Source: Methanobacteriota archaeon | Lineage (GTDB): Archaea; Halobacteriota; Bog-38; Methanoflorentales; Methanoflorentaceae | Assembly: GCA_963720465.1 (NCBI GenBank) | Contig: OY970393.1 | Location: 1,408,001 to 1,472,000 of the forward strand | Reading direction: 5' to 3' | Length of the DNA: 64,000 bases | Shown: one piece after another, positions 1-64,000 of the stretch | How positions within the stretch are numbered: position 1 is the first letter of the stretch | Layout of the letters: the number at the start of each line of letters is the position of its first letter | Made by a program: the position numbers and the translations under genes | The notes under the pieces: generated by a model | What the model was told of the DNA's origin: nothing | The model's input: only the letters and a program-made list of their open reading frames with translations | The model's database searches: none

Positions 1-34
1 TCAAACGTGTAATGTTGAGTCCGCGGAACGGCGT

Positions 35-1306
35 CTACGACGTACATGCGAGTGCTTGGTCTATATCCTCAGTGATGTCAGCGACGTCTTCGATCCCCAC
101 AGAAAGTCTGATGAAGTCGTCGCCGAGTCCTGCAGCAACGCGTTCTTCGGGGTTCATTTGTTGATGCGTGGTGCTTGCAGGGTGCACCACCAACGATTTC
201 GCATCGCCGATATTGGCGAGGTGACTGAAGAGCTTGAGGCTCTCTATGAACGTCACGGCCGCGTCGTACCCACCCTTGACGCCGAATCCGACAAGCGCGC
301 TCGCACCGTTTGGCAAGTACTTCTGCGCTAGTCGATGAGAACGATCGTTCTCTAGACCAGGGTACCGCACCCACGAGACGCGTTCGTGCTCATTCAAGAA
401 TCGCGCCACAGCAAGCGCATTCGCGGAGTGACGTTCCATCCTGACGTGGAGTGATTCAAGTCCCTGAAGGGTCAGGAAGGCATTAAAGGGGCTCAAAGCT
501 GGACCGATGTCGCGTAGCAGATGCACTCGCGCCTTCAGTATGTAAGCGAGTTCTCCGAACGCTTCAGCGTACACAAGCCCGTTGTAGGTTGGGTCAGGTG
601 TGGTAAAATCGGGGAATTTTCCGTTCGTCCAGTCAAAGTTTCCCGCATCAACGATGAGCCCCCCGATAGAAGTGCCATGCCCACCCATGAACTTAGTGAG
701 ACTATTGACGACGATATCCGCGCCGAAGTCGATTGGTCGGCACAGGATGGGCGTAGTTGCAGTGCCATCGACGATGAAGGGAACACCGCTGTCGTGCGCT
801 ATGTGAGCGATGCTTTCGATATCGAGAACGTCCAAGGTCGGATTGCCGAGCGTTTCTCCAAAAAAGGCCTTCGTCTTATCATTGACGTACTCGTTGTAGT
901 TGTTCGGATCAGTCGAGTCTATTAAGTGGACCTTGATGCCCATTCTTGCCAACGTCGATGAGAACAGGGTGTAGGTACCGCCGTACAGTTGCGATGATGC
1001 TATGATCTCATCTCCAGGCCTAGCGATGTTGAGGATTGAAAACGCGTTCGCGGCTTGACCGCTAGCAAGCGCCAGCCCGGCTTTACCGCCTTCCAGCAGG
1101 GCAACTCGCTGTTCGAGCACGTCATTCGTGGGGTTCATTATGCGCGTATAGATATTTCCCATCTCTTGGAGCCCAAAAAGTTTTGCAGCGTGCGCTGTGC
1201 TGTCGAATACGTACGAAGTCGTTTGATAGATCGGAACGGCCCTCGCTCTTGTTGTAGGATCGGCCGATTGCCCTCCGTGAACTGCTATCGTTCCAGGTCT
1301 TTGCAT
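35..1306 (-). CDS. metY: O-acetylhomoserine/O-acetylserine sulfhydrylase (Cys/Met metabolism PLP enzyme)
   Basis: 423 aa; AVPIYQTTSY, GNIYTRIMNPT, PLP-lysine SLTKFMGGHG, HLANIGDAKSL, HPASTTHQQ motifs; GGGGTG RBS upstream. Confidence 0.93.
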   Translation of the reverse strand: MQRPGTIAVHGGQSADPTTRARAVPIYQTTSYVFDSTAHAAKLFGLQEMGNIYTRIMNPTNDVLEQRVALLEGGKAGLALASGQAANAFSILNIARPGDEIIASSQLYGGTYTLFSSTLARMGIKVHLIDSTDPNNYNEYVNDKTKAFFGETLGNPTLDVLDIESIAHIAHDSGVPFIVDGTATTPILCRPIDFGADIVVNSLTKFMGGHGTSIGGLIVDAGNFDWTNGKFPDFTTPDPTYNGLVYAEAFGELAYILKARVHLLRDIGPALSPFNAFLTLQGLESLHVRMERHSANALAVARFLNEHERVSWVRYPGLENDRSHRLAQKYLPNGASALVGFGVKGGYDAAVTFIESLKLFSHLANIGDAKSLVVHPASTTHQQMNPEERVAAGLGDDFIRLSVGIEDVADITEDIDQALACTS

Positions 1307-1336
1307 GATACACCCCTTTAAACGGCAATTATTTTA

Positions 1337-1398
1337 TATAACAATTGTTATAATATAGTTATATAACAATTGTTATACCATATATACGAGCTGTTATA
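1337..1398. promoter_or_regulatory. Tandem palindromic operator sites in the divergent metY / regulator-nadA promoter
   Basis: Perfect palindrome TATAACAATTGTTATA at 1337-1352 and 1362-1377; degenerate third copy TATACGAGCTGTTATA at 1383-1398; AT-rich TATA-like context. Confidence 0.75.
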
Positions 1399-1487
1399 TT
1401 GAGCACTTGAGCATTAAGGTTTCGGAGAAGGCAAAAACGGTATACAGCAAGCCGTTTTATGTGAAGCTGATGTCCCATGAGCGACTC

Positions 1488-1811
1488 ATGAAAACGCAAC
1501 GATCGCCCTGTGAAACAGCGGTCTGGAGTATCCTCCCTACCATCCGTTGCGAGGTTTCAAAGGAGCTAGCAAAACTAGGTCTATCTCAAATGATGATTTC
1601 GGCGCGTCTCGGCGTCACGCAGCCAGCGGTCAGCCAATACGTAACGAGCAAAAGGGGGACAGCTGTTGCGGTCAGCGATGACGTAAGGACGCTCATTCAA
1701 TCGCTGGCTGAAGACGTTGCCGAGGGAAAAGAACTCAACTTGAACGAACGAATTTGTGCGATATGCACACATATCCAGGGCGACGAGAAGTGCACGGCCT
1801 TCAGTCGCTAG
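1488..1811 (+). CDS. COG2522-like HTH transcriptional regulator with N-terminal PCE and C-terminal CxxC
   Basis: SPCETAVWSILPTIR...LSQMMISARLGVTQPAVSQYVTSKRG...ICAIC; start placed at ATG 1488 by similarity to the paralog at 3650-4009. Confidence 0.85.
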   Translation: MKTQRSPCETAVWSILPTIRCEVSKELAKLGLSQMMISARLGVTQPAVSQYVTSKRGTAVAVSDDVRTLIQSLAEDVAEGKELNLNERICAICTHIQGDEKCTAFSR

Positions 1812-1813
1812 CC

Positions 1814-2707
1814 ATGAATAGCCACCTAAAACGCCTGAAAGAGGAAAACGACGCCGTCATTTTGGCGCACAACTACCAACGCGACGAAGTTCAAGACGCC
1901 GCCGACTATGTGGGCGACTCATTCGAGCTCTCAAAGATTGCGTCTGAGATCAAGTGTGCAGTCATCGTGTTCTGTGGGGTCGACTTCATGGCGGAAAACG
2001 CTGCTATCCTCTCACCCGACAAGCAGGTGCTGCTTCCCGTGAAGGAGGCGACGTGCCCGATGTCGCACATGATCACTCGAAACGACGTGCGACAACTCAA
2101 AAAGCGCTATCCGGGTACGCCCGTGGTGTGCTATGTGAACACTTCGGCCGCCGTCAAGGCAGAAAGCGACGTGTGTTGTACGTCGGCAAACGCCGTGAAG
2201 ATTATCAATGCGCTTGATGCGGATCGAATCGTGTTTATTCCCGACCGAAATCTCGGAGACTACCTCGCCACGAAAACCGACAAGGAGATCGTTTCCTGGA
2301 ACGGCTTCTGCCCGACCCACCAAGTGATCACCTTGGGAGATGTGTTGATCAAGCGCGAGGAGGTACCCGACTGCGAGATCGTCGTGCATCCTGAGTGCCG
2401 GCCAGAGGTCATAGCAGCAGCTGACTTTGTGTACGGGACCGGCGGCATGCTGCGTCACGCCGCAAAAACCAACGCACACCACATCGCCATTGGAACCGAA
2501 GTAGGCATGCTCCATCGACTCCGGAAGCAGGAACCAACGAAGGAGTTTTCCGCTCTCGCCGAAACAGTGTGCCCGAACATGAAACGCACACACCTTGAGG
2601 ATGCTGTCCGCGCGCTCGAGCAGAAGGAATTCCTTGTCACTGTGGCCAAGGATGTCCGCATTGGCGCAAAAAAGGCGCTCGACAAGATGCTTGAAATGGG
2701 AACCTGA
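1814..2707 (+). CDS. nadA: Quinolinate synthase A
   Basis: ILAHNYQ, VGDSFELS, FCGVDFMAE, CPMS, YVNTSA, CTSANA, VHPEC, CPNMK motifs; ATG 1814 two bases after the regulator stop. Confidence 0.95.
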   Translation: MNSHLKRLKEENDAVILAHNYQRDEVQDAADYVGDSFELSKIASEIKCAVIVFCGVDFMAENAAILSPDKQVLLPVKEATCPMSHMITRNDVRQLKKRYPGTPVVCYVNTSAAVKAESDVCCTSANAVKIINALDADRIVFIPDRNLGDYLATKTDKEIVSWNGFCPTHQVITLGDVLIKREEVPDCEIVVHPECRPEVIAAADFVYGTGGMLRHAAKTNAHHIAIGTEVGMLHRLRKQEPTKEFSALAETVCPNMKRTHLEDAVRALEQKEFLVTVAKDVRIGAKKALDKMLEMGT

Positions 2708-2839
2708 GGTTCGGTACTGTCTGCTTCGTCAAGAACGAAAAGTGCGCTGACATTTTCGCCCATTGATTTTTTTAAGAATACCTAGTTTTCACGGTGCGCC
2801 GGGCGAACAAATTTTATATAACGTTAACGCCGTTAATTA

Positions 2840-3107
2840 TTGGTGTTTGTCGTGAACGACGCTGTCACTGAGCTTACAAACAATGAACACCGTTCCAGAA
2901 AACTGAGAGAGTATCCCCTCAGTGCCAAACTAGTCTTCAGGACTCTTGAGCGAAACGGCACAATGACCATCAACGACATCGAAAAGCAGACTTATCTACC
3001 CCACAGAACGGTGAGATACGCGATCAAGCGGCTAAAAGAAGGCGGCATGGTGACTCAGCTCTTTTACATAAAGGACGCACGCCAAGCTCTACCGGCTAGC
3101 CGAATAG
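2840..3107 (+). CDS. Archaeal winged-HTH (MarR/ArsR-like) regulator with an apparent 2-nt deletion near the 3' end
   Basis: PLSAKLVFRTLE...TYLPHRTVRYAIKRL...KDARQ; family-typical DARQSLY ending (YRLAE*, stop 3105-3107) lies in a shifted frame, so the ORF-track extension to 3304 is probably not real. Confidence 0.75.
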
Positions 3108-3255
3108 CTAGCCGAATAGCTCGCAGGCCCCGTGAGCAGATTCCACAAGAGACACATGCTGAGTTTGGTATCGCTCCCTCGACCGTGGGCCGGTGGTGGA
3201 AAACGCGCCGCACGCACTTTTTGAGCCTTCCTAGGCAATCCGCTCTGTCAATCTT

Positions 3256-3384
3256 TCAGGCTTTCTGTTCCAGGGCAGCTACGCGCTCGCCCATCGGGCC
3301 CTGACACGCCCTGAACTCTGCACAGCACTTCTCGAGCTCATCTATGCGCTTCTTTAACTCCTTTATTTCGCTTTCGTAATTCAT
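3256..3384 (-). CDS. Small 42-aa coiled-coil, Cys-containing protein (below the ORF-track cutoff)
   Basis: MNYESEIKELKKRIDELEKCCAEFRACQGPMGERVAALEQKA*; strong AGGAGGTGGT RBS 6 nt upstream of the ATG. Confidence 0.65.
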   Translation of the reverse strand: MNYESEIKELKKRIDELEKCCAEFRACQGPMGERVAALEQKA

Positions 3385-3649
3385 TTTTTTACCACCTCCT
3401 TGCGTAAGTTATAGACTGATTGGTTCTTGACACCAGCCCTCGTTTTGCTTTGAGTCTTTATGCTTCTTCCCCTGGATGGATTATGGATACCCAAGGCCTA
3501 CTTCGTGCGGGTGACGATCGTGTTTCCACTAACGCTGAGTGCAGCGTGATAGGGCACAACAACGGCCGAGTATATTATAGCGGACTTCGGTCCGCGTTAC
3601 TCTTGGACCATCGCAGGCCGTTTGCTGCGACGATTTGCTTGAAACCGCA

Positions 3650-4009
3650 TCAAGAGCAACAGCCTGCGTCAATCGCTGCTTCATTCTCGCGTTTGTCAAG
3701 CAGTGACTTAATCTTGTTACACACGTCGCAGAGGTGCACCGACAGGGCCCCGGGGTCGTCTTTGTATTCTTCAAGGTACTCGTCGATCACCTCGAGCACC
3801 TCGGTGTCCTGTCCCGCCGTTCCCCGTTTGCTCTTGACGTACTGATTGACGGCAGCAGGAGTAACGCCGAGTATTCGTGCGATCTGTGCCTGACTTATTC
3901 CTTCCTCCTTCATCCGCACCGCCATCTCGGCCCGAATCACGGGAAGGACGTACTGCACAATGATCTCACATCGCGGCCTGATCTTCGACGACCTTTCGGT
4001 TTCAGTCAT
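3650..4009 (-). CDS. COG2522-like HTH regulator (paralog of 1488-1811), downstream of pscS
   Basis: PRCEIIVQYVLPVIRAE...SQAQIARILGVTPAAVNQYVKSKRG...LCDVC; C-terminal GCCS; starts 2 nt after the pscS stop. Confidence 0.85.
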   Translation of the reverse strand: MTETERSSKIRPRCEIIVQYVLPVIRAEMAVRMKEEGISQAQIARILGVTPAAVNQYVKSKRGTAGQDTEVLEVIDEYLEEYKDDPGALSVHLCDVCNKIKSLLDKRENEAAIDAGCCS

Positions 4010-4011
4010 AG

Positions 4012-5196
4012 CTACAGGAGATCATATTTCTCGGCTATCTCCTTAAAGACATCTGCCACGTACGATGTCTGGTCCCACGTTAAGCCGTATGTGTTGAGCT
4101 TCCACGTGCGCGTCGCTCCCGCAAACTCGCCAACGACGCCCCTCTGTTTCAGCTCGTCGCTGAAGAAGAACCCTCGTCGCTTGTGGGTTGTGGCGATCGT
4201 GTCGAAACTGCGCGTGGTATCCACCTTCGTCAAGGTGTGCTTGCGCGGGTGTTCACTTAAACATTTGTTGCCCTTAACGTCAAGGATCGCGTCGATGACG
4301 ATGTTCGACTTCGCCACGTACTCCTGCCAGTCATTGATGCGTCTCTGGATGGTCGGGAAGGAGGCCATCATGGCGAGGAGGTTCGCTCCCATGAGCGTGC
4401 AGCCGAGCATTTCAACCTCTTTGATGCCAAACTTGCGTCCTGTGACGTCGCCGATCATCTGCGTCGTGCGGAGGACTTGATCAGCATACTCGCTCGTCGT
4501 TGCCAGCACGCCGCTGGGCGCAGGAGATGCCATCGACTTGTGCCCGCTGCCGACCACGAAATCGACGCCGAGCGCTTTGCCGTCGACCGGCTTGATGCCG
4601 ACGGTGTACGCGCCGTTATAGAGGATCGGGACGTCATACTGGTGCGCGGCCTTCGCGGCTCCTGCGATATCGTGCTCGTTTGCAAACGAGTAGTCGAAGT
4701 GGTCGTGCATCACGAGGACAGGCTTTTTACCGTGTTCACGCCTCACGTCCTCAATCTTCTGCGCGACGGCGTCGCCCGTGACGACGTTATCCTTGTTTAG
4801 GGGAACCTCTTTGACCACGGCCCGCGCGTTTTCAACCGCCACGAACTCGGTATAGTGCGCTAGGGCGGACACAAGAACGATATCACCTTTCTCCGCGAGT
4901 GAGAGGCAGACGGCCTGGAAGGCGCGACGTGCCCCCGGCGTGACGCGCGCTTCGTCCATGTTAAGGAATTTAGCGAGATCGCTGTGGAACTCAGCGATGG
5001 GCGGCTTGGTGATCTTATCGAGACGGAACGGCTTGCGGCACTGGTCGCACGCGAGTAGCCATCGCCGTAGGCGATGAGGGCTTTCATCGAGTCTGCGGTG
5101 AGGCGGCCTGCCGCTTGGATTGGATGAATGTTCACGTAAGTTCACTCATGCTTCAACCTCAAAGGTCGTCGTGTGTGACGTACCATTCTCTGTCAT
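4012..5196 (-). CDS. pscS: O-phospho-L-seryl-tRNA:Cys-tRNA synthase (SepCysS); 5' end disrupted by three apparent 1-nt deletions
   Basis: Body: CDQCRKPFRLDKITKPP, VTPGAR, NGAYTVG, VGSGHKSMASPAPSG, KEVEMLGCT; conserved N-terminus NIHPIQAAGRLT...AYGDGYS is in another frame (4860-5135 ORF); ATG 5196 with GAGG RBS. Confidence 0.9.
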
Positions 5197-5396
5197 CTGT
5201 CCTCTGTGGAAGACAATTCCTCTTACGTTTAGTACGGTACGCCTGCTATTGAACGTTCATAAAAGGACAAAATATGCCTACAACTGCATGCTGATTATCA
5301 CGGAGGCAAATAAAGTATGTACGGACAGATTGACCATGTACGAGATTTGCTGCAGGTGTCGATTGATCGACGTAACTGAAACTGGGGGAATGCACT

Positions 5397-5909
5397 ATTC
5401 GACTTCTTCTAATCCACGCGGATAAAATCAGCTACACGGCAACGCAACGAACCAAAGTAGCCGAGGACATAGAATCGAAAGAGGACGGCATGGAAGACTG
5501 TCTTGTCGTTTTCTCGAGCGTAGAAAAGCTCGATGAGCTCAACGCCACAGGTGTAGCTGATGCGGCAAAGAACAGCATCGTTGATGTGCTGGGCAAGCTC
5601 AAAGAAAATCGCGTCATGCTCTTCCCGTTTGCGCATCTTACGAGCACCTTAAGCTCTCCCCAAGTAGCCTTGGAGATACTCCAGTCGCTTGAGGCTTCGC
5701 TGAAGAACGACGGGTTCACCGTGAAGCGGGCACCATTTGGGTGGAACAAGGAATTCGACATCAAGAGTAAGGGACACCCGTTAGCGGTCCTTTCTAAGGT
5801 GATCTGCCCGTATGGCAAGGTGGAGTGCGATTTCCTATGCCCCTACTGCACGAATCCGATAAAGATTCAGGACCTTAGCAGCCTGCGTGAGACACCTCCC
5901 ACGTCGTAG
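5397..5909 (+). CDS. Free-standing archaeal threonyl-tRNA synthetase editing domain (Ser-tRNA deacylase-like) with a Cys-rich C-terminal extension
   Basis: RLLLIHAD...EDCLVVFSSVEKLDE...LFPFAHLTSTLS...RAPFGWNKEFDIKSKGHPLA; homologous N-terminus begins at an in-frame ATT (5397), upstream of the ORF-track ATG 5490. Confidence 0.85.
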   Translation: MRLLLIHADKISYTATQRTKVAEDIESKEDGMEDCLVVFSSVEKLDELNATGVADAAKNSIVDVLGKLKENRVMLFPFAHLTSTLSSPQVALEILQSLEASLKNDGFTVKRAPFGWNKEFDIKSKGHPLAVLSKVICPYGKVECDFLCPYCTNPIKIQDLSSLRETPPTS

Positions 5910-6036
5910 CTGACTGAGGGCGAGGAACGCCGCCAATACGTTCTGATCAAGAACTCACAAACGATAAATAAAAAAAGGCCAAGCGCGTGCAATAGTGTAT
6001 TCACGCTCGACAGGCGCACGCGAGGCGAGGAGTTGC

Positions 6037-6483
6037 ATGTATAGCGATAAAGTGATGCTGCATTTCATGAACCCGCACAACATGGGGGAGATCGAGAACC
6101 CGAGCGGTGTGGGTGTGGTCGGTAACCCGGTGTGCGGGGACCTCATGCAGATCCAGATCAGGGTGGAAGACGGGATTCTCACTGACGTCAAATTCAAGAC
6201 GTTCGGCTGCGGGGCGGCCATAGCGACGAGCAGCATGGTAACGGATCTGGCGATCGGAAAGACGATTGAGGAGGCGTTGAAGATAACGCGAAACGACGTC
6301 GCTGAGAACCTGGAAGGGTTGCCTCCGGTGAAGATGCACTGCTCGAACCTGGCGGCCGATGCCCTGCACGCGGCGATTGAGGATTACCTGAAGAAAGAGG
6401 GACGCGGCGAGTGGTTCGACAGTAAGAGCACAAAGAAGAAGAGTGGAACAAAAAAGGGTGCGCGTCGGCGGCGGGCCGCCTAA
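6037..6483 (+). CDS. iscU: Fe-S cluster scaffold IscU/NifU-N
   Basis: MYSDKVMLHFMNPHN, GNPVCGD, FKTFGCGAAIA, LPPVKMHCSNLA; GAGGAG RBS. Confidence 0.95.
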   Translation: MYSDKVMLHFMNPHNMGEIENPSGVGVVGNPVCGDLMQIQIRVEDGILTDVKFKTFGCGAAIATSSMVTDLAIGKTIEEALKITRNDVAENLEGLPPVKMHCSNLAADALHAAIEDYLKKEGRGEWFDSKSTKKKSGTKKGARRRRAA

Positions 6484-6488
6484 CGCTG

Positions 6489-6546
6489 CATATCATTACA
6501 GTCCCTGCTCATATCACTATAGTCCCTGCTCATATCACTACAGTCC
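6489..6546. repeat. 21-bp tandem repeat, about 2.8 copies
   Basis: CATATCA(T/C)TA(C/T)AGTCCCTGCT starting at 6489, 6510 and 6531. Confidence 0.9.
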
Positions 6547-6685
6547 TAACCTGTGTTTGTTTGTTGTGAGATAGCGGCCGTATCGAAATTAGGATAGACT
6601 CAGCTATTGACTTCAATACCGTTTTTTAGCAAGACAACCGTCGGGTATGCCGTCCCATGGTATGGCGCGACTGCGTTGATTTGTG

Positions 6686-7213
6686 CTACGCCTGTGCGAA
6701 GATAGTAGCAGCACTGATATTGGGATATTCCCAAGTACCGACTACAGCACCGTTACTATTCACTAAAACTACTGTAGGATAGCCACTCACGGTCACCCCA
6801 AGTTGTTGGGCAACGGCCGCATTTGTGCTAACAACTGGTGTAAATCCGGGCTGCGCTGCAAGCTGAGCGTAGTCGGAGGTTTGTGAAAATGCCTGGCAGT
6901 AAGGACAACCCTCTTCGTAGAAGTAGTAAATCTTGTAACCAGAGGGCAAACCTGAACCAGAGGCAGTGGGCGTTGCGGTTGGCGTGGGCGTTGCGGTTGG
7001 CGTGGGCGTTGCGGTTGGCGTGGGCGTTGCGGTTGGCGTGGGCGTTGCGGTTGGCGTGGGCGTTGCGGTTGCTGACGCGGTAGCGGCTTGAGATGATGAA
7101 TTTGCAGCAGCAGACGCATTCGGTGACGACGTGGTCGAACTAGTGCATCCTGCTGCGGCCACACAAAGAAGAAGTGCGGCACATATCGCTATCATTGCTG
7201 CTTGTTTTTTCAT
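6686..7213 (-). CDS. Thioredoxin-fold lipoprotein 1 (CPYC) with Pro/Thr linker
   Basis: Signal peptide + AAAGC lipobox, (TATPTP)n linker, YYFYEEGCPYC, GYPTVVLV cis-Pro loop. Confidence 0.85.
   Translation of the reverse strand: MKKQAAMIAICAALLLCVAAAGCTSSTTSSPNASAAANSSSQAATASATATPTPTATPTPTATPTPTATPTPTATPTPTATPTASGSGLPSGYKIYYFYEEGCPYCQAFSQTSDYAQLAAQPGFTPVVSTNAAVAQQLGVTVSGYPTVVLVNSNGAVVGTWEYPNISAATIFAQA
6966..7070. repeat. 18-bp coding minisatellite (about 6 copies) encoding TATPTP
   Basis: GTGGGCGTTGCGGTTGGC tandem copies. Confidence 0.95.
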
Positions 7214-7269
7214 AAAAAGTCACCTCGGAAAATGGACGTTCGCTTAACAAAGAGAGATTTGGCTTAAGT

Positions 7270-7326
7270 TACATAAGGTTTCTGTATGAAACGGCGCTTC
7301 ACGTGATTTTTAGGGGTTATTTGCCC
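7270..7326 (-). promoter_or_regulatory. Conserved promoter block of thioredoxin lipoprotein 1 (also at 8094-8148 and 9167-9221)
   Basis: TACATAAGGTTTCTGTATG (minus strand AGAAACCTTATGTA, BRE/TATA-like), TCACGTGA palindrome and GTTATTTGCC shared by all three copies. Confidence 0.7.
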
Positions 7327-7410
7327 CGAAAGAAAGCGCCATTCGTTTTTTTCTTTTTTTTCTAGAGCATTTTCGACATAGTTGGATGATCGCTCGCGTG
7401 ATGCAATGGG

Positions 7411-7490
7411 TTACATGAGCGCTGCTTTGATCCCAGTGATGATAGACTGCGCCCCGCGGCGAGGAGGCTCAGCCCTAGTTGTTCGATTGT
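7411..7490 (-). pseudogene. Decayed remnant of a marC 3' end
   Basis: Minus strand ends ...GAQSIITGIKAALM*, compared with ...GVQFIINGIIAAI* of the intact MarC gene; frameshifted upstream. Confidence 0.6.
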
Positions 7491-7574
7491 ACGAAAAACC
7501 ACACAAAATAACAGTAGAACAAAAAAGGGTGCGCGTCGGCGGGGAACCGCCTAGCGCCACTTACTGCCTCTAAA

Positions 7575-8033
7575 CTAACCTGGATGCAGGCTGGCTATTT
7601 GTGCATTGATGCTGTTAGCATCGGTAGCATCGACCCAGCGCCCGACTTCAGTACCGTGGTTCAGCAAGATGAGCGTCGGGATTGTCGTCACATTGTACTG
7701 ATCCGTCAGCGGGCTTGTAGCACTCACGATCGGCGTGACGGTGACCTTGCTTGTGTTTTCAAGCTGGTGGAAGCTCGGAGTGCTCTCCAGTGCTATGCAA
7801 TAGGGACAAGTCGGACTATAGAAGAATAGCACCGTCAGACTGGCCGGCGTCGCAGACGCAGACGCTGGTGGCGTCACTATTGAAGCTGAAGTTGAAGCTT
7901 GCGCTGAAGTGGTCGTGGTCGAAACGTTCGTAGCATTCGATGACGACGAGGTCGAAGTAGTGCATCCTGCTGCGGCTACACAAAAAAGCAATATGGCACA
8001 CACGGCCAGCATTGCGGCTTGTTTTTGTTTCAA
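7575..8033 (-). CDS. Thioredoxin-fold lipoprotein 2 (CPYC)
   Basis: TTG start at 8033 with AGAGGTG RBS; AAAGC lipobox; LFFYSPTCPYC; TIPTLILL. Confidence 0.85.
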   Translation of the reverse strand: MKQKQAAMLAVCAILLFCVAAAGCTTSTSSSSNATNVSTTTTSAQASTSASIVTPPASASATPASLTVLFFYSPTCPYCIALESTPSFHQLENTSKVTVTPIVSATSPLTDQYNVTTIPTLILLNHGTEVGRWVDATDANSINAQIASLHPG

Positions 8034-8232
8034 CGTTACACCTCTGTAAAGTGATGACGAGTCACTTTGGATGAATAAAAACGTGCATCCAGATACATAA
8101 GGTTTCTGTATGCGACATCGTTTCACGTGACTTTTAGGGTTATTTGCCTAGAAGCGGGGCCTGTAGCGTTTTTTTCGTCGCGACATAGCTGGAGCCGCAC
8201 CCCAATGGCGAGGGGGACCAGAGCGGTAGGGG

Positions 8233-8586
8233 ATGTGCGGGGACCTCATGCAGATCCAGATCAGGGTGGAAGACGGGATTCTCACTGACGTCAAATTCAA
8301 GACGTTCGGCTGCGGGGCGGCCATAGCGACGAGCAGCATGGTAACGGATCTGGCGATCGGAAAGACGATTGAGGAGGCGTTGAAGATAACGCGAAACGAC
8401 GTCGCTGAGAACCTGGAAGGGTTGCCTCCGGTGAAGATGCACTGCTCGAACCTGGCGGCCGATGCCCTGCACGCGGCGATTGAGGATTACCTGAAGAAAG
8501 AGGGACGCGGCGAGTGGTTCGACAGTAAGAGCACAAAGAAGAAGAGTGGAACAAAAAAGGGTGCGCGTCGGCGGCGGGCCGCCTAG
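8233..8586 (+). pseudogene. iscU: 5'-truncated duplicate of iscU
   Basis: 8234-8585 appears identical to 6131-6482; lacks the first ~31 codons but keeps all three Cys and has an ATG directly before CGD. Confidence 0.85.
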
Positions 8587-8614
8587 CGCGAATAATACCT
8601 AACTGCTTTCAATC

Positions 8615-9106
8615 CTAACTAAGCAGGCTGGCTATTTGTGCATTCAATTGATCTGTACTCGTAGGACCGACCAATGGGCTCCCGACTTCAGAGCCACCGT
8701 TCAAAATGACGAATGTCGGGATCTCTGTGGCCCCGTATGAATGGAGCTCGTTATAGCCTGACTGGGTGGTGGTGTCTACCCATTGCACGCTGACCTTGCC
8801 CCCATAGGTCGGAATATTCTGGACCTGTCCCTCAATCGCTTGGCAGTGCGGACAGGACGGATCATAGAAGAAGAGCACCGTCAAACTTGTCGCTCCTCCC
8901 GAAGGAGAGGCGGTGGGCGTTGCGGTTGGCGTGGGCGTTGCGGTTGGAGTGGGTGTCGCGGTTGCTGCCGCGGTAGCGGCTTGAGATGAAGAATTTGCAG
9001 TAGCCGACGCGTTCGGTGACGACGTGGTCGAACTAGTGCATCCTGCTGCGGCCACACAAAGAAGAAGTGCGGCACATATCGCTATCATTGCTGCTTGTTT
9101 TTTCAT
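8615..9106 (-). CDS. Thioredoxin-fold lipoprotein 3 (CPHC)
   Basis: Signal peptide nearly identical to lipoprotein 1; LFFYDPSCPHC; EIPTFVIL. Confidence 0.85.
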   Translation of the reverse strand: MKKQAAMIAICAALLLCVAAAGCTSSTTSSPNASATANSSSQAATAAATATPTPTATPTPTATPTASPSGGATSLTVLFFYDPSCPHCQAIEGQVQNIPTYGGKVSVQWVDTTTQSGYNELHSYGATEIPTFVILNGGSEVGSPLVGPTSTDQLNAQIASLLS

Positions 9107-9291
9107 AAAAAGTCACACCTCGGAAAATGGACGTTCACTGTGAATACAGAGAAACTTGGCTTAAGATACATAAGGTTTCTGTATGCGACATCGTTTCACG
9201 TGACCATAGGCGTTATTTGCCCAAAAAACGGACACATCTTGTTCTTTTCCAGCCGCCGCGTATCGAGCCATCGTGTGACAGAAACGGCAGG

Positions 9292-9939
9292 CTAGATCGC
9301 TGCGATAATGCCATTGATAATGAACTGCACCCCAATGGCGAGGAGGAGGAGCCCGAGGACGCGATTGACAACCTTGAACTCTTTTTCTCGGATGCCCCCC
9401 GCAATAATGTAGGAGTGAACCATCGCGTAATAAACCACAAAAATTACAACAAAAATGGCAGCTAAAACAATGGCAATTGCAGGCCAGCCTAGTTCGGCAG
9501 CGTCCCCAGTTAGGACAATGACTGTAGTTATGGCGCCGGGACCCGCAATGATTGGGATTGCCAGAGGCGTCGCTGCCACATCCTCGGCGTACGCCTGTGC
9601 GCTTTGCTGGAAAGGCTGTTTGGTGTACGATACACGGGCGTAGACCATCTCAATTCCGATCAAGAACAGCAGGACGCCACCCGCGATTCGCAGAGCTGCA
9701 AGCGTTATCCCAAAAAGCTGGAGGATGATGGGGCCTCCTAGGGCGAACACCAGCAGAATAATGAGTGCGTATAGCGAGGCGTCACGCGCGATCACTCGTT
9801 GGTGCGCGCGATCAACGTCCTTTATTAGCGAGACGAAGACGATCGTTACCGTAATTGGATCGATGAGAATGAAGATTGAAGAGAAGGTCAACAGAGCAAA
9901 GCTTAGCAGATCCATGAGCGTCCCCGGCGCGGTGGCCAA
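9292..9939 (-). CDS. MarC-family integral membrane protein
   Basis: FILIDPI, FGITLAALRIAGGVLL, PLAIPIIAGPGAI, RVLGLLLLAIGVQ; start may be ATG 9915. Confidence 0.92.
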   Translation of the reverse strand: MATAPGTLMDLLSFALLTFSSIFILIDPITVTIVFVSLIKDVDRAHQRVIARDASLYALIILLVFALGGPIILQLFGITLAALRIAGGVLLFLIGIEMVYARVSYTKQPFQQSAQAYAEDVAATPLAIPIIAGPGAITTVIVLTGDAAELGWPAIAIVLAAIFVVIFVVYYAMVHSYIIAGGIREKEFKVVNRVLGLLLLAIGVQFIINGIIAAI

Positions 9940-10030
9940 CTCTATTCATCACAATTTGCTCTGGCATTCCGAGCGTTCTAACTGTGTGTCAGAGGCATCG
10001 GCGGGTATATAAGGGCATCTTAGAGAGGCG

Positions 10031-10264
10031 TCACCACGTGCCCTCTTCGAGCGTCTCGCGCGTGCAAAAATAGAGGCCTGTGAGGCCGCACTCGACCCAC
10101 ACGAGGCACGAGTTGCACGGACATCCCTTCTTCTCTGGAAGCGGCTGACGTTTTCCAATGGCGCAGAAAAGGCCTTTGCTTAGGTTGTTATGTCTGAATG
10201 TGGGGCAAGCTCCTTTATAGCATAGACATTTGCCCATATTCTCATATGTATGTCGCGCCGTCAT
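10031..10264 (-). CDS. DUF2769-like small Cys-rich protein 1
   Basis: CLC...CPTF...LFC..G...KKGCPCNSCLV...LYFC pattern. Confidence 0.8.
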   Translation of the reverse strand: MTARHTYENMGKCLCYKGACPTFRHNNLSKGLFCAIGKRQPLPEKKGCPCNSCLVWVECGLTGLYFCTRETLEEGTW

Positions 10265-10372
10265 TTTTTCGGCATAACGCGGAAACGAGCCGTGTGCGGC
10301 AAGGCGACGTTTCGCATCGTTACGAGACGCGCCAGACCCTCTCTCTCAGACTGTCTTGCTCGAGCATCGCAC

Positions 10373-10597
10373 TCATCGTCCTTCAGATCCCTCCGCGCAG
10401 AAATACAGTTCTGTAAGCCCGCAATCGTGCCATACCAGACACGAATCACACGAGCATCCTTTTTTTTCTAGGGATTCAGCGCAGCGGGCTATTGAACAGA
10501 ACAGGCCTCCACTTAAGCTGTTCTGTGCAAACGTCGGGCACGTCCCCTGGTAGCAGATGCACTTGCCCATGTTCTCGAAGGTATTCAGGACGTTCAT
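10373..10597 (-). CDS. DUF2769-like small Cys-rich protein 2
   Basis: CIC...CPTF...LFC...KKGCSCDSCLV...LYFC; close paralog of protein 1. Confidence 0.8.
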   Translation of the reverse strand: MNVLNTFENMGKCICYQGTCPTFAQNSLSGGLFCSIARCAESLEKKGCSCDSCLVWHDCGLTELYFCAEGSEGR

Positions 10598-10633
10598 TCT
10601 ACTTCTGTGACGATCTGCGACCCAATAATCGCC

Positions 10634-10879
10634 TTACGCTGAACCTCGAATGCAGTAGTACCCCTTGCTCAAGTCATATGCCCGAAACACAGGACAAATC
10701 GGACAGTTACAGCCCCGTCTCCCGTACTCCACGTCACTGATGCCCGAAGCGCAGAAAAAGATGCCACTTCTATGGCTGAAATACGACGTAGGGCATTCGC
10801 CACAGATGCACGTTGACGTGTTTAGTTCGGTGACTGGCACGGGCATGGCTTCGCTCACGCGCTTCATTTGCGCGCGCAT
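10634..10879 (-). CDS. DUF2769-like small Cys-rich protein 3
   Basis: CICGECPTS...FFCASG...RRGCNCPICPV...YYCIRG; start uncertain (10879, 10867 or further downstream). Confidence 0.8.
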   Translation of the reverse strand: MRAQMKRVSEAMPVPVTELNTSTCICGECPTSYFSHRSGIFFCASGISDVEYGRRGCNCPICPVFRAYDLSKGYYCIRGSA

Positions 10880-11142
10880 TTCTCTTCTACGTTGTGCGTG
10901 CAAGTATTTCTTTGTTTGCCGCGTTAGGACGGGAGAGACGAACGCACGACGGGCGTGACCGAGTGTGGTAGGACAGGTGCAGTCCGCGGCGACACGAAAC
11001 AACGACGACGTGACAGTCGATAGCATGCCGGTCGTTCTCAGGGACGCACATAGCACGCCTGTTCGCACTAGAAACCTTTATTAGACGCTGCGAGAGTGGA
11101 GCGTACGACGCGAACGCACGCTCGCAGGATCAGAACGCAGCC

Positions 11143-12003
11143 ATGAAAGTACTCGTTACCGGCGCAAGCGGCCTACTCGGCAGCGCCCTCCTTAGGGAGG
11201 CGTCGAAACAAGGCACGACCAGCGTCGCGGCATACAACAGCCGTCCGCTGCACGGCGGCATCCAGATGGATATCACTCAGCAAGAGCAGGTCCGCACAGC
11301 CATAAAGGACGCTGCCCCCGACTATGTTATACACACCGCGGCGTTTACCAACGTCGACGCGTGCGAAGTCGAACCACAGCGCGCGTGGGACGTAAACGCT
11401 CTTGGCACTAAGCACGTCGTTGATGCGTGCAACGAACAAGGCGCGCACGTAGTGTACATTTCGACTGATTTCGTCTTTGATGGAGAGGATGGCCCCTATT
11501 CAGAGGACCACCCGACTCACCCCATAAACGTCTATGGCGAGTCTAAACTCGCCGGCGAACGATTCACCCTAGCGCACAGTGGCAACGCCGTCGCCCGCGT
11601 GTGCGTGCTCTACGGGCCCGACCGACCGAACTTCGTAACGTGGGTTGTCGATTCGCTGCGCGCGAACGCGCCGATAAATGTGGTCAATGATCAGTACAAC
11701 ACGCCGACCTATGTCGGGAACTGCGCACGTGCTCTGCTGCGAATGTGTGAGCTTGGCCTGACAGGCGTCTATCACGTTTCAGGCCGCGAACAAGTCAATC
11801 GCTACGACTTTGCCTGCGCGATCGCGGACGTGTTTGGGCTCAATGAAACGCTTATTAACGTGACCACCACAGACACATTGCGGCAGCGGGCGCGACGGCC
11901 GATGAACTCCTCGCTCAGCGTTGAAAAAGCCGAACGCGCCCTGGGAATGCGCCTTGCGAACGTACGCGAGGGGCTCACCCTTCTGCAGGATGAATGGCGA
12001 TGA
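11143..12003 (+). CDS. rmlD: dTDP-4-dehydrorhamnose reductase
   Basis: VTGASGLLG, AAFTNVDACE, YISTDFVFDG, YGESKLAGE, DQYNTPT. Confidence 0.92.
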   Translation: MKVLVTGASGLLGSALLREASKQGTTSVAAYNSRPLHGGIQMDITQQEQVRTAIKDAAPDYVIHTAAFTNVDACEVEPQRAWDVNALGTKHVVDACNEQGAHVVYISTDFVFDGEDGPYSEDHPTHPINVYGESKLAGERFTLAHSGNAVARVCVLYGPDRPNFVTWVVDSLRANAPINVVNDQYNTPTYVGNCARALLRMCELGLTGVYHVSGREQVNRYDFACAIADVFGLNETLINVTTTDTLRQRARRPMNSSLSVEKAERALGMRLANVREGLTLLQDEWR

Positions 12004-13076
12004 AAGGGTTATTGCTCTCAGGAGGTAGTGGCACGAGGCTCCGTCCGCTGACTCACAGCGGCCCCAAACAGCTCATCCCCGTCGCGAACAAGCCAGTGCT
12101 CATTTACGCGCTTGAAGATCTGCAAAGGGCCGGTATCACCGACATTGCAGTCATTCTTGGCCTCAACGGAAGGGAACAAGTCATCGAGCGGATCGGTGAC
12201 GGTTCGCAGTGTGGCGTGAACGTCTCCTACATCGACCAAGGGGCGCCGCTCGGGATCGCGCACGCGGTCGCGTGTGCCGAGGACTTTATGGGTCATGATC
12301 CGTTCGTCGTCTACCTCGGCGACAACATCCTCCGCCACGGGATTGCTCCGCTGGTCGCTGAGTTCGATGAGGGAGCGTGCGACGCCGTGATTGCACTCCA
12401 AAGCGTCTCCGACCCCCAACGGTACGGCGTCGCCGAGCTTGACGAAGCGAGCGGTCGACTTATACAGCTCGTTGAGAAGCCTAAAGTGCCCAAAAGCAAT
12501 CTTGCGCTCGTGGGCGTCTACCTTTTTACTACCCCGATATTCGATGCGATCAGACAGATCGAACCGTCGTGGCGAGACGAGCTTGAAATCACCGACGCCA
12601 TACAAAAGCTCATCGATACCCACTACATCGTGAAGCACCACGTCATCCAGGGGTGGTGGAAGGATACCGGCATGCCCGAGGATATCCTCGAGGTCAATCG
12701 GCTCCTCCTCGACGATCTCGTTCCGTGCGTCGAGGGCGCCGTCGACGGCGGTGCCGTGGTCAAGGGCCGGGTATCGATCGGCCGGGGCTCAGTGCTGAAA
12801 CCGGGGAGCGTGGTGTCCGGCCCGGCCATCATCGGGGAAAACTGCACGATCGACGCGGGGACGTACATCGGCCCGTACACATCAATCGGCGATAACACGC
12901 ACGTTTCGGGAGCGCACATCGAAGATTCGATCGTCATCGGTGATAGCGTCATCACGTGTAAAGAAACGATCGTCGAGAGTTTGATCGGCGACAAGACGCG
13001 GATACGATCGACCGATCAGAAGCTGCCGAAGGGCTACCGCCTCATCGTCGGTTCCGGCTCGTCGATTGACTTGTGA
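12000..13076 (+). CDS. rmlA: Glucose-1-phosphate thymidylyltransferase, long form with hexapeptide repeats
   Basis: GGSGTRLRPLTHSGPKQLIPVANKP, YLGDN, EKP, ELEITDAIQ, WWKDTG; ATGA overlap with the rmlD stop. Confidence 0.92.
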   Translation: MKGLLLSGGSGTRLRPLTHSGPKQLIPVANKPVLIYALEDLQRAGITDIAVILGLNGREQVIERIGDGSQCGVNVSYIDQGAPLGIAHAVACAEDFMGHDPFVVYLGDNILRHGIAPLVAEFDEGACDAVIALQSVSDPQRYGVAELDEASGRLIQLVEKPKVPKSNLALVGVYLFTTPIFDAIRQIEPSWRDELEITDAIQKLIDTHYIVKHHVIQGWWKDTGMPEDILEVNRLLLDDLVPCVEGAVDGGAVVKGRVSIGRGSVLKPGSVVSGPAIIGENCTIDAGTYIGPYTSIGDNTHVSGAHIEDSIVIGDSVITCKETIVESLIGDKTRIRSTDQKLPKGYRLIVGSGSSIDL

Positions 13077-13176
13077 GCGACCTGGCCGGCGTAAGCGCGG
13101 AAGTTCGATGGCGCTTGAGCCTTATTTTAGCAAAAGAGTTATTACGAGCTCTCTTTATTACCGTATGGTGATCTAT

Positions 13177-13584
13177 GTGGAGGATAGCAACGCAACTATA
13201 AGCGAGGTCCTCGCCAACTTGCAGTCCATTTTCAGTGGCGTTGAGTCGCTGGGCAAGGCCGTCGAATTTGGTGACAAAGTCGCCGTCCCCATCTACCAGT
13301 TCAACTTTGGAACGGGCGGCGGTGGAGGCGGTGGCGGCCGCGAAGGACGAACGAACGACGCCGTCGCGTTTGGACTCGGCGGAACAATCGGCCCGGTAGC
13401 AATCGTCATCCTTGAAAAGGACGTGCCTGGTCCCGGCGGCATACATATTCACGAGTTCAAGTCAAACAAGCTCGGCGAAGCGCTTGCAGAACTTATGCTC
13501 CGTTTGTGGGATATGGTTGAATCACAGATGGGCGGCCGGAAGAAACTGTCAGCCGAAAAGAAAGAAAAACTGATGAACATCTGA
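13177..13584 (+). CDS. YtfJ/GerW-family protein
   Basis: GKAVEFGDKVAVPI...FGTGGGGGGG...GLGGTIGPVAIVI; GGTGA RBS before GTG 13177. Confidence 0.75.
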   Translation: MEDSNATISEVLANLQSIFSGVESLGKAVEFGDKVAVPIYQFNFGTGGGGGGGGREGRTNDAVAFGLGGTIGPVAIVILEKDVPGPGGIHIHEFKSNKLGEALAELMLRLWDMVESQMGGRKKLSAEKKEKLMNI

Positions 13585-13587
13585 CGG

Positions 13588-14139
13588 ATGGATAGTCAAA
13601 CCATGCCGCAAAAAGAAGAGGTAGAACGCCTCATAAAGACGTGTGAAACCGCGAAGGACAGCGTCGCCGCGTTTTCACGCAGCATTGATGATTTTAGCGC
13701 AGTGGTCGAAGATCTGCCCGCCGTCGCGCGGCCCCTTGTGAGGCGTGACTTGCAGGCAAACAGCGGCATGAGCGCCGACGAATGGACGACGTTCCTGGAG
13801 CGGCTCGGCGCGCGCTACGGCGCTATATATGATGAGGCGCGACGCGTTGCTGAGGCGCTGGATGACGACGGCAACGTCGCTGAAGCGACGGCAGCTCTCA
13901 AAGACGCGGCAACCCCGCTCGTAGAAAGCGCTGACGTCGCCGTCGAACAAATGCAGACGATGGAGGCATACTTGGAAGGGCTACCAGCGAAAATCAACAT
14001 AATACCCGACGCCTTCCTGAAGGCCGACGCTCGTGAGGGGCTGGTCAGCTCCATGCCAGGATATGTCGAACGCGCCCGAGCGGTGAAAGAACTTCTTAAC
14101 GAGACGAAAGAAGTACTGAGCTCCATAATCGCCGGTTAG
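13588..14139 (+). CDS. Hypothetical alpha-helical protein, operonic with the YtfJ/GerW-like gene
   Basis: 183-aa ORF 3 nt after the upstream stop; acidic, Ala-rich, genome-typical codon usage. Confidence 0.7.
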   Translation: MDSQTMPQKEEVERLIKTCETAKDSVAAFSRSIDDFSAVVEDLPAVARPLVRRDLQANSGMSADEWTTFLERLGARYGAIYDEARRVAEALDDDGNVAEATAALKDAATPLVESADVAVEQMQTMEAYLEGLPAKINIIPDAFLKADAREGLVSSMPGYVERARAVKELLNETKEVLSSIIAG

Positions 14140-14334
14140 CCGACGCGATACGTCAATCACTGCGTTTTTACGACGGTGTAGCGTTGCCGACTTTGAAAGG
14201 CTAGTGAGGGCTCCCTTTAGCGCGGAAGCGCCTGCAGCGGGCATTTTTTACGCGCTAAACGGCGATAGCGGAGCCGTCGTGCAACGCGACCTTGTCTACA
14301 AGGTTGCGCGGGGCAACGGCTTCCCAAACGCGGA

Positions 14335-16677
14335 TCAGACGGTACGCCCGAGAGAGACGCGATGCCGGTCTTTGAGCTCCTGCTTCTTGCCTTCGTTCCA
14401 GCTTGATACGGCGCTCATGTACCCGGTGACGCGGGCGATGTGTTCCACGTTGGGCGAACCACAGTTGGCACACTCTTCGTGGATGCCTCCTTCGACGTGC
14501 GAGTCATCGAGGCACAGCGTCAAATCCCGCCCCGGCGCGAAGTACCCGATCTGCGTATTCTTGACGATGTTCAGACAGAGCTCCATAAGCCCTTCAGGGT
14601 CGGGCTTCGACTCGCCAAGGAACACGTGCGTCAGATCCCCACCGTCAAAGCAGTGGTAAAAGACCTGTTCGTAGCGAAGCCGATCGAAGAGGTCGATATC
14701 AGCGCTCACCGGGATGTGTGTGCCGTTAGAGTAATAGATCGGCAGATCGCGCGACTTCGACTTTATATACCGCTTGATTGCCTCGGAGACGTTCCCCTCC
14801 ACGACGCGGCGGCACTTGTCGGTGAACTCAGGGTTGAGCAGATCAGCAACGGCGAGCCGCTGCGCACACGATTCTGCGGGCGTCCGCGCGAGGGCGATCT
14901 TGATGCCGTTTTCGTTGCCAACCTGTCGACAGTACGCCTGAAGCTCCATCATGGCGCGTATCGCGAGTTCCCACGCGGCGGGATCCTCGTGTATGGCAGA
15001 CCCCGTGTGGTACTTGACCGCGTCATTCACCCCGACTACGCCGATGGTATAGACGAGGCTGTCAAAGTCGTAGAGCTGGGGCCCGCGCTCGCCCGTATTC
15101 GGGTCGCGCGGGTGCTGTTGCAGGAAGGGGAGGCGATTGCCCGCGAGGAGCGGTTCCATCCACTTGCGCTTGATCTTGAAGAACTCGACGGCACAGTCGA
15201 CGAGGTTCTTGAGGTTATCGATAAAGGCCTCAGTGTCGTGTTCGGCGCGATACGCCGCGCGCGGGACGTTGAGCGTGACGACGTGCCACGAGCCCATCGA
15301 GAAGTGGGCGCCGTCTCTGAAGTAGAGCTTGTCCTCAAAGTGCTGGTCCTCGTCTCGATCGACCTTGAACATATACGCGCAGCACTGGTAGCAGGAGACG
15401 CCCTTCCCCGCGCCACGGTACTCGGGGATCATGTTGTCGAAGTAGGTCGAGCCGAACTCGGCCGAGAGCGTGAACGCGGCCTGGTAGTTGTCCTCAAGGG
15501 TGGGGATCTCAGGGTGGCCGTAGTAAAGGTCCTCGGTGCGCGGCACGATGAATGAGGGCTCGATCGCCACCTCGGGCTTCGGGAAGTTAAAGGGCTTGCC
15601 CCAGTTGTCCCCCTTAGTCATAACTTCCATGATAGCCTTGAAGGCGAGACGCACCTCCCGTTCAAACTCGCCGTAGGTCCGCAGCGGCGCCTGCGTGCCG
15701 TCCCAGACCTTTCCGTGAAGGACGATAGGCTTGTCCTTCCACAGCTCAGGGACGCCAGGGGTGAGTTGTAGGCTGCTGAAGACCATCTGCCCGCCACGTG
15801 CGATGAACACTTGCGTGAGCTCGTAGACCGTCTCTTGCATAAGCTGCTTGATCTGGGTATAGTCGAGGTGCTCGAGATGGGGAGCCAAAAACGTTAAGAA
15901 GTTGTAGAAGCCCTGCCCGCCCGCGCAGTTCGTCTGTCCGGCGGCGAGTGCCTTGACCGCGTGCAGTATAGCGACCTCAGGGCTCTTCGCAGGACCGGCG
16001 ACGGAGGCGTGTGCTCCGGTGCCGTCGGGCATCAGACCGTAGTAAAGGAAGTACCGCAGGTCATAGTCGGCACAGAACGGCCGTACGTTCGCGTACTCCA
16101 TGTCGTGAATGTGAAAGTCGCCCGACCGGTGGGCGTCCCCGATGCTCTGCGGGAGCATGAGCAGCACCTGTTGCTTGCTCAGCTTGTCGTGTTTCTTCTT
16201 GGCTGACGTCTCCGGGTTTGCGGTTAAGTTGGAGTTCTCCTTCGCCTCGAACCCCTCGCCGTGGTCGATGCGGTAGGCGTCGTACAGTGACGTCCCCACA
16301 CGCGAACAGGCGCGCGCCCAGTCGCCAAACCCCTCCTCGAGCAGGACGACGTTCACGAACTCGCGAATGAGCGGGCCGCTCAGCTCGTGGACGTCCATTC
16401 GCTTGATCTTCTTCTCAACGACTTCAGCGATGCGCCGCGCCTCGGGCCGCTTCATGCCCCGCTTTCCATAGAACGTCTGCGCCAGGGCCGTTTCTTGAAC
16501 GAGTTGCTTTACGATCGCTTCGCTGTTCCACGGCAGGATAAACCCGTCACTGGTCCTGACGTTGGGCATCTCCTCGGCTTGTTCGCCAAGGAGCGTCGTC
16601 TGGAGGGTCCGGGGCTGAAGCATCGGGAGCAATGACTTCTTCGGGGAGTGATTTCTCTTTCGTGTGGATATGGCCAT
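14335..16677 (-). CDS. nrdD: Anaerobic (class III) ribonucleoside-triphosphate reductase
   Basis: N-terminal ATP-cone, GDFHIHDME, FNFPK, YQCC, TPAES, YYSN, glycyl-radical motif ARVTGYM, GKKQELKDR. Confidence 0.95.
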   Translation of the reverse strand: MAISTRKRNHSPKKSLLPMLQPRTLQTTLLGEQAEEMPNVRTSDGFILPWNSEAIVKQLVQETALAQTFYGKRGMKRPEARRIAEVVEKKIKRMDVHELSGPLIREFVNVVLLEEGFGDWARACSRVGTSLYDAYRIDHGEGFEAKENSNLTANPETSAKKKHDKLSKQQVLLMLPQSIGDAHRSGDFHIHDMEYANVRPFCADYDLRYFLYYGLMPDGTGAHASVAGPAKSPEVAILHAVKALAAGQTNCAGGQGFYNFLTFLAPHLEHLDYTQIKQLMQETVYELTQVFIARGGQMVFSSLQLTPGVPELWKDKPIVLHGKVWDGTQAPLRTYGEFEREVRLAFKAIMEVMTKGDNWGKPFNFPKPEVAIEPSFIVPRTEDLYYGHPEIPTLEDNYQAAFTLSAEFGSTYFDNMIPEYRGAGKGVSCYQCCAYMFKVDRDEDQHFEDKLYFRDGAHFSMGSWHVVTLNVPRAAYRAEHDTEAFIDNLKNLVDCAVEFFKIKRKWMEPLLAGNRLPFLQQHPRDPNTGERGPQLYDFDSLVYTIGVVGVNDAVKYHTGSAIHEDPAAWELAIRAMMELQAYCRQVGNENGIKIALARTPAESCAQRLAVADLLNPEFTDKCRRVVEGNVSEAIKRYIKSKSRDLPIYYSNGTHIPVSADIDLFDRLRYEQVFYHCFDGGDLTHVFLGESKPDPEGLMELCLNIVKNTQIGYFAPGRDLTLCLDDSHVEGGIHEECANCGSPNVEHIARVTGYMSAVSSWNEGKKQELKDRHRVSLGRTV

Positions 16678-16843
16678 TCGCCCACCTTCTCTATAACGAT
16701 TATATCAGGAGTGGAAACGCATTCGACTCTGTCGGTGATAAATGTCATATTCGTAGTCGGATTGACGAGCATTCGTGCAAATGAAAGGCGTCTATCGATG
16801 CACGACGGGCGTTAACTTCCGTCGAATGTGACTCCTGCAAACG

Positions 16844-16869
16844 GTGTAATAGTTCGATATTTATTACAC
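16844..16869. promoter_or_regulatory. Inverted repeat upstream of nrdD (candidate operator)
   Basis: GTGTAATA-N10-TATTACAC. Confidence 0.45.
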
Positions 16870-17116
16870 TATTCCTTACGATGCGATAGTAAATCAATGT
16901 TGGGATTTGCTCCGCTTAGGCACGCAGGCGCATGTCGAAGCGGGGCAGGCACTGCGAGACCGGCGTGCTCCTCTTCGGCTTACGCACTTTGAACGAGTTC
17001 TCGCTCGCGTCAAAAAAAAGGATGCGCGACTTCGGCCGCTTGAGGCTAGTCGAGAAAAAGCTTACACGCTGCCTCACGCTGTATACAACGTAGCACTCTG
17101 ACTGTTGGCACGCCTT

Positions 17117-17620
17117 CTATGGGGGGTGCTTCGTTTTTCGCCTGTTTTCGCGTTCGACGTCAGCAACGAGGCTAAACCCAGAAATAAGCACTGAACGGCA
17201 AGCGTGCATTATTGAGGCCGCTTGTCTTTGGATGCTCGCCAGCTTAGCGCCATCGGGGTCAACGACCGTCCGTGCTGCGCCATCAAGATTAGCCGCGCTT
17301 ATGCCCGTATCGCCGACATTTATCTCGCGCCAGCCGAGAGCGTCACCGGCAACACGCGCCGCGCGAAGGGACGGCAACGCGTGGCGCTTCAGCCGCCGCC
17401 GGTACGACGAGTAGGCTGCCGTACGCTGAGCGTCCCAAAACTCCTGGATGTGACGGGGAGCGCGCACGTTCGTTTTCTTGTAGCGCGACGCTCCACACGC
17501 GCACACCGCCACGTCGCGGTCGAGCTCGTACCAGCTCGGCGCGAACAAAAAGCGTCTGCAGCGCACGCACCCGAACAGCGCGAGCCTGACGTGTCGTTTT
17601 GCGTGTATCTGCGCCATCAT
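17117..17620 (-). CDS. Hypothetical protein with a Zn-ribbon-like Cys pattern
   Basis: FGCVRC...VCACG; GGAGG RBS before the paired ATGs at about 17620. Confidence 0.55.
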   Translation of the reverse strand: MMAQIHAKRHVRLALFGCVRCRRFLFAPSWYELDRDVAVCACGASRYKKTNVRAPRHIQEFWDAQRTAAYSSYRRRLKRHALPSLRAARVAGDALGWREINVGDTGISAANLDGAARTVVDPDGAKLASIQRQAASIMHACRSVLISGFSLVADVERENRRKTKHPP

Positions 17621-17926
17621 CCCTCCCGTTGGGCCGCACCAAATCGAAAAAGAATTAAGGGAGGTGGGCAGTACTCGCATCGCAGATGAACGGCTTTAGC
17701 GTGTCACAACCTTTTGCTGAAGCCCTTCGTCTCCCCCCAGTATTCTTTTTTGTGTACTCGTTTTTGTAACGACTTTGGTTTCGGCCCTTAAGCAATATCA
17801 GTTGTTAAGATGATAAGCACTGCTCTCAAAGAACAAGGAGAGTATAGATGGGCAACGCAATTTTTTTAGGCCGTTCGACCCGCTGACCCGTGCCGCTTGC
17901 CAATGACAAACGCGCCAGACGGGTTT

Positions 17927-18202
17927 CTAGCAGCGCAAAAGGCTCAAGATCAGATCGAGGTTGAGCTCATCGCCGTGAAAAAGATCATCGAACGTTAAGA
18001 AGGTGTCCCTCACCTGGAGCACTGGCGCGACCGTCGTAAAGACCCCTTGCATGAGGAGGGTCGTCCGCGACTGCGGCGAGTCCAAATCGTGTTCCTCAAA
18101 GGAGATGCCGTGTTCCATAAGGGACTTCTTCAGGACACTGCAGTTGGGACAGACGGGCAGCGTGTACACGTTCACGGTTTGCTTCGTTTCTGATGTCATC
18201 AC
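17927..18202 (-). CDS. Glutaredoxin/NrdH-like redoxin
   Basis: VYTLPVCPNC, VAPVLQV; next to nrdD. Confidence 0.85.
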   Translation of the reverse strand: MMTSETKQTVNVYTLPVCPNCSVLKKSLMEHGISFEEHDLDSPQSRTTLLMQGVFTTVAPVLQVRDTFLTFDDLFHGDELNLDLILSLLRC

Positions 18203-18453
18203 AGTAGTCGTTTTCGGCTGACCTGCATTAAAACCTTTTGCGCCAAGAGACCAGCTTTCGTGCTGCGGTCACCACGATGTGGTTAAGGCGATTCGGCATC
18301 TTTGGGTGCTCACACAGACGCGTGCTTTTACGGGGGGCTGTGCTCGTGCTCAGCCATGTTCTCGCAGCCGATTTGGCTAAAGAGTTGACCCCCAGTCAAA
18401 CCGTTGAAGGCGGCGTGCAAAATCCATACACTCGCGATACGGGCTGAAGGAAA

Positions 18454-18621
18454 AACCGCACCAAAAGCGCACCAAAATGTAACCACCTTCTGCCTCTCGC
18501 AATCACGTTTAGTGGGCATCGGTTGAGTGCGAGGGGGCAACAGTCTTGCCTTTCTTACGCTCGACTCCTTATCAAGCATTGTTTATTATTAACATATTTT
18601 TATAAATTAATGTAAATTTTA
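18454..18621 (+). repeat. Left copy of inverted boundary module (11-bp-period repeat + AT-rich block)
   Basis: AACCGCACCAAAAGCGCACCAAAATGTAACCA (18454-18485) and AT block 18584-18621 match the reverse complement of 41414-41445 and 41296-41333. Confidence 0.8.
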
Positions 18622-19226
18622 ATATTGGTCGTCTGTCGAGGGGCGTTATGCAACGCGAGCACACCTGCGGCAACTCTCAGCGCACTCTGCTAGTGCGAAG
18701 TAGCTTTGAGGCACACAGGATGTGTTCGATGCGATACCGCGGATGTGTAACACTTTCGCGCTTCACAAAAGGTTGGTATGCTGTGCAGCTAATGGGAATA
18801 CGAAAGAAATTGAGCAGTGGTTCGAGAAACTCGACAGGCGCATCGTGTAAGCATGTGTAGCATCATTGACTTCCGGCAGCAGGGCCTAACACAAAGAGGC
18901 AACAATTCACTACGATGGAACACGTGGACTACGGAGCTCTCAAGCGCCATTTGCGACTCTCTGTCGAGAGTGGATGTCGCTGATCCTGGTGCCCACGCTG
19001 CACAGCCAACGCTGATCACGCCGTCATCAGGCGGACTATAAACGCTTGGCCTCTGCTCGCAGGAGCTAAAGAGGTATATGAACAACATTCGAACGTGCGT
19101 TCTCAGACTCGCATTCGTCGATAGCGACGCTGCATCCCGCATCGCCAAGGGGAATGCTGGATGTGACTTAATCTGGTGGCGCAAGGACGTGATGCACCCA
19201 CAGCGAAACAATGAGTGGGGTGTGCC

Positions 19227-19739
19227 ATGAAGGACATAGAGACGAAGCTTAAGTGCTTCAAACTGCGTGCGCAGGACAAATCACTTGCAACTATTGCGGC
19301 TACGGTCGGCGTGCGGAGACAGACGGTGGCGAATTGGCTCAACGAGCACCATGAGGAAGTCGAAAACCTGAAGGCGATGGAACTCGACGCTTTGCGCGAG
19401 GCCTGCTGGATGACGACGCAAGCGCGCATAGAGCGCCTGAGCGCGAGGCTCGAGAAGATCACGGTCGAGCTGGAAAAACGTGACTTTTCCGATCTCTCGA
19501 CGGAGAAGCTCCTGGAGCTGGAGCGGAAGACACGCACGGAGCTTGCCAAAGAGTTCCCTGAGCCCCGCATCCGCAGTGACATCCGCAGTGAGGAGGAGCT
19601 CCGCGACGCGAAGGCCACGAGAACGTCGCCCGATCTCCATCCATTCTCCCAACTGGCGCAGCAGGGGGGCGATACTACGCTGTTGCTTGAGCCCGAAGAA
19701 AGCGGCAATGGACGAAAACGGTCACGCCACGCTGATTAA
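19227..19739 (+). CDS. HTH-domain protein with coiled coil, of a type seen in mobile islands
   Basis: LRAQDKSLATIAATVGVRRQTVANW HTH; NLKAMELDALRE; ELEKRDFSDLSTEKLLEL. Confidence 0.75.
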   Translation: MKDIETKLKCFKLRAQDKSLATIAATVGVRRQTVANWLNEHHEEVENLKAMELDALREACWMTTQARIERLSARLEKITVELEKRDFSDLSTEKLLELERKTRTELAKEFPEPRIRSDIRSEEELRDAKATRTSPDLHPFSQLAQQGGDTTLLLEPEESGNGRKRSRHAD

Positions 19740-20347
19740 ACGAGGGGCCGCTATTACTAGTGCTTATTGTCGCGTGACTCTTGTACCTCGTAACACGAAG
19801 AGCGGGTGGCGAGTCGATGCTCGATTAGGCTCCTAGCAGATTCACCGCGTCAAGGCCCATTTAACTAGCTCAAAACGAGAACCCTCCTTGCGACAGTTAG
19901 CTGATTAGTCACTTTTAAAGTATTATTGGATCATTGCGGGATTGATTGTCCGAAAGCGTTGCCGTGCTGCGGCACTACCGGTTACCACAGGCTCACAGAA
20001 GTACCTTCTTTTTTTGACCGCGCGCGCTACTGAGTATTGAGCGCATAAGCGGGAGACTGGCGCGACCTGGTGCTCTCCGCTAGTATGCACTTGCAAACTG
20101 CTGCAAGCATCCTTCGATCGTGGCGTTCTGTCTAACGTTGTGTTTTCTGACTCGATATTCACTGCCTTTCCCACGGAAGGCATCGCATCGCGTAAGTAAC
20201 TGAAATTGTCTTTGTTAGTTAACTTTTAACGAATTGGACGATTTGACGCTACTGAACGGGGCAACGGACGAGCAAATCAGGCGTGACAAAAGAGGAGATC
20301 GCCAGTGCCTATGGACAACGAGATACGGCGAACAAGCGAGGCGATGG

Positions 20348-20800
20348 ATGGAGACCGTGGCTGTCATCATTCCGACGTTAAACGAGAAGCGCTCTATCGG
20401 CAAGGTTATCGACGGGGTGCCTGTTGCCGATCTCTTGCAGAGTGGGTTCGAGCTGCCGTGTACGTGATCGATGGGCAATCCACCGATAACACGAGGGAGA
20501 TCGCAGTCAAAAAGGGTGCCCAACTCATACTCGAAGAGCGGCAGGGAAAGGGTCAGGCAATTCAAACGGCGTTTAAGTCTATCAGTGCCGACTACGCGAT
20601 TATGGTTGACCGGGACGATACGTACCCGATCGAACTGGCGACGGAGATGACCCGCCTGCTGCAGACACACGATGTCGTCATCGAATCACGACTCAAGGGC
20701 ACCATTGAGCCGCGAGCCATGACGAGACTGAACGTCCTGGGGAACGCCATGCTTTGCTCTTCGCGCTGTTTGGTGTGCACATCAGCGACGTATGCACGGC
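20348..20800 (+). pseudogene. GT2 (dolichol-phosphate glycosyltransferase-like) pseudogene
   Basis: VIIPTLNE start, frameshift near 20450, DGDD changed to DRDD, GSR changed to ESR, homology to the neighbouring paralogs lost after about 20800. Confidence 0.85.
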
Positions 20801-20854
20801 GATATGCGCCTCCGGTGCTCTCCGCACGAGTCGCGGCATAAAACAAGAAATACA

Positions 20855-20961
20855 GTGTAACACTCGGGTGTCACACGCATTTATATACAGCGGAATAACG
20901 GGTCGTTCATAGGATTTACTGCAAGAAGGTGACAATATTGCAGCTGAGTGACAATATTGTC
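20855..20961 (+). promoter_or_regulatory. Promoter with flanking operator-like repeats upstream of GT2
   Basis: GTGTAACAC-TCGG-GTGTCACAC inverted repeat, TTTATATA box at 20880, then GTGACAATATTG twice (20929, 20948). Confidence 0.55.
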
Positions 20962-21060
20962 GTCTATCGACAATCGGCGATGTGCGAAGGGGGAGATATA
21001 AGCTTTCAGCAGGTCGTCGTACCGATGCTACGGATGATATCGAACGATGGAGACGAAGCG

Positions 21061-21843
21061 ATGGATACAGTAGCTGTCGTCATCCCGACGTTAAACGAGG
21101 AGCGCTCAATCGGCAAGGTCATCGACAGCGTGCCTATTGCCGACCTCTTGAACAACGGGCTCAAAACTGCCGTGTACGTAATCGACGGGCGATCGACTGA
21201 CGCCACGAGGGAGATCGCCGTCGAAAAGGGTGCCCAACTCATACTCGAAGAGCGGAAAGGGAAAGGTTCAGCCGTTCAAACGGCATTTAAGTCCATTAAC
21301 GCTGACTACGCGATTATGGTTGACGGGGACGACACGTACCCGATCGAACTGGCGACGGAGATGACCCGCCTGCTCAAGAAATACGACGTCGTCATCGGAT
21401 CGCGACTCAAGGGTACCATTGAGCCGGGAGCCATGACCATGCTAAACGTCGTGGGGAACAAACTCCTCACGCTCCTTGCTCGGCTGCTTTTCAATGTGCA
21501 GATTAGCGACGTCTGCAGTGGGCTATGGGGCTATCGAGGCCAAGCAATCAGAGGTTTAGAGCTCTCTGCTGAGGGGTTTGCAATTGAAGTAGACATGCTT
21601 GCCGAATGTACGCGCAACGGGTTTCATATAGCGGAAATCCCCATCAATTACCGTGCACGACGAGAAAATCCGGCCAAGCTGTCGTCTGTCAGAGACGGGT
21701 TGCGGATCGGTATGTTTTTGATTAAGAAATATTTGAGCCAGAAAAGAGCCCGAAACGTGCTGAACAGCATTTCTGCCAGCGGTTTCAAGAGGTTGCGCCG
21801 TTTGATGTTAGTGATTAGGCAACTGACGAAAAAAACGGCTTGA
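21061..21843 (+). CDS. GT2 family glycosyltransferase (DPM/AglJ-like)
   Basis: VVIPTLNEE, IDGRSTDAT, GKGSA, MVDGDDTYP, VIGSR, DVCSG, GFAIEVDM, EIPINYRAR; start 21061 or slightly upstream. Confidence 0.9.
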   Translation: MDTVAVVIPTLNEERSIGKVIDSVPIADLLNNGLKTAVYVIDGRSTDATREIAVEKGAQLILEERKGKGSAVQTAFKSINADYAIMVDGDDTYPIELATEMTRLLKKYDVVIGSRLKGTIEPGAMTMLNVVGNKLLTLLARLLFNVQISDVCSGLWGYRGQAIRGLELSAEGFAIEVDMLAECTRNGFHIAEIPINYRARRENPAKLSSVRDGLRIGMFLIKKYLSQKRARNVLNSISASGFKRLRRLMLVIRQLTKKTA

Positions 21844-22114
21844 TCAAGGGGGATAACTGAGGATAATAACACAAAAGTTGCAAACAGCAGCGGTTAACTT
21901 TTGGCATTTGTGGTATCATTGTTGATAAGAATTAAAATTATTAATAAATAATAACAACTTTTAAATACATTAACAATAGTTAAGTTGTGATACATTAGCG
22001 CGGCAAAATCTTCGCAGCTGTGGTCCGAATTCAAAGTGAAGATCGCACCGAGTTTGACGCTGCTAAACTGAGCAACCGACGAGCAAATCGGCTTGCTCAA
22101 AGGGGGAATCGCCG

Positions 22115-22915
22115 ATGCCACAGATGATATCGCTCGATCAGCGAACAGATGAGGCGACGGAAACAGTAGCGGTTGTCATTCCGACGTTAAACGAGGAATG
22201 CTCAATCGGCAAAGTCATTGATGACGTGCCTGTTGCCGACCTCTTAAAGAACGGGCTCAAAACTGCCGTGTACGTAATCGACGGGCGATCGACTGACGCC
22301 ACGAGGGAGATCGCCGTCGAAAAGGGTGCCCAACTCATACTCGAAGAGCGGAAAGGGAAAGGTTCAGCCGTTCAAACGGCATTTAAGTCCATTAACGCTG
22401 ACTACGTGATTATGGTCGACGGGGACGACACGTACCCGATTAACGTGGCTACGGAGATCGTCTGCCTCTTGCACACGCACGACGTCGTCGTCGGCTCACG
22501 ACTAAAGGGGAGGATTGATCCCGGGGCGATGACGCGGGTGAACATCGTCGGAAATACCCTCCTCACGCTGCTCGCCCGGCTGCTTTTTGACGCGAAGATC
22601 AGCGACGTCTGCACCGGCTTATGGGGCTTTCGACGCGACGCGATTCGGCGGCTCGAGCTCGCTGCACACGGCTTCGAACTTGAAGCTGACATGTTTGCGG
22701 AATGCGTGTTCAAAGGGTCCAGCATCGCGGAAATCCCGATCACCTACCGCGCAAGGCACGATCGCCCCAAGCTGGCTTCCCTAAGGGATGGCTTGAAGAT
22801 AGGCCTTTTTTTGTGCAAACGACGTTTGCGACCAAAAGAGCGCGGCGCACGATCAAGCGCGGAAGGCGCCGATACGGCGGATAGCGGACAGATGCGTGTG
22901 CTGCGCCGTGAGTGA
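22115..22915 (+). CDS. GT2 family glycosyltransferase (DPM/AglJ-like), paralog
   Basis: Same motif set as 21061-21843; GGGGG RBS. Confidence 0.9.
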   Translation: MPQMISLDQRTDEATETVAVVIPTLNEECSIGKVIDDVPVADLLKNGLKTAVYVIDGRSTDATREIAVEKGAQLILEERKGKGSAVQTAFKSINADYVIMVDGDDTYPINVATEIVCLLHTHDVVVGSRLKGRIDPGAMTRVNIVGNTLLTLLARLLFDAKISDVCTGLWGFRRDAIRRLELAAHGFELEADMFAECVFKGSSIAEIPITYRARHDRPKLASLRDGLKIGLFLCKRRLRPKERGARSSAEGADTADSGQMRVLRRE

Positions 22916-22916
22916 T

Positions 22917-24164
22917 ATGCGTCGCAGGACAGTTGGGATCGTTGGTGCGCGAGGCATAAACAATTATGGCGGGTATGAGCGAATGCTTGCAGATCTTGTA
23001 CCACGGCTCGTGCAGAAAGGGTACGCGGTTCGCTGCAGCTGTGAGAGACCCACAAACGGAGAGCTCGTCACTGACCACAAAGGGGCGAAACTCGATTACT
23101 TCGCGCTCAAACCCCCGTCCAACTACACCTTGCGAAAAGCGTTCGAGCTTCTTTACGATCTCTTTTTTATTCTCAAATATGCGGCGGTTTGTGATGTGGT
23201 TTACGTGCTCGGCATCTACGGCGGAGTCGCTCTGCTTTTTCCCAGACTGTTCGGGAAGCACGTTGTCGTCAACACCGACGGGCTAGAATGGGAGCGCGCT
23301 AAATACAACACAGTGGAACGAAGCATCATTGTGCTCTACTTTGCCGTTTCACTCAATCTCGCCTCGAAGATCATAATCGACAATGAAGGGCTCAGGCGGT
23401 TTATCAGCGCCCGACACCATTCCAAGATCTGTTACATTCCATACGGAGTTGCCTATCAGCAACCACGAGCATGGGACAAGGCCAAACTGGGCCAGTACAT
23501 CTCTGAGCAGCTCAACGACGGAGCCATAGAACCTAGCAAGTACTGGTTGTTGGTAGCGCGTCTGGAGCCTGAAAACAACATCGATCTGATCGTCCAAGGA
23601 TTCGTTGAAGCACACCCGCAGTACCCCTTATTGGTCGTTGGTGATTTCACGAGTCAGCGCTATAAGACCCAAGTCTATAGGGGGGCATCGAACGGCAGCT
23701 CGGCAAAGGTACACTTTTTGGGCGCGATCTACGATGCGGGAACCCTCAGCATGCTGCGCCAACACTGCCTTGCGTGCATACACGGCCACTCCGTTGGCGG
23801 CACCAATCCGAGTCTCTTGGAGGCAATGGCGTCACGCAATCTCATTATCGCCCACGAAAATCCTTTTAACAAGGAAGTGTGCGGCCCCTTTGCACATTAC
23901 TTCTCTAGTCGCGCTGATGTGAGCAACCTCGTCGCCTCAACTGAACAAAACGAAGACGACTCATCGCTGCTTCGCGGGAAAGCGTTCGAGCGAGCGGCGG
24001 CCTATTCGTGGAACAGCGTCGCTGATCAATATGACGTTTTCTTTGAGCAGCTATCGGAGAAGGACAGTGCGAGCCTGGCGAGCGGAGATAGACTGTTCAG
24101 CTGGGTTTTGAAGCACGTGGGAAAATGGGCGGACATGCCTTGCCTATGGATCGATGAGCTCTAA
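22917..24164 (+). CDS. GT4 glycosyltransferase with DUF1972-like N-terminus (rhamnosyltransferase-like)
   Basis: IVGARGINNYGGYE, NTDGLEWERAK, VARLEPENN, HGHSVGGTNPSLLEAMA. Confidence 0.88.
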   Translation: MRRRTVGIVGARGINNYGGYERMLADLVPRLVQKGYAVRCSCERPTNGELVTDHKGAKLDYFALKPPSNYTLRKAFELLYDLFFILKYAAVCDVVYVLGIYGGVALLFPRLFGKHVVVNTDGLEWERAKYNTVERSIIVLYFAVSLNLASKIIIDNEGLRRFISARHHSKICYIPYGVAYQQPRAWDKAKLGQYISEQLNDGAIEPSKYWLLVARLEPENNIDLIVQGFVEAHPQYPLLVVGDFTSQRYKTQVYRGASNGSSAKVHFLGAIYDAGTLSMLRQHCLACIHGHSVGGTNPSLLEAMASRNLIIAHENPFNKEVCGPFAHYFSSRADVSNLVASTEQNEDDSSLLRGKAFERAAAYSWNSVADQYDVFFEQLSEKDSASLASGDRLFSWVLKHVGKWADMPCLWIDEL

Positions 24165-24393
24165 CCCTCGCCCCAGATGAAGTAGACGTCCCCCTGAACG
24201 ATTCACACGTTTAGAAAAAATTCCAACCTCACCACACATGAGTTGCAGTAGCGAGTTCGTTTTGCGCGCAAGCACACGCTTATGCGACGAGATAGCGCCA
24301 CACGCTATGATCAAGCTTTGCTAAAAAAAAATCTCGAAGCAATACGTTGAAACAGGATGATACTTAAAGCTAAAAGATGAGCGGTGCGCCACA

Positions 24394-25521
24394 ATGAATA
24401 TTCTGTTGACAAACCCCATGGAGACTTTATCTGCTGGCGGAATCAACACGACGATAACGCAGCTCGCCACACGGTTTGTCGAAAAAGGTCACAAAGTAGC
24501 TGTGGTTCAAGGAAATCCTCTACAGCTCAAAAATGAGGAATTGAACTGCGGTTTTACGGTCATTCGTGTTAATTCTCCATTTAGCAGGTTTTTCCACCAA
24601 TTCAATCACAAAATGTACACTCAGTTGAAGCAGTGCTTGGCTCTTTTCGCGCCAGATGTCGTCAACATACATGGCTACGGCTCTTTGCTGTCCCCTGAAA
24701 TAGGGTTCCTTCTAAAGAAACTCATGCGCGTCACGACCCCCGTCGTATTTAATCCCCACTACGATCCTTTAAACCATAATACTTTTAGTGGCAAGCATTT
24801 TTCAAAAGTGTACGACGCCCTCGTCGGACCAAGCTTCTTTGAGATAACGGATCGCGTCATTTCGATCTCTAATTTCGAGGCAAACAACATCCAAAGAGTA
24901 TTTCACTGCCCCGTTCAGAAGATAACGGTGATACCTCACGGTGTAGACAGAATTGATGCTCGGAAACTATTACGCAGAAAAAGGATGGATACAATCGACA
25001 TCCTTTACGCTGGCTATCTCTTAGAGTACAAAGGAGTGCAGTATATTATTAGAGCCCTGCACGAACTGGTTCACAAAAGATCTCTAACCAACGTCAAGCT
25101 GACAATCATAGGCGACGGCGATTACCGGCCAAGGCTTGTAGCTCTTTCAAAAAACTTAGGAGTCTGTGACTTCATAGAATGGAAACCATTCATGCCACAC
25201 GATGAGCTACTAGCTGAACTAGAGCGTGCCGGTATGTTACTCTTGTTGTCTAAGACAGAGGGATATGGAATAATAATCGCCGAAGCCCTTTCAAGGGGGG
25301 TGCCAACAATTGTCACAAGAGGCACAGCCCTTGAAGAGTTCACAAATGAGCCAGGCTGCCTTGGTGTGGACTACCCCCCCGATCCAATGGAAGTTGCTGA
25401 ATTGATTCTGAGAATACACGAAGGCACGATCAACGTCGGACCTTTCAGCGACAAAATACGAACTTGGGACAAAGTTGCCGATGATTACTTGCGCGTGTAT
25501 AAAAACGTGCTAGAATACTGA
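24394..25521 (+). CDS. GT4 glycosyltransferase
   Basis: VIPHGVD, YKGVQ, EGYGIIIAEALSRGVP. Confidence 0.88.
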   Translation: MNILLTNPMETLSAGGINTTITQLATRFVEKGHKVAVVQGNPLQLKNEELNCGFTVIRVNSPFSRFFHQFNHKMYTQLKQCLALFAPDVVNIHGYGSLLSPEIGFLLKKLMRVTTPVVFNPHYDPLNHNTFSGKHFSKVYDALVGPSFFEITDRVISISNFEANNIQRVFHCPVQKITVIPHGVDRIDARKLLRRKRMDTIDILYAGYLLEYKGVQYIIRALHELVHKRSLTNVKLTIIGDGDYRPRLVALSKNLGVCDFIEWKPFMPHDELLAELERAGMLLLLSKTEGYGIIIAEALSRGVPTIVTRGTALEEFTNEPGCLGVDYPPDPMEVAELILRIHEGTINVGPFSDKIRTWDKVADDYLRVYKNVLEY

Positions 25522-25823
25522 TGAGCAATTTGTTTGGTCCTCGCAAAGATGATTCGATCACACGCGCTAGCACAAGTGATATGTTCTGCGGCTGCTTGCC
25601 CCCCAGTCGCTAAAAGCAAGAATTATCATGGCGGATTATTATGGCCGGACAAGGATAGACGGAGACGAAATAAGAAGTTACAGCAACTTTGCAATTCCAT
25701 GGGAAAACCGTTGCGCAAAGCATGCACGCATTGAGCTAAGTCAGAAATGATCGAGCGGTTTGGAATGCTGTCCGAAAAATCGGGTGCAATAGGAACGCAT
25801 ACTGGCGAATTAAGAAATCTGAC

Positions 25824-26793
25824 ATGATTTGTGAGATCTGCAGCAATTCGGACAAAAACGAGATACATCAAGTCAGAGATATGATGTTTGGGCTTGGGAG
25901 ACTCTTCACTTATCTTGAGTGCTCAGACTGTCGATCTCTTCAACTCGTTGATCCACCAAGAGACGTGAAGAATTTTTATCCCCCAGACTATTACTCATTT
26001 CGGAAAGTGAAACACCACGGGCATTCTAATTTTGCCAAAGTAGCTCTAGAAAAAAAAAGAGATCAGTACGCGCTTTTTAAGAAAGGTTTTACGGGGAGAT
26101 TAATTAAAGCAGTTGTTGCTGCGGACTCCATATGCAGTCTAATGGGCAATGCTCAAGTAAGACCAGACTCCAGGGTGCTTGACGTTGGATGCGGCGCTGG
26201 CGCGTTGCTTGATTTTCTACAGGATCGAGGATTTACCGATCTGACAGGTATTGATCCTTACGCACAAAAATACCTTGGCTCTGGGGTGAAAATACTAAAT
26301 AAAGCCATTGAAGATCTTGGAGACGATAAATTTGACGTGATCATATTTCGAGACTCTTTAGAGCATATACTTGATCAGTTCGCAGCTCTTCGAAAGACTT
26401 CAGCGTTACTGAACAAAAATGGAGTTTGTCTAGTTAGAATGCCTCTCAAAACGGAATATATTTGGGACCGTTACGGTACCAACTGGGTACAAATAGACGC
26501 CCCCCGTCATTGCGTGATTCATACTATCAAAAGCTTTGATTTGTTGCTAAAAAAAAACAGATTTGAGTATAGAAGATGTAATATTTGACTCAGAGATACT
26601 CCAATTCGTTGGGAGCGAACAATATTTGGAAAAGGTTCCACTTTTTTCAACAGAATCGTACTATGTGAATCCAACTAAGAGCATCTTTGATGCGAAGCAG
26701 ATTAGGAAGTTTAAAAAGCTTGCCAAGCAGTTGAATAGAACCGGAGAGGGAGATGAAGCGACATTTTGCTTAAAAAAGATCAGGACGGCCTAA
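25824..26793 (+). CDS. Class I SAM-dependent methyltransferase, split by a frameshift in an A9 tract
   Basis: CEIC...ECSDC N-terminus, VLDVGCGAG, SLEHI, DAPRH; the C-terminus (IEDVIFDSEILQFVGSEQY...GDEATF) continues in the 26563-26793 frame after A9 at 26549-26557. Confidence 0.85.
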
Positions 26794-26993
26794 TTTGATT
26801 ATCTTTTGTTGAGGATCTTATTTATGCACCACATAAAAAAGCAATGCCGCGCGCGATATCGACCTCCAAGCCATTTCAGCTCGGTAGCGAAGACAGCGTT
26901 GAATGTCGTTGTTCGTGGAGCACGATCGAGAATTGAAGCGAACATGAGCAAAGAATCTACGAATCTTGTGATGCAGTCGGGCCAATTAAAAGT

Positions 26994-28199
26994 GTGGAAA
27001 ATATGGATATTCTTTCAGTTTCGATTCTCGCTGGGCTAAATAGACCGATAAGTGGCGGGCAAGACAGATATTTTCACCTCGTTCAAGCACTGAAAAAACA
27101 CGGAAATCGCGTTATCGTCCTCGAACCCCAAGAGTTCCTCGACGCAAAAGACCCTGCTCTAGCAAAGATCTATACGCACCCCAATTACCGACTATTTCAC
27201 AGAGGCTGGAGCCTTTTTAAAGATTTAGATATCTGGTTCGTGCGCACGCTATTACTGATCCTGCAAAAAGAGCACGTAGACCTAATTACAATTGAATATT
27301 CCAGCGGAGCCGTGGCGGTGAAACTAGCGAGTGCACTTGCTGGAATTAACGTGCCTATCGTGTACACGCCGCAAAACGTTGACTCGAAGTTTGCTCGCGA
27401 CGTCATATCACAAGTCACAAAGTTCTCCCGACTTGAACGGAAAATAATCCCACCCTACATCGCCTTGTTAGAAAAAATTACGGCAAAATACGTTGCAAGT
27501 CATATTGTAGCGGTCAGTGAAGAAGATAAGGAATTTTTTCGCGGAAAATACAGCCTTGACAAAGAACGCTTAACCGTAGTTCCAAGCGGTTGCGAACTTC
27601 ACGATCTGCTTGATCACAAAGCAAAAAAGGGCATAAAAGCGCAAATGGGGTTCACTCCTAATTCCGTGATTGTCGTATTTCACGGGTCCTTCTTCCACCC
27701 CCCAAATCGAGAAGCAATCGACATAATCAGTAACGAAATAGCTCCAATGTTTGAAACTGACGAGTCAATCGTGTTTGCTCTATATGGAAACGGGGTTCCC
27801 AAATTTGAGCGAGCGAACCTACGGTCATTTGGTTTCGTTACGGACTTGCACGGCGCCATCTCCATAGCTGATATTGCAGTAGTACCTCTGAAAAGTGGCG
27901 GTGGCACAAAGCTAAAAGTCTTTGATTACATGAATGCAGGTCTGCCGATAATCACAACACGGAAGGGAATCGAAGGGATACGTGCCATCGATAATGAACA
28001 CGTGATCGTCGTCGACACTCTCGGTCAGATCATAGAAGCTATCCGCTGCCTAGCTGACAATCAATCGGAGCGCAAAAGGATTGGCTTGAATGCCCGTCGA
28101 CTCGTCGAGCGAGAGTATGAGTGGGAGCGAATTGGACGACAGCTAGATCAACTCTATAGAGAAATCAAAGACACTCACGACCAGGTACGCACAGCCTGA
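26994..28199 (+). CDS. GT4 glycosyltransferase
   Basis: VVPSG, FHGSFFHPPNREA, ADIAVVPLKSGGGTKLKVFDYMNAGLPIITT. Confidence 0.88.
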   Translation: MENMDILSVSILAGLNRPISGGQDRYFHLVQALKKHGNRVIVLEPQEFLDAKDPALAKIYTHPNYRLFHRGWSLFKDLDIWFVRTLLLILQKEHVDLITIEYSSGAVAVKLASALAGINVPIVYTPQNVDSKFARDVISQVTKFSRLERKIIPPYIALLEKITAKYVASHIVAVSEEDKEFFRGKYSLDKERLTVVPSGCELHDLLDHKAKKGIKAQMGFTPNSVIVVFHGSFFHPPNREAIDIISNEIAPMFETDESIVFALYGNGVPKFERANLRSFGFVTDLHGAISIADIAVVPLKSGGGTKLKVFDYMNAGLPIITTRKGIEGIRAIDNEHVIVVDTLGQIIEAIRCLADNQSERKRIGLNARRLVEREYEWERIGRQLDQLYREIKDTHDQVRTA

Positions 28200-28463
28200 A
28201 TTATCAAGCACCTTAAAGAAAATATACAGAAAGAAATCCGACTTCTGCAAAAGCAGGCTAAAAGAAGCTCGAGCGTCAAAGACACGACCACGAAGCATCG
28301 TACTTCGGCACGCCCTCGATGACGAAGAGCTGTCACTTCAGCGTCGATCACCGCACAACTTGCTTATGGTCGACTGTACCTGCCAGTTGAATTGAGGCCC
28401 ACATCAAGCCAAAATCGCAAGCAAGCGTTCAGTTAGAAATAGCCGCAATGAGGAAAAGTACAG

Positions 28464-30692
28464 ATGCAGGTTCCGAACCCTTTCACGGCGAACGACTGGG
28501 ATATTAGGAGCTTCCTTTTAACGGTGGTGGTCCTTCAGTGCGCTGTCTTTGTCCTGATTGCGCTCGATGTATTGGGGTTCCACGTCCCTATTCTGCGGCA
28601 GCTCTTCACCTTTGGTTATCTCGTTTTTGTCCCAGGTCTGCTCCTTCTCAGAACTTTCAGAATTCATAAGTTAGGCAGCGTTGAAACCGCGTTATTTACA
28701 GCCGGCTTGAGCATTGCGGCACTGATGTTTATCGGCCTAGTTATGAATACGGCGTTGCCAGTGCTTGGGTTCGATGCGCCGATATCCCTGTTGCCGGTAA
28801 CTGTGGTACTAGCTGGCTTCGTCGCAGTATTTGGCGCACTCAGCTATGTTAGGGACAAGAACTTCTCAGACACTGAGAAATGGGATTGCGCCCAAATCTT
28901 TTCTGCGCCCTACTTGTTCTTTATCTTGTTGCCATTTCTGTCGATAATTGGGGCCTACGTCATGAATGCCTTCAGCATCAACTTGGTTCTCGAGCTTTTA
29001 CTTTTGATAATAGCGTGCGCTTTCATCGTTCTCATCTCCTCTAAGAAGATCCCAACGCACGTGTATCCGCTGGCCGTTTTTTCCATCTCTCTCTCTTTAC
29101 TGTTTTATTGGTCTTTGATATCCAACTTTCTGACAGGATATGATGTTCTAGGCGAGTATTTCAATGCCCACTTAGTGTTACAAAACGCGGTTTGGGACCC
29201 TTTCATGCCAAGCCTTTACAACGGCGTGCTTAGCGTAGTAATGCTTGCGCCATTTCTCTCTCTGTTGTCCAACCTGTCACTCGTGTGGGTTTTTAAGATT
29301 GTTTACCCTGTGCTGTTCTCCCTCGTCCCTGTGGGCTTGTTTTGGGTGTATAAAAGACTAACAGACGACAAGGTAGCGTTTTTAGCTGTCGCCTACATTA
29401 TGTCGCTCACTTCGTTTTTCGTTTATATGCCGGGGTTGGCGCGGCAAGAAATTGCCGAGATATTTGTCGTCCTGGCGTTGCTGCTCGTAGTTGATCGAAA
29501 AATAGAAGCGACGATAAAAACAGGATTGTTTATCATCTTTCTCTCCGCGCTTGCCGTATCTCATTACACGATCTCTTACATTTTTATTGGTTGCCTTGTG
29601 ACGGCATTGCTGATACTCTCTCTACAGAAAAACGGTGCTCTGATAAAATGGAAGGCGAAGCTGATCTCTTTGTTAAGTAATGAAGACCAAGCCGGGGGCT
29701 CGGTCAACCGATCCGCTATAGCACGCGAGTCACTTGTCACTGTCGCTCGCAGCTCTTACTTCATTGTCTGCGTGCTGTCGTGGTACGCGTACGTTTCGGC
29801 CGGTTCGGCCATAGATAAGCTTTCCGGTTTGGCACAGAATATTTCATCTCATGTCTCTTCGGATCTTCTGAGCCCGAGCACCTCACAAGGGGCAGCAATC
29901 ATTGTTAGCCAGCCTACGTCCCCGTTGCACGCCGTCACGAAATACTTTTACCTGGTAAGCATCGGCCTCGTCATCATCGGTTTGCTAGCGACCTGGCTTA
30001 AACCAACGATGCGCCTAAACAGGGAAATCTCAGCATTTTTCGTCCCTGCCTGCGCGCTCTTGGCTGCAGCAATTGCCCTCCCATTTTTAGCTGGCCAAAT
30101 TCAAACGGATAGGTTGTTGCATATCGGGCTACTTTTTCTCGCGCCCCTATTCCCCATAGGGGCGCTCGCAGTCGGCGGAATAGCGAGAGCCATAGCAATC
30201 CGCAGGCGAGCTACATCAGAAAATATGCGTACGTGGGTGTTGCGTGGTCTCTCTGTTTTTCTTGCTGTGTTTCTACTGCTCAACAGCGGGCTGATTTACG
30301 AAGTCGTTCACGACCATCCTACGTCGATAGCGCTCGACAAAACGGTTGCGTCACCTGTTTTCGATGACATGGAAACGACAGCATCGCTGTGGCTTCAGAA
30401 CGAGACCCCGCCGAATGCACAAATGTATGCCGATTCCTATCATTACACATTGCTCTTGACCATTACCCCGGACAGCAACGTGAGGACTCTGTGGGTGCCT
30501 TCAACTAACTTCTCTGCAGAATTGCCCTACAACTACATCTTTTTGGGAACCACTAACGTCGCAAATAAAGAGTTCTATATAGCTCAAATCTCTGCTAGTG
30601 ATGTCCCGCAATATGCCAATGTCAGCACATCTGAAATAAGCCAGACTCGCAGTTTACTGTATGACAACGGAGGTGCGCAGGTGTACCTTTGA
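28464..30692 (+). CDS. DUF2206-like polytopic membrane protein (possible GT-C/polymerase-type fold)
   Basis: 742 aa, many TM segments; GYDVLGEY, VFKIVYP, LARQEIAE, SHY, YDNG motifs. Confidence 0.8.
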   Translation: MQVPNPFTANDWDIRSFLLTVVVLQCAVFVLIALDVLGFHVPILRQLFTFGYLVFVPGLLLLRTFRIHKLGSVETALFTAGLSIAALMFIGLVMNTALPVLGFDAPISLLPVTVVLAGFVAVFGALSYVRDKNFSDTEKWDCAQIFSAPYLFFILLPFLSIIGAYVMNAFSINLVLELLLLIIACAFIVLISSKKIPTHVYPLAVFSISLSLLFYWSLISNFLTGYDVLGEYFNAHLVLQNAVWDPFMPSLYNGVLSVVMLAPFLSLLSNLSLVWVFKIVYPVLFSLVPVGLFWVYKRLTDDKVAFLAVAYIMSLTSFFVYMPGLARQEIAEIFVVLALLLVVDRKIEATIKTGLFIIFLSALAVSHYTISYIFIGCLVTALLILSLQKNGALIKWKAKLISLLSNEDQAGGSVNRSAIARESLVTVARSSYFIVCVLSWYAYVSAGSAIDKLSGLAQNISSHVSSDLLSPSTSQGAAIIVSQPTSPLHAVTKYFYLVSIGLVIIGLLATWLKPTMRLNREISAFFVPACALLAAAIALPFLAGQIQTDRLLHIGLLFLAPLFPIGALAVGGIARAIAIRRRATSENMRTWVLRGLSVFLAVFLLLNSGLIYEVVHDHPTSIALDKTVASPVFDDMETTASLWLQNETPPNAQMYADSYHYTLLLTITPDSNVRTLWVPSTNFSAELPYNYIFLGTTNVANKEFYIAQISASDVPQYANVSTSEISQTRSLLYDNGGAQVYL

Positions 30693-31060
30693 CTTGAATT
30701 CAATTTTACAAGGCTCAGTACCGAGGAGCCTCCGCGAAATTGACAATTGGGGGTCAGCCCTGCAGATTCTCACATTTGATGTGCAGCCAGTCTGCGCCAG
30801 TTGTCTTCAGCGATCGATGAGCATGGCGAATAACGGACACCTTAAAGGGTTAGGGGAGACATATTTACGTGCACTTAGCTCCCATTATTGCATCAAGACT
30901 TGTGCTCTCCGCAACCCGAAAAACCCCACACAAGAAACCAATCAAATCAAATTGAGGCGAAATGCTAATGTTGAAATTTGTAAGATTATCTGTCTGCGCG
31001 TTCAAACCAACTTAGTCGAGACGCCAAGTGAGTCGAGAGCGCTCAGTTGACCGTTGCTCT

Positions 31061-32137
31061 ATGAACAAAACGATGAATGAAATGCGATGGCCCAAAGTTT
31101 TTATTATTATCCTTAACTGGAACGGCTGGAAAGACACAATAGAGTGCCTGGAATCGCTCTATGCTATTTCCTATCCCAACTACCAAGTTATCGTCGTAGA
31201 CAATAATTCACAGGATGATTCGCTTGCAAGAATAAACGCCTACGCCCGCGGTGAAATAGTGATCGAATCGTCTTTGTTCGCTCAGAGCAGTCGTCCACAA
31301 GGCTTGAAAGCTACGCAACTTGCCAGAGAACAAGCAGAATGCGTGTCCGTCTGCAGAGAAGAAGTAATGACAGAGCACGTGTCTCAAGCCCTTCAGAACG
31401 AGCAGCTATTGATTATTCAGAACGAGCAGAATTTTGGATATTCAGAGGGCAATAACATCGGTATGCGCTACGCGTTGAAAGCAGCTGCTGATTACATATT
31501 GCTGTTGAATAATGATACGGTAGTCCACGAAGATTTTCTTACAGAGCTCGTACGTGTCGCGGAAGAGGATGACAGCATTGGAGCTATAGGACCTAAGATA
31601 TGCTTTTACGACGCGCCTCAAGTCATCGAGTCGACGGGCGCTCGCATTAACTTCTGGACAGGCAGAGGGATTGCCCTCAATTGGGAGAAGGCGGACGATC
31701 TTCTTGATTCTTCAAGTGCCCAGAAGTTGTTGTCCGTTGATTACATCTCCGGCGCTTGTTTTCTGATACCCCGCAGAATAATTGAAGAGGTAGGCGGGCT
31801 TGACCCACTGTATTTCCTTTACGGAGAAGAGCTTGACTGGTGTATTCGAATCAGCAAAGCGGGCTATAGAATCACATGTGACCTAGACAGCAAGATCTGG
31901 CATAAAGGCATGGCATCAACTTCGAAGGACGCGCGATTCTCTCAGTACTACCTCGAAAGAAATCGAGTCATCTACATGAGAAAGTACGCAACGACGTTGC
32001 AGTTCATGTCGTTTTTGTTCTACTACCCGTTTTTTTATACTGCGCTTCTCCTAAAAAGGCGTCGAGCGCGCGACATTCCTTATTTTGTTAGGGGCTTCAT
32101 TGATGGCTTTGTCAAGGACATATCTAGCTCATCTTGA
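31061..32137 (+). CDS. GT2 glycosyltransferase
   Basis: IIILNWNGWKDTIECLES, VVDNNS, NFGYSEGNN, LLLNNDT, SGAC, YGEELDW. Confidence 0.9.
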   Translation: MNKTMNEMRWPKVFIIILNWNGWKDTIECLESLYAISYPNYQVIVVDNNSQDDSLARINAYARGEIVIESSLFAQSSRPQGLKATQLAREQAECVSVCREEVMTEHVSQALQNEQLLIIQNEQNFGYSEGNNIGMRYALKAAADYILLLNNDTVVHEDFLTELVRVAEEDDSIGAIGPKICFYDAPQVIESTGARINFWTGRGIALNWEKADDLLDSSSAQKLLSVDYISGACFLIPRRIIEEVGGLDPLYFLYGEELDWCIRISKAGYRITCDLDSKIWHKGMASTSKDARFSQYYLERNRVIYMRKYATTLQFMSFLFYYPFFYTALLLKRRRARDIPYFVRGFIDGFVKDISSSS

Positions 32138-32417
32138 TCCCTAGCTTTATCGGTCTCTTTGCACAAAACCCAAAAGTGAGCACAACGAAATCCGAAATAA
32201 ACGTGTCTGGGCTAATATCTCTAAAAAGGAAATTAAGGGGACCCCCCTCTGTAACGCTTTAAAAGCCAGATTTTAAGCCCGATAGAAAAAAGAACGACGG
32301 AAGCATCATTATGAAAATGTCGATTGAAAAGGTAATTACTATGCGGATAGAGTAACGCTCCTCGGGTAGAATGGGACGCAAAACGGTATGTGTGGTTTTT
32401 TGTTCATTAGCGGAGGA

Positions 32418-33200
32418 TTATGCTCGGTCTAAAGTCATTTTCGCCAAGTCTCGCTTTTCTTTAAAAACTCGATCGAAGTAGCAAGTGATGAACATCGGCC
32501 ATTCGATCACTAATCTGAGAGCGCGACTTATTGGCTCTCCTTCTTGACGTCGCGCGTTGACAAATCGTTTATGCGTATACATAACGGAAAGGAGCCACAA
32601 TCGACTAATCTTCGTGTTTAAGAAACTCACGTCTGCGAATTTGAACCCATTCTCTTCACACAGACTTTTATAGGCATCAACTTGCCTAGTGGTGAAGCTT
32701 CCTTCTGCACTCAATTCTTTAGTCGTTCCTATCTCTTCCATGAGCACAATTTGAGTCTTGGTTACTCTGCATATTTCTTGCACGAGAGCGGTGAGCATTT
32801 CTTCGTCAGTGACATGCTGCAACACGGTAACCGTAAAGCTGATATCAATAGATTGATCTTCAAAAGGCAACTTTTTCCCGTTAATTCTGTAAAGTTCAAC
32901 TCCTTTGTATGCGGCGACATTTTGCGCGGCTATGTTAATCATTGTTTGTGAGATATCGACTCCTATCAGTGCTTGCGGTGCGCGACGTTCCGCTATATGC
33001 TTTAAATTGCCGCCGGGGCCGCAACCGACCTCCAACACGCGTGCATCGCGAAAATCGATTGTGTCCAAGAACGTCTGTAGAAATTTGTCCCTTCTGTAAC
33101 GGGAAACTGGATCATCATACCCAGCTACGTCGCACTGATCTCTTTTTTGGATCTCTTGTCCAACTTTAGACCAATACTGCTCAGGATCATACTCTACCAT
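32418..33200 (-). CDS. Class I SAM-dependent methyltransferase
   Basis: VLEVGCGPG, GVDIS, LPFEDQSID, TVLQHV. Confidence 0.85.
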   Translation of the reverse strand: MVEYDPEQYWSKVGQEIQKRDQCDVAGYDDPVSRYRRDKFLQTFLDTIDFRDARVLEVGCGPGGNLKHIAERRAPQALIGVDISQTMINIAAQNVAAYKGVELYRINGKKLPFEDQSIDISFTVTVLQHVTDEEMLTALVQEICRVTKTQIVLMEEIGTTKELSAEGSFTTRQVDAYKSLCEENGFKFADVSFLNTKISRLWLLSVMYTHKRFVNARRQEGEPISRALRLVIEWPMFITCYFDRVFKEKRDLAKMTLDRA

Positions 33201-33772
33201 CTCTCTGTCCTTATGAATTGCCAAGTTAGTCCTTCTCGCGCGCGATGAGTCAAACTCGATGAGTGCCGTTTTGAAGCTTATTACATTGCCCGCCTTTTAT
33301 ACCCTGTTGCGCCTATCTTATTGAATCGCATGTCTTTTCTACTTTTACTATAAGAAAGAGTTTTAGGACGGGTTAAAAATGAAATTGGACTTAGATCCGC
33401 GAAAGGCGGGGCCAAAAGCATCAAACACCTTCGAGATATCGAAGCGGAACGCATCCCACTGCATTGACGGAGGTCACGGGTTTTCAGGGAAGGTTATGCT
33501 CTTTGAGTACAAAGTGCGGATTACGAAAACCCCCCTAGGCTTTGGCAGCGGTTTTCATACAGACGCTTGCATCAAAAAATCGTGAGTCTGCTTCCTTGTC
33601 GAACGACTAAAGCACAACTCGTGGCTCGGCGCTCTAAAATGATCCTGTTTCAAATTGTCTCAAACGGCAGCCCGCAAGCCGACGTATCAGAAGTCCCGTC
33701 TTAGCCTCGAAATACGTACTTCATATGCGAGGACGCAGAATGCTAGGTGGCCAAGCGACGGGGGCAGACAGA

Positions 33773-34030
33773 ATGACTCTCAGTGACGCGCAGCGATTTA
33801 TCTATTGTTTGTTCGGGTTAGCGTATTTCACTATCTTCGTTTTGGTGTTGTTAAACGTCTACGCGCTGGAGATCTTTCTCGTCCTTTCGATTGCTGAATT
33901 CTTCGCGGTTGTCCAACTAACGGAGCCCTCTTTCTTCCGCGCTGCGTGGAGAAAACACATGAACGTTCTTGCTGCGATTTACTTGATTATATTCTTTATC
34001 GTAATGTACCGGCGCATATTGAGTCTCTAA
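33773..34030 (+). CDS. Small membrane protein
   Basis: About 85 aa, three hydrophobic segments; GGGGG RBS before ATG 33773. Confidence 0.65.
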   Translation: MTLSDAQRFIYCLFGLAYFTIFVLVLLNVYALEIFLVLSIAEFFAVVQLTEPSFFRAAWRKHMNVLAAIYLIIFFIVMYRRILSL

Positions 34031-34411
34031 CAGAGCGGTCGAGCAAGTGACACACGACGGATAAATCGTTCTTATTTGTATCAGATCAGGCTTTTCGACC
34101 ACTAGAAGCAAAACCGCAGAGACACTTTCTTCCTACGCGAGCTGCAGAGACAAAGGACGGCCGGTCGAGCTTGCGCCTGAAGTTGCTGGACTATTGCAGC
34201 AGGAATCGGTCACCCTGAAAATAAAGGGACAGAGCGATCCCCGTTCGACCGCCGAAAATCGTAGCAATCGAGGGAATCAATATCCGGAAAGTGCAACGTC
34301 TTTTTTATATGCGCTCGTCGTAATATTATTGAATTCTCACTCGAGGTAAAATATTTTTTACGCAGGCAAACATAGACTCAACGCCTTAAACGCGGTTCTC
34401 AAGGAGAACTC

Positions 34412-35293
34412 ATGACACTGATGCTGTACGCGCCCTTCAAGAAGAGTCAATCGCTCACGCGCAAAAACGAGTTCAGGGCCACCGGCGTTTTTCTGCTCAT
34501 CCTCGGAACGATCGTGGTGCTGATCGCATATCCCTCATACAACACCTCGACGATGTCGAACGCGCTGATGATGGTCGGGGTGACCGCTCTCTTTATCGGT
34601 GGCCTAACGATATTTCTTAACACGGGGAAATTCATCAGCGAAATTGTCGCGGAACGCTTTCAGTTGAGCACAACGATCGCACTCGAAGACCTTCTTCGCG
34701 ATCTCGGATTGAGAGACAAAGGCGTCTATATCCCTGCGTCCCGTACAGGAGTGGGAACGAAGGTTTTCGTTCCGCTGACGGGCGTGGACAAATGCCTCCC
34801 TCAAGCGTGCATCAAGGACGATCACGCGTTTCTTACCAGCCTTGCAGACACAGCGGAAGTGGGTGCGTTGATCCAGCCCTTAGGCTACGCCCTTTTCACC
34901 TATACCGAGAAGGACATGGAAGTAGTGTGGAAATCGGCTGACGCCAACGGCGGTGAGCAAGATGAGCCATCAGAGCCTGAGCTTGAGCCAGACCAGTTCA
35001 GCAAGAAACTGCAGGCAGTGCTCGTCAAGGGGCTGCACCTTGCAGATTCCGCGGCGATATCGGACGAAGCAGGAGAGTTGCACGTCAGCTTGCAAAACTC
35101 AAGCTATTTATCGGCCTGCAGCATCATTATGGAGCGGGCGCCGCAAGTATGCAAGCAGCTCGGCTGTCCTCTGTGCAGCTTAATCGCGTGCATTTACACG
35201 GAGCAGGTCGACAAGGAAGTAGTGATAGAAAACGTGCATCGTTCTAATCGGAATATTGACATCACGTGCAAAGTTCTCGATAGGCAGGGTTAG
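34412..35293 (+). CDS. Conserved hypothetical membrane-anchored protein of archaeal glycosylation clusters
   Basis: Two N-terminal TM helices; KGVYIP, KVFVPL, QPLGYAL, C-terminal CKQLGCPLCSLIAC; AGGAG RBS. Confidence 0.75.
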   Translation: MTLMLYAPFKKSQSLTRKNEFRATGVFLLILGTIVVLIAYPSYNTSTMSNALMMVGVTALFIGGLTIFLNTGKFISEIVAERFQLSTTIALEDLLRDLGLRDKGVYIPASRTGVGTKVFVPLTGVDKCLPQACIKDDHAFLTSLADTAEVGALIQPLGYALFTYTEKDMEVVWKSADANGGEQDEPSEPELEPDQFSKKLQAVLVKGLHLADSAAISDEAGELHVSLQNSSYLSACSIIMERAPQVCKQLGCPLCSLIACIYTEQVDKEVVIENVHRSNRNIDITCKVLDRQG

Positions 35294-35883
35294 CTCCTTG
35301 CGCATCCTTGTCATTTACGCCGCAGACAACCATCCCGACTGGTTTATGAAATAGCTAAGGCGGTAAAAAGCCGATGGGAGGCGCGGCTCCCATGCAGATC
35401 GCTGCTCTTATTGAAACAGCCAACATGATGATTCGTTTTCATCTGTCGCAAGGCACTTTAATTATCTAAGAAACTTTTACCGTGCACAATGACTTTTTTA
35501 AGCTTTAGGTTTTTCGCCGCTGTGCGACGCCAGGCTATGCTCGATGCGGTGTACCGCGGAGCCTGCGATGGAAAGAGCTTGCTAATGCGCAGTCGGCTAT
35601 CCGCTGTCGAAGGGTCTCGACGCGCCTCAACGCGATTTTGTTCTCTGAGGTCGCGGCCGCACTCCAACAATAGTCTTGTGCTCTCTTTCGCAATAGAGCC
35701 TATAGTGATCGAGGGCGGGCGTCAATCTTCGCCTTTACAGCTCGTGCGCAGTCAGCGCGAGAAACGGCCCTTCGGCGAGATCAGAGAGGAATCTATTTCG
35801 GAAGGTTTTTGAACTCTTCTGTCAGTAACGGTAGTCTGGAGCCTAAGGGCTGTTTGCAGGACCGAGCTGACGCACTTCCATCG

Positions 35884-37917
35884 ATGGCCGGCATTTCCAC
35901 AATGAGCAGGATAGTTCTCGCGCTTGCGCTGATTATCATCATTGCGTTCAGCTCAGTCGCTGGCACGTTTTGTTTTGCGGTGCGGGACACTGGAGCGAAA
36001 GGAGCGGTGCCAACTGTCAGTGAGGCTGACACGTCGCTTGTCCAGGCAAGCAGCCTGAAGTTCAAAGGGTTCTCGTACGTCTCGTTCGCACCAAACGAAC
36101 TCGCTTCAGCCGGTTCCAACTCGTCGCTGAACGCTCTGAAGAGCACAGGAGCCAATTACGTCTCCGTGATCGTCACCCAGTTTGTCTCTTCGCCCACATC
36201 AGCCGTTATTTTTCCTGATTCCCGATGGACCCCGACTGACGCTGCCGTGATCGATGCCATCAGAGACGCCCACGCGCGCGGGATGGGCGTCCTTCTCAAA
36301 CCGCAATTGGGTTGCGAAAACTTATCGTACAGTGCGGGCAATCTAGCCCCTACGCAGCCGGCCGCGTGGTTTGCGAATTATACGACGTTTATCGACCACT
36401 ATGCGCGAATCGCCCAAAACAACGGCGTGGAGCTGTTCTGCGTGGGCTGCGAATTGCACCAGCTTGACACGAGCACGTACTATGCGAACTGGCGCACCGT
36501 GATAAGCGGGGTGCGAGCAATCTACCACGGGCCGCTCACCTACGCGGCCGACAACCTCGGGTACGCGCAGGTCCCCTTCTGGGGGTTGCTCGACTACGCG
36601 GGAATCGACGCGTACTTCCCTCTGAGCAACGCGACAACGCCTTCCGTGGCTGACCTTGTTGGCGGGTGGTCTCATTATGTCGATTCCGACGGAACGCACA
36701 ACTGGACCAATGACATCGAGACGTGGCAAGTGACCGTGCACAAACCGGTGATTTTCACCGAGATCGGATACCGGAGCATCGACTACGCCGCGCAGGATCC
36801 CGGAAATTGGGCTATAACGGGAGTGTACAATGGAAATGCGCAGGCCAACTGCTATGCTGCAGCCTTGCAGGTATTTGCCAACAAGCCGTGGTTTGTGGGG
36901 ATGTTCTGGTGGGATTGGTTGCCCAATCCAAATGCAGGAGGTGCCGGCAATACCGACTACACCCCGCAATATAAGCCCGCCCAGGACGTCTTAACCTCGT
37001 ATTGGAATCCGAACCTCACCGCTACCGCGCTCACCCTCACCGCGTCCACCGCCACTCCCGTCGTCAACCAGTCAGTCACCTTCAACGCCACGTTGAGCAG
37101 CGGTGGAACGCCCCTCTCAGGAGAAAACGCCACCATCTACCACTACCTCAACAACGTCCGCTACAACGACACCACCAACGTCACCAACTCCACCGGCCAG
37201 GTCACGGTCACCACGAGCTTTGGCTCTCCCGGTACACGCACCTACTACGCCACCTTCGCTGGCGACAGCTCCTATCAGAATTCGACAAGCACCGTCGTCA
37301 CCGTTAACGTCACCAAGATGCCGACCGCTCTCACCCTCACCGCGTCCAACTCCACCCCCATCGTCAATCAGCAGGTCACCTTCAACGCCACCTTGAGGAG
37401 TGGTGGAACGCCTCTCCCAGGAGAAAACGTCACCATCTACCACTACCTCAACAACGTCCGCTACAACGACACCACCAACGTCACCAACTCCACCGGCCAG
37501 ATCAGCCTCACCACGAGCTGGGCCTCCACCGGAAACCGCACCTACTACGCCACCTTCGTCGGTGACAGCTCCTATCAGAACTCGACGAGCCCAGTCGTGA
37601 CGATCACCGTCACCGTCGGACAGACGCAGATCACCCTCACCGCGTCGAACACCACCCCCGCGGTCAACCAACCCGTCACCTTCACCGCCACCCTCACGAA
37701 CGGCACAACGCCCCTCTCAGGAAAGATCATCACCATCTATCACTACCTCAACAGCGTCCGCTACAACGACACCACCACCACCACCAACTCCACCGGCCAG
37801 GTTACCGACACTACGAGTTGGGGCTCCGCCGGAAACCGCTCCTACTACGCCACGTTCGCCGGTGACAGCTCCTATCTAACATCGACGAGCACGGTCTTGA
37901 CAATCACCGTTCAGTAG
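35884..37917 (+). CDS. Secreted GH113-like (TIM-barrel) glycoside hydrolase with three C-terminal Ig-like repeats
   Basis: Signal/TM segment; VLLKPQL, FCVGCEL, LTYAAD, GIDAYFPLS, VIFTEIGYRS, GMFWWDW, KPAQ; start uncertain. Confidence 0.82.
   Translation: MAGISTMSRIVLALALIIIIAFSSVAGTFCFAVRDTGAKGAVPTVSEADTSLVQASSLKFKGFSYVSFAPNELASAGSNSSLNALKSTGANYVSVIVTQFVSSPTSAVIFPDSRWTPTDAAVIDAIRDAHARGMGVLLKPQLGCENLSYSAGNLAPTQPAAWFANYTTFIDHYARIAQNNGVELFCVGCELHQLDTSTYYANWRTVISGVRAIYHGPLTYAADNLGYAQVPFWGLLDYAGIDAYFPLSNATTPSVADLVGGWSHYVDSDGTHNWTNDIETWQVTVHKPVIFTEIGYRSIDYAAQDPGNWAITGVYNGNAQANCYAAALQVFANKPWFVGMFWWDWLPNPNAGGAGNTDYTPQYKPAQDVLTSYWNPNLTATALTLTASTATPVVNQSVTFNATLSSGGTPLSGENATIYHYLNNVRYNDTTNVTNSTGQVTVTTSFGSPGTRTYYATFAGDSSYQNSTSTVVTVNVTKMPTALTLTASNSTPIVNQQVTFNATLRSGGTPLPGENVTIYHYLNNVRYNDTTNVTNSTGQISLTTSWASTGNRTYYATFVGDSSYQNSTSPVVTITVTVGQTQITLTASNTTPAVNQPVTFTATLTNGTTPLSGKIITIYHYLNSVRYNDTTTTTNSTGQVTDTTSWGSAGNRSYYATFAGDSSYLTSTSTVLTITVQ
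37024..37914 (+). repeat. Three 300-bp coding repeats (Ig-like domains)
   Basis: Units start at 37024, 37324, 37624: TLTAS...VNQ.VTF.ATL...TIYHYLN.VRYNDTT...YYATF.GDSSY. Confidence 0.92.
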
Positions 37918-38816
37918 TCCAGACACGCGAGCGATGGCGTTGTTTGCGCACAAAGCACGAGACGACCGCGAAGACCAACAATACCAGCTGGTATTCGCTC
38001 ATAAGGGCAGCCAAACTTCGGCACCTATGAGTTCCTTACGAAGAATCACGGAAGCGCCACGTACACCTCGTCGACGGCGACATAATACGCCTTAGGTGAC
38101 GGTAATGGCGAGTGAGGTAGAGGTCGCATCCCAGCCCACGCGTTCTTTTGGCCATACCCCTAGCGCCTAACGGATGGTTTCTTTTTTCGAATTAAAGGTA
38201 TTAGCGTGTACAGAGTGCCATCTCTCGTTACCGGTTTCAGACCGAGCCTTATCATATCTTCTGACACGCTCGTAGGCGTCATGGTTTCACTCGTTAGCAG
38301 ATCCGAATCCCATTCTGGCGAGCAGGCTGCGCGTGCTGTTTCGAGCTCACGTACTCTTTCTGCACGTCTCCGACGAGCGTACGACTAACCTCAACGCGCT
38401 TCTAGCGTATGACCGTAAACCACTCGGTCCGCTCGCACGATCAACGTAAGAAGGTTCGCAGTGCGCTGTGCTGCTGTTCTTTCACAAAAACGAACACGAA
38501 TAGAAACGGGTTGGAAGCGGAGGCTTTAAATCTGTTTGTCGATACAAAAAAAATGAACTCGCTTATGCGAATTGCTCGCCTACGTCGCCGAAATACACGC
38601 GGATACGTCTTCGCACGTAAGCAGAGCACTCAACAACAAATGGCGTGCAGATGAGCGCGACAAACGTATCCTCAGATGATTGCGGACATCCTCACGATAC
38701 GTCGCGATGGGACGACACCCCAGAGCCTTGGCACAATACAGAAACCGAAACGCAAGCGGCTGCGGGGGGCTGGCCGTGCGTGGTTCTGAACTAGGTTTAT
38801 CGTTTTTTAGGGTAAC

Positions 38817-40268
38817 GTGAGTGACTACGAGCTTTTGGTCAAACGAATCGGGCTGACAGGACTGGCCAGCGTTGTGGTCCAGTTCAGTCCTGTTCTCTTG
38901 CTGCCGATCCTGACGAAGATCCTGACCATTCAGGATTACGGGATCTGGTCGTTAATCGTCGTTACAGCGGGCTTTGTGCCAATGGTGGTGACGTTAGGCC
39001 TACCGAGTTCCATGGTACGGTTTCTAGCTCCGGTAAAAAACAACGATGAGATACGCGAAGGGTACTACTCTATCACTCTCGCTGTTCTCGGTGCCGGCTT
39101 TGTTGTGAGTTTAGTTCTCCTCGTGTTTGCGCAATCGATCGCTACAAATTTGTTCGGCAATAATCTTAACGTTGCCCTCTTACTTCCATTAATCACGTTT
39201 GCGGCCTCTTACATTGCTGTGCCACAGACTTATTTCAGGACATTTCAACAGGCGAAACGATATACGATTGTCTCATTTCTTCAGGCTGCTCTCTACGTTA
39301 TACTCGTCGCAGCGTTCGTCGTGTTTGGTCTCGGACTCGTCGGGGCTGCTTTCGCGTATCTCATCAGCTTGGTGCTCATAGCCCTGATCTCGACCTTTTA
39401 CGTCCTGAGAGATATCGGGGTGACCATACCGAGTTTCGCTGAGCTAAAGGCGTATTTAAAATACGGCCTACCTTTTGTGCCCGGCAACGTCTCGAGTTGG
39501 GCGTTAGGTGTAAGCGATCGGTACATCATTACGTTCTTCTTGGGTGTCGCTTGGGTTGGTTACTACTCTCCAGGGTACCAGCTTGGTTGGATGATAACTG
39601 TCTTAGCGATGCCCTTTACGATCCTAGCTCCGACGGCCATCTACGAGTATTATGACGCAAACCACATAGCGGAGGTGAAGACGATTATCAGGTACTCCAT
39701 AAAATACTTCCTCGCAGTTGCCGTGCCCGCAGCTTTCGTGCTTTCAGTTCTGTCGAAGCCCATACTGCTGGTACTAACTACCCCAGCAATAGCTGCGAAC
39801 GGCTATCTGATCACGCCGTTTACCGCGTTTAGCTCTCTGCTGTTTGGAGTGTGGTCCATAATCATGATCGTGCTCACCTTTGAAAAAAGGACGGCGATCA
39901 TCGGCATGATGTGGATCCTAGGTGCGGTATTAAACATCGGCCTTAATCTGATCCTCGTTCCATATTTTGGAATCATAGCTGCGGCCCTGACGACGGTGCT
40001 GGGCTACGGCTTTGTTTTCGGGGTTACCGCGATTTATTCTGTTCGACACATGACGCTCGATGTAGATTTTGGGTTCATTTTAAAAAGTATTTTTGCATCG
40101 GTCGTGGTATCGTCGTTTGTTCTGGTATGGCACGCCTCCGGATTGTTGAGCGTCTCAGCCCTGATCGTGATCTGCGCCGCCGCCTACACCGCGATCCTGT
40201 TTGTCCTCAAAGGATTTACGGCAAGCGAAATACGATTCTTCAGCGGTTTTCTCGCGAGAGAGAGATGA
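38817..40268 (+). CDS. Wzx/AglR-type oligosaccharide flippase
   Basis: 483 aa MOP-like membrane protein; YGIWS, YLKYGLP, SDRYII, VGYYS, LNLILVPYFGIIAAALTT. Confidence 0.9.
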   Translation: MSDYELLVKRIGLTGLASVVVQFSPVLLLPILTKILTIQDYGIWSLIVVTAGFVPMVVTLGLPSSMVRFLAPVKNNDEIREGYYSITLAVLGAGFVVSLVLLVFAQSIATNLFGNNLNVALLLPLITFAASYIAVPQTYFRTFQQAKRYTIVSFLQAALYVILVAAFVVFGLGLVGAAFAYLISLVLIALISTFYVLRDIGVTIPSFAELKAYLKYGLPFVPGNVSSWALGVSDRYIITFFLGVAWVGYYSPGYQLGWMITVLAMPFTILAPTAIYEYYDANHIAEVKTIIRYSIKYFLAVAVPAAFVLSVLSKPILLVLTTPAIAANGYLITPFTAFSSLLFGVWSIIMIVLTFEKRTAIIGMMWILGAVLNIGLNLILVPYFGIIAAALTTVLGYGFVFGVTAIYSVRHMTLDVDFGFILKSIFASVVVSSFVLVWHASGLLSVSALIVICAAAYTAILFVLKGFTASEIRFFSGFLARER

Positions 40269-40301
40269 TGCGTGTAAAAATTATTTAGAGCGAAAACGTG
40301 G

Positions 40302-40523
40302 TCAAGCTGTCAGTAGCTCTAGGCGCTTTCGTTTCGAGATCAAAAAGGCCTCACGCAACGCGTCAAGTTCCATCGCCTTGAGGTTAGCGACCTATTCCTC
40401 GCAATCAATGAGCCAGTTCGCTATTGTTTGTCGTCGTATGCCGACGAGCTCTGCGATCGCGTTTAGTGAATTACCATGCGCACGAAGCTCTATAACCCTC
40501 AGTTTCGTATCTAAGTTGTTCAT
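40302..40523 (-). pseudogene. Truncated paralog of the HTH gene at 19227, with internal TAG
   Basis: MNNLDTKLRVIELRAHGNSLNAIAELVGIRRQTIANWLIDCEE*VANLKAMELDALREAFLISKRKRLELLTA*. Confidence 0.82.
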
Positions 40524-41295
40524 GGAGCACCTCGTGCGCGCCTGTGGAGCGTGCTCGCAAAATGCGCCCTTACAAAAGAGCACGCAGCGCCGGGCCCCAC
40601 GCTCTCAATGCCGCGCTGCGACTCATTGGCTCGCGCGACGCGTTCCTTCTTGATTTCTTCATTTCTAACACTCCTCAATCTTCTGTTTCTAATTGCCTCG
40701 CGGCATCGGCCGACTTGTCGACCGTATTTTTCGAGCAGCGTACGAGTCGGGCGCAAACTGGTGCGGCGAGTTATGCTCTCCGCTTTCCAGCTCTTTCGAT
40801 TTATGCACAACCATTTCGCTTTTTACTGCTCTTATTTGAAGCGAATTGCGCCAAAAAGCGCATTCAGTGCTCAAATCGTATTTGGCGAGCGTATTTCGCT
40901 CCTAAAAATAAGATGAATGTCTCAACGATAAACTTTTAGGTAGCATGCTAAAGATTGCTATGGTTATGCAGCGCGCGTGCGCCAGCCGGGGGTCTGCAAA
41001 GCACAAATAACCTCTCTACTGTTTAACGATCCTCACGGAATGTAATTTAATCTATAAAAATCTTTTAATAAAAAATTGGAAATGCAAAGCGAGCTCCAAT
41101 GGCGCTCGTGCGAATGAGATCACAAAGACTGACATAGAAGGCATCAAACAGAGAATCGGCAAAATAGTCGATTCGTGCACAGGGTGGTCAACGGCGTGCT
41201 TAGAACAGGCCCCGCAGTGAGGTCTATTCACTCTGAAAGGCTCGGTCAGCGCGTTAACAGTCATTTCTGAAAGGGTCACTTAGCTCGCAAATGAG

Positions 41296-41445
41296 TAAGA
41301 TTTAGAATTAATTATAAAAATAACTCAATAATATGAAAAAGTGAGGCACGGGGTGAAAGGAACGAAGAACGAGATCACTTCCTTGTGGGTGCGCCCCACG
41401 TGAAAATGAAACCTGGTTAACTTTTGGTGCGGTTTTGGTGCGGTT
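41296..41445 (-). repeat. Right copy of inverted boundary module
   Basis: Reverse complement reads AACCGCACCAAAACCGCACCAAAAGTTAACCA, then TATTATTGAGTTATTTTTATAATTAATTCTAAATCTTA. Confidence 0.8.
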
Positions 41446-41518
41446 CTTATGCCTGGTCGTCCCCGGTCAGGTGATGCACAGCATCAAATGCACGCGATTG
41501 AACTGGTGCCTACACGGG

Positions 41519-42047
41519 CTACGCCAACAACGCCTTCCGCACTTCCTGCGCGTTTTCCTTAGTCGTCAGCACTTCCACAAGGTCGATGGCAAAGTCAATA
41601 GCGGTTCCCGGGCCCTGGCTGGTGATGATGGTTACCGTGCCGCACGACGCGCTCTTCTACGCGCTGCGCGCCCGGGATGTCGATCCCTGGATAACACGTC
41701 GCCTTCGCCCCTCCCATGATACCCGCCACCCCGAGCACGTGCGGGGCAGCACAAATCGCGCCGACGTATTTGCCGGCGTCGTACGCTGCGCGTATGAGGC
41801 TGAGAACGCGTTGATCGCGCTCGAGGTTGACGTACCCAGGGCTCCCGCCCGGAAGGACGAGGGCGTCGTACGTCGTAACGTCGTCAATAGAGAGATCGGG
41901 CACGACTTTGATCCCGTGCCCACCCTCTATGGGCGGAGGTGCAATCCCGGCGAGGAGGACAGCGATGCCCGCACGGCGCAGCACGTCAACGATCGTGACC
42001 GCTTCCAGCTCCTCAAACCCGGGGGCGAGAAGGACAACTACGTTCAT
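41519..42047 (-). CDS. DJ-1/PfpI (ThiJ/YajL-like) protein with an apparent 1-nt insertion near 41633
   Basis: GFEELEAVTIVDVLRRAG, LVLPGG, GAICAAP; conserved IITSQGPGTAIDFA...RKALLA* tail lies in a shifted frame ending at 41519. Confidence 0.88.
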
Positions 42048-42256
42048 AGGTCTACCTCAGGGCTTCAAGCTCTTAAGCGTTTTCGACGCTCGGGGCGGCA
42101 GCCTCGCCTGGGAGCCGCGCTCGTTTGCAGCGCCGTTGTCCGCAAGTAAAGTCACCCCCTAGCTGTCGCAAGGAGGCTTCTCGCTTGATTTAGCTAAATA
42201 CGATCTGTACAAGTTTATATACCAAATTGCAGTAAGTTCAACCTGGTTCCCCTACG

Positions 42257-43546
42257 ATGTCACCTAAAGATTTTGCGTACCGCTTGCTCAGCACACCGTA
42301 TGAGTTCATCTTTAAGGAAGGATTGGAGCATCGAACCGCAGAATTTTTCTTGAGCACGTCGTACGTGGCGATCGGAACGCTCTTTGGATCGGCGCTGACC
42401 TTTATTTTCCTCATCCTTGGGGCGCGCATCTTAGGACCCCAAGGGTTTGGCGATCTGAGCCTCGTCATGTCAATAAGCCTCATTGTTGGAATCTCGATGG
42501 GGCTCAACCTGGTCGCGACCGTCAACTATGGTTCTGGAGCACACGACGATTCAGTTCGGACTAAAATAATCTCAACCGCGTCTATTGAAGCGCTGCTGCT
42601 TGTCACCGCTTCCACGACGGTCTTCGCCCTCCTTTCTCCGCAACTATCCTACCTGCTGGGGGTCTCTGCGGCCGTATTCCTCTTCGCCGTTGCATATGGC
42701 GCGGCCTTTACGTGTTACACATTTGCGATGAATGCTCTGAGAGTGGTATTCAGCATGAAGGCGTATGCGCTTTCCGCCGCTGCCCAGTCGGTAGTGTGTC
42801 TTGCGCTTTTCCTCGCCCTTGTCACGGACGGCATGAAGTCGTGGCAATCGGCGGCGTACGCGCTGTCAGTGTCAAATCTGGCAGTCAGCCTCATCGTGAT
42901 TTTCTACGTCAGAGCTCATCTGACGCGTCACTTCGACTGGCATTGGGCGCGAAGAATAATGCGCTACTCGTCCTTTGCGGTCCCTGGATTGATTGCTGTG
43001 GCATTCATGGGGCTCGATCGGATACTCATCAATCTATTTATGACAACCGCTGCGGTGGGACTGTATAACGCGTATTTCCTGCCGTCAATAACTGTAGCGG
43101 CGACGCTCTGGGGTATCGTTAACACCACCTTTTTCCCCTATGCATCGCGAAGCAAGGATAAGCTGGCGCTTCTGCTCAAAATAAACACAGTGACACCGTA
43201 TTTGGCCGTTGTGCTTGTGCCGCTCATCGTTTGTGCGGAAGTGATCGCCTTCGTTCTCTATGGGCACCAGTACGCATTCAGCCTGCAACTATCGTTCTTT
43301 TTTGCACTCGCGGCAACCGTGTATGTTGTTTTTCTAGGCTACACGTGGCTTGCGGCATCGGTCGGTGCGAGTGGAGCAAAAATGAGCACCGTGTGCAACG
43401 TCCTTGCGCTGCTTGTGTTGATATGTCTGGACGTCGTATTAATTCCGCGTATTGGCATCCTGGGCGCAGCGATCACGCTCATCTTTTCATATTTAGTGCC
43501 CACCGTGTTTCTCTATTCACGAAAGCAATTTTGGGCGCGGATTTAA
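42257..43546 (+). CDS. Oligosaccharide flippase-family protein
   Basis: ARILGPQGFG, LDRILIN, VGLYNAY, LIPRIGILGAAIT. Confidence 0.85.
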   Translation: MSPKDFAYRLLSTPYEFIFKEGLEHRTAEFFLSTSYVAIGTLFGSALTFIFLILGARILGPQGFGDLSLVMSISLIVGISMGLNLVATVNYGSGAHDDSVRTKIISTASIEALLLVTASTTVFALLSPQLSYLLGVSAAVFLFAVAYGAAFTCYTFAMNALRVVFSMKAYALSAAAQSVVCLALFLALVTDGMKSWQSAAYALSVSNLAVSLIVIFYVRAHLTRHFDWHWARRIMRYSSFAVPGLIAVAFMGLDRILINLFMTTAAVGLYNAYFLPSITVAATLWGIVNTTFFPYASRSKDKLALLLKINTVTPYLAVVLVPLIVCAEVIAFVLYGHQYAFSLQLSFFFALAATVYVVFLGYTWLAASVGASGAKMSTVCNVLALLVLICLDVVLIPRIGILGAAITLIFSYLVPTVFLYSRKQFWARI

Positions 43547-43673
43547 AAATGAGGCAAAACAGTCTCGAATCACAACCCTTAGTATCGCAGCGTAGACGTG
43601 TGGAAGTAGCAGGGCGGAGAATAACCAAGCATCCCATTGCTGGGATTAACGTCAAACGAAAGACCTTTCTCAA

Positions 43674-44390
43674 TCACGTGGGGTTCGCTAGGCGTCTCGG
43701 GGCCAACCATAGCACCATCCTCAGCGCCTTGACAATCTCGTTCCTGGAGATCTTGGAGGCCCCCATGCGGCGATCTTGGAAAATGATAGGCACCTCCCCA
43801 ACCTTCCAACCCAGTCGCTCAACTCTGAAAAGCATTTCGAACAAGAAAGAATAGCCGCTCGATTTGATGCTATCTAAATCTAGGCTCTCTAATGCCTGGC
43901 GGCGATAACAACGAAAACCTGCCGTCGTGTCATGGGCGTGCAGCCCCAGTAGTACACGTGTGATCGTATTCGCGCTCCAACTGACAACTTTGCGATCGAG
44001 AGTCTGCGTGGACCGCCCACCCCGCACGTAGCGCGACCCGATGACGAGATCGTACCCCTGGTTGATTTTGTCCACGATATCGGCAACACAACGGGGGTTG
44101 TGGGAAAAATCGGCGTCCATCGAACAAACGAGATCGGCTCCTTCGGCCAGCGCCTCTTTAAAGCCGGCGATGCAAGCTGTGCCTAGCCCCAGCTTGCCAG
44201 GATGGTGAATGACGCTCACTCGTCCGGCATTTTCCGCAGCTAACCAGTCGGCGATTTCGCCGGTGCCGTCGGGAGAATTATCATCCACCACAATGATGTG
44301 CATTCTCATCGGCAGAGCGAGTAACTGGGTCACCAGAGACACAATATTTTCTTTTTCGTTATAGGTCGGAACGATAACAGAGACCTGCAT
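43674..44390 (-). CDS. Polyprenol/dolichol-phosphate mannose synthase-like GT2
   Basis: VIVPTYNE, VVDDNSPDGTG, GKLGLGTA, MDADFSHNP, IGSRY, DTTAGFRCY, EVPIIFQDRRMGASK. Confidence 0.9.
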   Translation of the reverse strand: MQVSVIVPTYNEKENIVSLVTQLLALPMRMHIIVVDDNSPDGTGEIADWLAAENAGRVSVIHHPGKLGLGTACIAGFKEALAEGADLVCSMDADFSHNPRCVADIVDKINQGYDLVIGSRYVRGGRSTQTLDRKVVSWSANTITRVLLGLHAHDTTAGFRCYRRQALESLDLDSIKSSGYSFLFEMLFRVERLGWKVGEVPIIFQDRRMGASKISRNEIVKALRMVLWLAPRRLANPT

Positions 44391-44500
44391 AGTCTCCTAC
44401 ACTCTCTACTGACATTTTATCTCGATTTCTGTCCTTGCCTTATTTTATCATAGCAGGCTGTATCCGCGAGTTTGCCGCTATCGGAATAGCGGCTTGACAT

Positions 44501-44635
44501 CTGTGGCATCGTTAACGCCACCTGTTTCCCTTATGCATCGCGAAGCACCGGATAAATTGGCGCTCCTCCTAAAAATAAACACAGTGACACCGTATTTGGC
44601 TGTTGTGCTTGTGCCGCTCATCGTTTGTGTGGAAG
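44501..44635 (+). pseudogene. Duplicated internal fragment of the flippase gene (43108-43241)
   Basis: About 135 bp near-identical copy encoding DKLALLLKINTVTPYLAVVLVPLIVC, with indels. Confidence 0.88.
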
Positions 44636-44854
44636 CGGGCCTGATACAGAACCGGGCCAGCAATTCCAACGGAGTTATCGCCTTCAAGAGTGGCGATGAA
44701 CTCACGTGCGATTTTAGGGTATTTGAGCAGTGCCAACGACGATCGTCAAGCCCCCGATCAGCAGTTCGCTCGCTGTCTGCCTACACGGGTCCTCTTATGT
44801 CGTGTCGACCAATGGATATAAGTGACGGCGGCTATTCTCTGTTAAGGTACCGCG

Positions 44855-45154
44855 ATGCTAGAAATTACGGTGCACGAGATCCGAGGGACGTGCCCAGTGC
44901 ATTCCGTTGGGGATCGTATCATCATTGACGGGCCCAATATCGTAGTTGCAGAAAGCGACGCGCTTTGTACCCACGCGCTCTCGACCCTCCTCCATTATAC
45001 GACGATCCTCGAACACACCTGGTGCCCCGTTGCCCTTGGCTTGACGACGTCTGAAGACCCCGCGCACGCCTACATGCAGTGCGTCGATCCGGGGCCGCCG
45101 TACACCGAAGGGGGCACGGTCATCTTCCGGTGCCGTAAAATAGTGCGTGAATAA
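44855..45154 (+). CDS. TIGR04076-like small Cys-containing protein
   Basis: VHEIRGTCPVHSVGD...LCTHAL...QCVDPG...GGTVIF. Confidence 0.78.
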   Translation: MLEITVHEIRGTCPVHSVGDRIIIDGPNIVVAESDALCTHALSTLLHYTTILEHTWCPVALGLTTSEDPAHAYMQCVDPGPPYTEGGTVIFRCRKIVRE

Positions 45155-45604
45155 GAACAGCCGAACACACGGCGCCGGTAACCACATCCTAATAGACCGG
45201 TGAGCCACAACGACGTCTGCACGTCAGGAGGGCTCGGATGGCCAAGTTGGCTGCGAGCGTGCTCTACGTCTGCTACGCCCAGCGCAGCGAGGAGCGCAGA
45301 AACTGATGACCGCTCAGGGCGGCAGTTCACGCTTTACGTTGGAGCTTTTAGGCGGATTGCACGTCAGGGAGAAAGCCTTCGGTTTGCCGTCGTTTCTGCG
45401 CCACAGCACGACCAGGATCCGCGACCCAGCCGTTTTCCACCCGCCTCTTTTTTTTTCCAGCATTTCCTCGACTAATTACGGCGTCGCGCTCGCCCGCAAA
45501 AAACATGGCAAGGGCCTATGTAGGGGGGCGAACGTATACGGTGCGTGTGGATGACGTCGATTACACGTCATCCAACTCACCAAGCGGTGAAACAGGTGAT
45601 CCAG

Positions 45605-47521
45605 GTGGCTACCGAAGAGGAGGAGACAACCTCAGTCCTTTTGCACGAGAGACGGGTGTTTCGCCCGAGCGCAGCGGTCGTCGAGGCGGCGCGCGTGAAA
45701 GACTGGGAAGCTGAACTGAGAGCGGGACAGGACATCGAGGCGTACTGGGCGGCGAAGGCGCGGCAGTTTGAATGGTTCGCGCCGTGGACACAGGTCCTCG
45801 ACGCACGCGAGGCGCCTTTTTACAAATGGTTCGTTGGCGGCAGGACAAATATCACGCACAACGCAGTGGATAGGCACCTCGCCACCGAACGTCGCGACCG
45901 CGTCGCGCTCCTCTACATTAACGAACGCGGAGAGGAAAACAAGGTCACCTATTCCGAGCTCGCGAGCGAGGTGAATAAGATGGCGAACGCGCTCAAGAAG
46001 CTCGGCGTGCGAAAAGGGGACCGTGTGGCGATGTACCTTCCGCCGTGCGTCGAGGCTGCCGTATCAATGCTCGCGTGCGCGAAGATCGGGGCTGTGCACA
46101 GTGTCGTGTATGCTGGCTTTAGTGTGCGAGCGCTGGCTGACCGAATTCACGACGCGAACGCCGAGATCCTTATTACCGCGGACGGCACGTTCCGCCGGGG
46201 AAAGGTAATCGACCTAAAAAGCGTGGCAGATGAAGCTGTCGGCGCAAGCCCAAGCATCAAAACGACGGTAGTAGTGCGGCACGCGGGTAACCCGGTGATC
46301 TCTGAACCCATTGGGGGAGAGATTCTTTACGATGAGCTCATCGACGGAGCGAACACCGAATGCGCTGCTGAACCTATGGACGCAGAGGATGCGCTCTTTA
46401 TCCTCTACACGTCCGGGAGCACGGGGATGCCAAAAGGCGTCGTTCACACGACCGGGGGCTATATGGTTGCGACGGCTACCGCGTTACAAACCGTATTTGA
46501 CATACACGACGATGACGTGTGGTGGTGCACTGCTGACGTCGGATGGATAACGGGCCACAGCTACTGCGTCTACGCACCGTTGCTCGCCGGCACCACGAGC
46601 CTCATCTACGAGGGCGCGCCTGACTATCCCGAACCGGACGCCCTGTGGCGAGTGGTAGAACGCAACGCGGTCACGAAGTTTTATACCGCACCGACCACCA
46701 TCCGCCACCTCATGCGTTTCGGGGAGAAATGGCCGCAGGGTTGCGACCTAAGCTCTCTCAAGATTCTCGGCACGGTCGGAGAGCCGATCAACCCGGAGGC
46801 ATGGGTCTGGTACTACGAACACGTCGGCGGGTTGCGCTGTCCGATCATGGACACATGGTGGCAGACGGAAACCGGCTGCTTCATGATCTCACCACTCCCT
46901 GTATCGGCGCTCAAACCAGGGTCGGCCACGAAACCTCTCCCGGGCATCCAAGCGGATGTCATGGACTTGGACGGGAAGCCCGTGCCGCCAGGGCGCGGCG
47001 GGCTGCTCGTTATAACGACGCCGTGGCCGTCGATGCTCCGCACGTTGTACAACAACCCAGAACGGTACAAAAAGACCTACTGGGAGCAGATACCGGGGGG
47101 CATCTACGTGTCAGGAGACATCGCACGCAAAGACGAAGACGGCTACTTCTGGATACAGGGGCGGGCCGACGACGTCCTGAAGATCGCTGGGCACCGCATC
47201 GGCACCAGCGAGATCGAATCAGCGTTTGTGAGCCACCGTGCGGTGTCGGAGGCAGCCGTGATCGGCAAACCCGACCCCATCAGAGGGGAGGTCATAAAAG
47301 CGTTTATTATCCTCAAAGAGGGCTACGCGGAGACTCCAGAACTTATCGTCGAGCTTAAAAAACACGTACGGCACGAGCTCGGGCCCATTGCCGTCATAGG
47401 AGAGATCGCCTTTACCGCCACGCTCCCGAAGACGCGCAGCGGGAAGATCATGCGAAGGGTGCTCAAGGCGCGGGAACTCGGCATCGACGAAGGGGACGTG
47501 TCGACGCTTATTGAAACGTAA
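45605..47521 (+). CDS. acs: AMP-forming acetyl-CoA synthetase
   Basis: [63 protein letters not shown]; GGTGA RBS before GTG 45605. Confidence 0.95.
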
Positions 47522-47616
47522 CGTATCCACGCTGCGGCGGCTGGCAGCGTACCCTCGCAGGTCGGTACCGTTCAAAGGTTCGACGTACTAACCTTGGATC
47601 CGTCATCGCGCCTAGG

Positions 47617-47898
47617 TTAGTAGGCGTAATTGGGTTCCGTCCATCCATAGGCGTTGTGAAGAGTCATCCACGTCCGAATCTTCGCTATTATTAGATACAG
47701 ATGATTTCTCGCCCGTTCCGATATCGCGCCGTCGAATGCTCTTTCCTGGAGGTACTGAAACGCCTCGCCGCTGCGCGAGCATGCCTGCATCAGTTTTTCG
47801 GCAGCGTTCTCAGCGTGCGCGCCGTGCACATCGCCGAGCTCAGAGATGAGCGCATCCACTTCGGCTAGATTCCTTAGCATCGCACACAAGGTAGCCAT
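47617..47898 (-). CDS. Hypothetical small helical protein (HEAT-like)
   Basis: 93 aa; AGGGG RBS; VDALISELGD...AAEKL pattern. Confidence 0.5.
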   Translation of the reverse strand: MATLCAMLRNLAEVDALISELGDVHGAHAENAAEKLMQACSRSGEAFQYLQERAFDGAISERARNHLYLIIAKIRTWMTLHNAYGWTEPNYAY

Positions 47899-48083
47899 CC
47901 CCTAGAATAACGGTTTGGCAAGAGTAGCGCGAAAGTAATCGCGCCACTTTTTGTATTCCACGAGCGCATATCCCACGCGGGAACGCTGGAGTCAGAGATC
48001 GCAACAATCTACCGGAGAGCGAAAGCGCGAACGCGTTGATCAAGCAATTCGCAGCAACAACGAACGAAGGCACTGCCGGCGTG

Positions 48084-48314
48084 CTATGACGAATCCATCG
48101 TGATGAGATATCGTTTGACGAACTGGGCTGCTTCGTCATCTCGCGGTTCAAAAAGGATTCCTTGATCGTTGGGAAACGGAACGCGGTGATCGTGTTCCCA
48201 AGAAAGTATAGCAGGGGGTATACCGTCGGGGTAGGCCTCACACGTTGCCTGGGGGAAACTCACCTCGCGAAAGTGCTTGCATAGCGTACAAATTGGAGTC
48301 ATTAACAGCGTCAT
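48084..48314 (-). CDS. Small CxxCxH protein of a phage/toxin-neighbourhood type
   Basis: PICTLCKHF...TCEAYPDGIPPAILSWEHDHRVPFPNDQGILFEP. Confidence 0.7.
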   Translation of the reverse strand: MTLLMTPICTLCKHFREVSFPQATCEAYPDGIPPAILSWEHDHRVPFPNDQGILFEPRDDEAAQFVKRYLITMDSS

Positions 48315-48508
48315 GCCATCACGCCATGACGTTGCTCGCTCGCTTAAACGTATTCCTACCGTGTCGTCGAAGCAGCCCCCACCGTGATTGGGGACCGTCA
48401 TCAGCTCGTGCGCAGCGCACTGAGTATGAACTTGCGCTCGGCCAGAAGCGAAGGAGTCCGACTCCAGTTTTTTATAGAGCGGAGGCGTATAGGGCAGCAG
48501 GTGTTACC

Positions 48509-49039
48509 GTGACCAATCTATGGAAATCGCTTCCTGTTGGACCTGACCCGCCAGAAGTCGTTTACGCGCTGATCGAGGTCCCAAAAGGGTCCCAGAACAA
48601 ATACGAATATGATAAAGATCTCGGGATCTTTGCCATTGACCGGGTGCTCTATTCACCGGTGCAGTACCCGACTGATTATGGACTCATCCCGCAGACGTAT
48701 TACGACGACGGTGATCCCCTGGACGTCATGGTTCTGATGGATGAACCAACCTTTTCAGGATGCCTCATTGCTGTGCGGCCCATCGGCTTAATGCGGATGA
48801 TTGACAGTGGGGACAACGATGACAAGGTCTTGGCCGTACCCGATAAAGATCCGATGTACGCAGAAGTCACCGACATACGCGATCTGCCCCCACACAAAAT
48901 GCGAGCTATTGGACACTTCTTCACGGTCTACAAGCAGCTTGAGGGCAAAAAAACCGATGTGACTGGTTGGGAAGGAGCTGAAAGCGCCAAAAACGCAATA
49001 ATGCATTCAATTAAGCTCTACAACGACAAATTTGGCTGA
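48509..49039 (+). CDS. ppa: Inorganic pyrophosphatase (family I)
   Basis: IEVPKGSQNKYE, DRVL, YPTDYG, DGDPLDV, DDKVLAV, FFTVYKQLE; GTG start at 48509. Confidence 0.95.
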   Translation: MTNLWKSLPVGPDPPEVVYALIEVPKGSQNKYEYDKDLGIFAIDRVLYSPVQYPTDYGLIPQTYYDDGDPLDVMVLMDEPTFSGCLIAVRPIGLMRMIDSGDNDDKVLAVPDKDPMYAEVTDIRDLPPHKMRAIGHFFTVYKQLEGKKTDVTGWEGAESAKNAIMHSIKLYNDKFG

Positions 49040-49287
49040 TTAAGCGCGCTGCCGGTCTTTTTTGCTGATGAGGGAGGCCATGCGTCTCACGAGTGTGATA
49101 ACGCCGATGGCTTTTCCGCTCTCGTCGCGACCCTGCTCGCCGGCGGAGCGCCCGACGCCCCGTGGGCAACACTCGGTGGACTTGACGCCACGGGCGTGGG
49201 CCTCTCCGCCATCGACGCGCTCCGCGCGGCACGCCTCGTACCGATGCCCGTGGTGATCGGCGAGACGACGTTTCCTACGGGAACGGC

Positions 49288-49977
49288 TTGTACCGCGCCC
49301 CAAAGCGTGACCTCGCACTCGCGTTGCGCGCTCGCGTCGCCGTTGTCGTGGGAAGTGGACACGAAGCGGCGCGGCTGATCCAAGACGACGAATGGAACAC
49401 ATCCGAGAGGCTCATACAGCTGCCAAATGACCCGCTTTCGGCACAGGTGTTCATCGGCTCAACCGAGCAAACGCTCCCCACAGCCCTACGCGAGCGCATC
49501 GCACAGGAGATCCACGACATCTATCGCCACCGCTACACGCTCACCCAGAGCCAGGAACCATCGCTCGCCGAATGGGACAAGCTCGTCGACCACCTGAAAC
49601 AATCCAACAGGGCGCAGGCAGATTATATCGCGCGAAAACTGAGCGCCGCTGGCTATACCGTTCGGAAGGCACGTAACGCAACCGTGACACCGCGGCAATT
49701 CACGTCAGCCGAGGTGGAAATCATAGCGGAGCTTGAGCACGCCCGCTGGAACGTGGAACGGCTCCTTGACGGGTGGAAATGGGGGCCGATAAAGGACGTG
49801 ACGAAGAAGATAAGCCCGTACATCCTCCCCTGGTCAGCGCTTCCCGAAGAGATGAAGGAGGTCGACCGAGACGTGGTGCGTGACATACCGCACTTGCTTG
49901 CCGAGGTGGGAATGGAGATCGTTCGAATGCCCGCCACCAAGCGCAACCCCTCGCGTCGAAAGCCTACTCCCACGTGA
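49288..49977 (+). CDS. RyR-domain protein, probably an N-terminally truncated fragment
   Basis: IAQEIHDIY, WDKL...KQSNRAQAD, AELEHARWN...GWKWGPIKD...SPYILPWSALPEEMKEVDR; no convincing start. Confidence 0.7.
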   Translation: MYRAPKRDLALALRARVAVVVGSGHEAARLIQDDEWNTSERLIQLPNDPLSAQVFIGSTEQTLPTALRERIAQEIHDIYRHRYTLTQSQEPSLAEWDKLVDHLKQSNRAQADYIARKLSAAGYTVRKARNATVTPRQFTSAEVEIIAELEHARWNVERLLDGWKWGPIKDVTKKISPYILPWSALPEEMKEVDRDVVRDIPHLLAEVGMEIVRMPATKRNPSRRKPTPT

Positions 49978-50301
49978 CACCGCGTTTGGACGAGGAGCAC
50001 GGCCGAGTCACGCGCGGTTCTGCACGACGCTGACATCACACGAATGTCTGCAAGCGCATAACGAACGGGATGCCCAGCCTAAGAATGATATCCGGGAGAG
50101 TTCCTGCTTTCTGGTTGAGATCTGCACCCAACGCAAACTACGCGATGAGTGGGAGAATCAAGCACGAACATTTACGAACGCTTGACCGTCAAATTAAAAT
50201 GATAGCACCAACAAAATAGTCGCTGGATCATAGACCGTGATTCCAGACCTGTGCTCTGCTGTCACCTTTGCTGCAACAGAGCGCAGATCTGCAGCACAGT
50301 C

Positions 50302-50334
50302 CCCGAGCCTAAAACGGCTCGGGCTCTCTTTTTT
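50302..50334 (+). terminator. GC hairpin followed by T-tract
   Basis: CCCGAGCC-TAAAAC-GGCTCGGG then CTCTCTTTTTT. Confidence 0.6.
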
Positions 50335-51697
50335 GGGTCTAAGAGCGTAATAAAACATCGTGAATACTGATAGTTAAATATTTTGATTTAGTCTGATTGT
50401 CAAAGCCTTTTTTTAAGTACGTATCTGCCAATATGATGGAGGAGGCAATCGTCGTATAACCGCGAAGCACGAACGTGCATGCCCCAAAAAGCGCGCTGTT
50501 TGCCCGTGGAGTGGAAAGTATTTCTACAAACTGCTGCGTCGATCGATCCGCGAGTTCGTGACATTCTTAAGCTCCCCTAGCCTTAAGGTGCGGCACGGTA
50601 CTCAAACGCAACCCTGAGCTTGGCTCCGCAGTTTGATCGTGAAAGATAATGCTGCAGACTTTACCGCTTACAATCAGTGTCTTTTTGCCACCGACCCGCA
50701 TAGCGTTGGCAGTGAGACGACGACAGAGCAATAGCTAAACGCCTGAGCTGCTCCTACGCGGGTGGTCGCTCTGAACGAAAAAAAGCGTGTGCTTTCACCG
50801 TGTGAGGCAGCTGTTATTGCCCCAGAAATTCACGAAAAAGTATTTGAAATCTCTTCGTTCAGCCAAGTACACCAGCACGCCTGTTTTTATTGCTCTTGTG
50901 CATAACCCGTTCTCGAGGCATACGAGCTGTGCAAGTTTTAAACGACCTACTATCGGTGCAATTGTTTTCCAAGCGTGGGCCGTACGGTAACGCTTTTACG
51001 AAGCCCATTTTCCCTCTGTTTATCGTGGTCCCATCCCATACCGCAGTTGTTGTCAGCGCCCAGAGCTCTTGGCTTCCCGTCGCTTTATGCATCAAACATA
51101 GCTGCGCACGGTTTGCACTCGCTCTGGCCTGGGTGTAAGCATCAAACGACTTTTGGCTAGTTGATGCGAGCACACCAATTCGTGAAGTCCGTTTGAGGAC
51201 CCGCCTAAGGGCCGTGGTCCCCCGCTTCTTCCTGTTATCGATACTGGTGGCTTTCGACATCCTGCGTCGCCAAGTACTTTTGGCTTTCAAGCTTTGGGGC
51301 ACAATGGGCGGCGGCACGACAGTGAATGACTAATGGCGCTCACTGAACAAAAAAAGCATCTTCGTTGAGCGAAAGCCTAATGCCTTACAAATAGGTAACT
51401 TTCGAAAACAGAAGCTAAGAAATGCCAGTCCTTAAGAGCAGCGAGGATCACCAAATATGCCCAGCGCAGGTTCAGACGCACACATTAATGCAGGCCGAAA
51501 AACGGGACACGGCGTGGTGAAGAAGAGAGTAAGCGGCACCCTGCGTGGCCCGAGGCATGTCAAATACGCAAGATCGTGTCGTGGGCCTGCTTAATTGCGC
51601 GCCTGAACGATCGTGCAACATCTAGCTACCTAGAGACAACGCAACTGGTATGTTGAGGAACGCCATGCTCTGTCCTAGCTGTTCTTACCTCGCGGCT

Positions 51698-52870
51698 ATG
51701 AATCCAAGAGTTACGATTATCACATTGAATTGGAACGGGTGGCAGGATACCATAGAGTGTTTGGAGTCATTGTACTGTGTTGATTATGACAATTATCACA
51801 TCATTCTCGTGGACAACGCGTCCACCGATGAGTCGCTAGCTAAGATAGATGCCTACTGCAGTAACCAGCGAAAGCTCACACCATATTCTGCTGAGCACCT
51901 CATCAGAAATAAGCCGACGAGAATCACACATTACGGCGAAGTAAGTGCAGAACCAGGAACGGGCCGCGGCGGCGAGGCGGTCCGACTGCAGGCAAATAGT
52001 GCGCTCACTGTGATACAAAACGACCAGAACTACGGTTTTGCAGAAGGGAACAACATCGCAGTCAAATATGCCTTAGACACCTTACATCCCGATTACGTTT
52101 TGTTGCTCAATAATGACACGGTCGTTAACAAACACTTCTTGACGGCACTGGTTAACGCCGCCGAGTGCGATCAACAAATCGGAGTGATGCAGCCCAAGAT
52201 ACTGCGCTATGCTGACTCGACGATCGAGAGCACGGGGATCAAAGACGACGTCCTCTTGTACTCGAGATTCAGAGGACTTTTCGAAACAGACGAGGGCCAA
52301 TACGATAATGAGAGAGAATGCGGGTTCTTTTATGCGAGTGGCGCCTGCATGTTCATTAGACTAGACTTCTTGGAAGCGCTGGGGGGTGAGTGCTTCGACC
52401 CGCAGCTTTTTGCTTATTATGAAGACGTAGATTTGTCTTGGATGTCGCGACTCTTGGGTTACAAAGTCGCTTACTGCCCGAAATCAGTTTGTTATCATAA
52501 AGGAAGCACAACATTTGGGGTCGGAACTCCCATGGTCTTGTACTTGAGTCACAGAAATAGGCTCCGAGTGATGATCAAGAATTATTCACTTAAAACACTT
52601 GTTTTCGTTCTGCCTCTCACGATCGTCCTCAAGGGCTCCTTGTTAACGTATGACTGGATCGTTAACTACGACTCCAGCTACCTCTTTAGCTTCTTAAGAG
52701 CACTTAGCTGGAACCTTCTGAATCTTCGAAGCGCGCTGATCTTGAGAGAGCGTATCCAATCGAAGCGCAAATTGCCCGACCACGAAATCATGAAGTACAT
52801 GATTCCCTACTCATTCGGAGTACGTTCAGCGCTAAAAGACCAGCGTAGACGAAAAAAAAGTGAAAACTGA
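51698..52870 (+). CDS. GT2 glycosyltransferase
   Basis: IITLNWNGWQDTIECLES, VDNAS, NYGFAEGNN, LLLNNDT, ASGAC, YYEDVDLSW. Confidence 0.9.
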   Translation: MNPRVTIITLNWNGWQDTIECLESLYCVDYDNYHIILVDNASTDESLAKIDAYCSNQRKLTPYSAEHLIRNKPTRITHYGEVSAEPGTGRGGEAVRLQANSALTVIQNDQNYGFAEGNNIAVKYALDTLHPDYVLLLNNDTVVNKHFLTALVNAAECDQQIGVMQPKILRYADSTIESTGIKDDVLLYSRFRGLFETDEGQYDNERECGFFYASGACMFIRLDFLEALGGECFDPQLFAYYEDVDLSWMSRLLGYKVAYCPKSVCYHKGSTTFGVGTPMVLYLSHRNRLRVMIKNYSLKTLVFVLPLTIVLKGSLLTYDWIVNYDSSYLFSFLRALSWNLLNLRSALILRERIQSKRKLPDHEIMKYMIPYSFGVRSALKDQRRRKKSEN

Positions 52871-53401
52871 TGGCGGGCTACTTGGTCATCATGGACGCGC
52901 CATAACAAGTACAGTGACGCACGTGCGCTCGGTTACTTCGCTCATGCCGTGTGTGGATCACATATGAAACAAAACCACAAAGCGTCAACGAACTACCTTT
53001 TTTAGCTCGTGAATCGGCGCGCTCCAGCTTTTGCCGCCGTTATCGGCTGTGCATCTTGTTGCGTCGTCGCTTTGGCGCGAGATAGGAGTTACGTGAGGCC
53101 GCTCTTGCCTGTTGACGCCGTGTACAATATTGCTAAAAAACTGCCGCACAAACGCTTCTGATGCTTAAAGCAAAGCTTTAAGACCGCAAATCGCTACAGT
53201 TACAGCTTAAATTGACGCCGCAAAATCGCAGGGAATCCATGAAGATTACCGCTGTGGCATCGTTTCCAAAAAAATGGGATTCAGAGGGCTGCAGAGGAGT
53301 TGATTTTTCAAAGCTCTGTGCGACAAATAGGGTAGAGTCAATTTCAGGTATAACGAGAACAGACAAGCCTTTATAAGCCCTTGTTCTTACCTCCGCCGGC
53401 C

Positions 53402-54562
53402 ATGAATCCAAGAGTTACGATTATCACATTGAATTGGAACGGATGGCAGGATACCATAGAGTGTCTGGAGTCCTTGTATGACATCGATTATAACAACTAT
53501 CACATCATTCTCGTGGACAATGCTTCGACCGATGAGTCGCTGGCTAAGATAGATGCCTACTGTAGGAACAAACGAACGCTCGCGCCTCGTATTACCCAGC
53601 ACCTCATCAGAAATACGCCAGCAACGGTCGTGCACTATGGCTCTGCTCACGCAGAACACGTAGAAAGCCCCAGCAGCGAGATGACGCGGGTGCGATCAAA
53701 CCGCGCGCTCACCGTGATCCAAAATGGCGAGAACTATGGCTTTGCCGAAGGCAACAACATCGCGGTTGCATATGCCCTAAACGCGTTGCATCCCGATTAC
53801 GTTTTGTTGCTCAACAATGACACGGTTGTTGACAGACGCTTTTTGAGTGCGCTGGTTGATGCCGCTGAGCGCGACGGTCAAATAGGACTAGTCCAGCCAA
53901 AAATATTGACCTACGCCGCCCCGACCCAGAACGGAAACGCGCGTGATCGTCCGGGGTTCAGTAATGCCAAAGACGTGTTAGAAGGAGGCGAAGACCAAAA
54001 CGAGAAAAAGGGAGAGGACGGATTTTTTTATGCCGATGCCGCTTGCGCGCTGATAAGGAATAGCGTGCTATTCGCATTCTCAGGCGAGTGCTTCGATCCA
54101 CTACTCTTCGCGTACTTCGAGGACGTTGATTTGTCGTGGATGGCGCGGCTGATTGGTTTCAAGGTCATCTACTGTCCGGAGTCCGTTTGCTATCATAAAC
54201 TGAGCGCGACTTTTGGACAACGCAATCCTTTCACGGCACACCTGCACGATAGAAATACACTCCGGGTGATGATCAAGAACTATTCGACTAGGACGATTGT
54301 TTTCGTTTTGCCTCTCACGATCGTACTGACGCTCTCGAGGTCTATAATCGCGAGCATAGTCAGTCTGAATCTCAGCGAGCCCTATGGCTTTCTGAAAGCG
54401 CTCGTTTGGAATAGTGTGCATCTTAGGAGCACGCTTGCAAGGCGGCGGTGTATCCAATCAAAGCGCAAAGTGTCTGATAGAGAGATCTGGAGCCAAATAC
54501 TCCCGTTCTCTTTCAGTGTTCGGTCAAGACTCAAAGAAGTGTGGGTACGTCGACACGGTTAG
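53402..54562 (+). CDS. GT2 glycosyltransferase, tandem paralog of 51698-52870
   Basis: Nearly identical N-terminus and upstream TGTTCTTACCTC; same motif set. Confidence 0.9.
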   Translation: MNPRVTIITLNWNGWQDTIECLESLYDIDYNNYHIILVDNASTDESLAKIDAYCRNKRTLAPRITQHLIRNTPATVVHYGSAHAEHVESPSSEMTRVRSNRALTVIQNGENYGFAEGNNIAVAYALNALHPDYVLLLNNDTVVDRRFLSALVDAAERDGQIGLVQPKILTYAAPTQNGNARDRPGFSNAKDVLEGGEDQNEKKGEDGFFYADAACALIRNSVLFAFSGECFDPLLFAYFEDVDLSWMARLIGFKVIYCPESVCYHKLSATFGQRNPFTAHLHDRNTLRVMIKNYSTRTIVFVLPLTIVLTLSRSIIASIVSLNLSEPYGFLKALVWNSVHLRSTLARRRCIQSKRKVSDREIWSQILPFSFSVRSRLKEVWVRRHG

Positions 54563-54929
54563 CCATCATTCTGCTGCGTTTCTTGACGTCGGGCGGAGAA
54601 AAACACATAGGAAGAGCACCCTCGAATCAGACTAGCTTAAACGCATGCTCAGCGTCACCGTTTGCCCCTTTTGAAGTACGCTCTCGATCAAATTATTACG
54701 TTAAATGTCCTTCGCCATTCACTAATCAAAGAAAAGATAAGTGTTGGGATCGAAAAGTAATTATCAATTCAAAGGGCTTTGCTCACTAAGTCACATGCCT
54801 GTGTTGAACTCTTTCGCACTTTCTGTTTGCACCATTTGCTTGTAGCAATTGCAGGCACTGTGGAACCATGAACTCCCCACACTAAGTCCGGTCGATCAAA
54901 GACTTGATTTGTCGACTCAGAGGCTTCCA

Positions 54930-56087
54930 ATGAGAGTCGGAATCTTTGCTCCACATTTGTTAGCGTATGGCGGTGGTGAGAAGTACATATGTAAAATCGC
55001 CGAAATATTCAGCAGGGAGCACGATGTGGATCTCCTGACTTTTGACATAACCGAGCGAGAGGGTGCGGGAGTTCTAAAGACGTTGGAAAACCGATTAAAC
55101 GTCAATCTAGAGAAGGTAACCTTAAAGGTTCCTGAAATATCCAGTATAGCAAAAAAAGAATTCTTCGTTAATCGACTAACAAAAACGGCACTTCTGTCAA
55201 AGTGCACCAAGCAATACGACCTGTTTATAAATCAAGCGCGAGGAGGACGAACAATCTTTCCTCAACCTGCCCACGCGAGCAAAAACATCATCATCGTTCA
55301 AGTTCCGCCGACCAACGCAAAAAAAATTTCCGTCTTTTTTGGGTGGCCCGGCATGAACGTGTTCGTTGACGCTAAGCTTGCAACCTATCATACAATTGTC
55401 GTCTATTCAAATTTTGTAAAAAAAACGGTTGAGCAAAAATACGCGAGGGAAGCTGATGTGCTCTACCCGCCGATTGATATTCCACCCCAGCATCGTATCT
55501 TGAAGGAACGCTTCATATTAAGCGTTGGGCGATTTTTTATGGGGGGGCACAGTAAAAAACAGCTAGAAATGATCCAAGCTTTCAAACAACTGTGCGAGAG
55601 CGAGAAGCTGAATGAAGCTCACTGGGAATATCATTTGGTTGGCGGTGTGTCGAACAACAAGGACCAGCGATATGCAAAAATGTGCGAACAAGAGGCTGAG
55701 GGGTACCCCGTTTTCTTCCATTTTGACGCCCCGTCCGAAACTGTCAAAGACCTATATAGCAGATCCACACTGTTTTGGCACGCTACAGGCTTTAATGAGG
55801 ATGAAAATAGACACCCCGAAAAGATGGAGCACTTTGGCATAGCGACGGCAGAGGCTATGTCGTACGGGTGCATTCCAGTCGTCGTAGGCAAAGGTGGACA
55901 ACGCGAAATTGTGCACCACGAGCTGGATGGACTGCTCTGGAGTACTATAGAGGACTTGAAGAAGAGCACACTTAACCTGATAGAAGATCCAAAAAAAAGG
56001 ACAAAATTGGCGAGGGCAGCCATTGAAACAAGTCGACAGTTCCAAACAGACCAATTTGAGATAAAGGTAAAAGAACTATTAAATTAG
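54930..56087 (+). CDS. GT4 glycosyltransferase
   Basis: YGGGEKY, VLYPPI, ILSVGRFF...HSKKQ, FWHATG, EHFGIATAEAMSYGCIPVV. Confidence 0.9.
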   Translation: MRVGIFAPHLLAYGGGEKYICKIAEIFSREHDVDLLTFDITEREGAGVLKTLENRLNVNLEKVTLKVPEISSIAKKEFFVNRLTKTALLSKCTKQYDLFINQARGGRTIFPQPAHASKNIIIVQVPPTNAKKISVFFGWPGMNVFVDAKLATYHTIVVYSNFVKKTVEQKYAREADVLYPPIDIPPQHRILKERFILSVGRFFMGGHSKKQLEMIQAFKQLCESEKLNEAHWEYHLVGGVSNNKDQRYAKMCEQEAEGYPVFFHFDAPSETVKDLYSRSTLFWHATGFNEDENRHPEKMEHFGIATAEAMSYGCIPVVVGKGGQREIVHHELDGLLWSTIEDLKKSTLNLIEDPKKRTKLARAAIETSRQFQTDQFEIKVKELLN

Positions 56088-56596
56088 ATGCACACTTATT
56101 CCTCCGCTAGAGTTGCAGACGTGCGTTCCCCTTATTTTTTCCGTCCTACTAGTCGGCCGAGTACGCTTTGGCTCCCCGCTTATAGCGCGATTGAATATTC
56201 AGTGCGGGTGACCAAAACTGCCATAGCGTGCGCGCCGTTCGTCGCCACCGTGGGCTAAAACGGCATAAACGGCGGCCCCGCACCCGTCTGAACCTCCATT
56301 TTTGCGACGCTCCCACCATTAAATGCTCTCAGTAAGAGCGCCAGGCCGATCAGTTTCGTATAAGTCTCTAACAGACGTGATTTGATAGTTAAATGTTCTA
56401 AGAGTTATTGCTTTTGAGATCGATTTGGTCGAATTCGCAAGGAATAATCATTTAGATACTTTCTCTCTCGCCCTGTACCATCTTGAAGATTGGACGATAT
56501 CCTTAGCATAGCGACTTTTGGTAGCTGCAGGATTCAGATAGGATTTGAACCAACGCACGCAGAAACAAAAATTAGATCGAGGTTATTTAGACATCA

Positions 56597-58051
56597 CTAA
56601 GTTTTGCGCGTCGAGCCATTGCCTCGTATAATTGATTTAATGAGCGAGATATCTTCTTTTTCAATTCCTTTCACAACATATAGCGTCCCGAAATACACTA
56701 GACTAGCTGACACTATTATCAAAATTAAGTTCAAATTTTGGAGATACACGATGAGTAGCGCCATTACGGCACTGGCTCCAACAATTTTGAGTACGATAGC
56801 CGCCGATTCAGTTTTTATATGCACATAAAGGTCTCTTTCTGCCAAAAAGATAGCAACAATCATAACGATGAATTCTGTTACTAGCGTGGCGATGCTCGCT
56901 CCCACGTAGCTGAATTTCGGGATCAATGCGAGGTTGATAGCAACGTTGACAATCACCATGAGCCCTGTGATTTTGGTGACAACTACCTGTTTATTTGTTG
57001 ATTCGAACAAGCGGAAGAAAGGAGCGGTTGCAAAAATAAAGACCAGTGACCATACCAGTAACTGCAAAACGACCACCGAAGGCGCGAAACCTTCGCCAAA
57101 GACGAGCGCAATTATTCTTCCCGCCAAAAGCGTCGTGCCTACTGCTATAGGGATGCCTAAAATTATCATGAACCGGAGATATTTTTTCCACGTCGCCTGC
57201 AAAGAATCCCGCGAAGAGACGTGAAATCGTGACATGGCCGGAAAAACCGCAGCATTGAAAACTGTTGGTATAAACAGTAAACTGAAGACTAATCTATATC
57301 CAGCGCTGTACCAGCCAACAGCTTCGTTGCCCTGAATTAGCGCCAGCATCAGTGAGTCTATCCAGAAATATATCGTGACAAAGACACCGCTCAATCCAAA
57401 AGGCAACGCCTGTCTGATTGTGGGCCCCCAAAAATCAACATCGACTTCCACTTTGAATAAATGGAATTTCCGCGTGCATATGAAGAAACTGTAGCCCAGC
57501 TCGAGTGCACTAGAGAGGAGATAGATGGCAGCAAATGCAACAACTCCGGCGCCTCTTGCTATCAAAATCACAGCGCCCGTTAGCAGTGTTAAGCTGCTCA
57601 AGATTGCGCCTACAGACTGATATTTCATTTTTTCAAATGACTGAAATATGGCATAAAATGAGGCTGTGAAAGCAACAGAGATTGTGGAGAGAGTGAGCAA
57701 ATAAACAACTGCAACCGTTTCTCCTGAGTAGCCTAAACCGCGGGCAGTCACAGCGATGAGACCAAACGTGATCACTGCCATGATCAACTTGATAAAAGTG
57801 ATGTTGCTGAGGTACACGTTTGCGTGTGACTTGTCTCGCGCGACCTCTCGTATCGCTAAATTATTGAGGCCCAAGTCTAAGAGGAGCCCAAAGATTCCCG
57901 TAAATGCCAAGCCAAAGGTGAGCAGCCCAAACAATTCGGGGCCCAGATATCGGGCGCTGAATATGAGGTAGAAAAACCCCAACCCCATACTTGCGATCTG
58001 GGAGGCAAAAAAGACTAGGATGTTTTTCCCAACGGTTGTGGCGGCGTCCAT
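56597..58051 (-). CDS. Wzx-type flippase
   Basis: ARYLGPELFG, DLGL, REVAR, IYFWIDSLML, VGWYSAGYRL, NLALIPKFSYVGASIAT. Confidence 0.92.
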   Translation of the reverse strand: MDAATTVGKNILVFFASQIASMGLGFFYLIFSARYLGPELFGLLTFGLAFTGIFGLLLDLGLNNLAIREVARDKSHANVYLSNITFIKLIMAVITFGLIAVTARGLGYSGETVAVVYLLTLSTISVAFTASFYAIFQSFEKMKYQSVGAILSSLTLLTGAVILIARGAGVVAFAAIYLLSSALELGYSFFICTRKFHLFKVEVDVDFWGPTIRQALPFGLSGVFVTIYFWIDSLMLALIQGNEAVGWYSAGYRLVFSLLFIPTVFNAAVFPAMSRFHVSSRDSLQATWKKYLRFMIILGIPIAVGTTLLAGRIIALVFGEGFAPSVVVLQLLVWSLVFIFATAPFFRLFESTNKQVVVTKITGLMVIVNVAINLALIPKFSYVGASIATLVTEFIVMIVAIFLAERDLYVHIKTESAAIVLKIVGASAVMALLIVYLQNLNLILIIVSASLVYFGTLYVVKGIEKEDISLIKSIIRGNGSTRKT

Positions 58052-58192
58052 TTAAACTTTTACCGGAAACTAGTGCATATTCTATGAGTCGCTAGAAGCA
58101 CATTGAACTCTAGCAAACACTAGTGGTCGATCTGCAAAAAACGTATTGATTTTCTTAATTAATTGGTGATTTAAGCGAATATCGATCACATC

Positions 58193-59095
58193 TTAGTGAG
58201 ATGTTTCGGATTTCAAAATGGCGTCAGCAACCCATCCATCGTCGCTTGCGCGCATATTTTGCTGACTAGTACTCTCCCTGTATTTCGTGAGCCAGTTGAG
58301 ATTAGGAGCGAGAAAGCTGCTCTCCATGTGGGTGGCAATAGTCGGAATAGGAACCCACAAGTTCCATCGTTTGCCAAATAAGATTTGCTTCCAGCCGAAT
58401 CGCCAAGCAAGCCAAATGATTCGCAAGAATCGTGCGTTTGTTCTGTAGGATGCAGATATTACCAGAGGGTTGAACAACCTGTGCTTTGTTAAGCTCATCC
58501 ACAAACTTACGTCATCATTTCCATTCGCGTAACTTCGAAAGACATCGTGCGTTTTTTCGAGTGTCGTTTTCGTCGTGAGGAAGGTCAAACACGTGGAAGC
58601 GGCGGTTCTCCAGTGTTTTTCGTCGTAGAATTTAATGAAATTTTTTTCGTTGTGTAACTCGAGCGCGTAGTAATCCAAATGGTCATACGGAGAGACGAAG
58701 TCAACCTGTTCGTCTGCTCGCAAGAACGTCACCATGCGTTCGAACTGATCCGGCAGATACAGGTAATCATCCTCGGCAAAATAGATAAGTTCTGAGACGG
58801 TTTGATCCAAGAGGAGGGTAATCTGCATATCAAAGGTCGCATGGTTTCCAACCCCGTTAAGCCTGATCAGCTCGACGTCGTGCTCGTCAAAGTACCGTGT
58901 AAACAAGTCCTCGTAGCTGGGGGGGCAGTTATCGAGCAGGACGAAGAGTTTCACTTTCAGTGCGCCGAGGGAGTCCTTAAAGCTCTTCAGGCAGAGCTCT
59001 GCTAACTTGTACTTGTCGTCGGGGAAGACAGGCGGAACCTTGGAGACCTTCGGATATATTCTGTATGCGACGGCTATGTCGTACTGCGGTGGCAC
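58193..59095 (-). CDS. GT-A fold (GT2-like) glycosyltransferase
   Basis: IYFAEDDYLY DxD-like motif; located in the flippase/nucleotide-sugar operon. Confidence 0.7.
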   Translation of the reverse strand: MPPQYDIAVAYRIYPKVSKVPPVFPDDKYKLAELCLKSFKDSLGALKVKLFVLLDNCPPSYEDLFTRYFDEHDVELIRLNGVGNHATFDMQITLLLDQTVSELIYFAEDDYLYLPDQFERMVTFLRADEQVDFVSPYDHLDYYALELHNEKNFIKFYDEKHWRTAASTCLTFLTTKTTLEKTHDVFRSYANGNDDVSLWMSLTKHRLFNPLVISASYRTNARFLRIIWLAWRFGWKQILFGKRWNLWVPIPTIATHMESSFLAPNLNWLTKYRESTSQQNMRASDDGWVADAILKSETSH

Positions 59096-59097
59096 GA

Positions 59098-60108
59098 TTA
59101 TTTCACCCTAAACCACTGAATTGTTCTTTCCAGCCCTTTTTCTAAGTCCACCGTCGGTTTCCACTTCAGAAACTCTTTGGCCTTGCTGATGTCTGGCTTT
59201 CTCCGCAGAGGGTCGTCTTTGGGGAGATCTTCAAACTTGGTCTCTGAGCTGGAGTTCGTTAACTTCTTGATGATTTCCGCAAGCGCCACGATGGTTATCT
59301 CTTCATCGTTTCCGATGTTCACGGTTTTTCCGTCCAGACCCTCTAAGAAAGCCAACCTAAGCAGCCCTTCTATTTGATCGGTGACATAGCAAAAGCTTCT
59401 TGTCTGCGATCCATCACCGAACACGGTGATTGGTGCGTTTGTCAGCGCTTGCTCGATAAAGCGAGGCACCACTCGCCCATATACGTCATCTGCCCGCATC
59501 CTCGGGCCGTACGTGTTAAAAAGTCGCGCCACCCTCGCGTCCATCCCGTGCTCCATCCTATACGCCGCCACAAAGGATTCCCCACACCTCTTCGCCTCGT
59601 CATAGCAACTTCTCGCCCCGATGGGGTTCACGTTTCCGGTGTACTCTTCGGACGTTGGTATCTCCGTGGCATTTCCGTATATCTCGGACGTCGATGTGTA
59701 CAGAAATCGCGCTTTATGCCTCTTCGCTATGCCAAGCGCTACCCAAATTCCGAGCGTGTTTGCCTTGAGAATCTGGATGGGAAACTGCTGAAACTCAAAC
59801 GGGGAAGCTCTGCTCGCGAGATGCAGCACCACATCTAGAGTTTCGTCGAAAAAGATCGGACGCGTTATGTCGTGCCTGATGAATGCGAAGTTGTCCTTGT
59901 CCCGTAGCCCTGACACGTTAGATTCGAGGCCACTCGCAAGGTTGTCCAAACAAATCACGTTTGCGTTGAGTTCAACGAGTATATCGCACAACCACGAGCC
60001 GAGAAATCCTGCACCTCCTGTCACCAAAACGGTCTTGTCGGCAACTTTTTCAGTGACGTCACCTAGATTAGCGATTATCTCTCTAACCTCTCTCGAGTTC
60101 ATCTTCAT
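59098..60108 (-). CDS. UDP-glucuronate decarboxylase (UDP-xylose synthase) family SDR
   Basis: VTGGAGFLGS, HLASRASP, STSEIYG, GNVNPIGARSCYDEAKR, RLFNTYGPRM, QTRSFCYV, DDPLRRKPDI. Confidence 0.9.
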   Translation of the reverse strand: MKMNSREVREIIANLGDVTEKVADKTVLVTGGAGFLGSWLCDILVELNANVICLDNLASGLESNVSGLRDKDNFAFIRHDITRPIFFDETLDVVLHLASRASPFEFQQFPIQILKANTLGIWVALGIAKRHKARFLYTSTSEIYGNATEIPTSEEYTGNVNPIGARSCYDEAKRCGESFVAAYRMEHGMDARVARLFNTYGPRMRADDVYGRVVPRFIEQALTNAPITVFGDGSQTRSFCYVTDQIEGLLRLAFLEGLDGKTVNIGNDEEITIVALAEIIKKLTNSSSETKFEDLPKDDPLRRKPDISKAKEFLKWKPTVDLEKGLERTIQWFRVK

Positions 60109-60931
60109 CCCGTCCTACCATATGCAAAAAACGTTCAATTTCGCCGTGGAATCGCTCATCTTGCAAAAAAAGCTCAATATTTGCTTTTATCCAGTCAACC
60201 TTATTTCCTATGTCGTACCTTGAACCTCTGTAAATGTACGCGTATCTCATCTCGTCAAGCTTACGAAGTGCATCGGTAAGCTGAATCTCATCTCCTTTTC
60301 CCGGCGGGGTTTTTTCGATTGCTTTGAATATTGCCGGAGTCAGGATATATCTTCCCAAGATCGCTAAGTTTGACGGTGCGCTCTCCGCAAGAGGCTTTTC
60401 CACCAGATCTTCAACGAGCAGCACGTCTTTTTTAATTTCCTTGCCTTGAACTACCCCATAGCTGCTTATTTTCTCCATAGAAACCTCTTCAACGGCTATG
60501 ATAGATTTCCTAAAAGTCTCATATTTCGCTGTTAGTTCTCGTAAACACTCGGGGATGGTTATAGTGTCACCTAACAGCAGGGCAAATGGCTCGTCCCCGA
60601 CAAAGCTTTTAGCGTAGTAGACGGCATCTCCAAGCCCTTTTGGGGCCCTCTGGCGGGTATAAAAAAGACTCACTTCGTCCATCATTTCATCTATTTCAAG
60701 CAAGTACCTGTTGTCAATTGTCCCTCTATCGAAGTGATCTTCTATGGCTCGTTTGTTTCGTCCCGTTATTATCAGGATGTCCTTTATCCCAGAAGATAGC
60801 GCTTCTTCGACAACGTATTGGATCACCGGCTTGTCAACGACAGGTAGCATCTCCTTTGGCTGCGCTTTCGTTGCTGGCAGAAGTCTCGTCCCGAAGCCCG
60901 CTGCCGGTATGACGGCTTTTCTTATCATCAT
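60083..60931 (-). CDS. galU: UTP--glucose-1-phosphate uridylyltransferase
   Basis: KAVIPAAGFGTRLLPATKAQPKEMLPVVDKP, GLGDAV, VEKP, GDEIQLTDAL. Confidence 0.95.
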   Translation of the reverse strand: MMIRKAVIPAAGFGTRLLPATKAQPKEMLPVVDKPVIQYVVEEALSSGIKDILIITGRNKRAIEDHFDRGTIDNRYLLEIDEMMDEVSLFYTRQRAPKGLGDAVYYAKSFVGDEPFALLLGDTITIPECLRELTAKYETFRKSIIAVEEVSMEKISSYGVVQGKEIKKDVLLVEDLVEKPLAESAPSNLAILGRYILTPAIFKAIEKTPPGKGDEIQLTDALRKLDEMRYAYIYRGSRYDIGNKVDWIKANIELFLQDERFHGEIERFLHMVGRDEDELERG

Positions 60932-61290
60932 GCTCCTATTGCACGAGACATTGAGGCTAACTCCGTGGCACTGATGGCACAGGCGGCCGGCCCCTTACCG
61001 GTGAGCTCTGGTGCTCTATATCAAACGACATCAATGTCGTGAGAGTTGCTATGCTGCGTCCCGCATCTCTTAACCGATTGTTAAGCAAAGCTGCGAACAA
61101 CACCGGGATGCTATTTGCCGAGTGGGCAGGACCGCGTGCGGCGTACTACTCAAAAAAGATCTTTGTTCAAAAGCTTTGTGATTGCTTTCTTGATTGCTAT
61201 TAATGGCAGGCAAGACCACCGAAGAACCGGAGCAGCGACTGAAGACGATCAAACGGAATCTTTACATACACTTCGGATGCATGGGGGCAC

Positions 61291-62661
61291 GTGATCTCGA
61301 CGCCACGCATTTCCATCGTTGGTACTGGTTACGTTGGATTGAGCACAGCGGTGTGTTTTTCGTCACGGGGTTATCAGGTCATTGCGTCGACAGTGAACCA
61401 AGACAAGGTGCGCATGATCAATGCCGCTCGGGCGCCATTTCACGAACCTATGCTGGATGATGCTTTAAAAAAATCCATCGAGTCTGGATACCTGCGCGCC
61501 GAAAAGAGCCGCACAGAGGCAGTACGCCACACTGACATGACGTTCCTAACTGTCGGCACTCCGGAACGAGCTGACGGGACGATCGATCTGCGTCACGTAA
61601 TCAGTGCAAGCGAGGACATTGGGCGAGCACTGAGAAACAAAGGCGCTTACCATCTGGTGATAGTCAAGAGCACCGTGACGCCCGGCACGACGAGAGATGT
61701 GGTGAAGCCAGCCCTTGAGCAGATGTCTGGACTAGCGGCAGGTCGCGATTTTGGCATATGTATGAATCCTGAATTCTTGCGTCAGGGCTCAGCAGTTAAG
61801 GATACGTTGCATCCCAATCGTGTGGTGATCGGAGAGTACGACGAGCGATCCGGCCAACTGCTTGCGGACTTTTTCGCGGAGTTCTACGAGCAATCTGTTC
61901 CCATGCTGAGAATGAGCCTCGAATCAGCGGAAATGGTGAAATACGCGAGCAACACCTTTCTCGCCACGAAGATATCGTATGCAAACGAGATGGCAAACAT
62001 TTGCGAGCACATTCCTAGAGTAGACGTATCGCAGGTGATGGCGGGGGTCGGGCTTGATGACAGGATTGGTCCAAAATTCCTCGCCGCGGGTGCGGGGTTT
62101 GGCGGTTCCTGCCTGCCAAAAGATGCAAAAGCGCTCTGTCGATTTGCACAAGCGTATGGTTATGCGGCACCCATCGTGCGCGCCGCCCTTACAGTAAACA
62201 ACGCTCAGCCCCGTCACGTCGCGCAGCTCGCGTTATCGACTCTCGGGGAGCCAGAAGGCAAGAAAGTCGCGCTTCTCGGCCTTGCGTTCAAACCGGATAC
62301 CGATGACCTGCGCGAGGCCCCCTCGTTGATCGTTGCCCGGGAACTCATGGCAGCCGGAGCCCACGTGAGCGCATTCGATCCTGTCGTCAAACAGGTACAC
62401 CTTGCCGGCTTTGACACGGTCGAGTATCCCTTATCTCTTACAGATTGCCTGGCAGGAGCGCACTGCTGTATCGTCATGACCGAGTGGGAACAGTTCAAAG
62501 GTCTTACCCCAGAAGACTTCATCAGTCAGATGGCTGCGCCGGTTGTGATCGATGCGCGACGGATCTACGACCCACAGCAGTTTCGCAACAAACTAACTTT
62601 TATCGCTATCGGTTTACATTCCGTTTCGGCGCTGGCAACCTCACGCGCGAGGTTGCGGTGA
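61291..62661 (+). CDS. ugd: UDP-glucose/GDP-mannose 6-dehydrogenase
   Basis: VGTGYVGL, VGTP, KSTVTPGTT, NPEFLRQG, KYASNTFLATKISYANE, GFGGSCLPKD, GLAFKPDTDDLREAPS. Confidence 0.92.
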   Translation: MISTPRISIVGTGYVGLSTAVCFSSRGYQVIASTVNQDKVRMINAARAPFHEPMLDDALKKSIESGYLRAEKSRTEAVRHTDMTFLTVGTPERADGTIDLRHVISASEDIGRALRNKGAYHLVIVKSTVTPGTTRDVVKPALEQMSGLAAGRDFGICMNPEFLRQGSAVKDTLHPNRVVIGEYDERSGQLLADFFAEFYEQSVPMLRMSLESAEMVKYASNTFLATKISYANEMANICEHIPRVDVSQVMAGVGLDDRIGPKFLAAGAGFGGSCLPKDAKALCRFAQAYGYAAPIVRAALTVNNAQPRHVAQLALSTLGEPEGKKVALLGLAFKPDTDDLREAPSLIVARELMAAGAHVSAFDPVVKQVHLAGFDTVEYPLSLTDCLAGAHCCIVMTEWEQFKGLTPEDFISQMAAPVVIDARRIYDPQQFRNKLTFIAIGLHSVSALATSRARLR

Positions 62662-63490
62662 TGGCCTTTGGACGCATCGTTCTTAGATTGGTCACGACCT
62701 TTGCGATCCTTTGTGCACGGGTCGATCTCGTCAGACCGGCCAATTGCGCTGACTGGTTGGACTAGCATGGTTGCCCCGCAGTGACCATAAAAAAGGGGAG
62801 GAACGAGCAGAGGTACCCAACGCTGCTCAACCTTATCGCTAACGCCCTGCTCAGTCCGCTCGCCGGCGTCCTTCTTCACAGAACATAGTCGACGTCTGCA
62901 CCGGCATGCGTGGCTATCGCCGAGACGTAGTTCGGCGCTTCGAGCTCGAAGCTCCGCGCTTTGACATCGCAAATTCTGCCACCTGAACTAGGTGTCGCTT
63001 TGCATCACTCGATTTGAGCGGTCGTAATTTATCTAAAGCTTCGCGGACGCAGGAGGTCGCTGTATAATGAAGATATTCGTCTAGGGAACGGTGCGTATCC
63101 TTCAGATACGCTGACTGTTCGAGTTTGCGCCAATTAGTGATATCACCGTGAATTTGATACGCGACGCCAAGGGTTTATGCATAGGCAGCCAAGCGCTGTG
63201 ATTTACGGGCGCCCGGTTTCCAGAGCACGTCTACATCCTTGACTCGGATTTCTCGGAGACGAAAATGAAGTTCGTTATCATAAAGGGTCAATTCACATTC
63301 TTGCTGAGCTGAGAAGAGAGCTCAGAAAACACGCAGACGTGCCGTAAGGCCTGTTAGGCAGTGACAGATTTCACATGCGCACGCAGGAGGTAATCGCACT
63401 CGCAGGACTCGCCGACAACCGGCGGGATCGCGACAGATCTCAATAAAAAATGCAGTTACTGCACTCTGGTAGGTAGTGCGTTTTCAGCGT

Positions 63491-64000
63491 CTAGATAAAT
63501 TCAAAGGAGGAAATCATCTGCTGTGCCGTCGAAATCTGTTCGTCATATTGTGCACTGGGCCCATAAAATTGAATCTCGTAGACCGAACTTCCTTTAACGG
63601 TCCACACTATTAGCGCTTTGTAGGGTTGTCCACCTACTTTAAACGTAAACACAAGTTCATACCCAGGCAGGCCGCCGAGTGAAGCAGTATGGTTCTCAAG
63701 TATACTGGTACTGGTGTCGCTTTTCTGAAGGCTGCTTATCAAGCTCGGGGCGAGGCTTTGAGGGTTTTTTCCCGATTGAGTGGCAATAATTTGAATCTGG
63801 AACGAAATGGCATCATTTCCGTGCTGGAACTCCGCGATAGTGGCGCCACCGGAATTTCCGATTAATTGCCAATCGCTCGGATAGCCCATTTCCACCCCAG
63901 CATTCTTGTCGGTATATGACAAGAAACCAGCCGGGACGCCAGGCGTCGGCGACTGCGTCGTTTGGCTCGTGCAACCAGCACTGCTGACTGCCACCGCCGT
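63491..64000 (-). CDS. PsbP-like/DUF1795-type lipoprotein (5' end outside the window)
   Basis: SAGC lipobox, YPSDW, LGGLPGYEL, QMISSFEF ending. Confidence 0.7.
   Translation of the reverse strand, partial: TAVAVSSAGCTSQTTQSPTPGVPAGFLSYTDKNAGVEMGYPSDWQLIGNSGGATIAEFQHGNDAISFQIQIIATQSGKNPQSLAPSLISSLQKSDTSTSILENHTASLGGLPGYELVFTFKVGGQPYKALIVWTVKGSSVYEIQFYGPSAQYDEQISTAQQMISSFEFI

Follow-up and report, generated by a model that had tools for sequence, protein, structure and literature searches.

A strain-variable glycosylation island in a peat methanogen is bracketed by inverted copies of a dispersed repeat/AT-block/HTH unit

A 23-kb glycosylation island in a peat methanogen is strain-variable, being present in some strains and absent in others, and its two ends are, judged by sequence comparison, diverged copies of a genus-restricted dispersed unit and not the termini of one composite transposon. 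The island occupies a hot spot of rearrangement that has the NrdD-glutaredoxin genes on one side and DJ-1 on the other. Within the 64,000-nucleotide stretch of DNA that was analysed (the window), the strain-variable segment covered 18340..41518 by its BLAST limits and, viewed by eye, possibly ~18370 to ~41465. Homology to the flanks of relatives stopped at window positions 18243-18349 and restarted at 41518-41520 (BLAST, with the junctions also viewed by eye). The GC content of the island was 49.8%, compared with 55.1% and 51.8% in the left and right flanks, respectively. The genes placed just outside the brackets by the initial annotation were confirmed by Pfam: a glutaredoxin gene on the left (17927..18202, minus strand; PF00462), syntenic across same-genus genomes, and a DJ-1/PfpI gene on the right (41595..42047, minus strand), likewise conserved in synteny.

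A Pfam search of 25 ORFs from 14 to 47.5 kb of the window identified, within the brackets, seven glycosyltransferases, two methyltransferases, a DUF2206 membrane protein, a GH113/Ig-domain protein, and a Polysacc_synt flippase. The plus-strand run of glycosyltransferase, methyltransferase, and DUF2206 genes (20305..32137) comprised a GT2-like ORF recognized by DNA similarity to 22053-22614 only (20305-20841), three GT2 genes (20929-21843, 22115-22915, and 31028-32137), three GT1/4 genes (22896-24164, 24394-25521, and 26994-28199), a methyltransferase gene (25824-26588), and the DUF2206 gene (28464-30692). Beyond this run were a methyltransferase gene on the minus strand (32418..33224) and, on the plus strand, a GH113 glycoside hydrolase gene with Ig-like repeats (35809..37917), which have many paralogous copies elsewhere in the genome, and a polysaccharide flippase gene (38817..40268). 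The description of the bracketed genes as mostly glycan machinery stood, with one correction: a second flippase gene (42257-43546) and a GT2 gene (43674-44390) were located beyond DJ-1, so glycan genes extend outside the bracket.

The inverted match between the two ends was reproduced. Window positions 18454-18485 were identical to the reverse complement of 41414-41445 at 29/32 positions, and the AT blocks at 18584-18621 and 41296-41333 at 30/38. When up to two mismatches were allowed, the pattern CGCACCAAAANCGCACCAAAA had two sites in the window, 18457-18477 (+) and 41422-41442 (-); it was absent from all dinucleotide-preserving shuffles (0/100) and occurred at only four loci in the 2.31-Mb genome. 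On the left, all on the plus strand, the repeat array (18454..18485) consisted of two 11-bp units (NNGCACCAAAA) and a degenerate third, and homology to a paralogous unit at genome position 1231440 (73-81% identity) began exactly at this array. It was followed by an AT block (18568..18634) with a TATA-like core, TTTATAAAT, and then a conserved stretch, GTCGTCTGTCGAGGGGC; by a conserved non-coding leader with short hairpin-like blocks, seen in the alignment of nine clade copies (18635..19077); by a 50-aa ORF (19078..19230), ending in a stop codon that overlaps the start codon of the HTH gene; and by an intact, inward-facing HTH/coiled-coil gene of 170 aa (19227..19739), recognized from a sub-cut-off Pfam HTH_23 match, its paralogs, and a structure model. 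An Rfam scan of 17500-42500 at E values up to 1 gave zero matches. The 50-aa ORF had no PHROG match; its reading frame was kept in the paralog despite a 3-nt indel, and its start and an SD-like GGAG were conserved in 8/9 aligned copies.

At the right end, read on the minus strand, the repeat array (41414..41445) and the AT block (41289..41345) matched their left counterparts, and a second, inner AT block lay at 41037..41084. The inward-facing HTH gene on this side (40302..40523) was broken by in-frame stops (one TGA and one TAG) and truncated, and was 55% identical to the intact left copy over 73 aa (tblastn). The pairing of an intact with a broken HTH gene in the initial annotation was therefore upheld.

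The locus was compared in nine same-genus genomes in which a single contig spans NrdD and DJ-1; the island was variable among them in place of a fully syntenic arrangement. An empty site, with glutaredoxin adjoining DJ-1 and a gap of 1.1-1.85 kb from NrdD to DJ-1, was observed in 4/9 relatives, an arrangement for which the initial annotation had proposed a check. These four empty sites carried neither the repeat array nor the AT block, which indicates that the units arrived with the island and that there was no fixed landing pad at NrdD-DJ-1. In a fifth relative, G009, the 3.66-kb gap held only the right module, with a terminase large-subunit fragment directly after it; the right AT block was kept along with the DJ-1 flank at 94% identity out to window position 41234. 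The remaining four relatives had gaps of 12, 13.7, 47.7, and 62.5 kb with differing content, and some of the islands of relatives at this locus carried non-glycan genes, for example TIR, HEAT, and MoxR. Given the 4/9 empty sites, the island is probably not only replaceable but also additive.

The initial annotation had interpreted the bracketed region as a single composite element, mobilisable or invertible, that carries glycan cassettes, with the HTH protein binding its ends and a recombinase supplied in trans. This proposal would agree with the inverted, near-terminal position of the arrays (~105 bp on the left and 73 bp on the right inside the BLAST-defined edges), with the existence of empty sites, with a second island bracketed in the same way, and with the 10 PF00589 (tyrosine recombinase) matches in the genome, several of them fragments. 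All of these matches were outside the window, as the earlier statement that it contains no recombinase requires. However, the complete island between the left (B) and right (C) modules was absent from all nine relatives whose two flanks share a contig, and outside the locus single units occurred, the whole island not being among them. The two ends also differed in their histories, the right unit being alone in G009 and a left-type unit being found on the opposite side of glutaredoxin in G010, and their HTH proteins share the low identity given above. Island boundaries varied among genomes, shifting by a gene, and the G006 island was on the opposite side of glutaredoxin. No target duplication of at least 5 bp was seen by eye against the four empty sites, the junction alignments being ambiguous. 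Moreover, modules remained on the flank while the cargo changed, the arrays of the second island were unlike in sequence, and rve (PF00665), DDE_Tnp_1 (PF01609), and resolvase (PF00239) had zero matches in the genome. A single composite element is hence very unlikely. The alternative that had been offered with it, in which a dispersed HTH module of ~1 kb is present as two independent copies, agrees better with the data; to this can be added that such modules turn up repeatedly where variable DNA begins, facing into it.

Catalytic recombinases linked to any unit were not found by ORF scans of the window and the other loci, nor was an integrase found among 72 ORFs from the G009, G010, G008, and G011 islands, a scan that lay apart from the 53 ORFs of the G006 island. 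Several known classes were considered and rejected. A composite transposon or IS was dismissed for want of a catalytic domain (DDE, HUH, or serine/tyrosine) in the HTH protein, and the ends plus cargo were not seen at another site. An integrase-borne island was set aside since there was no integrase at the edges, a scan of the window gave no tRNA, and the repeats were inverted instead of direct. An integron was discounted, there being no adjacent integrase and no attC-like cassette ends; the internal repeats of the island were gene paralogs only, with no repeated cassette-end element. For an iteron-type origin, the phased repeats and AT block were present, but a Rep gene was absent nearby, and no Rep-like Pfam family was detected in 95 ORFs around six other loci or in the 25 window ORFs.

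Partial likenesses to these classes were nonetheless recorded. Like composite transposons, the locus has two homologous inverted modules around cargo, and the module HTH weakly resembles IS3/IS630 N-termini; unlike them, the island has no terminal inverted repeat at its exact boundary, the element as a whole is present only once, and the proteins of its ends have diverged. Like an integron platform, an oriented cis-element is fixed to the flank with variable DNA directly behind it (loci C, D, and E), whereas the cargo here consists of large multi-gene blocks and the breakpoint position varies. The Haloquadratum cell-wall island is reportedly a flexible genomic island for surface glycans. Replacement fGIs, as described in the available part of PMC4033161, likewise have a glycan cluster of varying content between conserved genes and a lower central GC; they differ from the present case, in which sites can be empty and limits shift, and that part of the source does not mention an edge unit.

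The unit was found to be dispersed through the genome and the genus. It consists of 2-5 phased 11-bp A-tract repeats ending in CAAAA, a spacer of 75-135 bp, an AT block of 50-80 bp with a TATA-like core, the conserved leader, the 50-aa ORF, and the HTH/coiled-coil gene, and the genome holds seven HTH genes and ~10 repeat-plus-AT modules. AT blocks, defined by at least 87.5% AT over 40 bp, were rare (42 stretches genome-wide), and 5/7 HTH genes had one 450-820 bp upstream. Exact repeats at a lag of 11 were close to AT blocks in 5/39 cases, compared with counts of 0, 0, 0, 1, 1, and 1 for the control lags 8, 9, 10, 12, 13, and 14. The HTH gene was present in 14/17 same-genus genomes and the repeat motif in 12/17, against 0/13 other genomes for each; a reversed control pattern was found in none. 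No description of the border unit was found in the available portions of the literature on Methanoflorens or on archaeal glycosylation and genomic islands.

When 34 HTH genes were compared, the repeat type paired with the HTH clade. The repeat unit was GCACCAAAA in the B/A clade, [A/C]GCCAAAA in 6/6 genes of the E clade, and GTAACAAAA in 3/4 genes of the H clade, with further variants at divergent HTH genes. The upstream module was missing from the F clade (0/5), the G clade (0/4), and one B/A-clade HTH gene (in G010), and one HTH gene that shares only 47% identity with its nearest paralog in this genome (E) also carried the B-type repeat. Since orthologous copies inherit their repeats by descent, these data amount to only ~6 independent HTH-repeat pairings. 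On this co-variation, the link between HTH protein and repeat that was proposed initially is plausible, and binding is predicted.

Seven of the eight modules assessed (B, C, D, H, E, A, and I; not F) were located at a border between conserved and variable DNA, in a test that used the same five relatives, themselves kin, for 6/8 modules; modules J, K, and M (genome positions 1526668, 1913013, and 553464) lie outside these eight. The orientation was also consistent in 7/8 modules, with the repeats toward conserved DNA and the AT block toward non-syntenic DNA. The second island of this genome, 31 kb in length, was bracketed by D (+) and H (-), whose arrays are the two of different sequence mentioned above. 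In G010, the D and H modules were back to back, ~30 bp apart with no island between them, although this genome is a 78%-complete MAG and the junction could be an assembly join. Divergence began ~55 bp past the AT block for C against G009, 0 bp for D against G010, and ~20 bp for E against G011 (0-60 bp across three loci). Breakpoints had no fixed offset. Modules on a flank without any HTH gene were also observed (D, I, E in G011, and C in G009), and units bordered non-glycan islands as well, including CRISPR-Cas and repair genes.

We considered that each of these elements may be an independent border unit, made of a protein and its sites, with exchange of DNA taking place behind it, a reading that we favor with slightly less than even confidence. 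Its mechanism, comprising protein-repeat binding, promoter activity, and a causal role of the unit in DNA exchange, is one that we infer. The HTH protein would bind its own phased repeat array, with the sites all on one face of the helix, and the AT block would serve as a promoter and/or an easily opened stretch pointing into the variable DNA. Foreign blocks would be gained, lost, or swapped just behind the AT block, while the unit would stay with the conserved flank, facing inward, so that two units would come to bracket an island in inverted orientation.

Metatranscriptome contigs from two studies, ~95% identical to the window, covered 18824-20047 at a word depth of 80-260, compared with only 3-32 over the flank, repeats, and AT block and ~0 at the GT2 genes past 20172. 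The onset of abundant RNA was at 18824-18866, ~200 bp inward of the AT block, as far as assembled contigs, which cannot reliably map ends, starts, or strand, can place it. There was no step at the AT block, which makes this block a candidate HTH promoter at most. In three runs, contigs over 18207-18701 parted from the window sequence at position 18701; the related strain may have had a short segment replaced here, and the position was not counted as a breakpoint.

The abundance of HTH mRNA in situ would also suit a strong rival explanation, namely that the units are ordinary regulators: an autoregulated transcription factor gene with operator repeats and an AT-rich promoter, its border position a by-product. 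Units that begin with a regulator would then commonly travel as cargo at the front of acquired gene blocks, with no part in the exchange. Direct repeats, followed by an AT-rich TATA-like block and an HTH gene, form the classic layout of a regulator locus, and in G014 the AT block is just 171 bp upstream of the HTH start. In relatives, at L008, L009, and L010, glycosyltransferase genes come after an HTH gene, and no unit has a linked recombinase. In Bacteroides, capsule loci have the locus-specific regulators UpxY/UpxZ at their head, behind invertible promoters. The present units are similar in being paralogous small regulators, one per polysaccharide locus, at the 5' edge and with a long leader, and dissimilar in their protein family and in that no invertase or promoter inversion was seen. 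However, the regulator explanation leaves unaccounted for the 7/8 modules that face variable DNA with the core behind them, the flank modules that have no HTH gene, and the back-to-back pair of G010, and the RNA contigs over the HTH gene do not cover the downstream glycosyltransferase genes. We regard it as a real possibility, though a doubtful one.

The transcripts bear on a further explanation, in which the unit is a transcriptional insulator. Read on the outward strand, the array is a repeated TTTTGGTGCG, and its T4-T5 tracts would stop transcripts leaving the island; several aligned copies have, between array and AT block, a T5-T7 run behind a short GC-rich inverted repeat, which would block entering transcripts, with the AT block restarting transcription. 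Islands with such insulators at their borders would disturb the core less and so be retained, and a polar function would match the orientation rule. Against this, the part of the repeats other than the T tracts shows conservation inside each clade and variation from one HTH clade to another, which points to protein recognition; T4 tracts are weak archaeal terminators; and RNA contigs pass through the array and AT block, albeit at low depth. We consider insulation very unlikely.

The classification of the HTH protein was approached through sequence and structure. In Pfam, PHROGs, and NCBIfam, all HTH matches fell below threshold, including Pfam HTH_23 (E 8.8e-5, below cut-off), NCBIfam IS3 (19 bits against a cut-off of 160, N-terminal part only), and PHROG matches with E values of 0.003-0.02, 0.0031 being the best value for TerS. 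A PDB profile search gave a best E value of 0.053. The AlphaFold model (mean pLDDT 73.5) featured an HTH, long helices, and a disordered tail, and Foldseek found nothing at E 0.001 or better in PDB and BFVD. The look-alikes, of which those from the Atlas serve as leads only, were the IS3/IS630 N-terminus, small terminases, and phBC6A51-type HTH proteins, and they weakly suggest a resemblance to the DNA-binding parts of mobile-DNA machines. MC1 sites were also rejected: PF05854 was unmatched in the genome, and the control genomes, Haloferax and Methanosarcina, did match. The preferred-site consensus of MC1 is given as AAAAACACAC(A/C)CCC(C/A) in the available part of PMC3928310.

These look-alikes raised the prospect that the unit is a packaging-site or origin relic, in which a TerS-like or iteron-binding HTH protein acts on repeats and an AT block as a pac- or ori-like site, and inward packaging or replication makes the island more transferable, as in lateral transduction. 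Three full-length terminase large-subunit (TerL) genes in the genome, one of them with a small-terminase gene, the TerL fragment directly after the right module in G009, the Terminase_5/phBC6A51 resemblance, and the polar orientation into the island would be consistent with this. A small HTH and coiled-coil protein with phased repeats beside an AT-rich stretch does recall small terminase/pac or iteron protein/AT-rich origin systems; unlike in those, family membership is unsupported here and no TerL or Rep gene is adjacent. None of the matches was significant, hhalign against the small terminase of this genome gave a probability of 2.8%, none of the seven HTH genes was adjacent to any of the three TerL genes, and a Rep-like gene was near no unit. 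Assignment of the HTH protein as a small terminase was accordingly rejected for lack of a significant family match and of a TerL neighbor, and a packaging or origin relic is highly improbable.

The favored reading of independent border units has a bolder form, which we judge unlikely, in which the unit is a novel type of archaeal 'landing pad', with a protein on phased sites marking an AT-rich entry point for foreign blocks. Immediately behind this point, blocks such as glycan, CRISPR-Cas, and repair genes would be captured and swapped without a linked integrase or transposase. Back-to-back pads, as in G010, would represent an empty docking site that, once filled, becomes an island bracketed by inverted units. 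If true, an archaeal lineage poor in IS elements would possess an integron-like platform serving whole islands.

Surface-glycan islands are considered to determine how susceptible strains are to viruses and how strains coexist. In the lineage of these abundant peat methanogens, three common transposase and resolvase families (rve, DDE_Tnp_1, and Resolvase) went unmatched and integrase genes or their relics occur only here and there, and a conserved, oriented protein and binding-site unit at core/variable junctions offers a testable handle on the gain and loss of islands. The recurrence of the unit at the edges of variable regions may be a clue to the way in which these archaea acquire and exchange blocks of genes. 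If the units are only regulators, they would still represent a new genus-specific family of island-head regulators, with recognizable operator arrays and high expression in situ.

The ~23-kb segment between NrdD-glutaredoxin and DJ-1 is a real, strain-variable island. A Pfam run covering 25 ORFs (14-47.5 kb of the window) identified seven glycosyltransferases, two methyltransferases, DUF2206, a GH113/Ig protein, and a flippase in its interior. The GC content was 49.8% in the island (44-46% in its middle), 55.1% in the left flank, and 51.8% in the right flank, and that of the genome, a single contig of 2.31 Mb, was 51.7%. Methanogen-type genes, including FilR1, MEDS, and an F420 oxidoreductase, were found nearby, and the nearest sequence records were metagenome-assembled archaea of peat and bog. 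The initial annotation had placed glycan genes inside the island and non-glycan genes just outside; this holds for glutaredoxin and DJ-1, but a second flippase (window 42247-43574) and a GT2 gene (43684-44398) lie beyond DJ-1. These two genes have paralogs with 89% and 91% identity at genome positions 1899612-1898285 and 1144115-1144829, respectively, and the closeness of these paralogs suggests recent duplication or exchange. Within the island, the GH113 gene carries ~300-bp repeats at 37024-37910 that encode its Ig-like domain; copies with 70-89% identity are numerous genome-wide (e.g., 1.16-1.18 Mb and 1.53 Mb).

Recounting the inverted match between the two 32-bp stretches near the island ends gave identity at 29/32 positions, and the AT-rich blocks of both ends agreed at 30/38 positions, both as first reported. 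The left HTH gene (19227-19739) was intact, and the right copy (40523-40302) carried an in-frame stop and ended after ~73 residues, again as described. The tandem repeat motif was present at two sites in the window, inverted relative to each other (0/100 shuffles). The bracket is real. Its two ends, first interpreted as those of one element, turned out to be copies of a dispersed unit. The left unit was 73-81% identical to a paralogous unit at genome 1231440-1229384, with homology starting at the array and spanning the AT block, the leader, a 50-aa ORF, and the HTH gene, followed by GT2 genes; this paralog lies within another glycan region and has a GT2 gene immediately upstream. Genome-wide, the tandem motif occurred at four loci, and the HTH family comprised seven genes (tblastn, and HMM search against 15,529 open frames). 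Only 42 AT blocks were detected in the genome (≥87.5% AT over 40 bp), and one was located 450-820 bp upstream of five of the seven HTH genes. Exact 8-mer repeats at a lag of 11 fell near AT blocks in 5/39 cases, compared with 0/25, 0/105, 0/35, 1/133, 1/34, and 1/33 at lags of 8, 9, 10, 12, 13, and 14; AT-block neighbourhoods make up 1.6% of the genome. Looser inspection yielded about ten modules of array plus AT block, several of them without an HTH gene. The preferred view of the bracket is that of two border units independent of each other rather than both ends of one transposon, and a composite or invertible element is considered highly improbable.

Conserved blocks of the unit were taken from an alignment of nine copies associated with the B/A clade of HTH genes. 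Arrays consisted of 2-4 repeat units in these copies, and of five in G008:C6 and at locus D of G010, both in same-genus relatives. Also conserved were an inverted repeat, short and accompanied by a T-run; the AT block, with an invariant ATTATT..TATTTTTATAAATT; the stretch GTCGTTTGTCGGGGC; and leader blocks resembling hairpins. The small-ORF start GGAG-ATG was kept in 8/9 copies. The 50-aa ORF itself (window 19078-19230), present in 8/9 aligned units, has a stop overlapping the HTH start (ATGA), and a search for family matches to it returned none. In metagenome-assembled genomes, several arrays lie within ~1.3 kb of a contig start (G003:C97:84, G002:C79:950, G012:C36:1135, and G008:C6:1285); L007:5173-5215 is another edge-of-contig or N-affected array, and one record has its array partly replaced by N. 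Arrays probably break short-read assemblies.

NrdD and DJ-1 were sought in 17 same-genus genomes and found on the same contig in nine; the flanks were on separate contigs in four, and one or both were missing in four. Empty sites and different cargo, the two outcomes raised in the initial annotation, both occurred among these nine relatives. Compared with the 24.9-kb gap of the studied genome, four relatives (G017, G012, G001, and G014) had gaps of 1.14-1.85 kb containing neither repeat array nor AT block; the flank homologies met within ~90-150 bp in G014, G001, and G012, and ~335 bp were unmatched in G017. Four others (G010, G008, G011, and G006) had gaps of 12, 13.7, 47.7, and 62.5 kb, whose content differed from that of the window island and comprised glycan genes as well as TIR, HEAT, and MoxR-type genes. 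In G009, the 3.66-kb gap held the right module only, followed by a terminase large-subunit fragment, and its identity to the window was 94% from DJ-1 across the array and AT block to 41234. The island limits also shifted: the G006 island sits across glutaredoxin, on its other side, and in G010 the upstream ORF is separated from glutaredoxin by a left-type module, and the glutaredoxin 5' region is partly duplicated. No target duplication was seen at the junctions, where alignments were ambiguous.

Six further modules were examined by comparing 16-17 kb around each with five relatives (G011, G008, G006, G010, and G001). Module D(+) was attached to a conserved flank in G010 and G011, with synteny stopping where the AT block ends, and module H(-) was attached to the opposite conserved flank, 31 kb away in the studied genome. 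The stretch between them (L002:9674-9800 to L006:10830-10995, genome ~2065.7-2097.0 kb) forms a second island, again with a module at each end, inverted and facing inward. It contains ORFans, an HD-domain gene, CRISPR-Cas genes (Cas8/TM1802 and Cas7), a Rad50/Mre11/HerA/NurA-type cluster with no DNA-level match in the five relatives, and an HTH gene. In the G010 assembly this island is absent, and D and H stand back to back with ~30 bp between their AT blocks; the two arrays are unlike in sequence. For module E, G011 retained the flank, array, and AT block, diverged ~20 bp past the AT block, and lacked the HTH gene. At modules A and I, the DNA behind the array was conserved and that ahead of it was not syntenic. 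The exception was module F, a 1.5-kb segment (F gene plus array) within an otherwise syntenic stretch, with homologs at other loci in G011 (within its NrdD-DJ-1 island), G008, and G001. With the two modules of the window island included, 7/8 assessed modules thus face variable DNA. An insulator function of such border units is given little credence. The variable DNA ahead of D (L002:10976-14150) and E (L003:11344-12615) is full of small ORFan gene families, each with 9-21 DNA-level copies in the genome and dozens in relatives.

The HTH gene was detected in 14/17 same-genus genomes and the repeat motif in 12/17, versus 0/13 outside the genus for each; a reversed control pattern matched none of these 17 + 13 genomes. 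Among 34 HTH genes (7 from the studied genome and 27 from relatives), a strict test placed a module of array plus AT block upstream of 19, and two more were recognized by eye, one array having a mismatch and one being partly N-masked. The type of repeat unit was uniform inside an HTH clade and changed from clade to clade. Genes of the B/A clade had GCACCAAAA (one of them had no module), 6/6 E-clade genes had [A/C]GCCAAAA, and 3/4 H-clade genes had GTAACAAAA; TTAACCAAAA and ACACCAAAA occurred at two divergent HTH genes. The upstream module was present in 0/5 F-clade and 0/4 G-clade genes; in the three F copies inspected, a TTGACCAAAA array and AT block lay downstream of the gene. The B-type unit also accompanied a gene only 47% identical to its nearest paralog in the studied genome (E). 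Because orthologs inherit arrays by descent, these data represent only ~6 independent HTH-repeat pairings. HTH genes E and G share a stem, AGCAGGCCGC...GCGGCCTGCT, ~120-170 nt upstream (genome ~1636430-1636480 and 1269500-1269550), followed by a TATA-like TTTATATA.

In the predicted structure of the HTH protein, an HTH of three helices is combined with a helix of 43 residues, additional helices, and a tail that is basic and disordered; there is no catalytic domain. Its family matches were all sub-threshold and confined to the HTH part (IS3/IS630 N-termini, small terminases, Tfx, and phBC6A51-type). Pfam searches gave no rve, DDE_Tnp_1, or resolvase match genome-wide, and none of the ten tyrosine-recombinase matches in the genome lay in the window, in line with the reported absence of a recombinase there. 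Three AT blocks at genome 2257811-2259677 adjoin two tyrosine-recombinase matches (2258402-2258746 and 2259032-2259502), and this region may be an integrated low-GC element. The tested defining features of a small terminase and of an iteron origin failed, and a pac- or ori-like relic is judged very unlikely. Three full-length terminase large-subunit genes were located (L070:1596-3852, genome 189885-191816, and genome 1995502-1997361). One has a small-terminase gene ahead of it (phrog_4102, E 3.4e-10), the seven ORFs downstream of terminase gave no capsid or portal match, and two copies share an upstream element consisting of T-run/ATAAAAAAA and then GTCGGGTTTATATA.

RNA data were assembled metatranscriptome contigs from four runs of two studies, ~95% identical to the window. 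Summed word depth was ~80-260 over 18824-20047, 3-32 over the flank, array, and AT block, and ~0 beyond 20172; given the high depth of 18824-20047, the HTH gene and its ~400-nt leader are well represented in the RNA libraries. A start at the AT block was not seen in these contigs, which cannot fix RNA ends or strand. The main rival reading, that these are ordinary autoregulated regulators heading acquired blocks, is a strong one, though rated less likely than the following. We tentatively favor a mechanism in which the HTH protein would bind its own phased array, the AT block would serve as promoter and/or opening site directed into the variable DNA, and exchange would be preferred just behind the AT block, so that units would stay at the edges, facing inward.

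The window island encodes no catalytic transposase and was not seen again, ends plus cargo, in any of the nine relatives, contrary to a composite transposon; it also lacked the tested defining features of an integrase island and an integron, and no description of the border unit was found in the searched literature on Methanoflorens and on archaeal glycosylation and genomic islands. In its behaviour, the window island is comparable to flexible islands that carry surface-glycan genes in aquatic prokaryotes (PMC4033161); in addition, it shows empty sites and carries a specific border unit.
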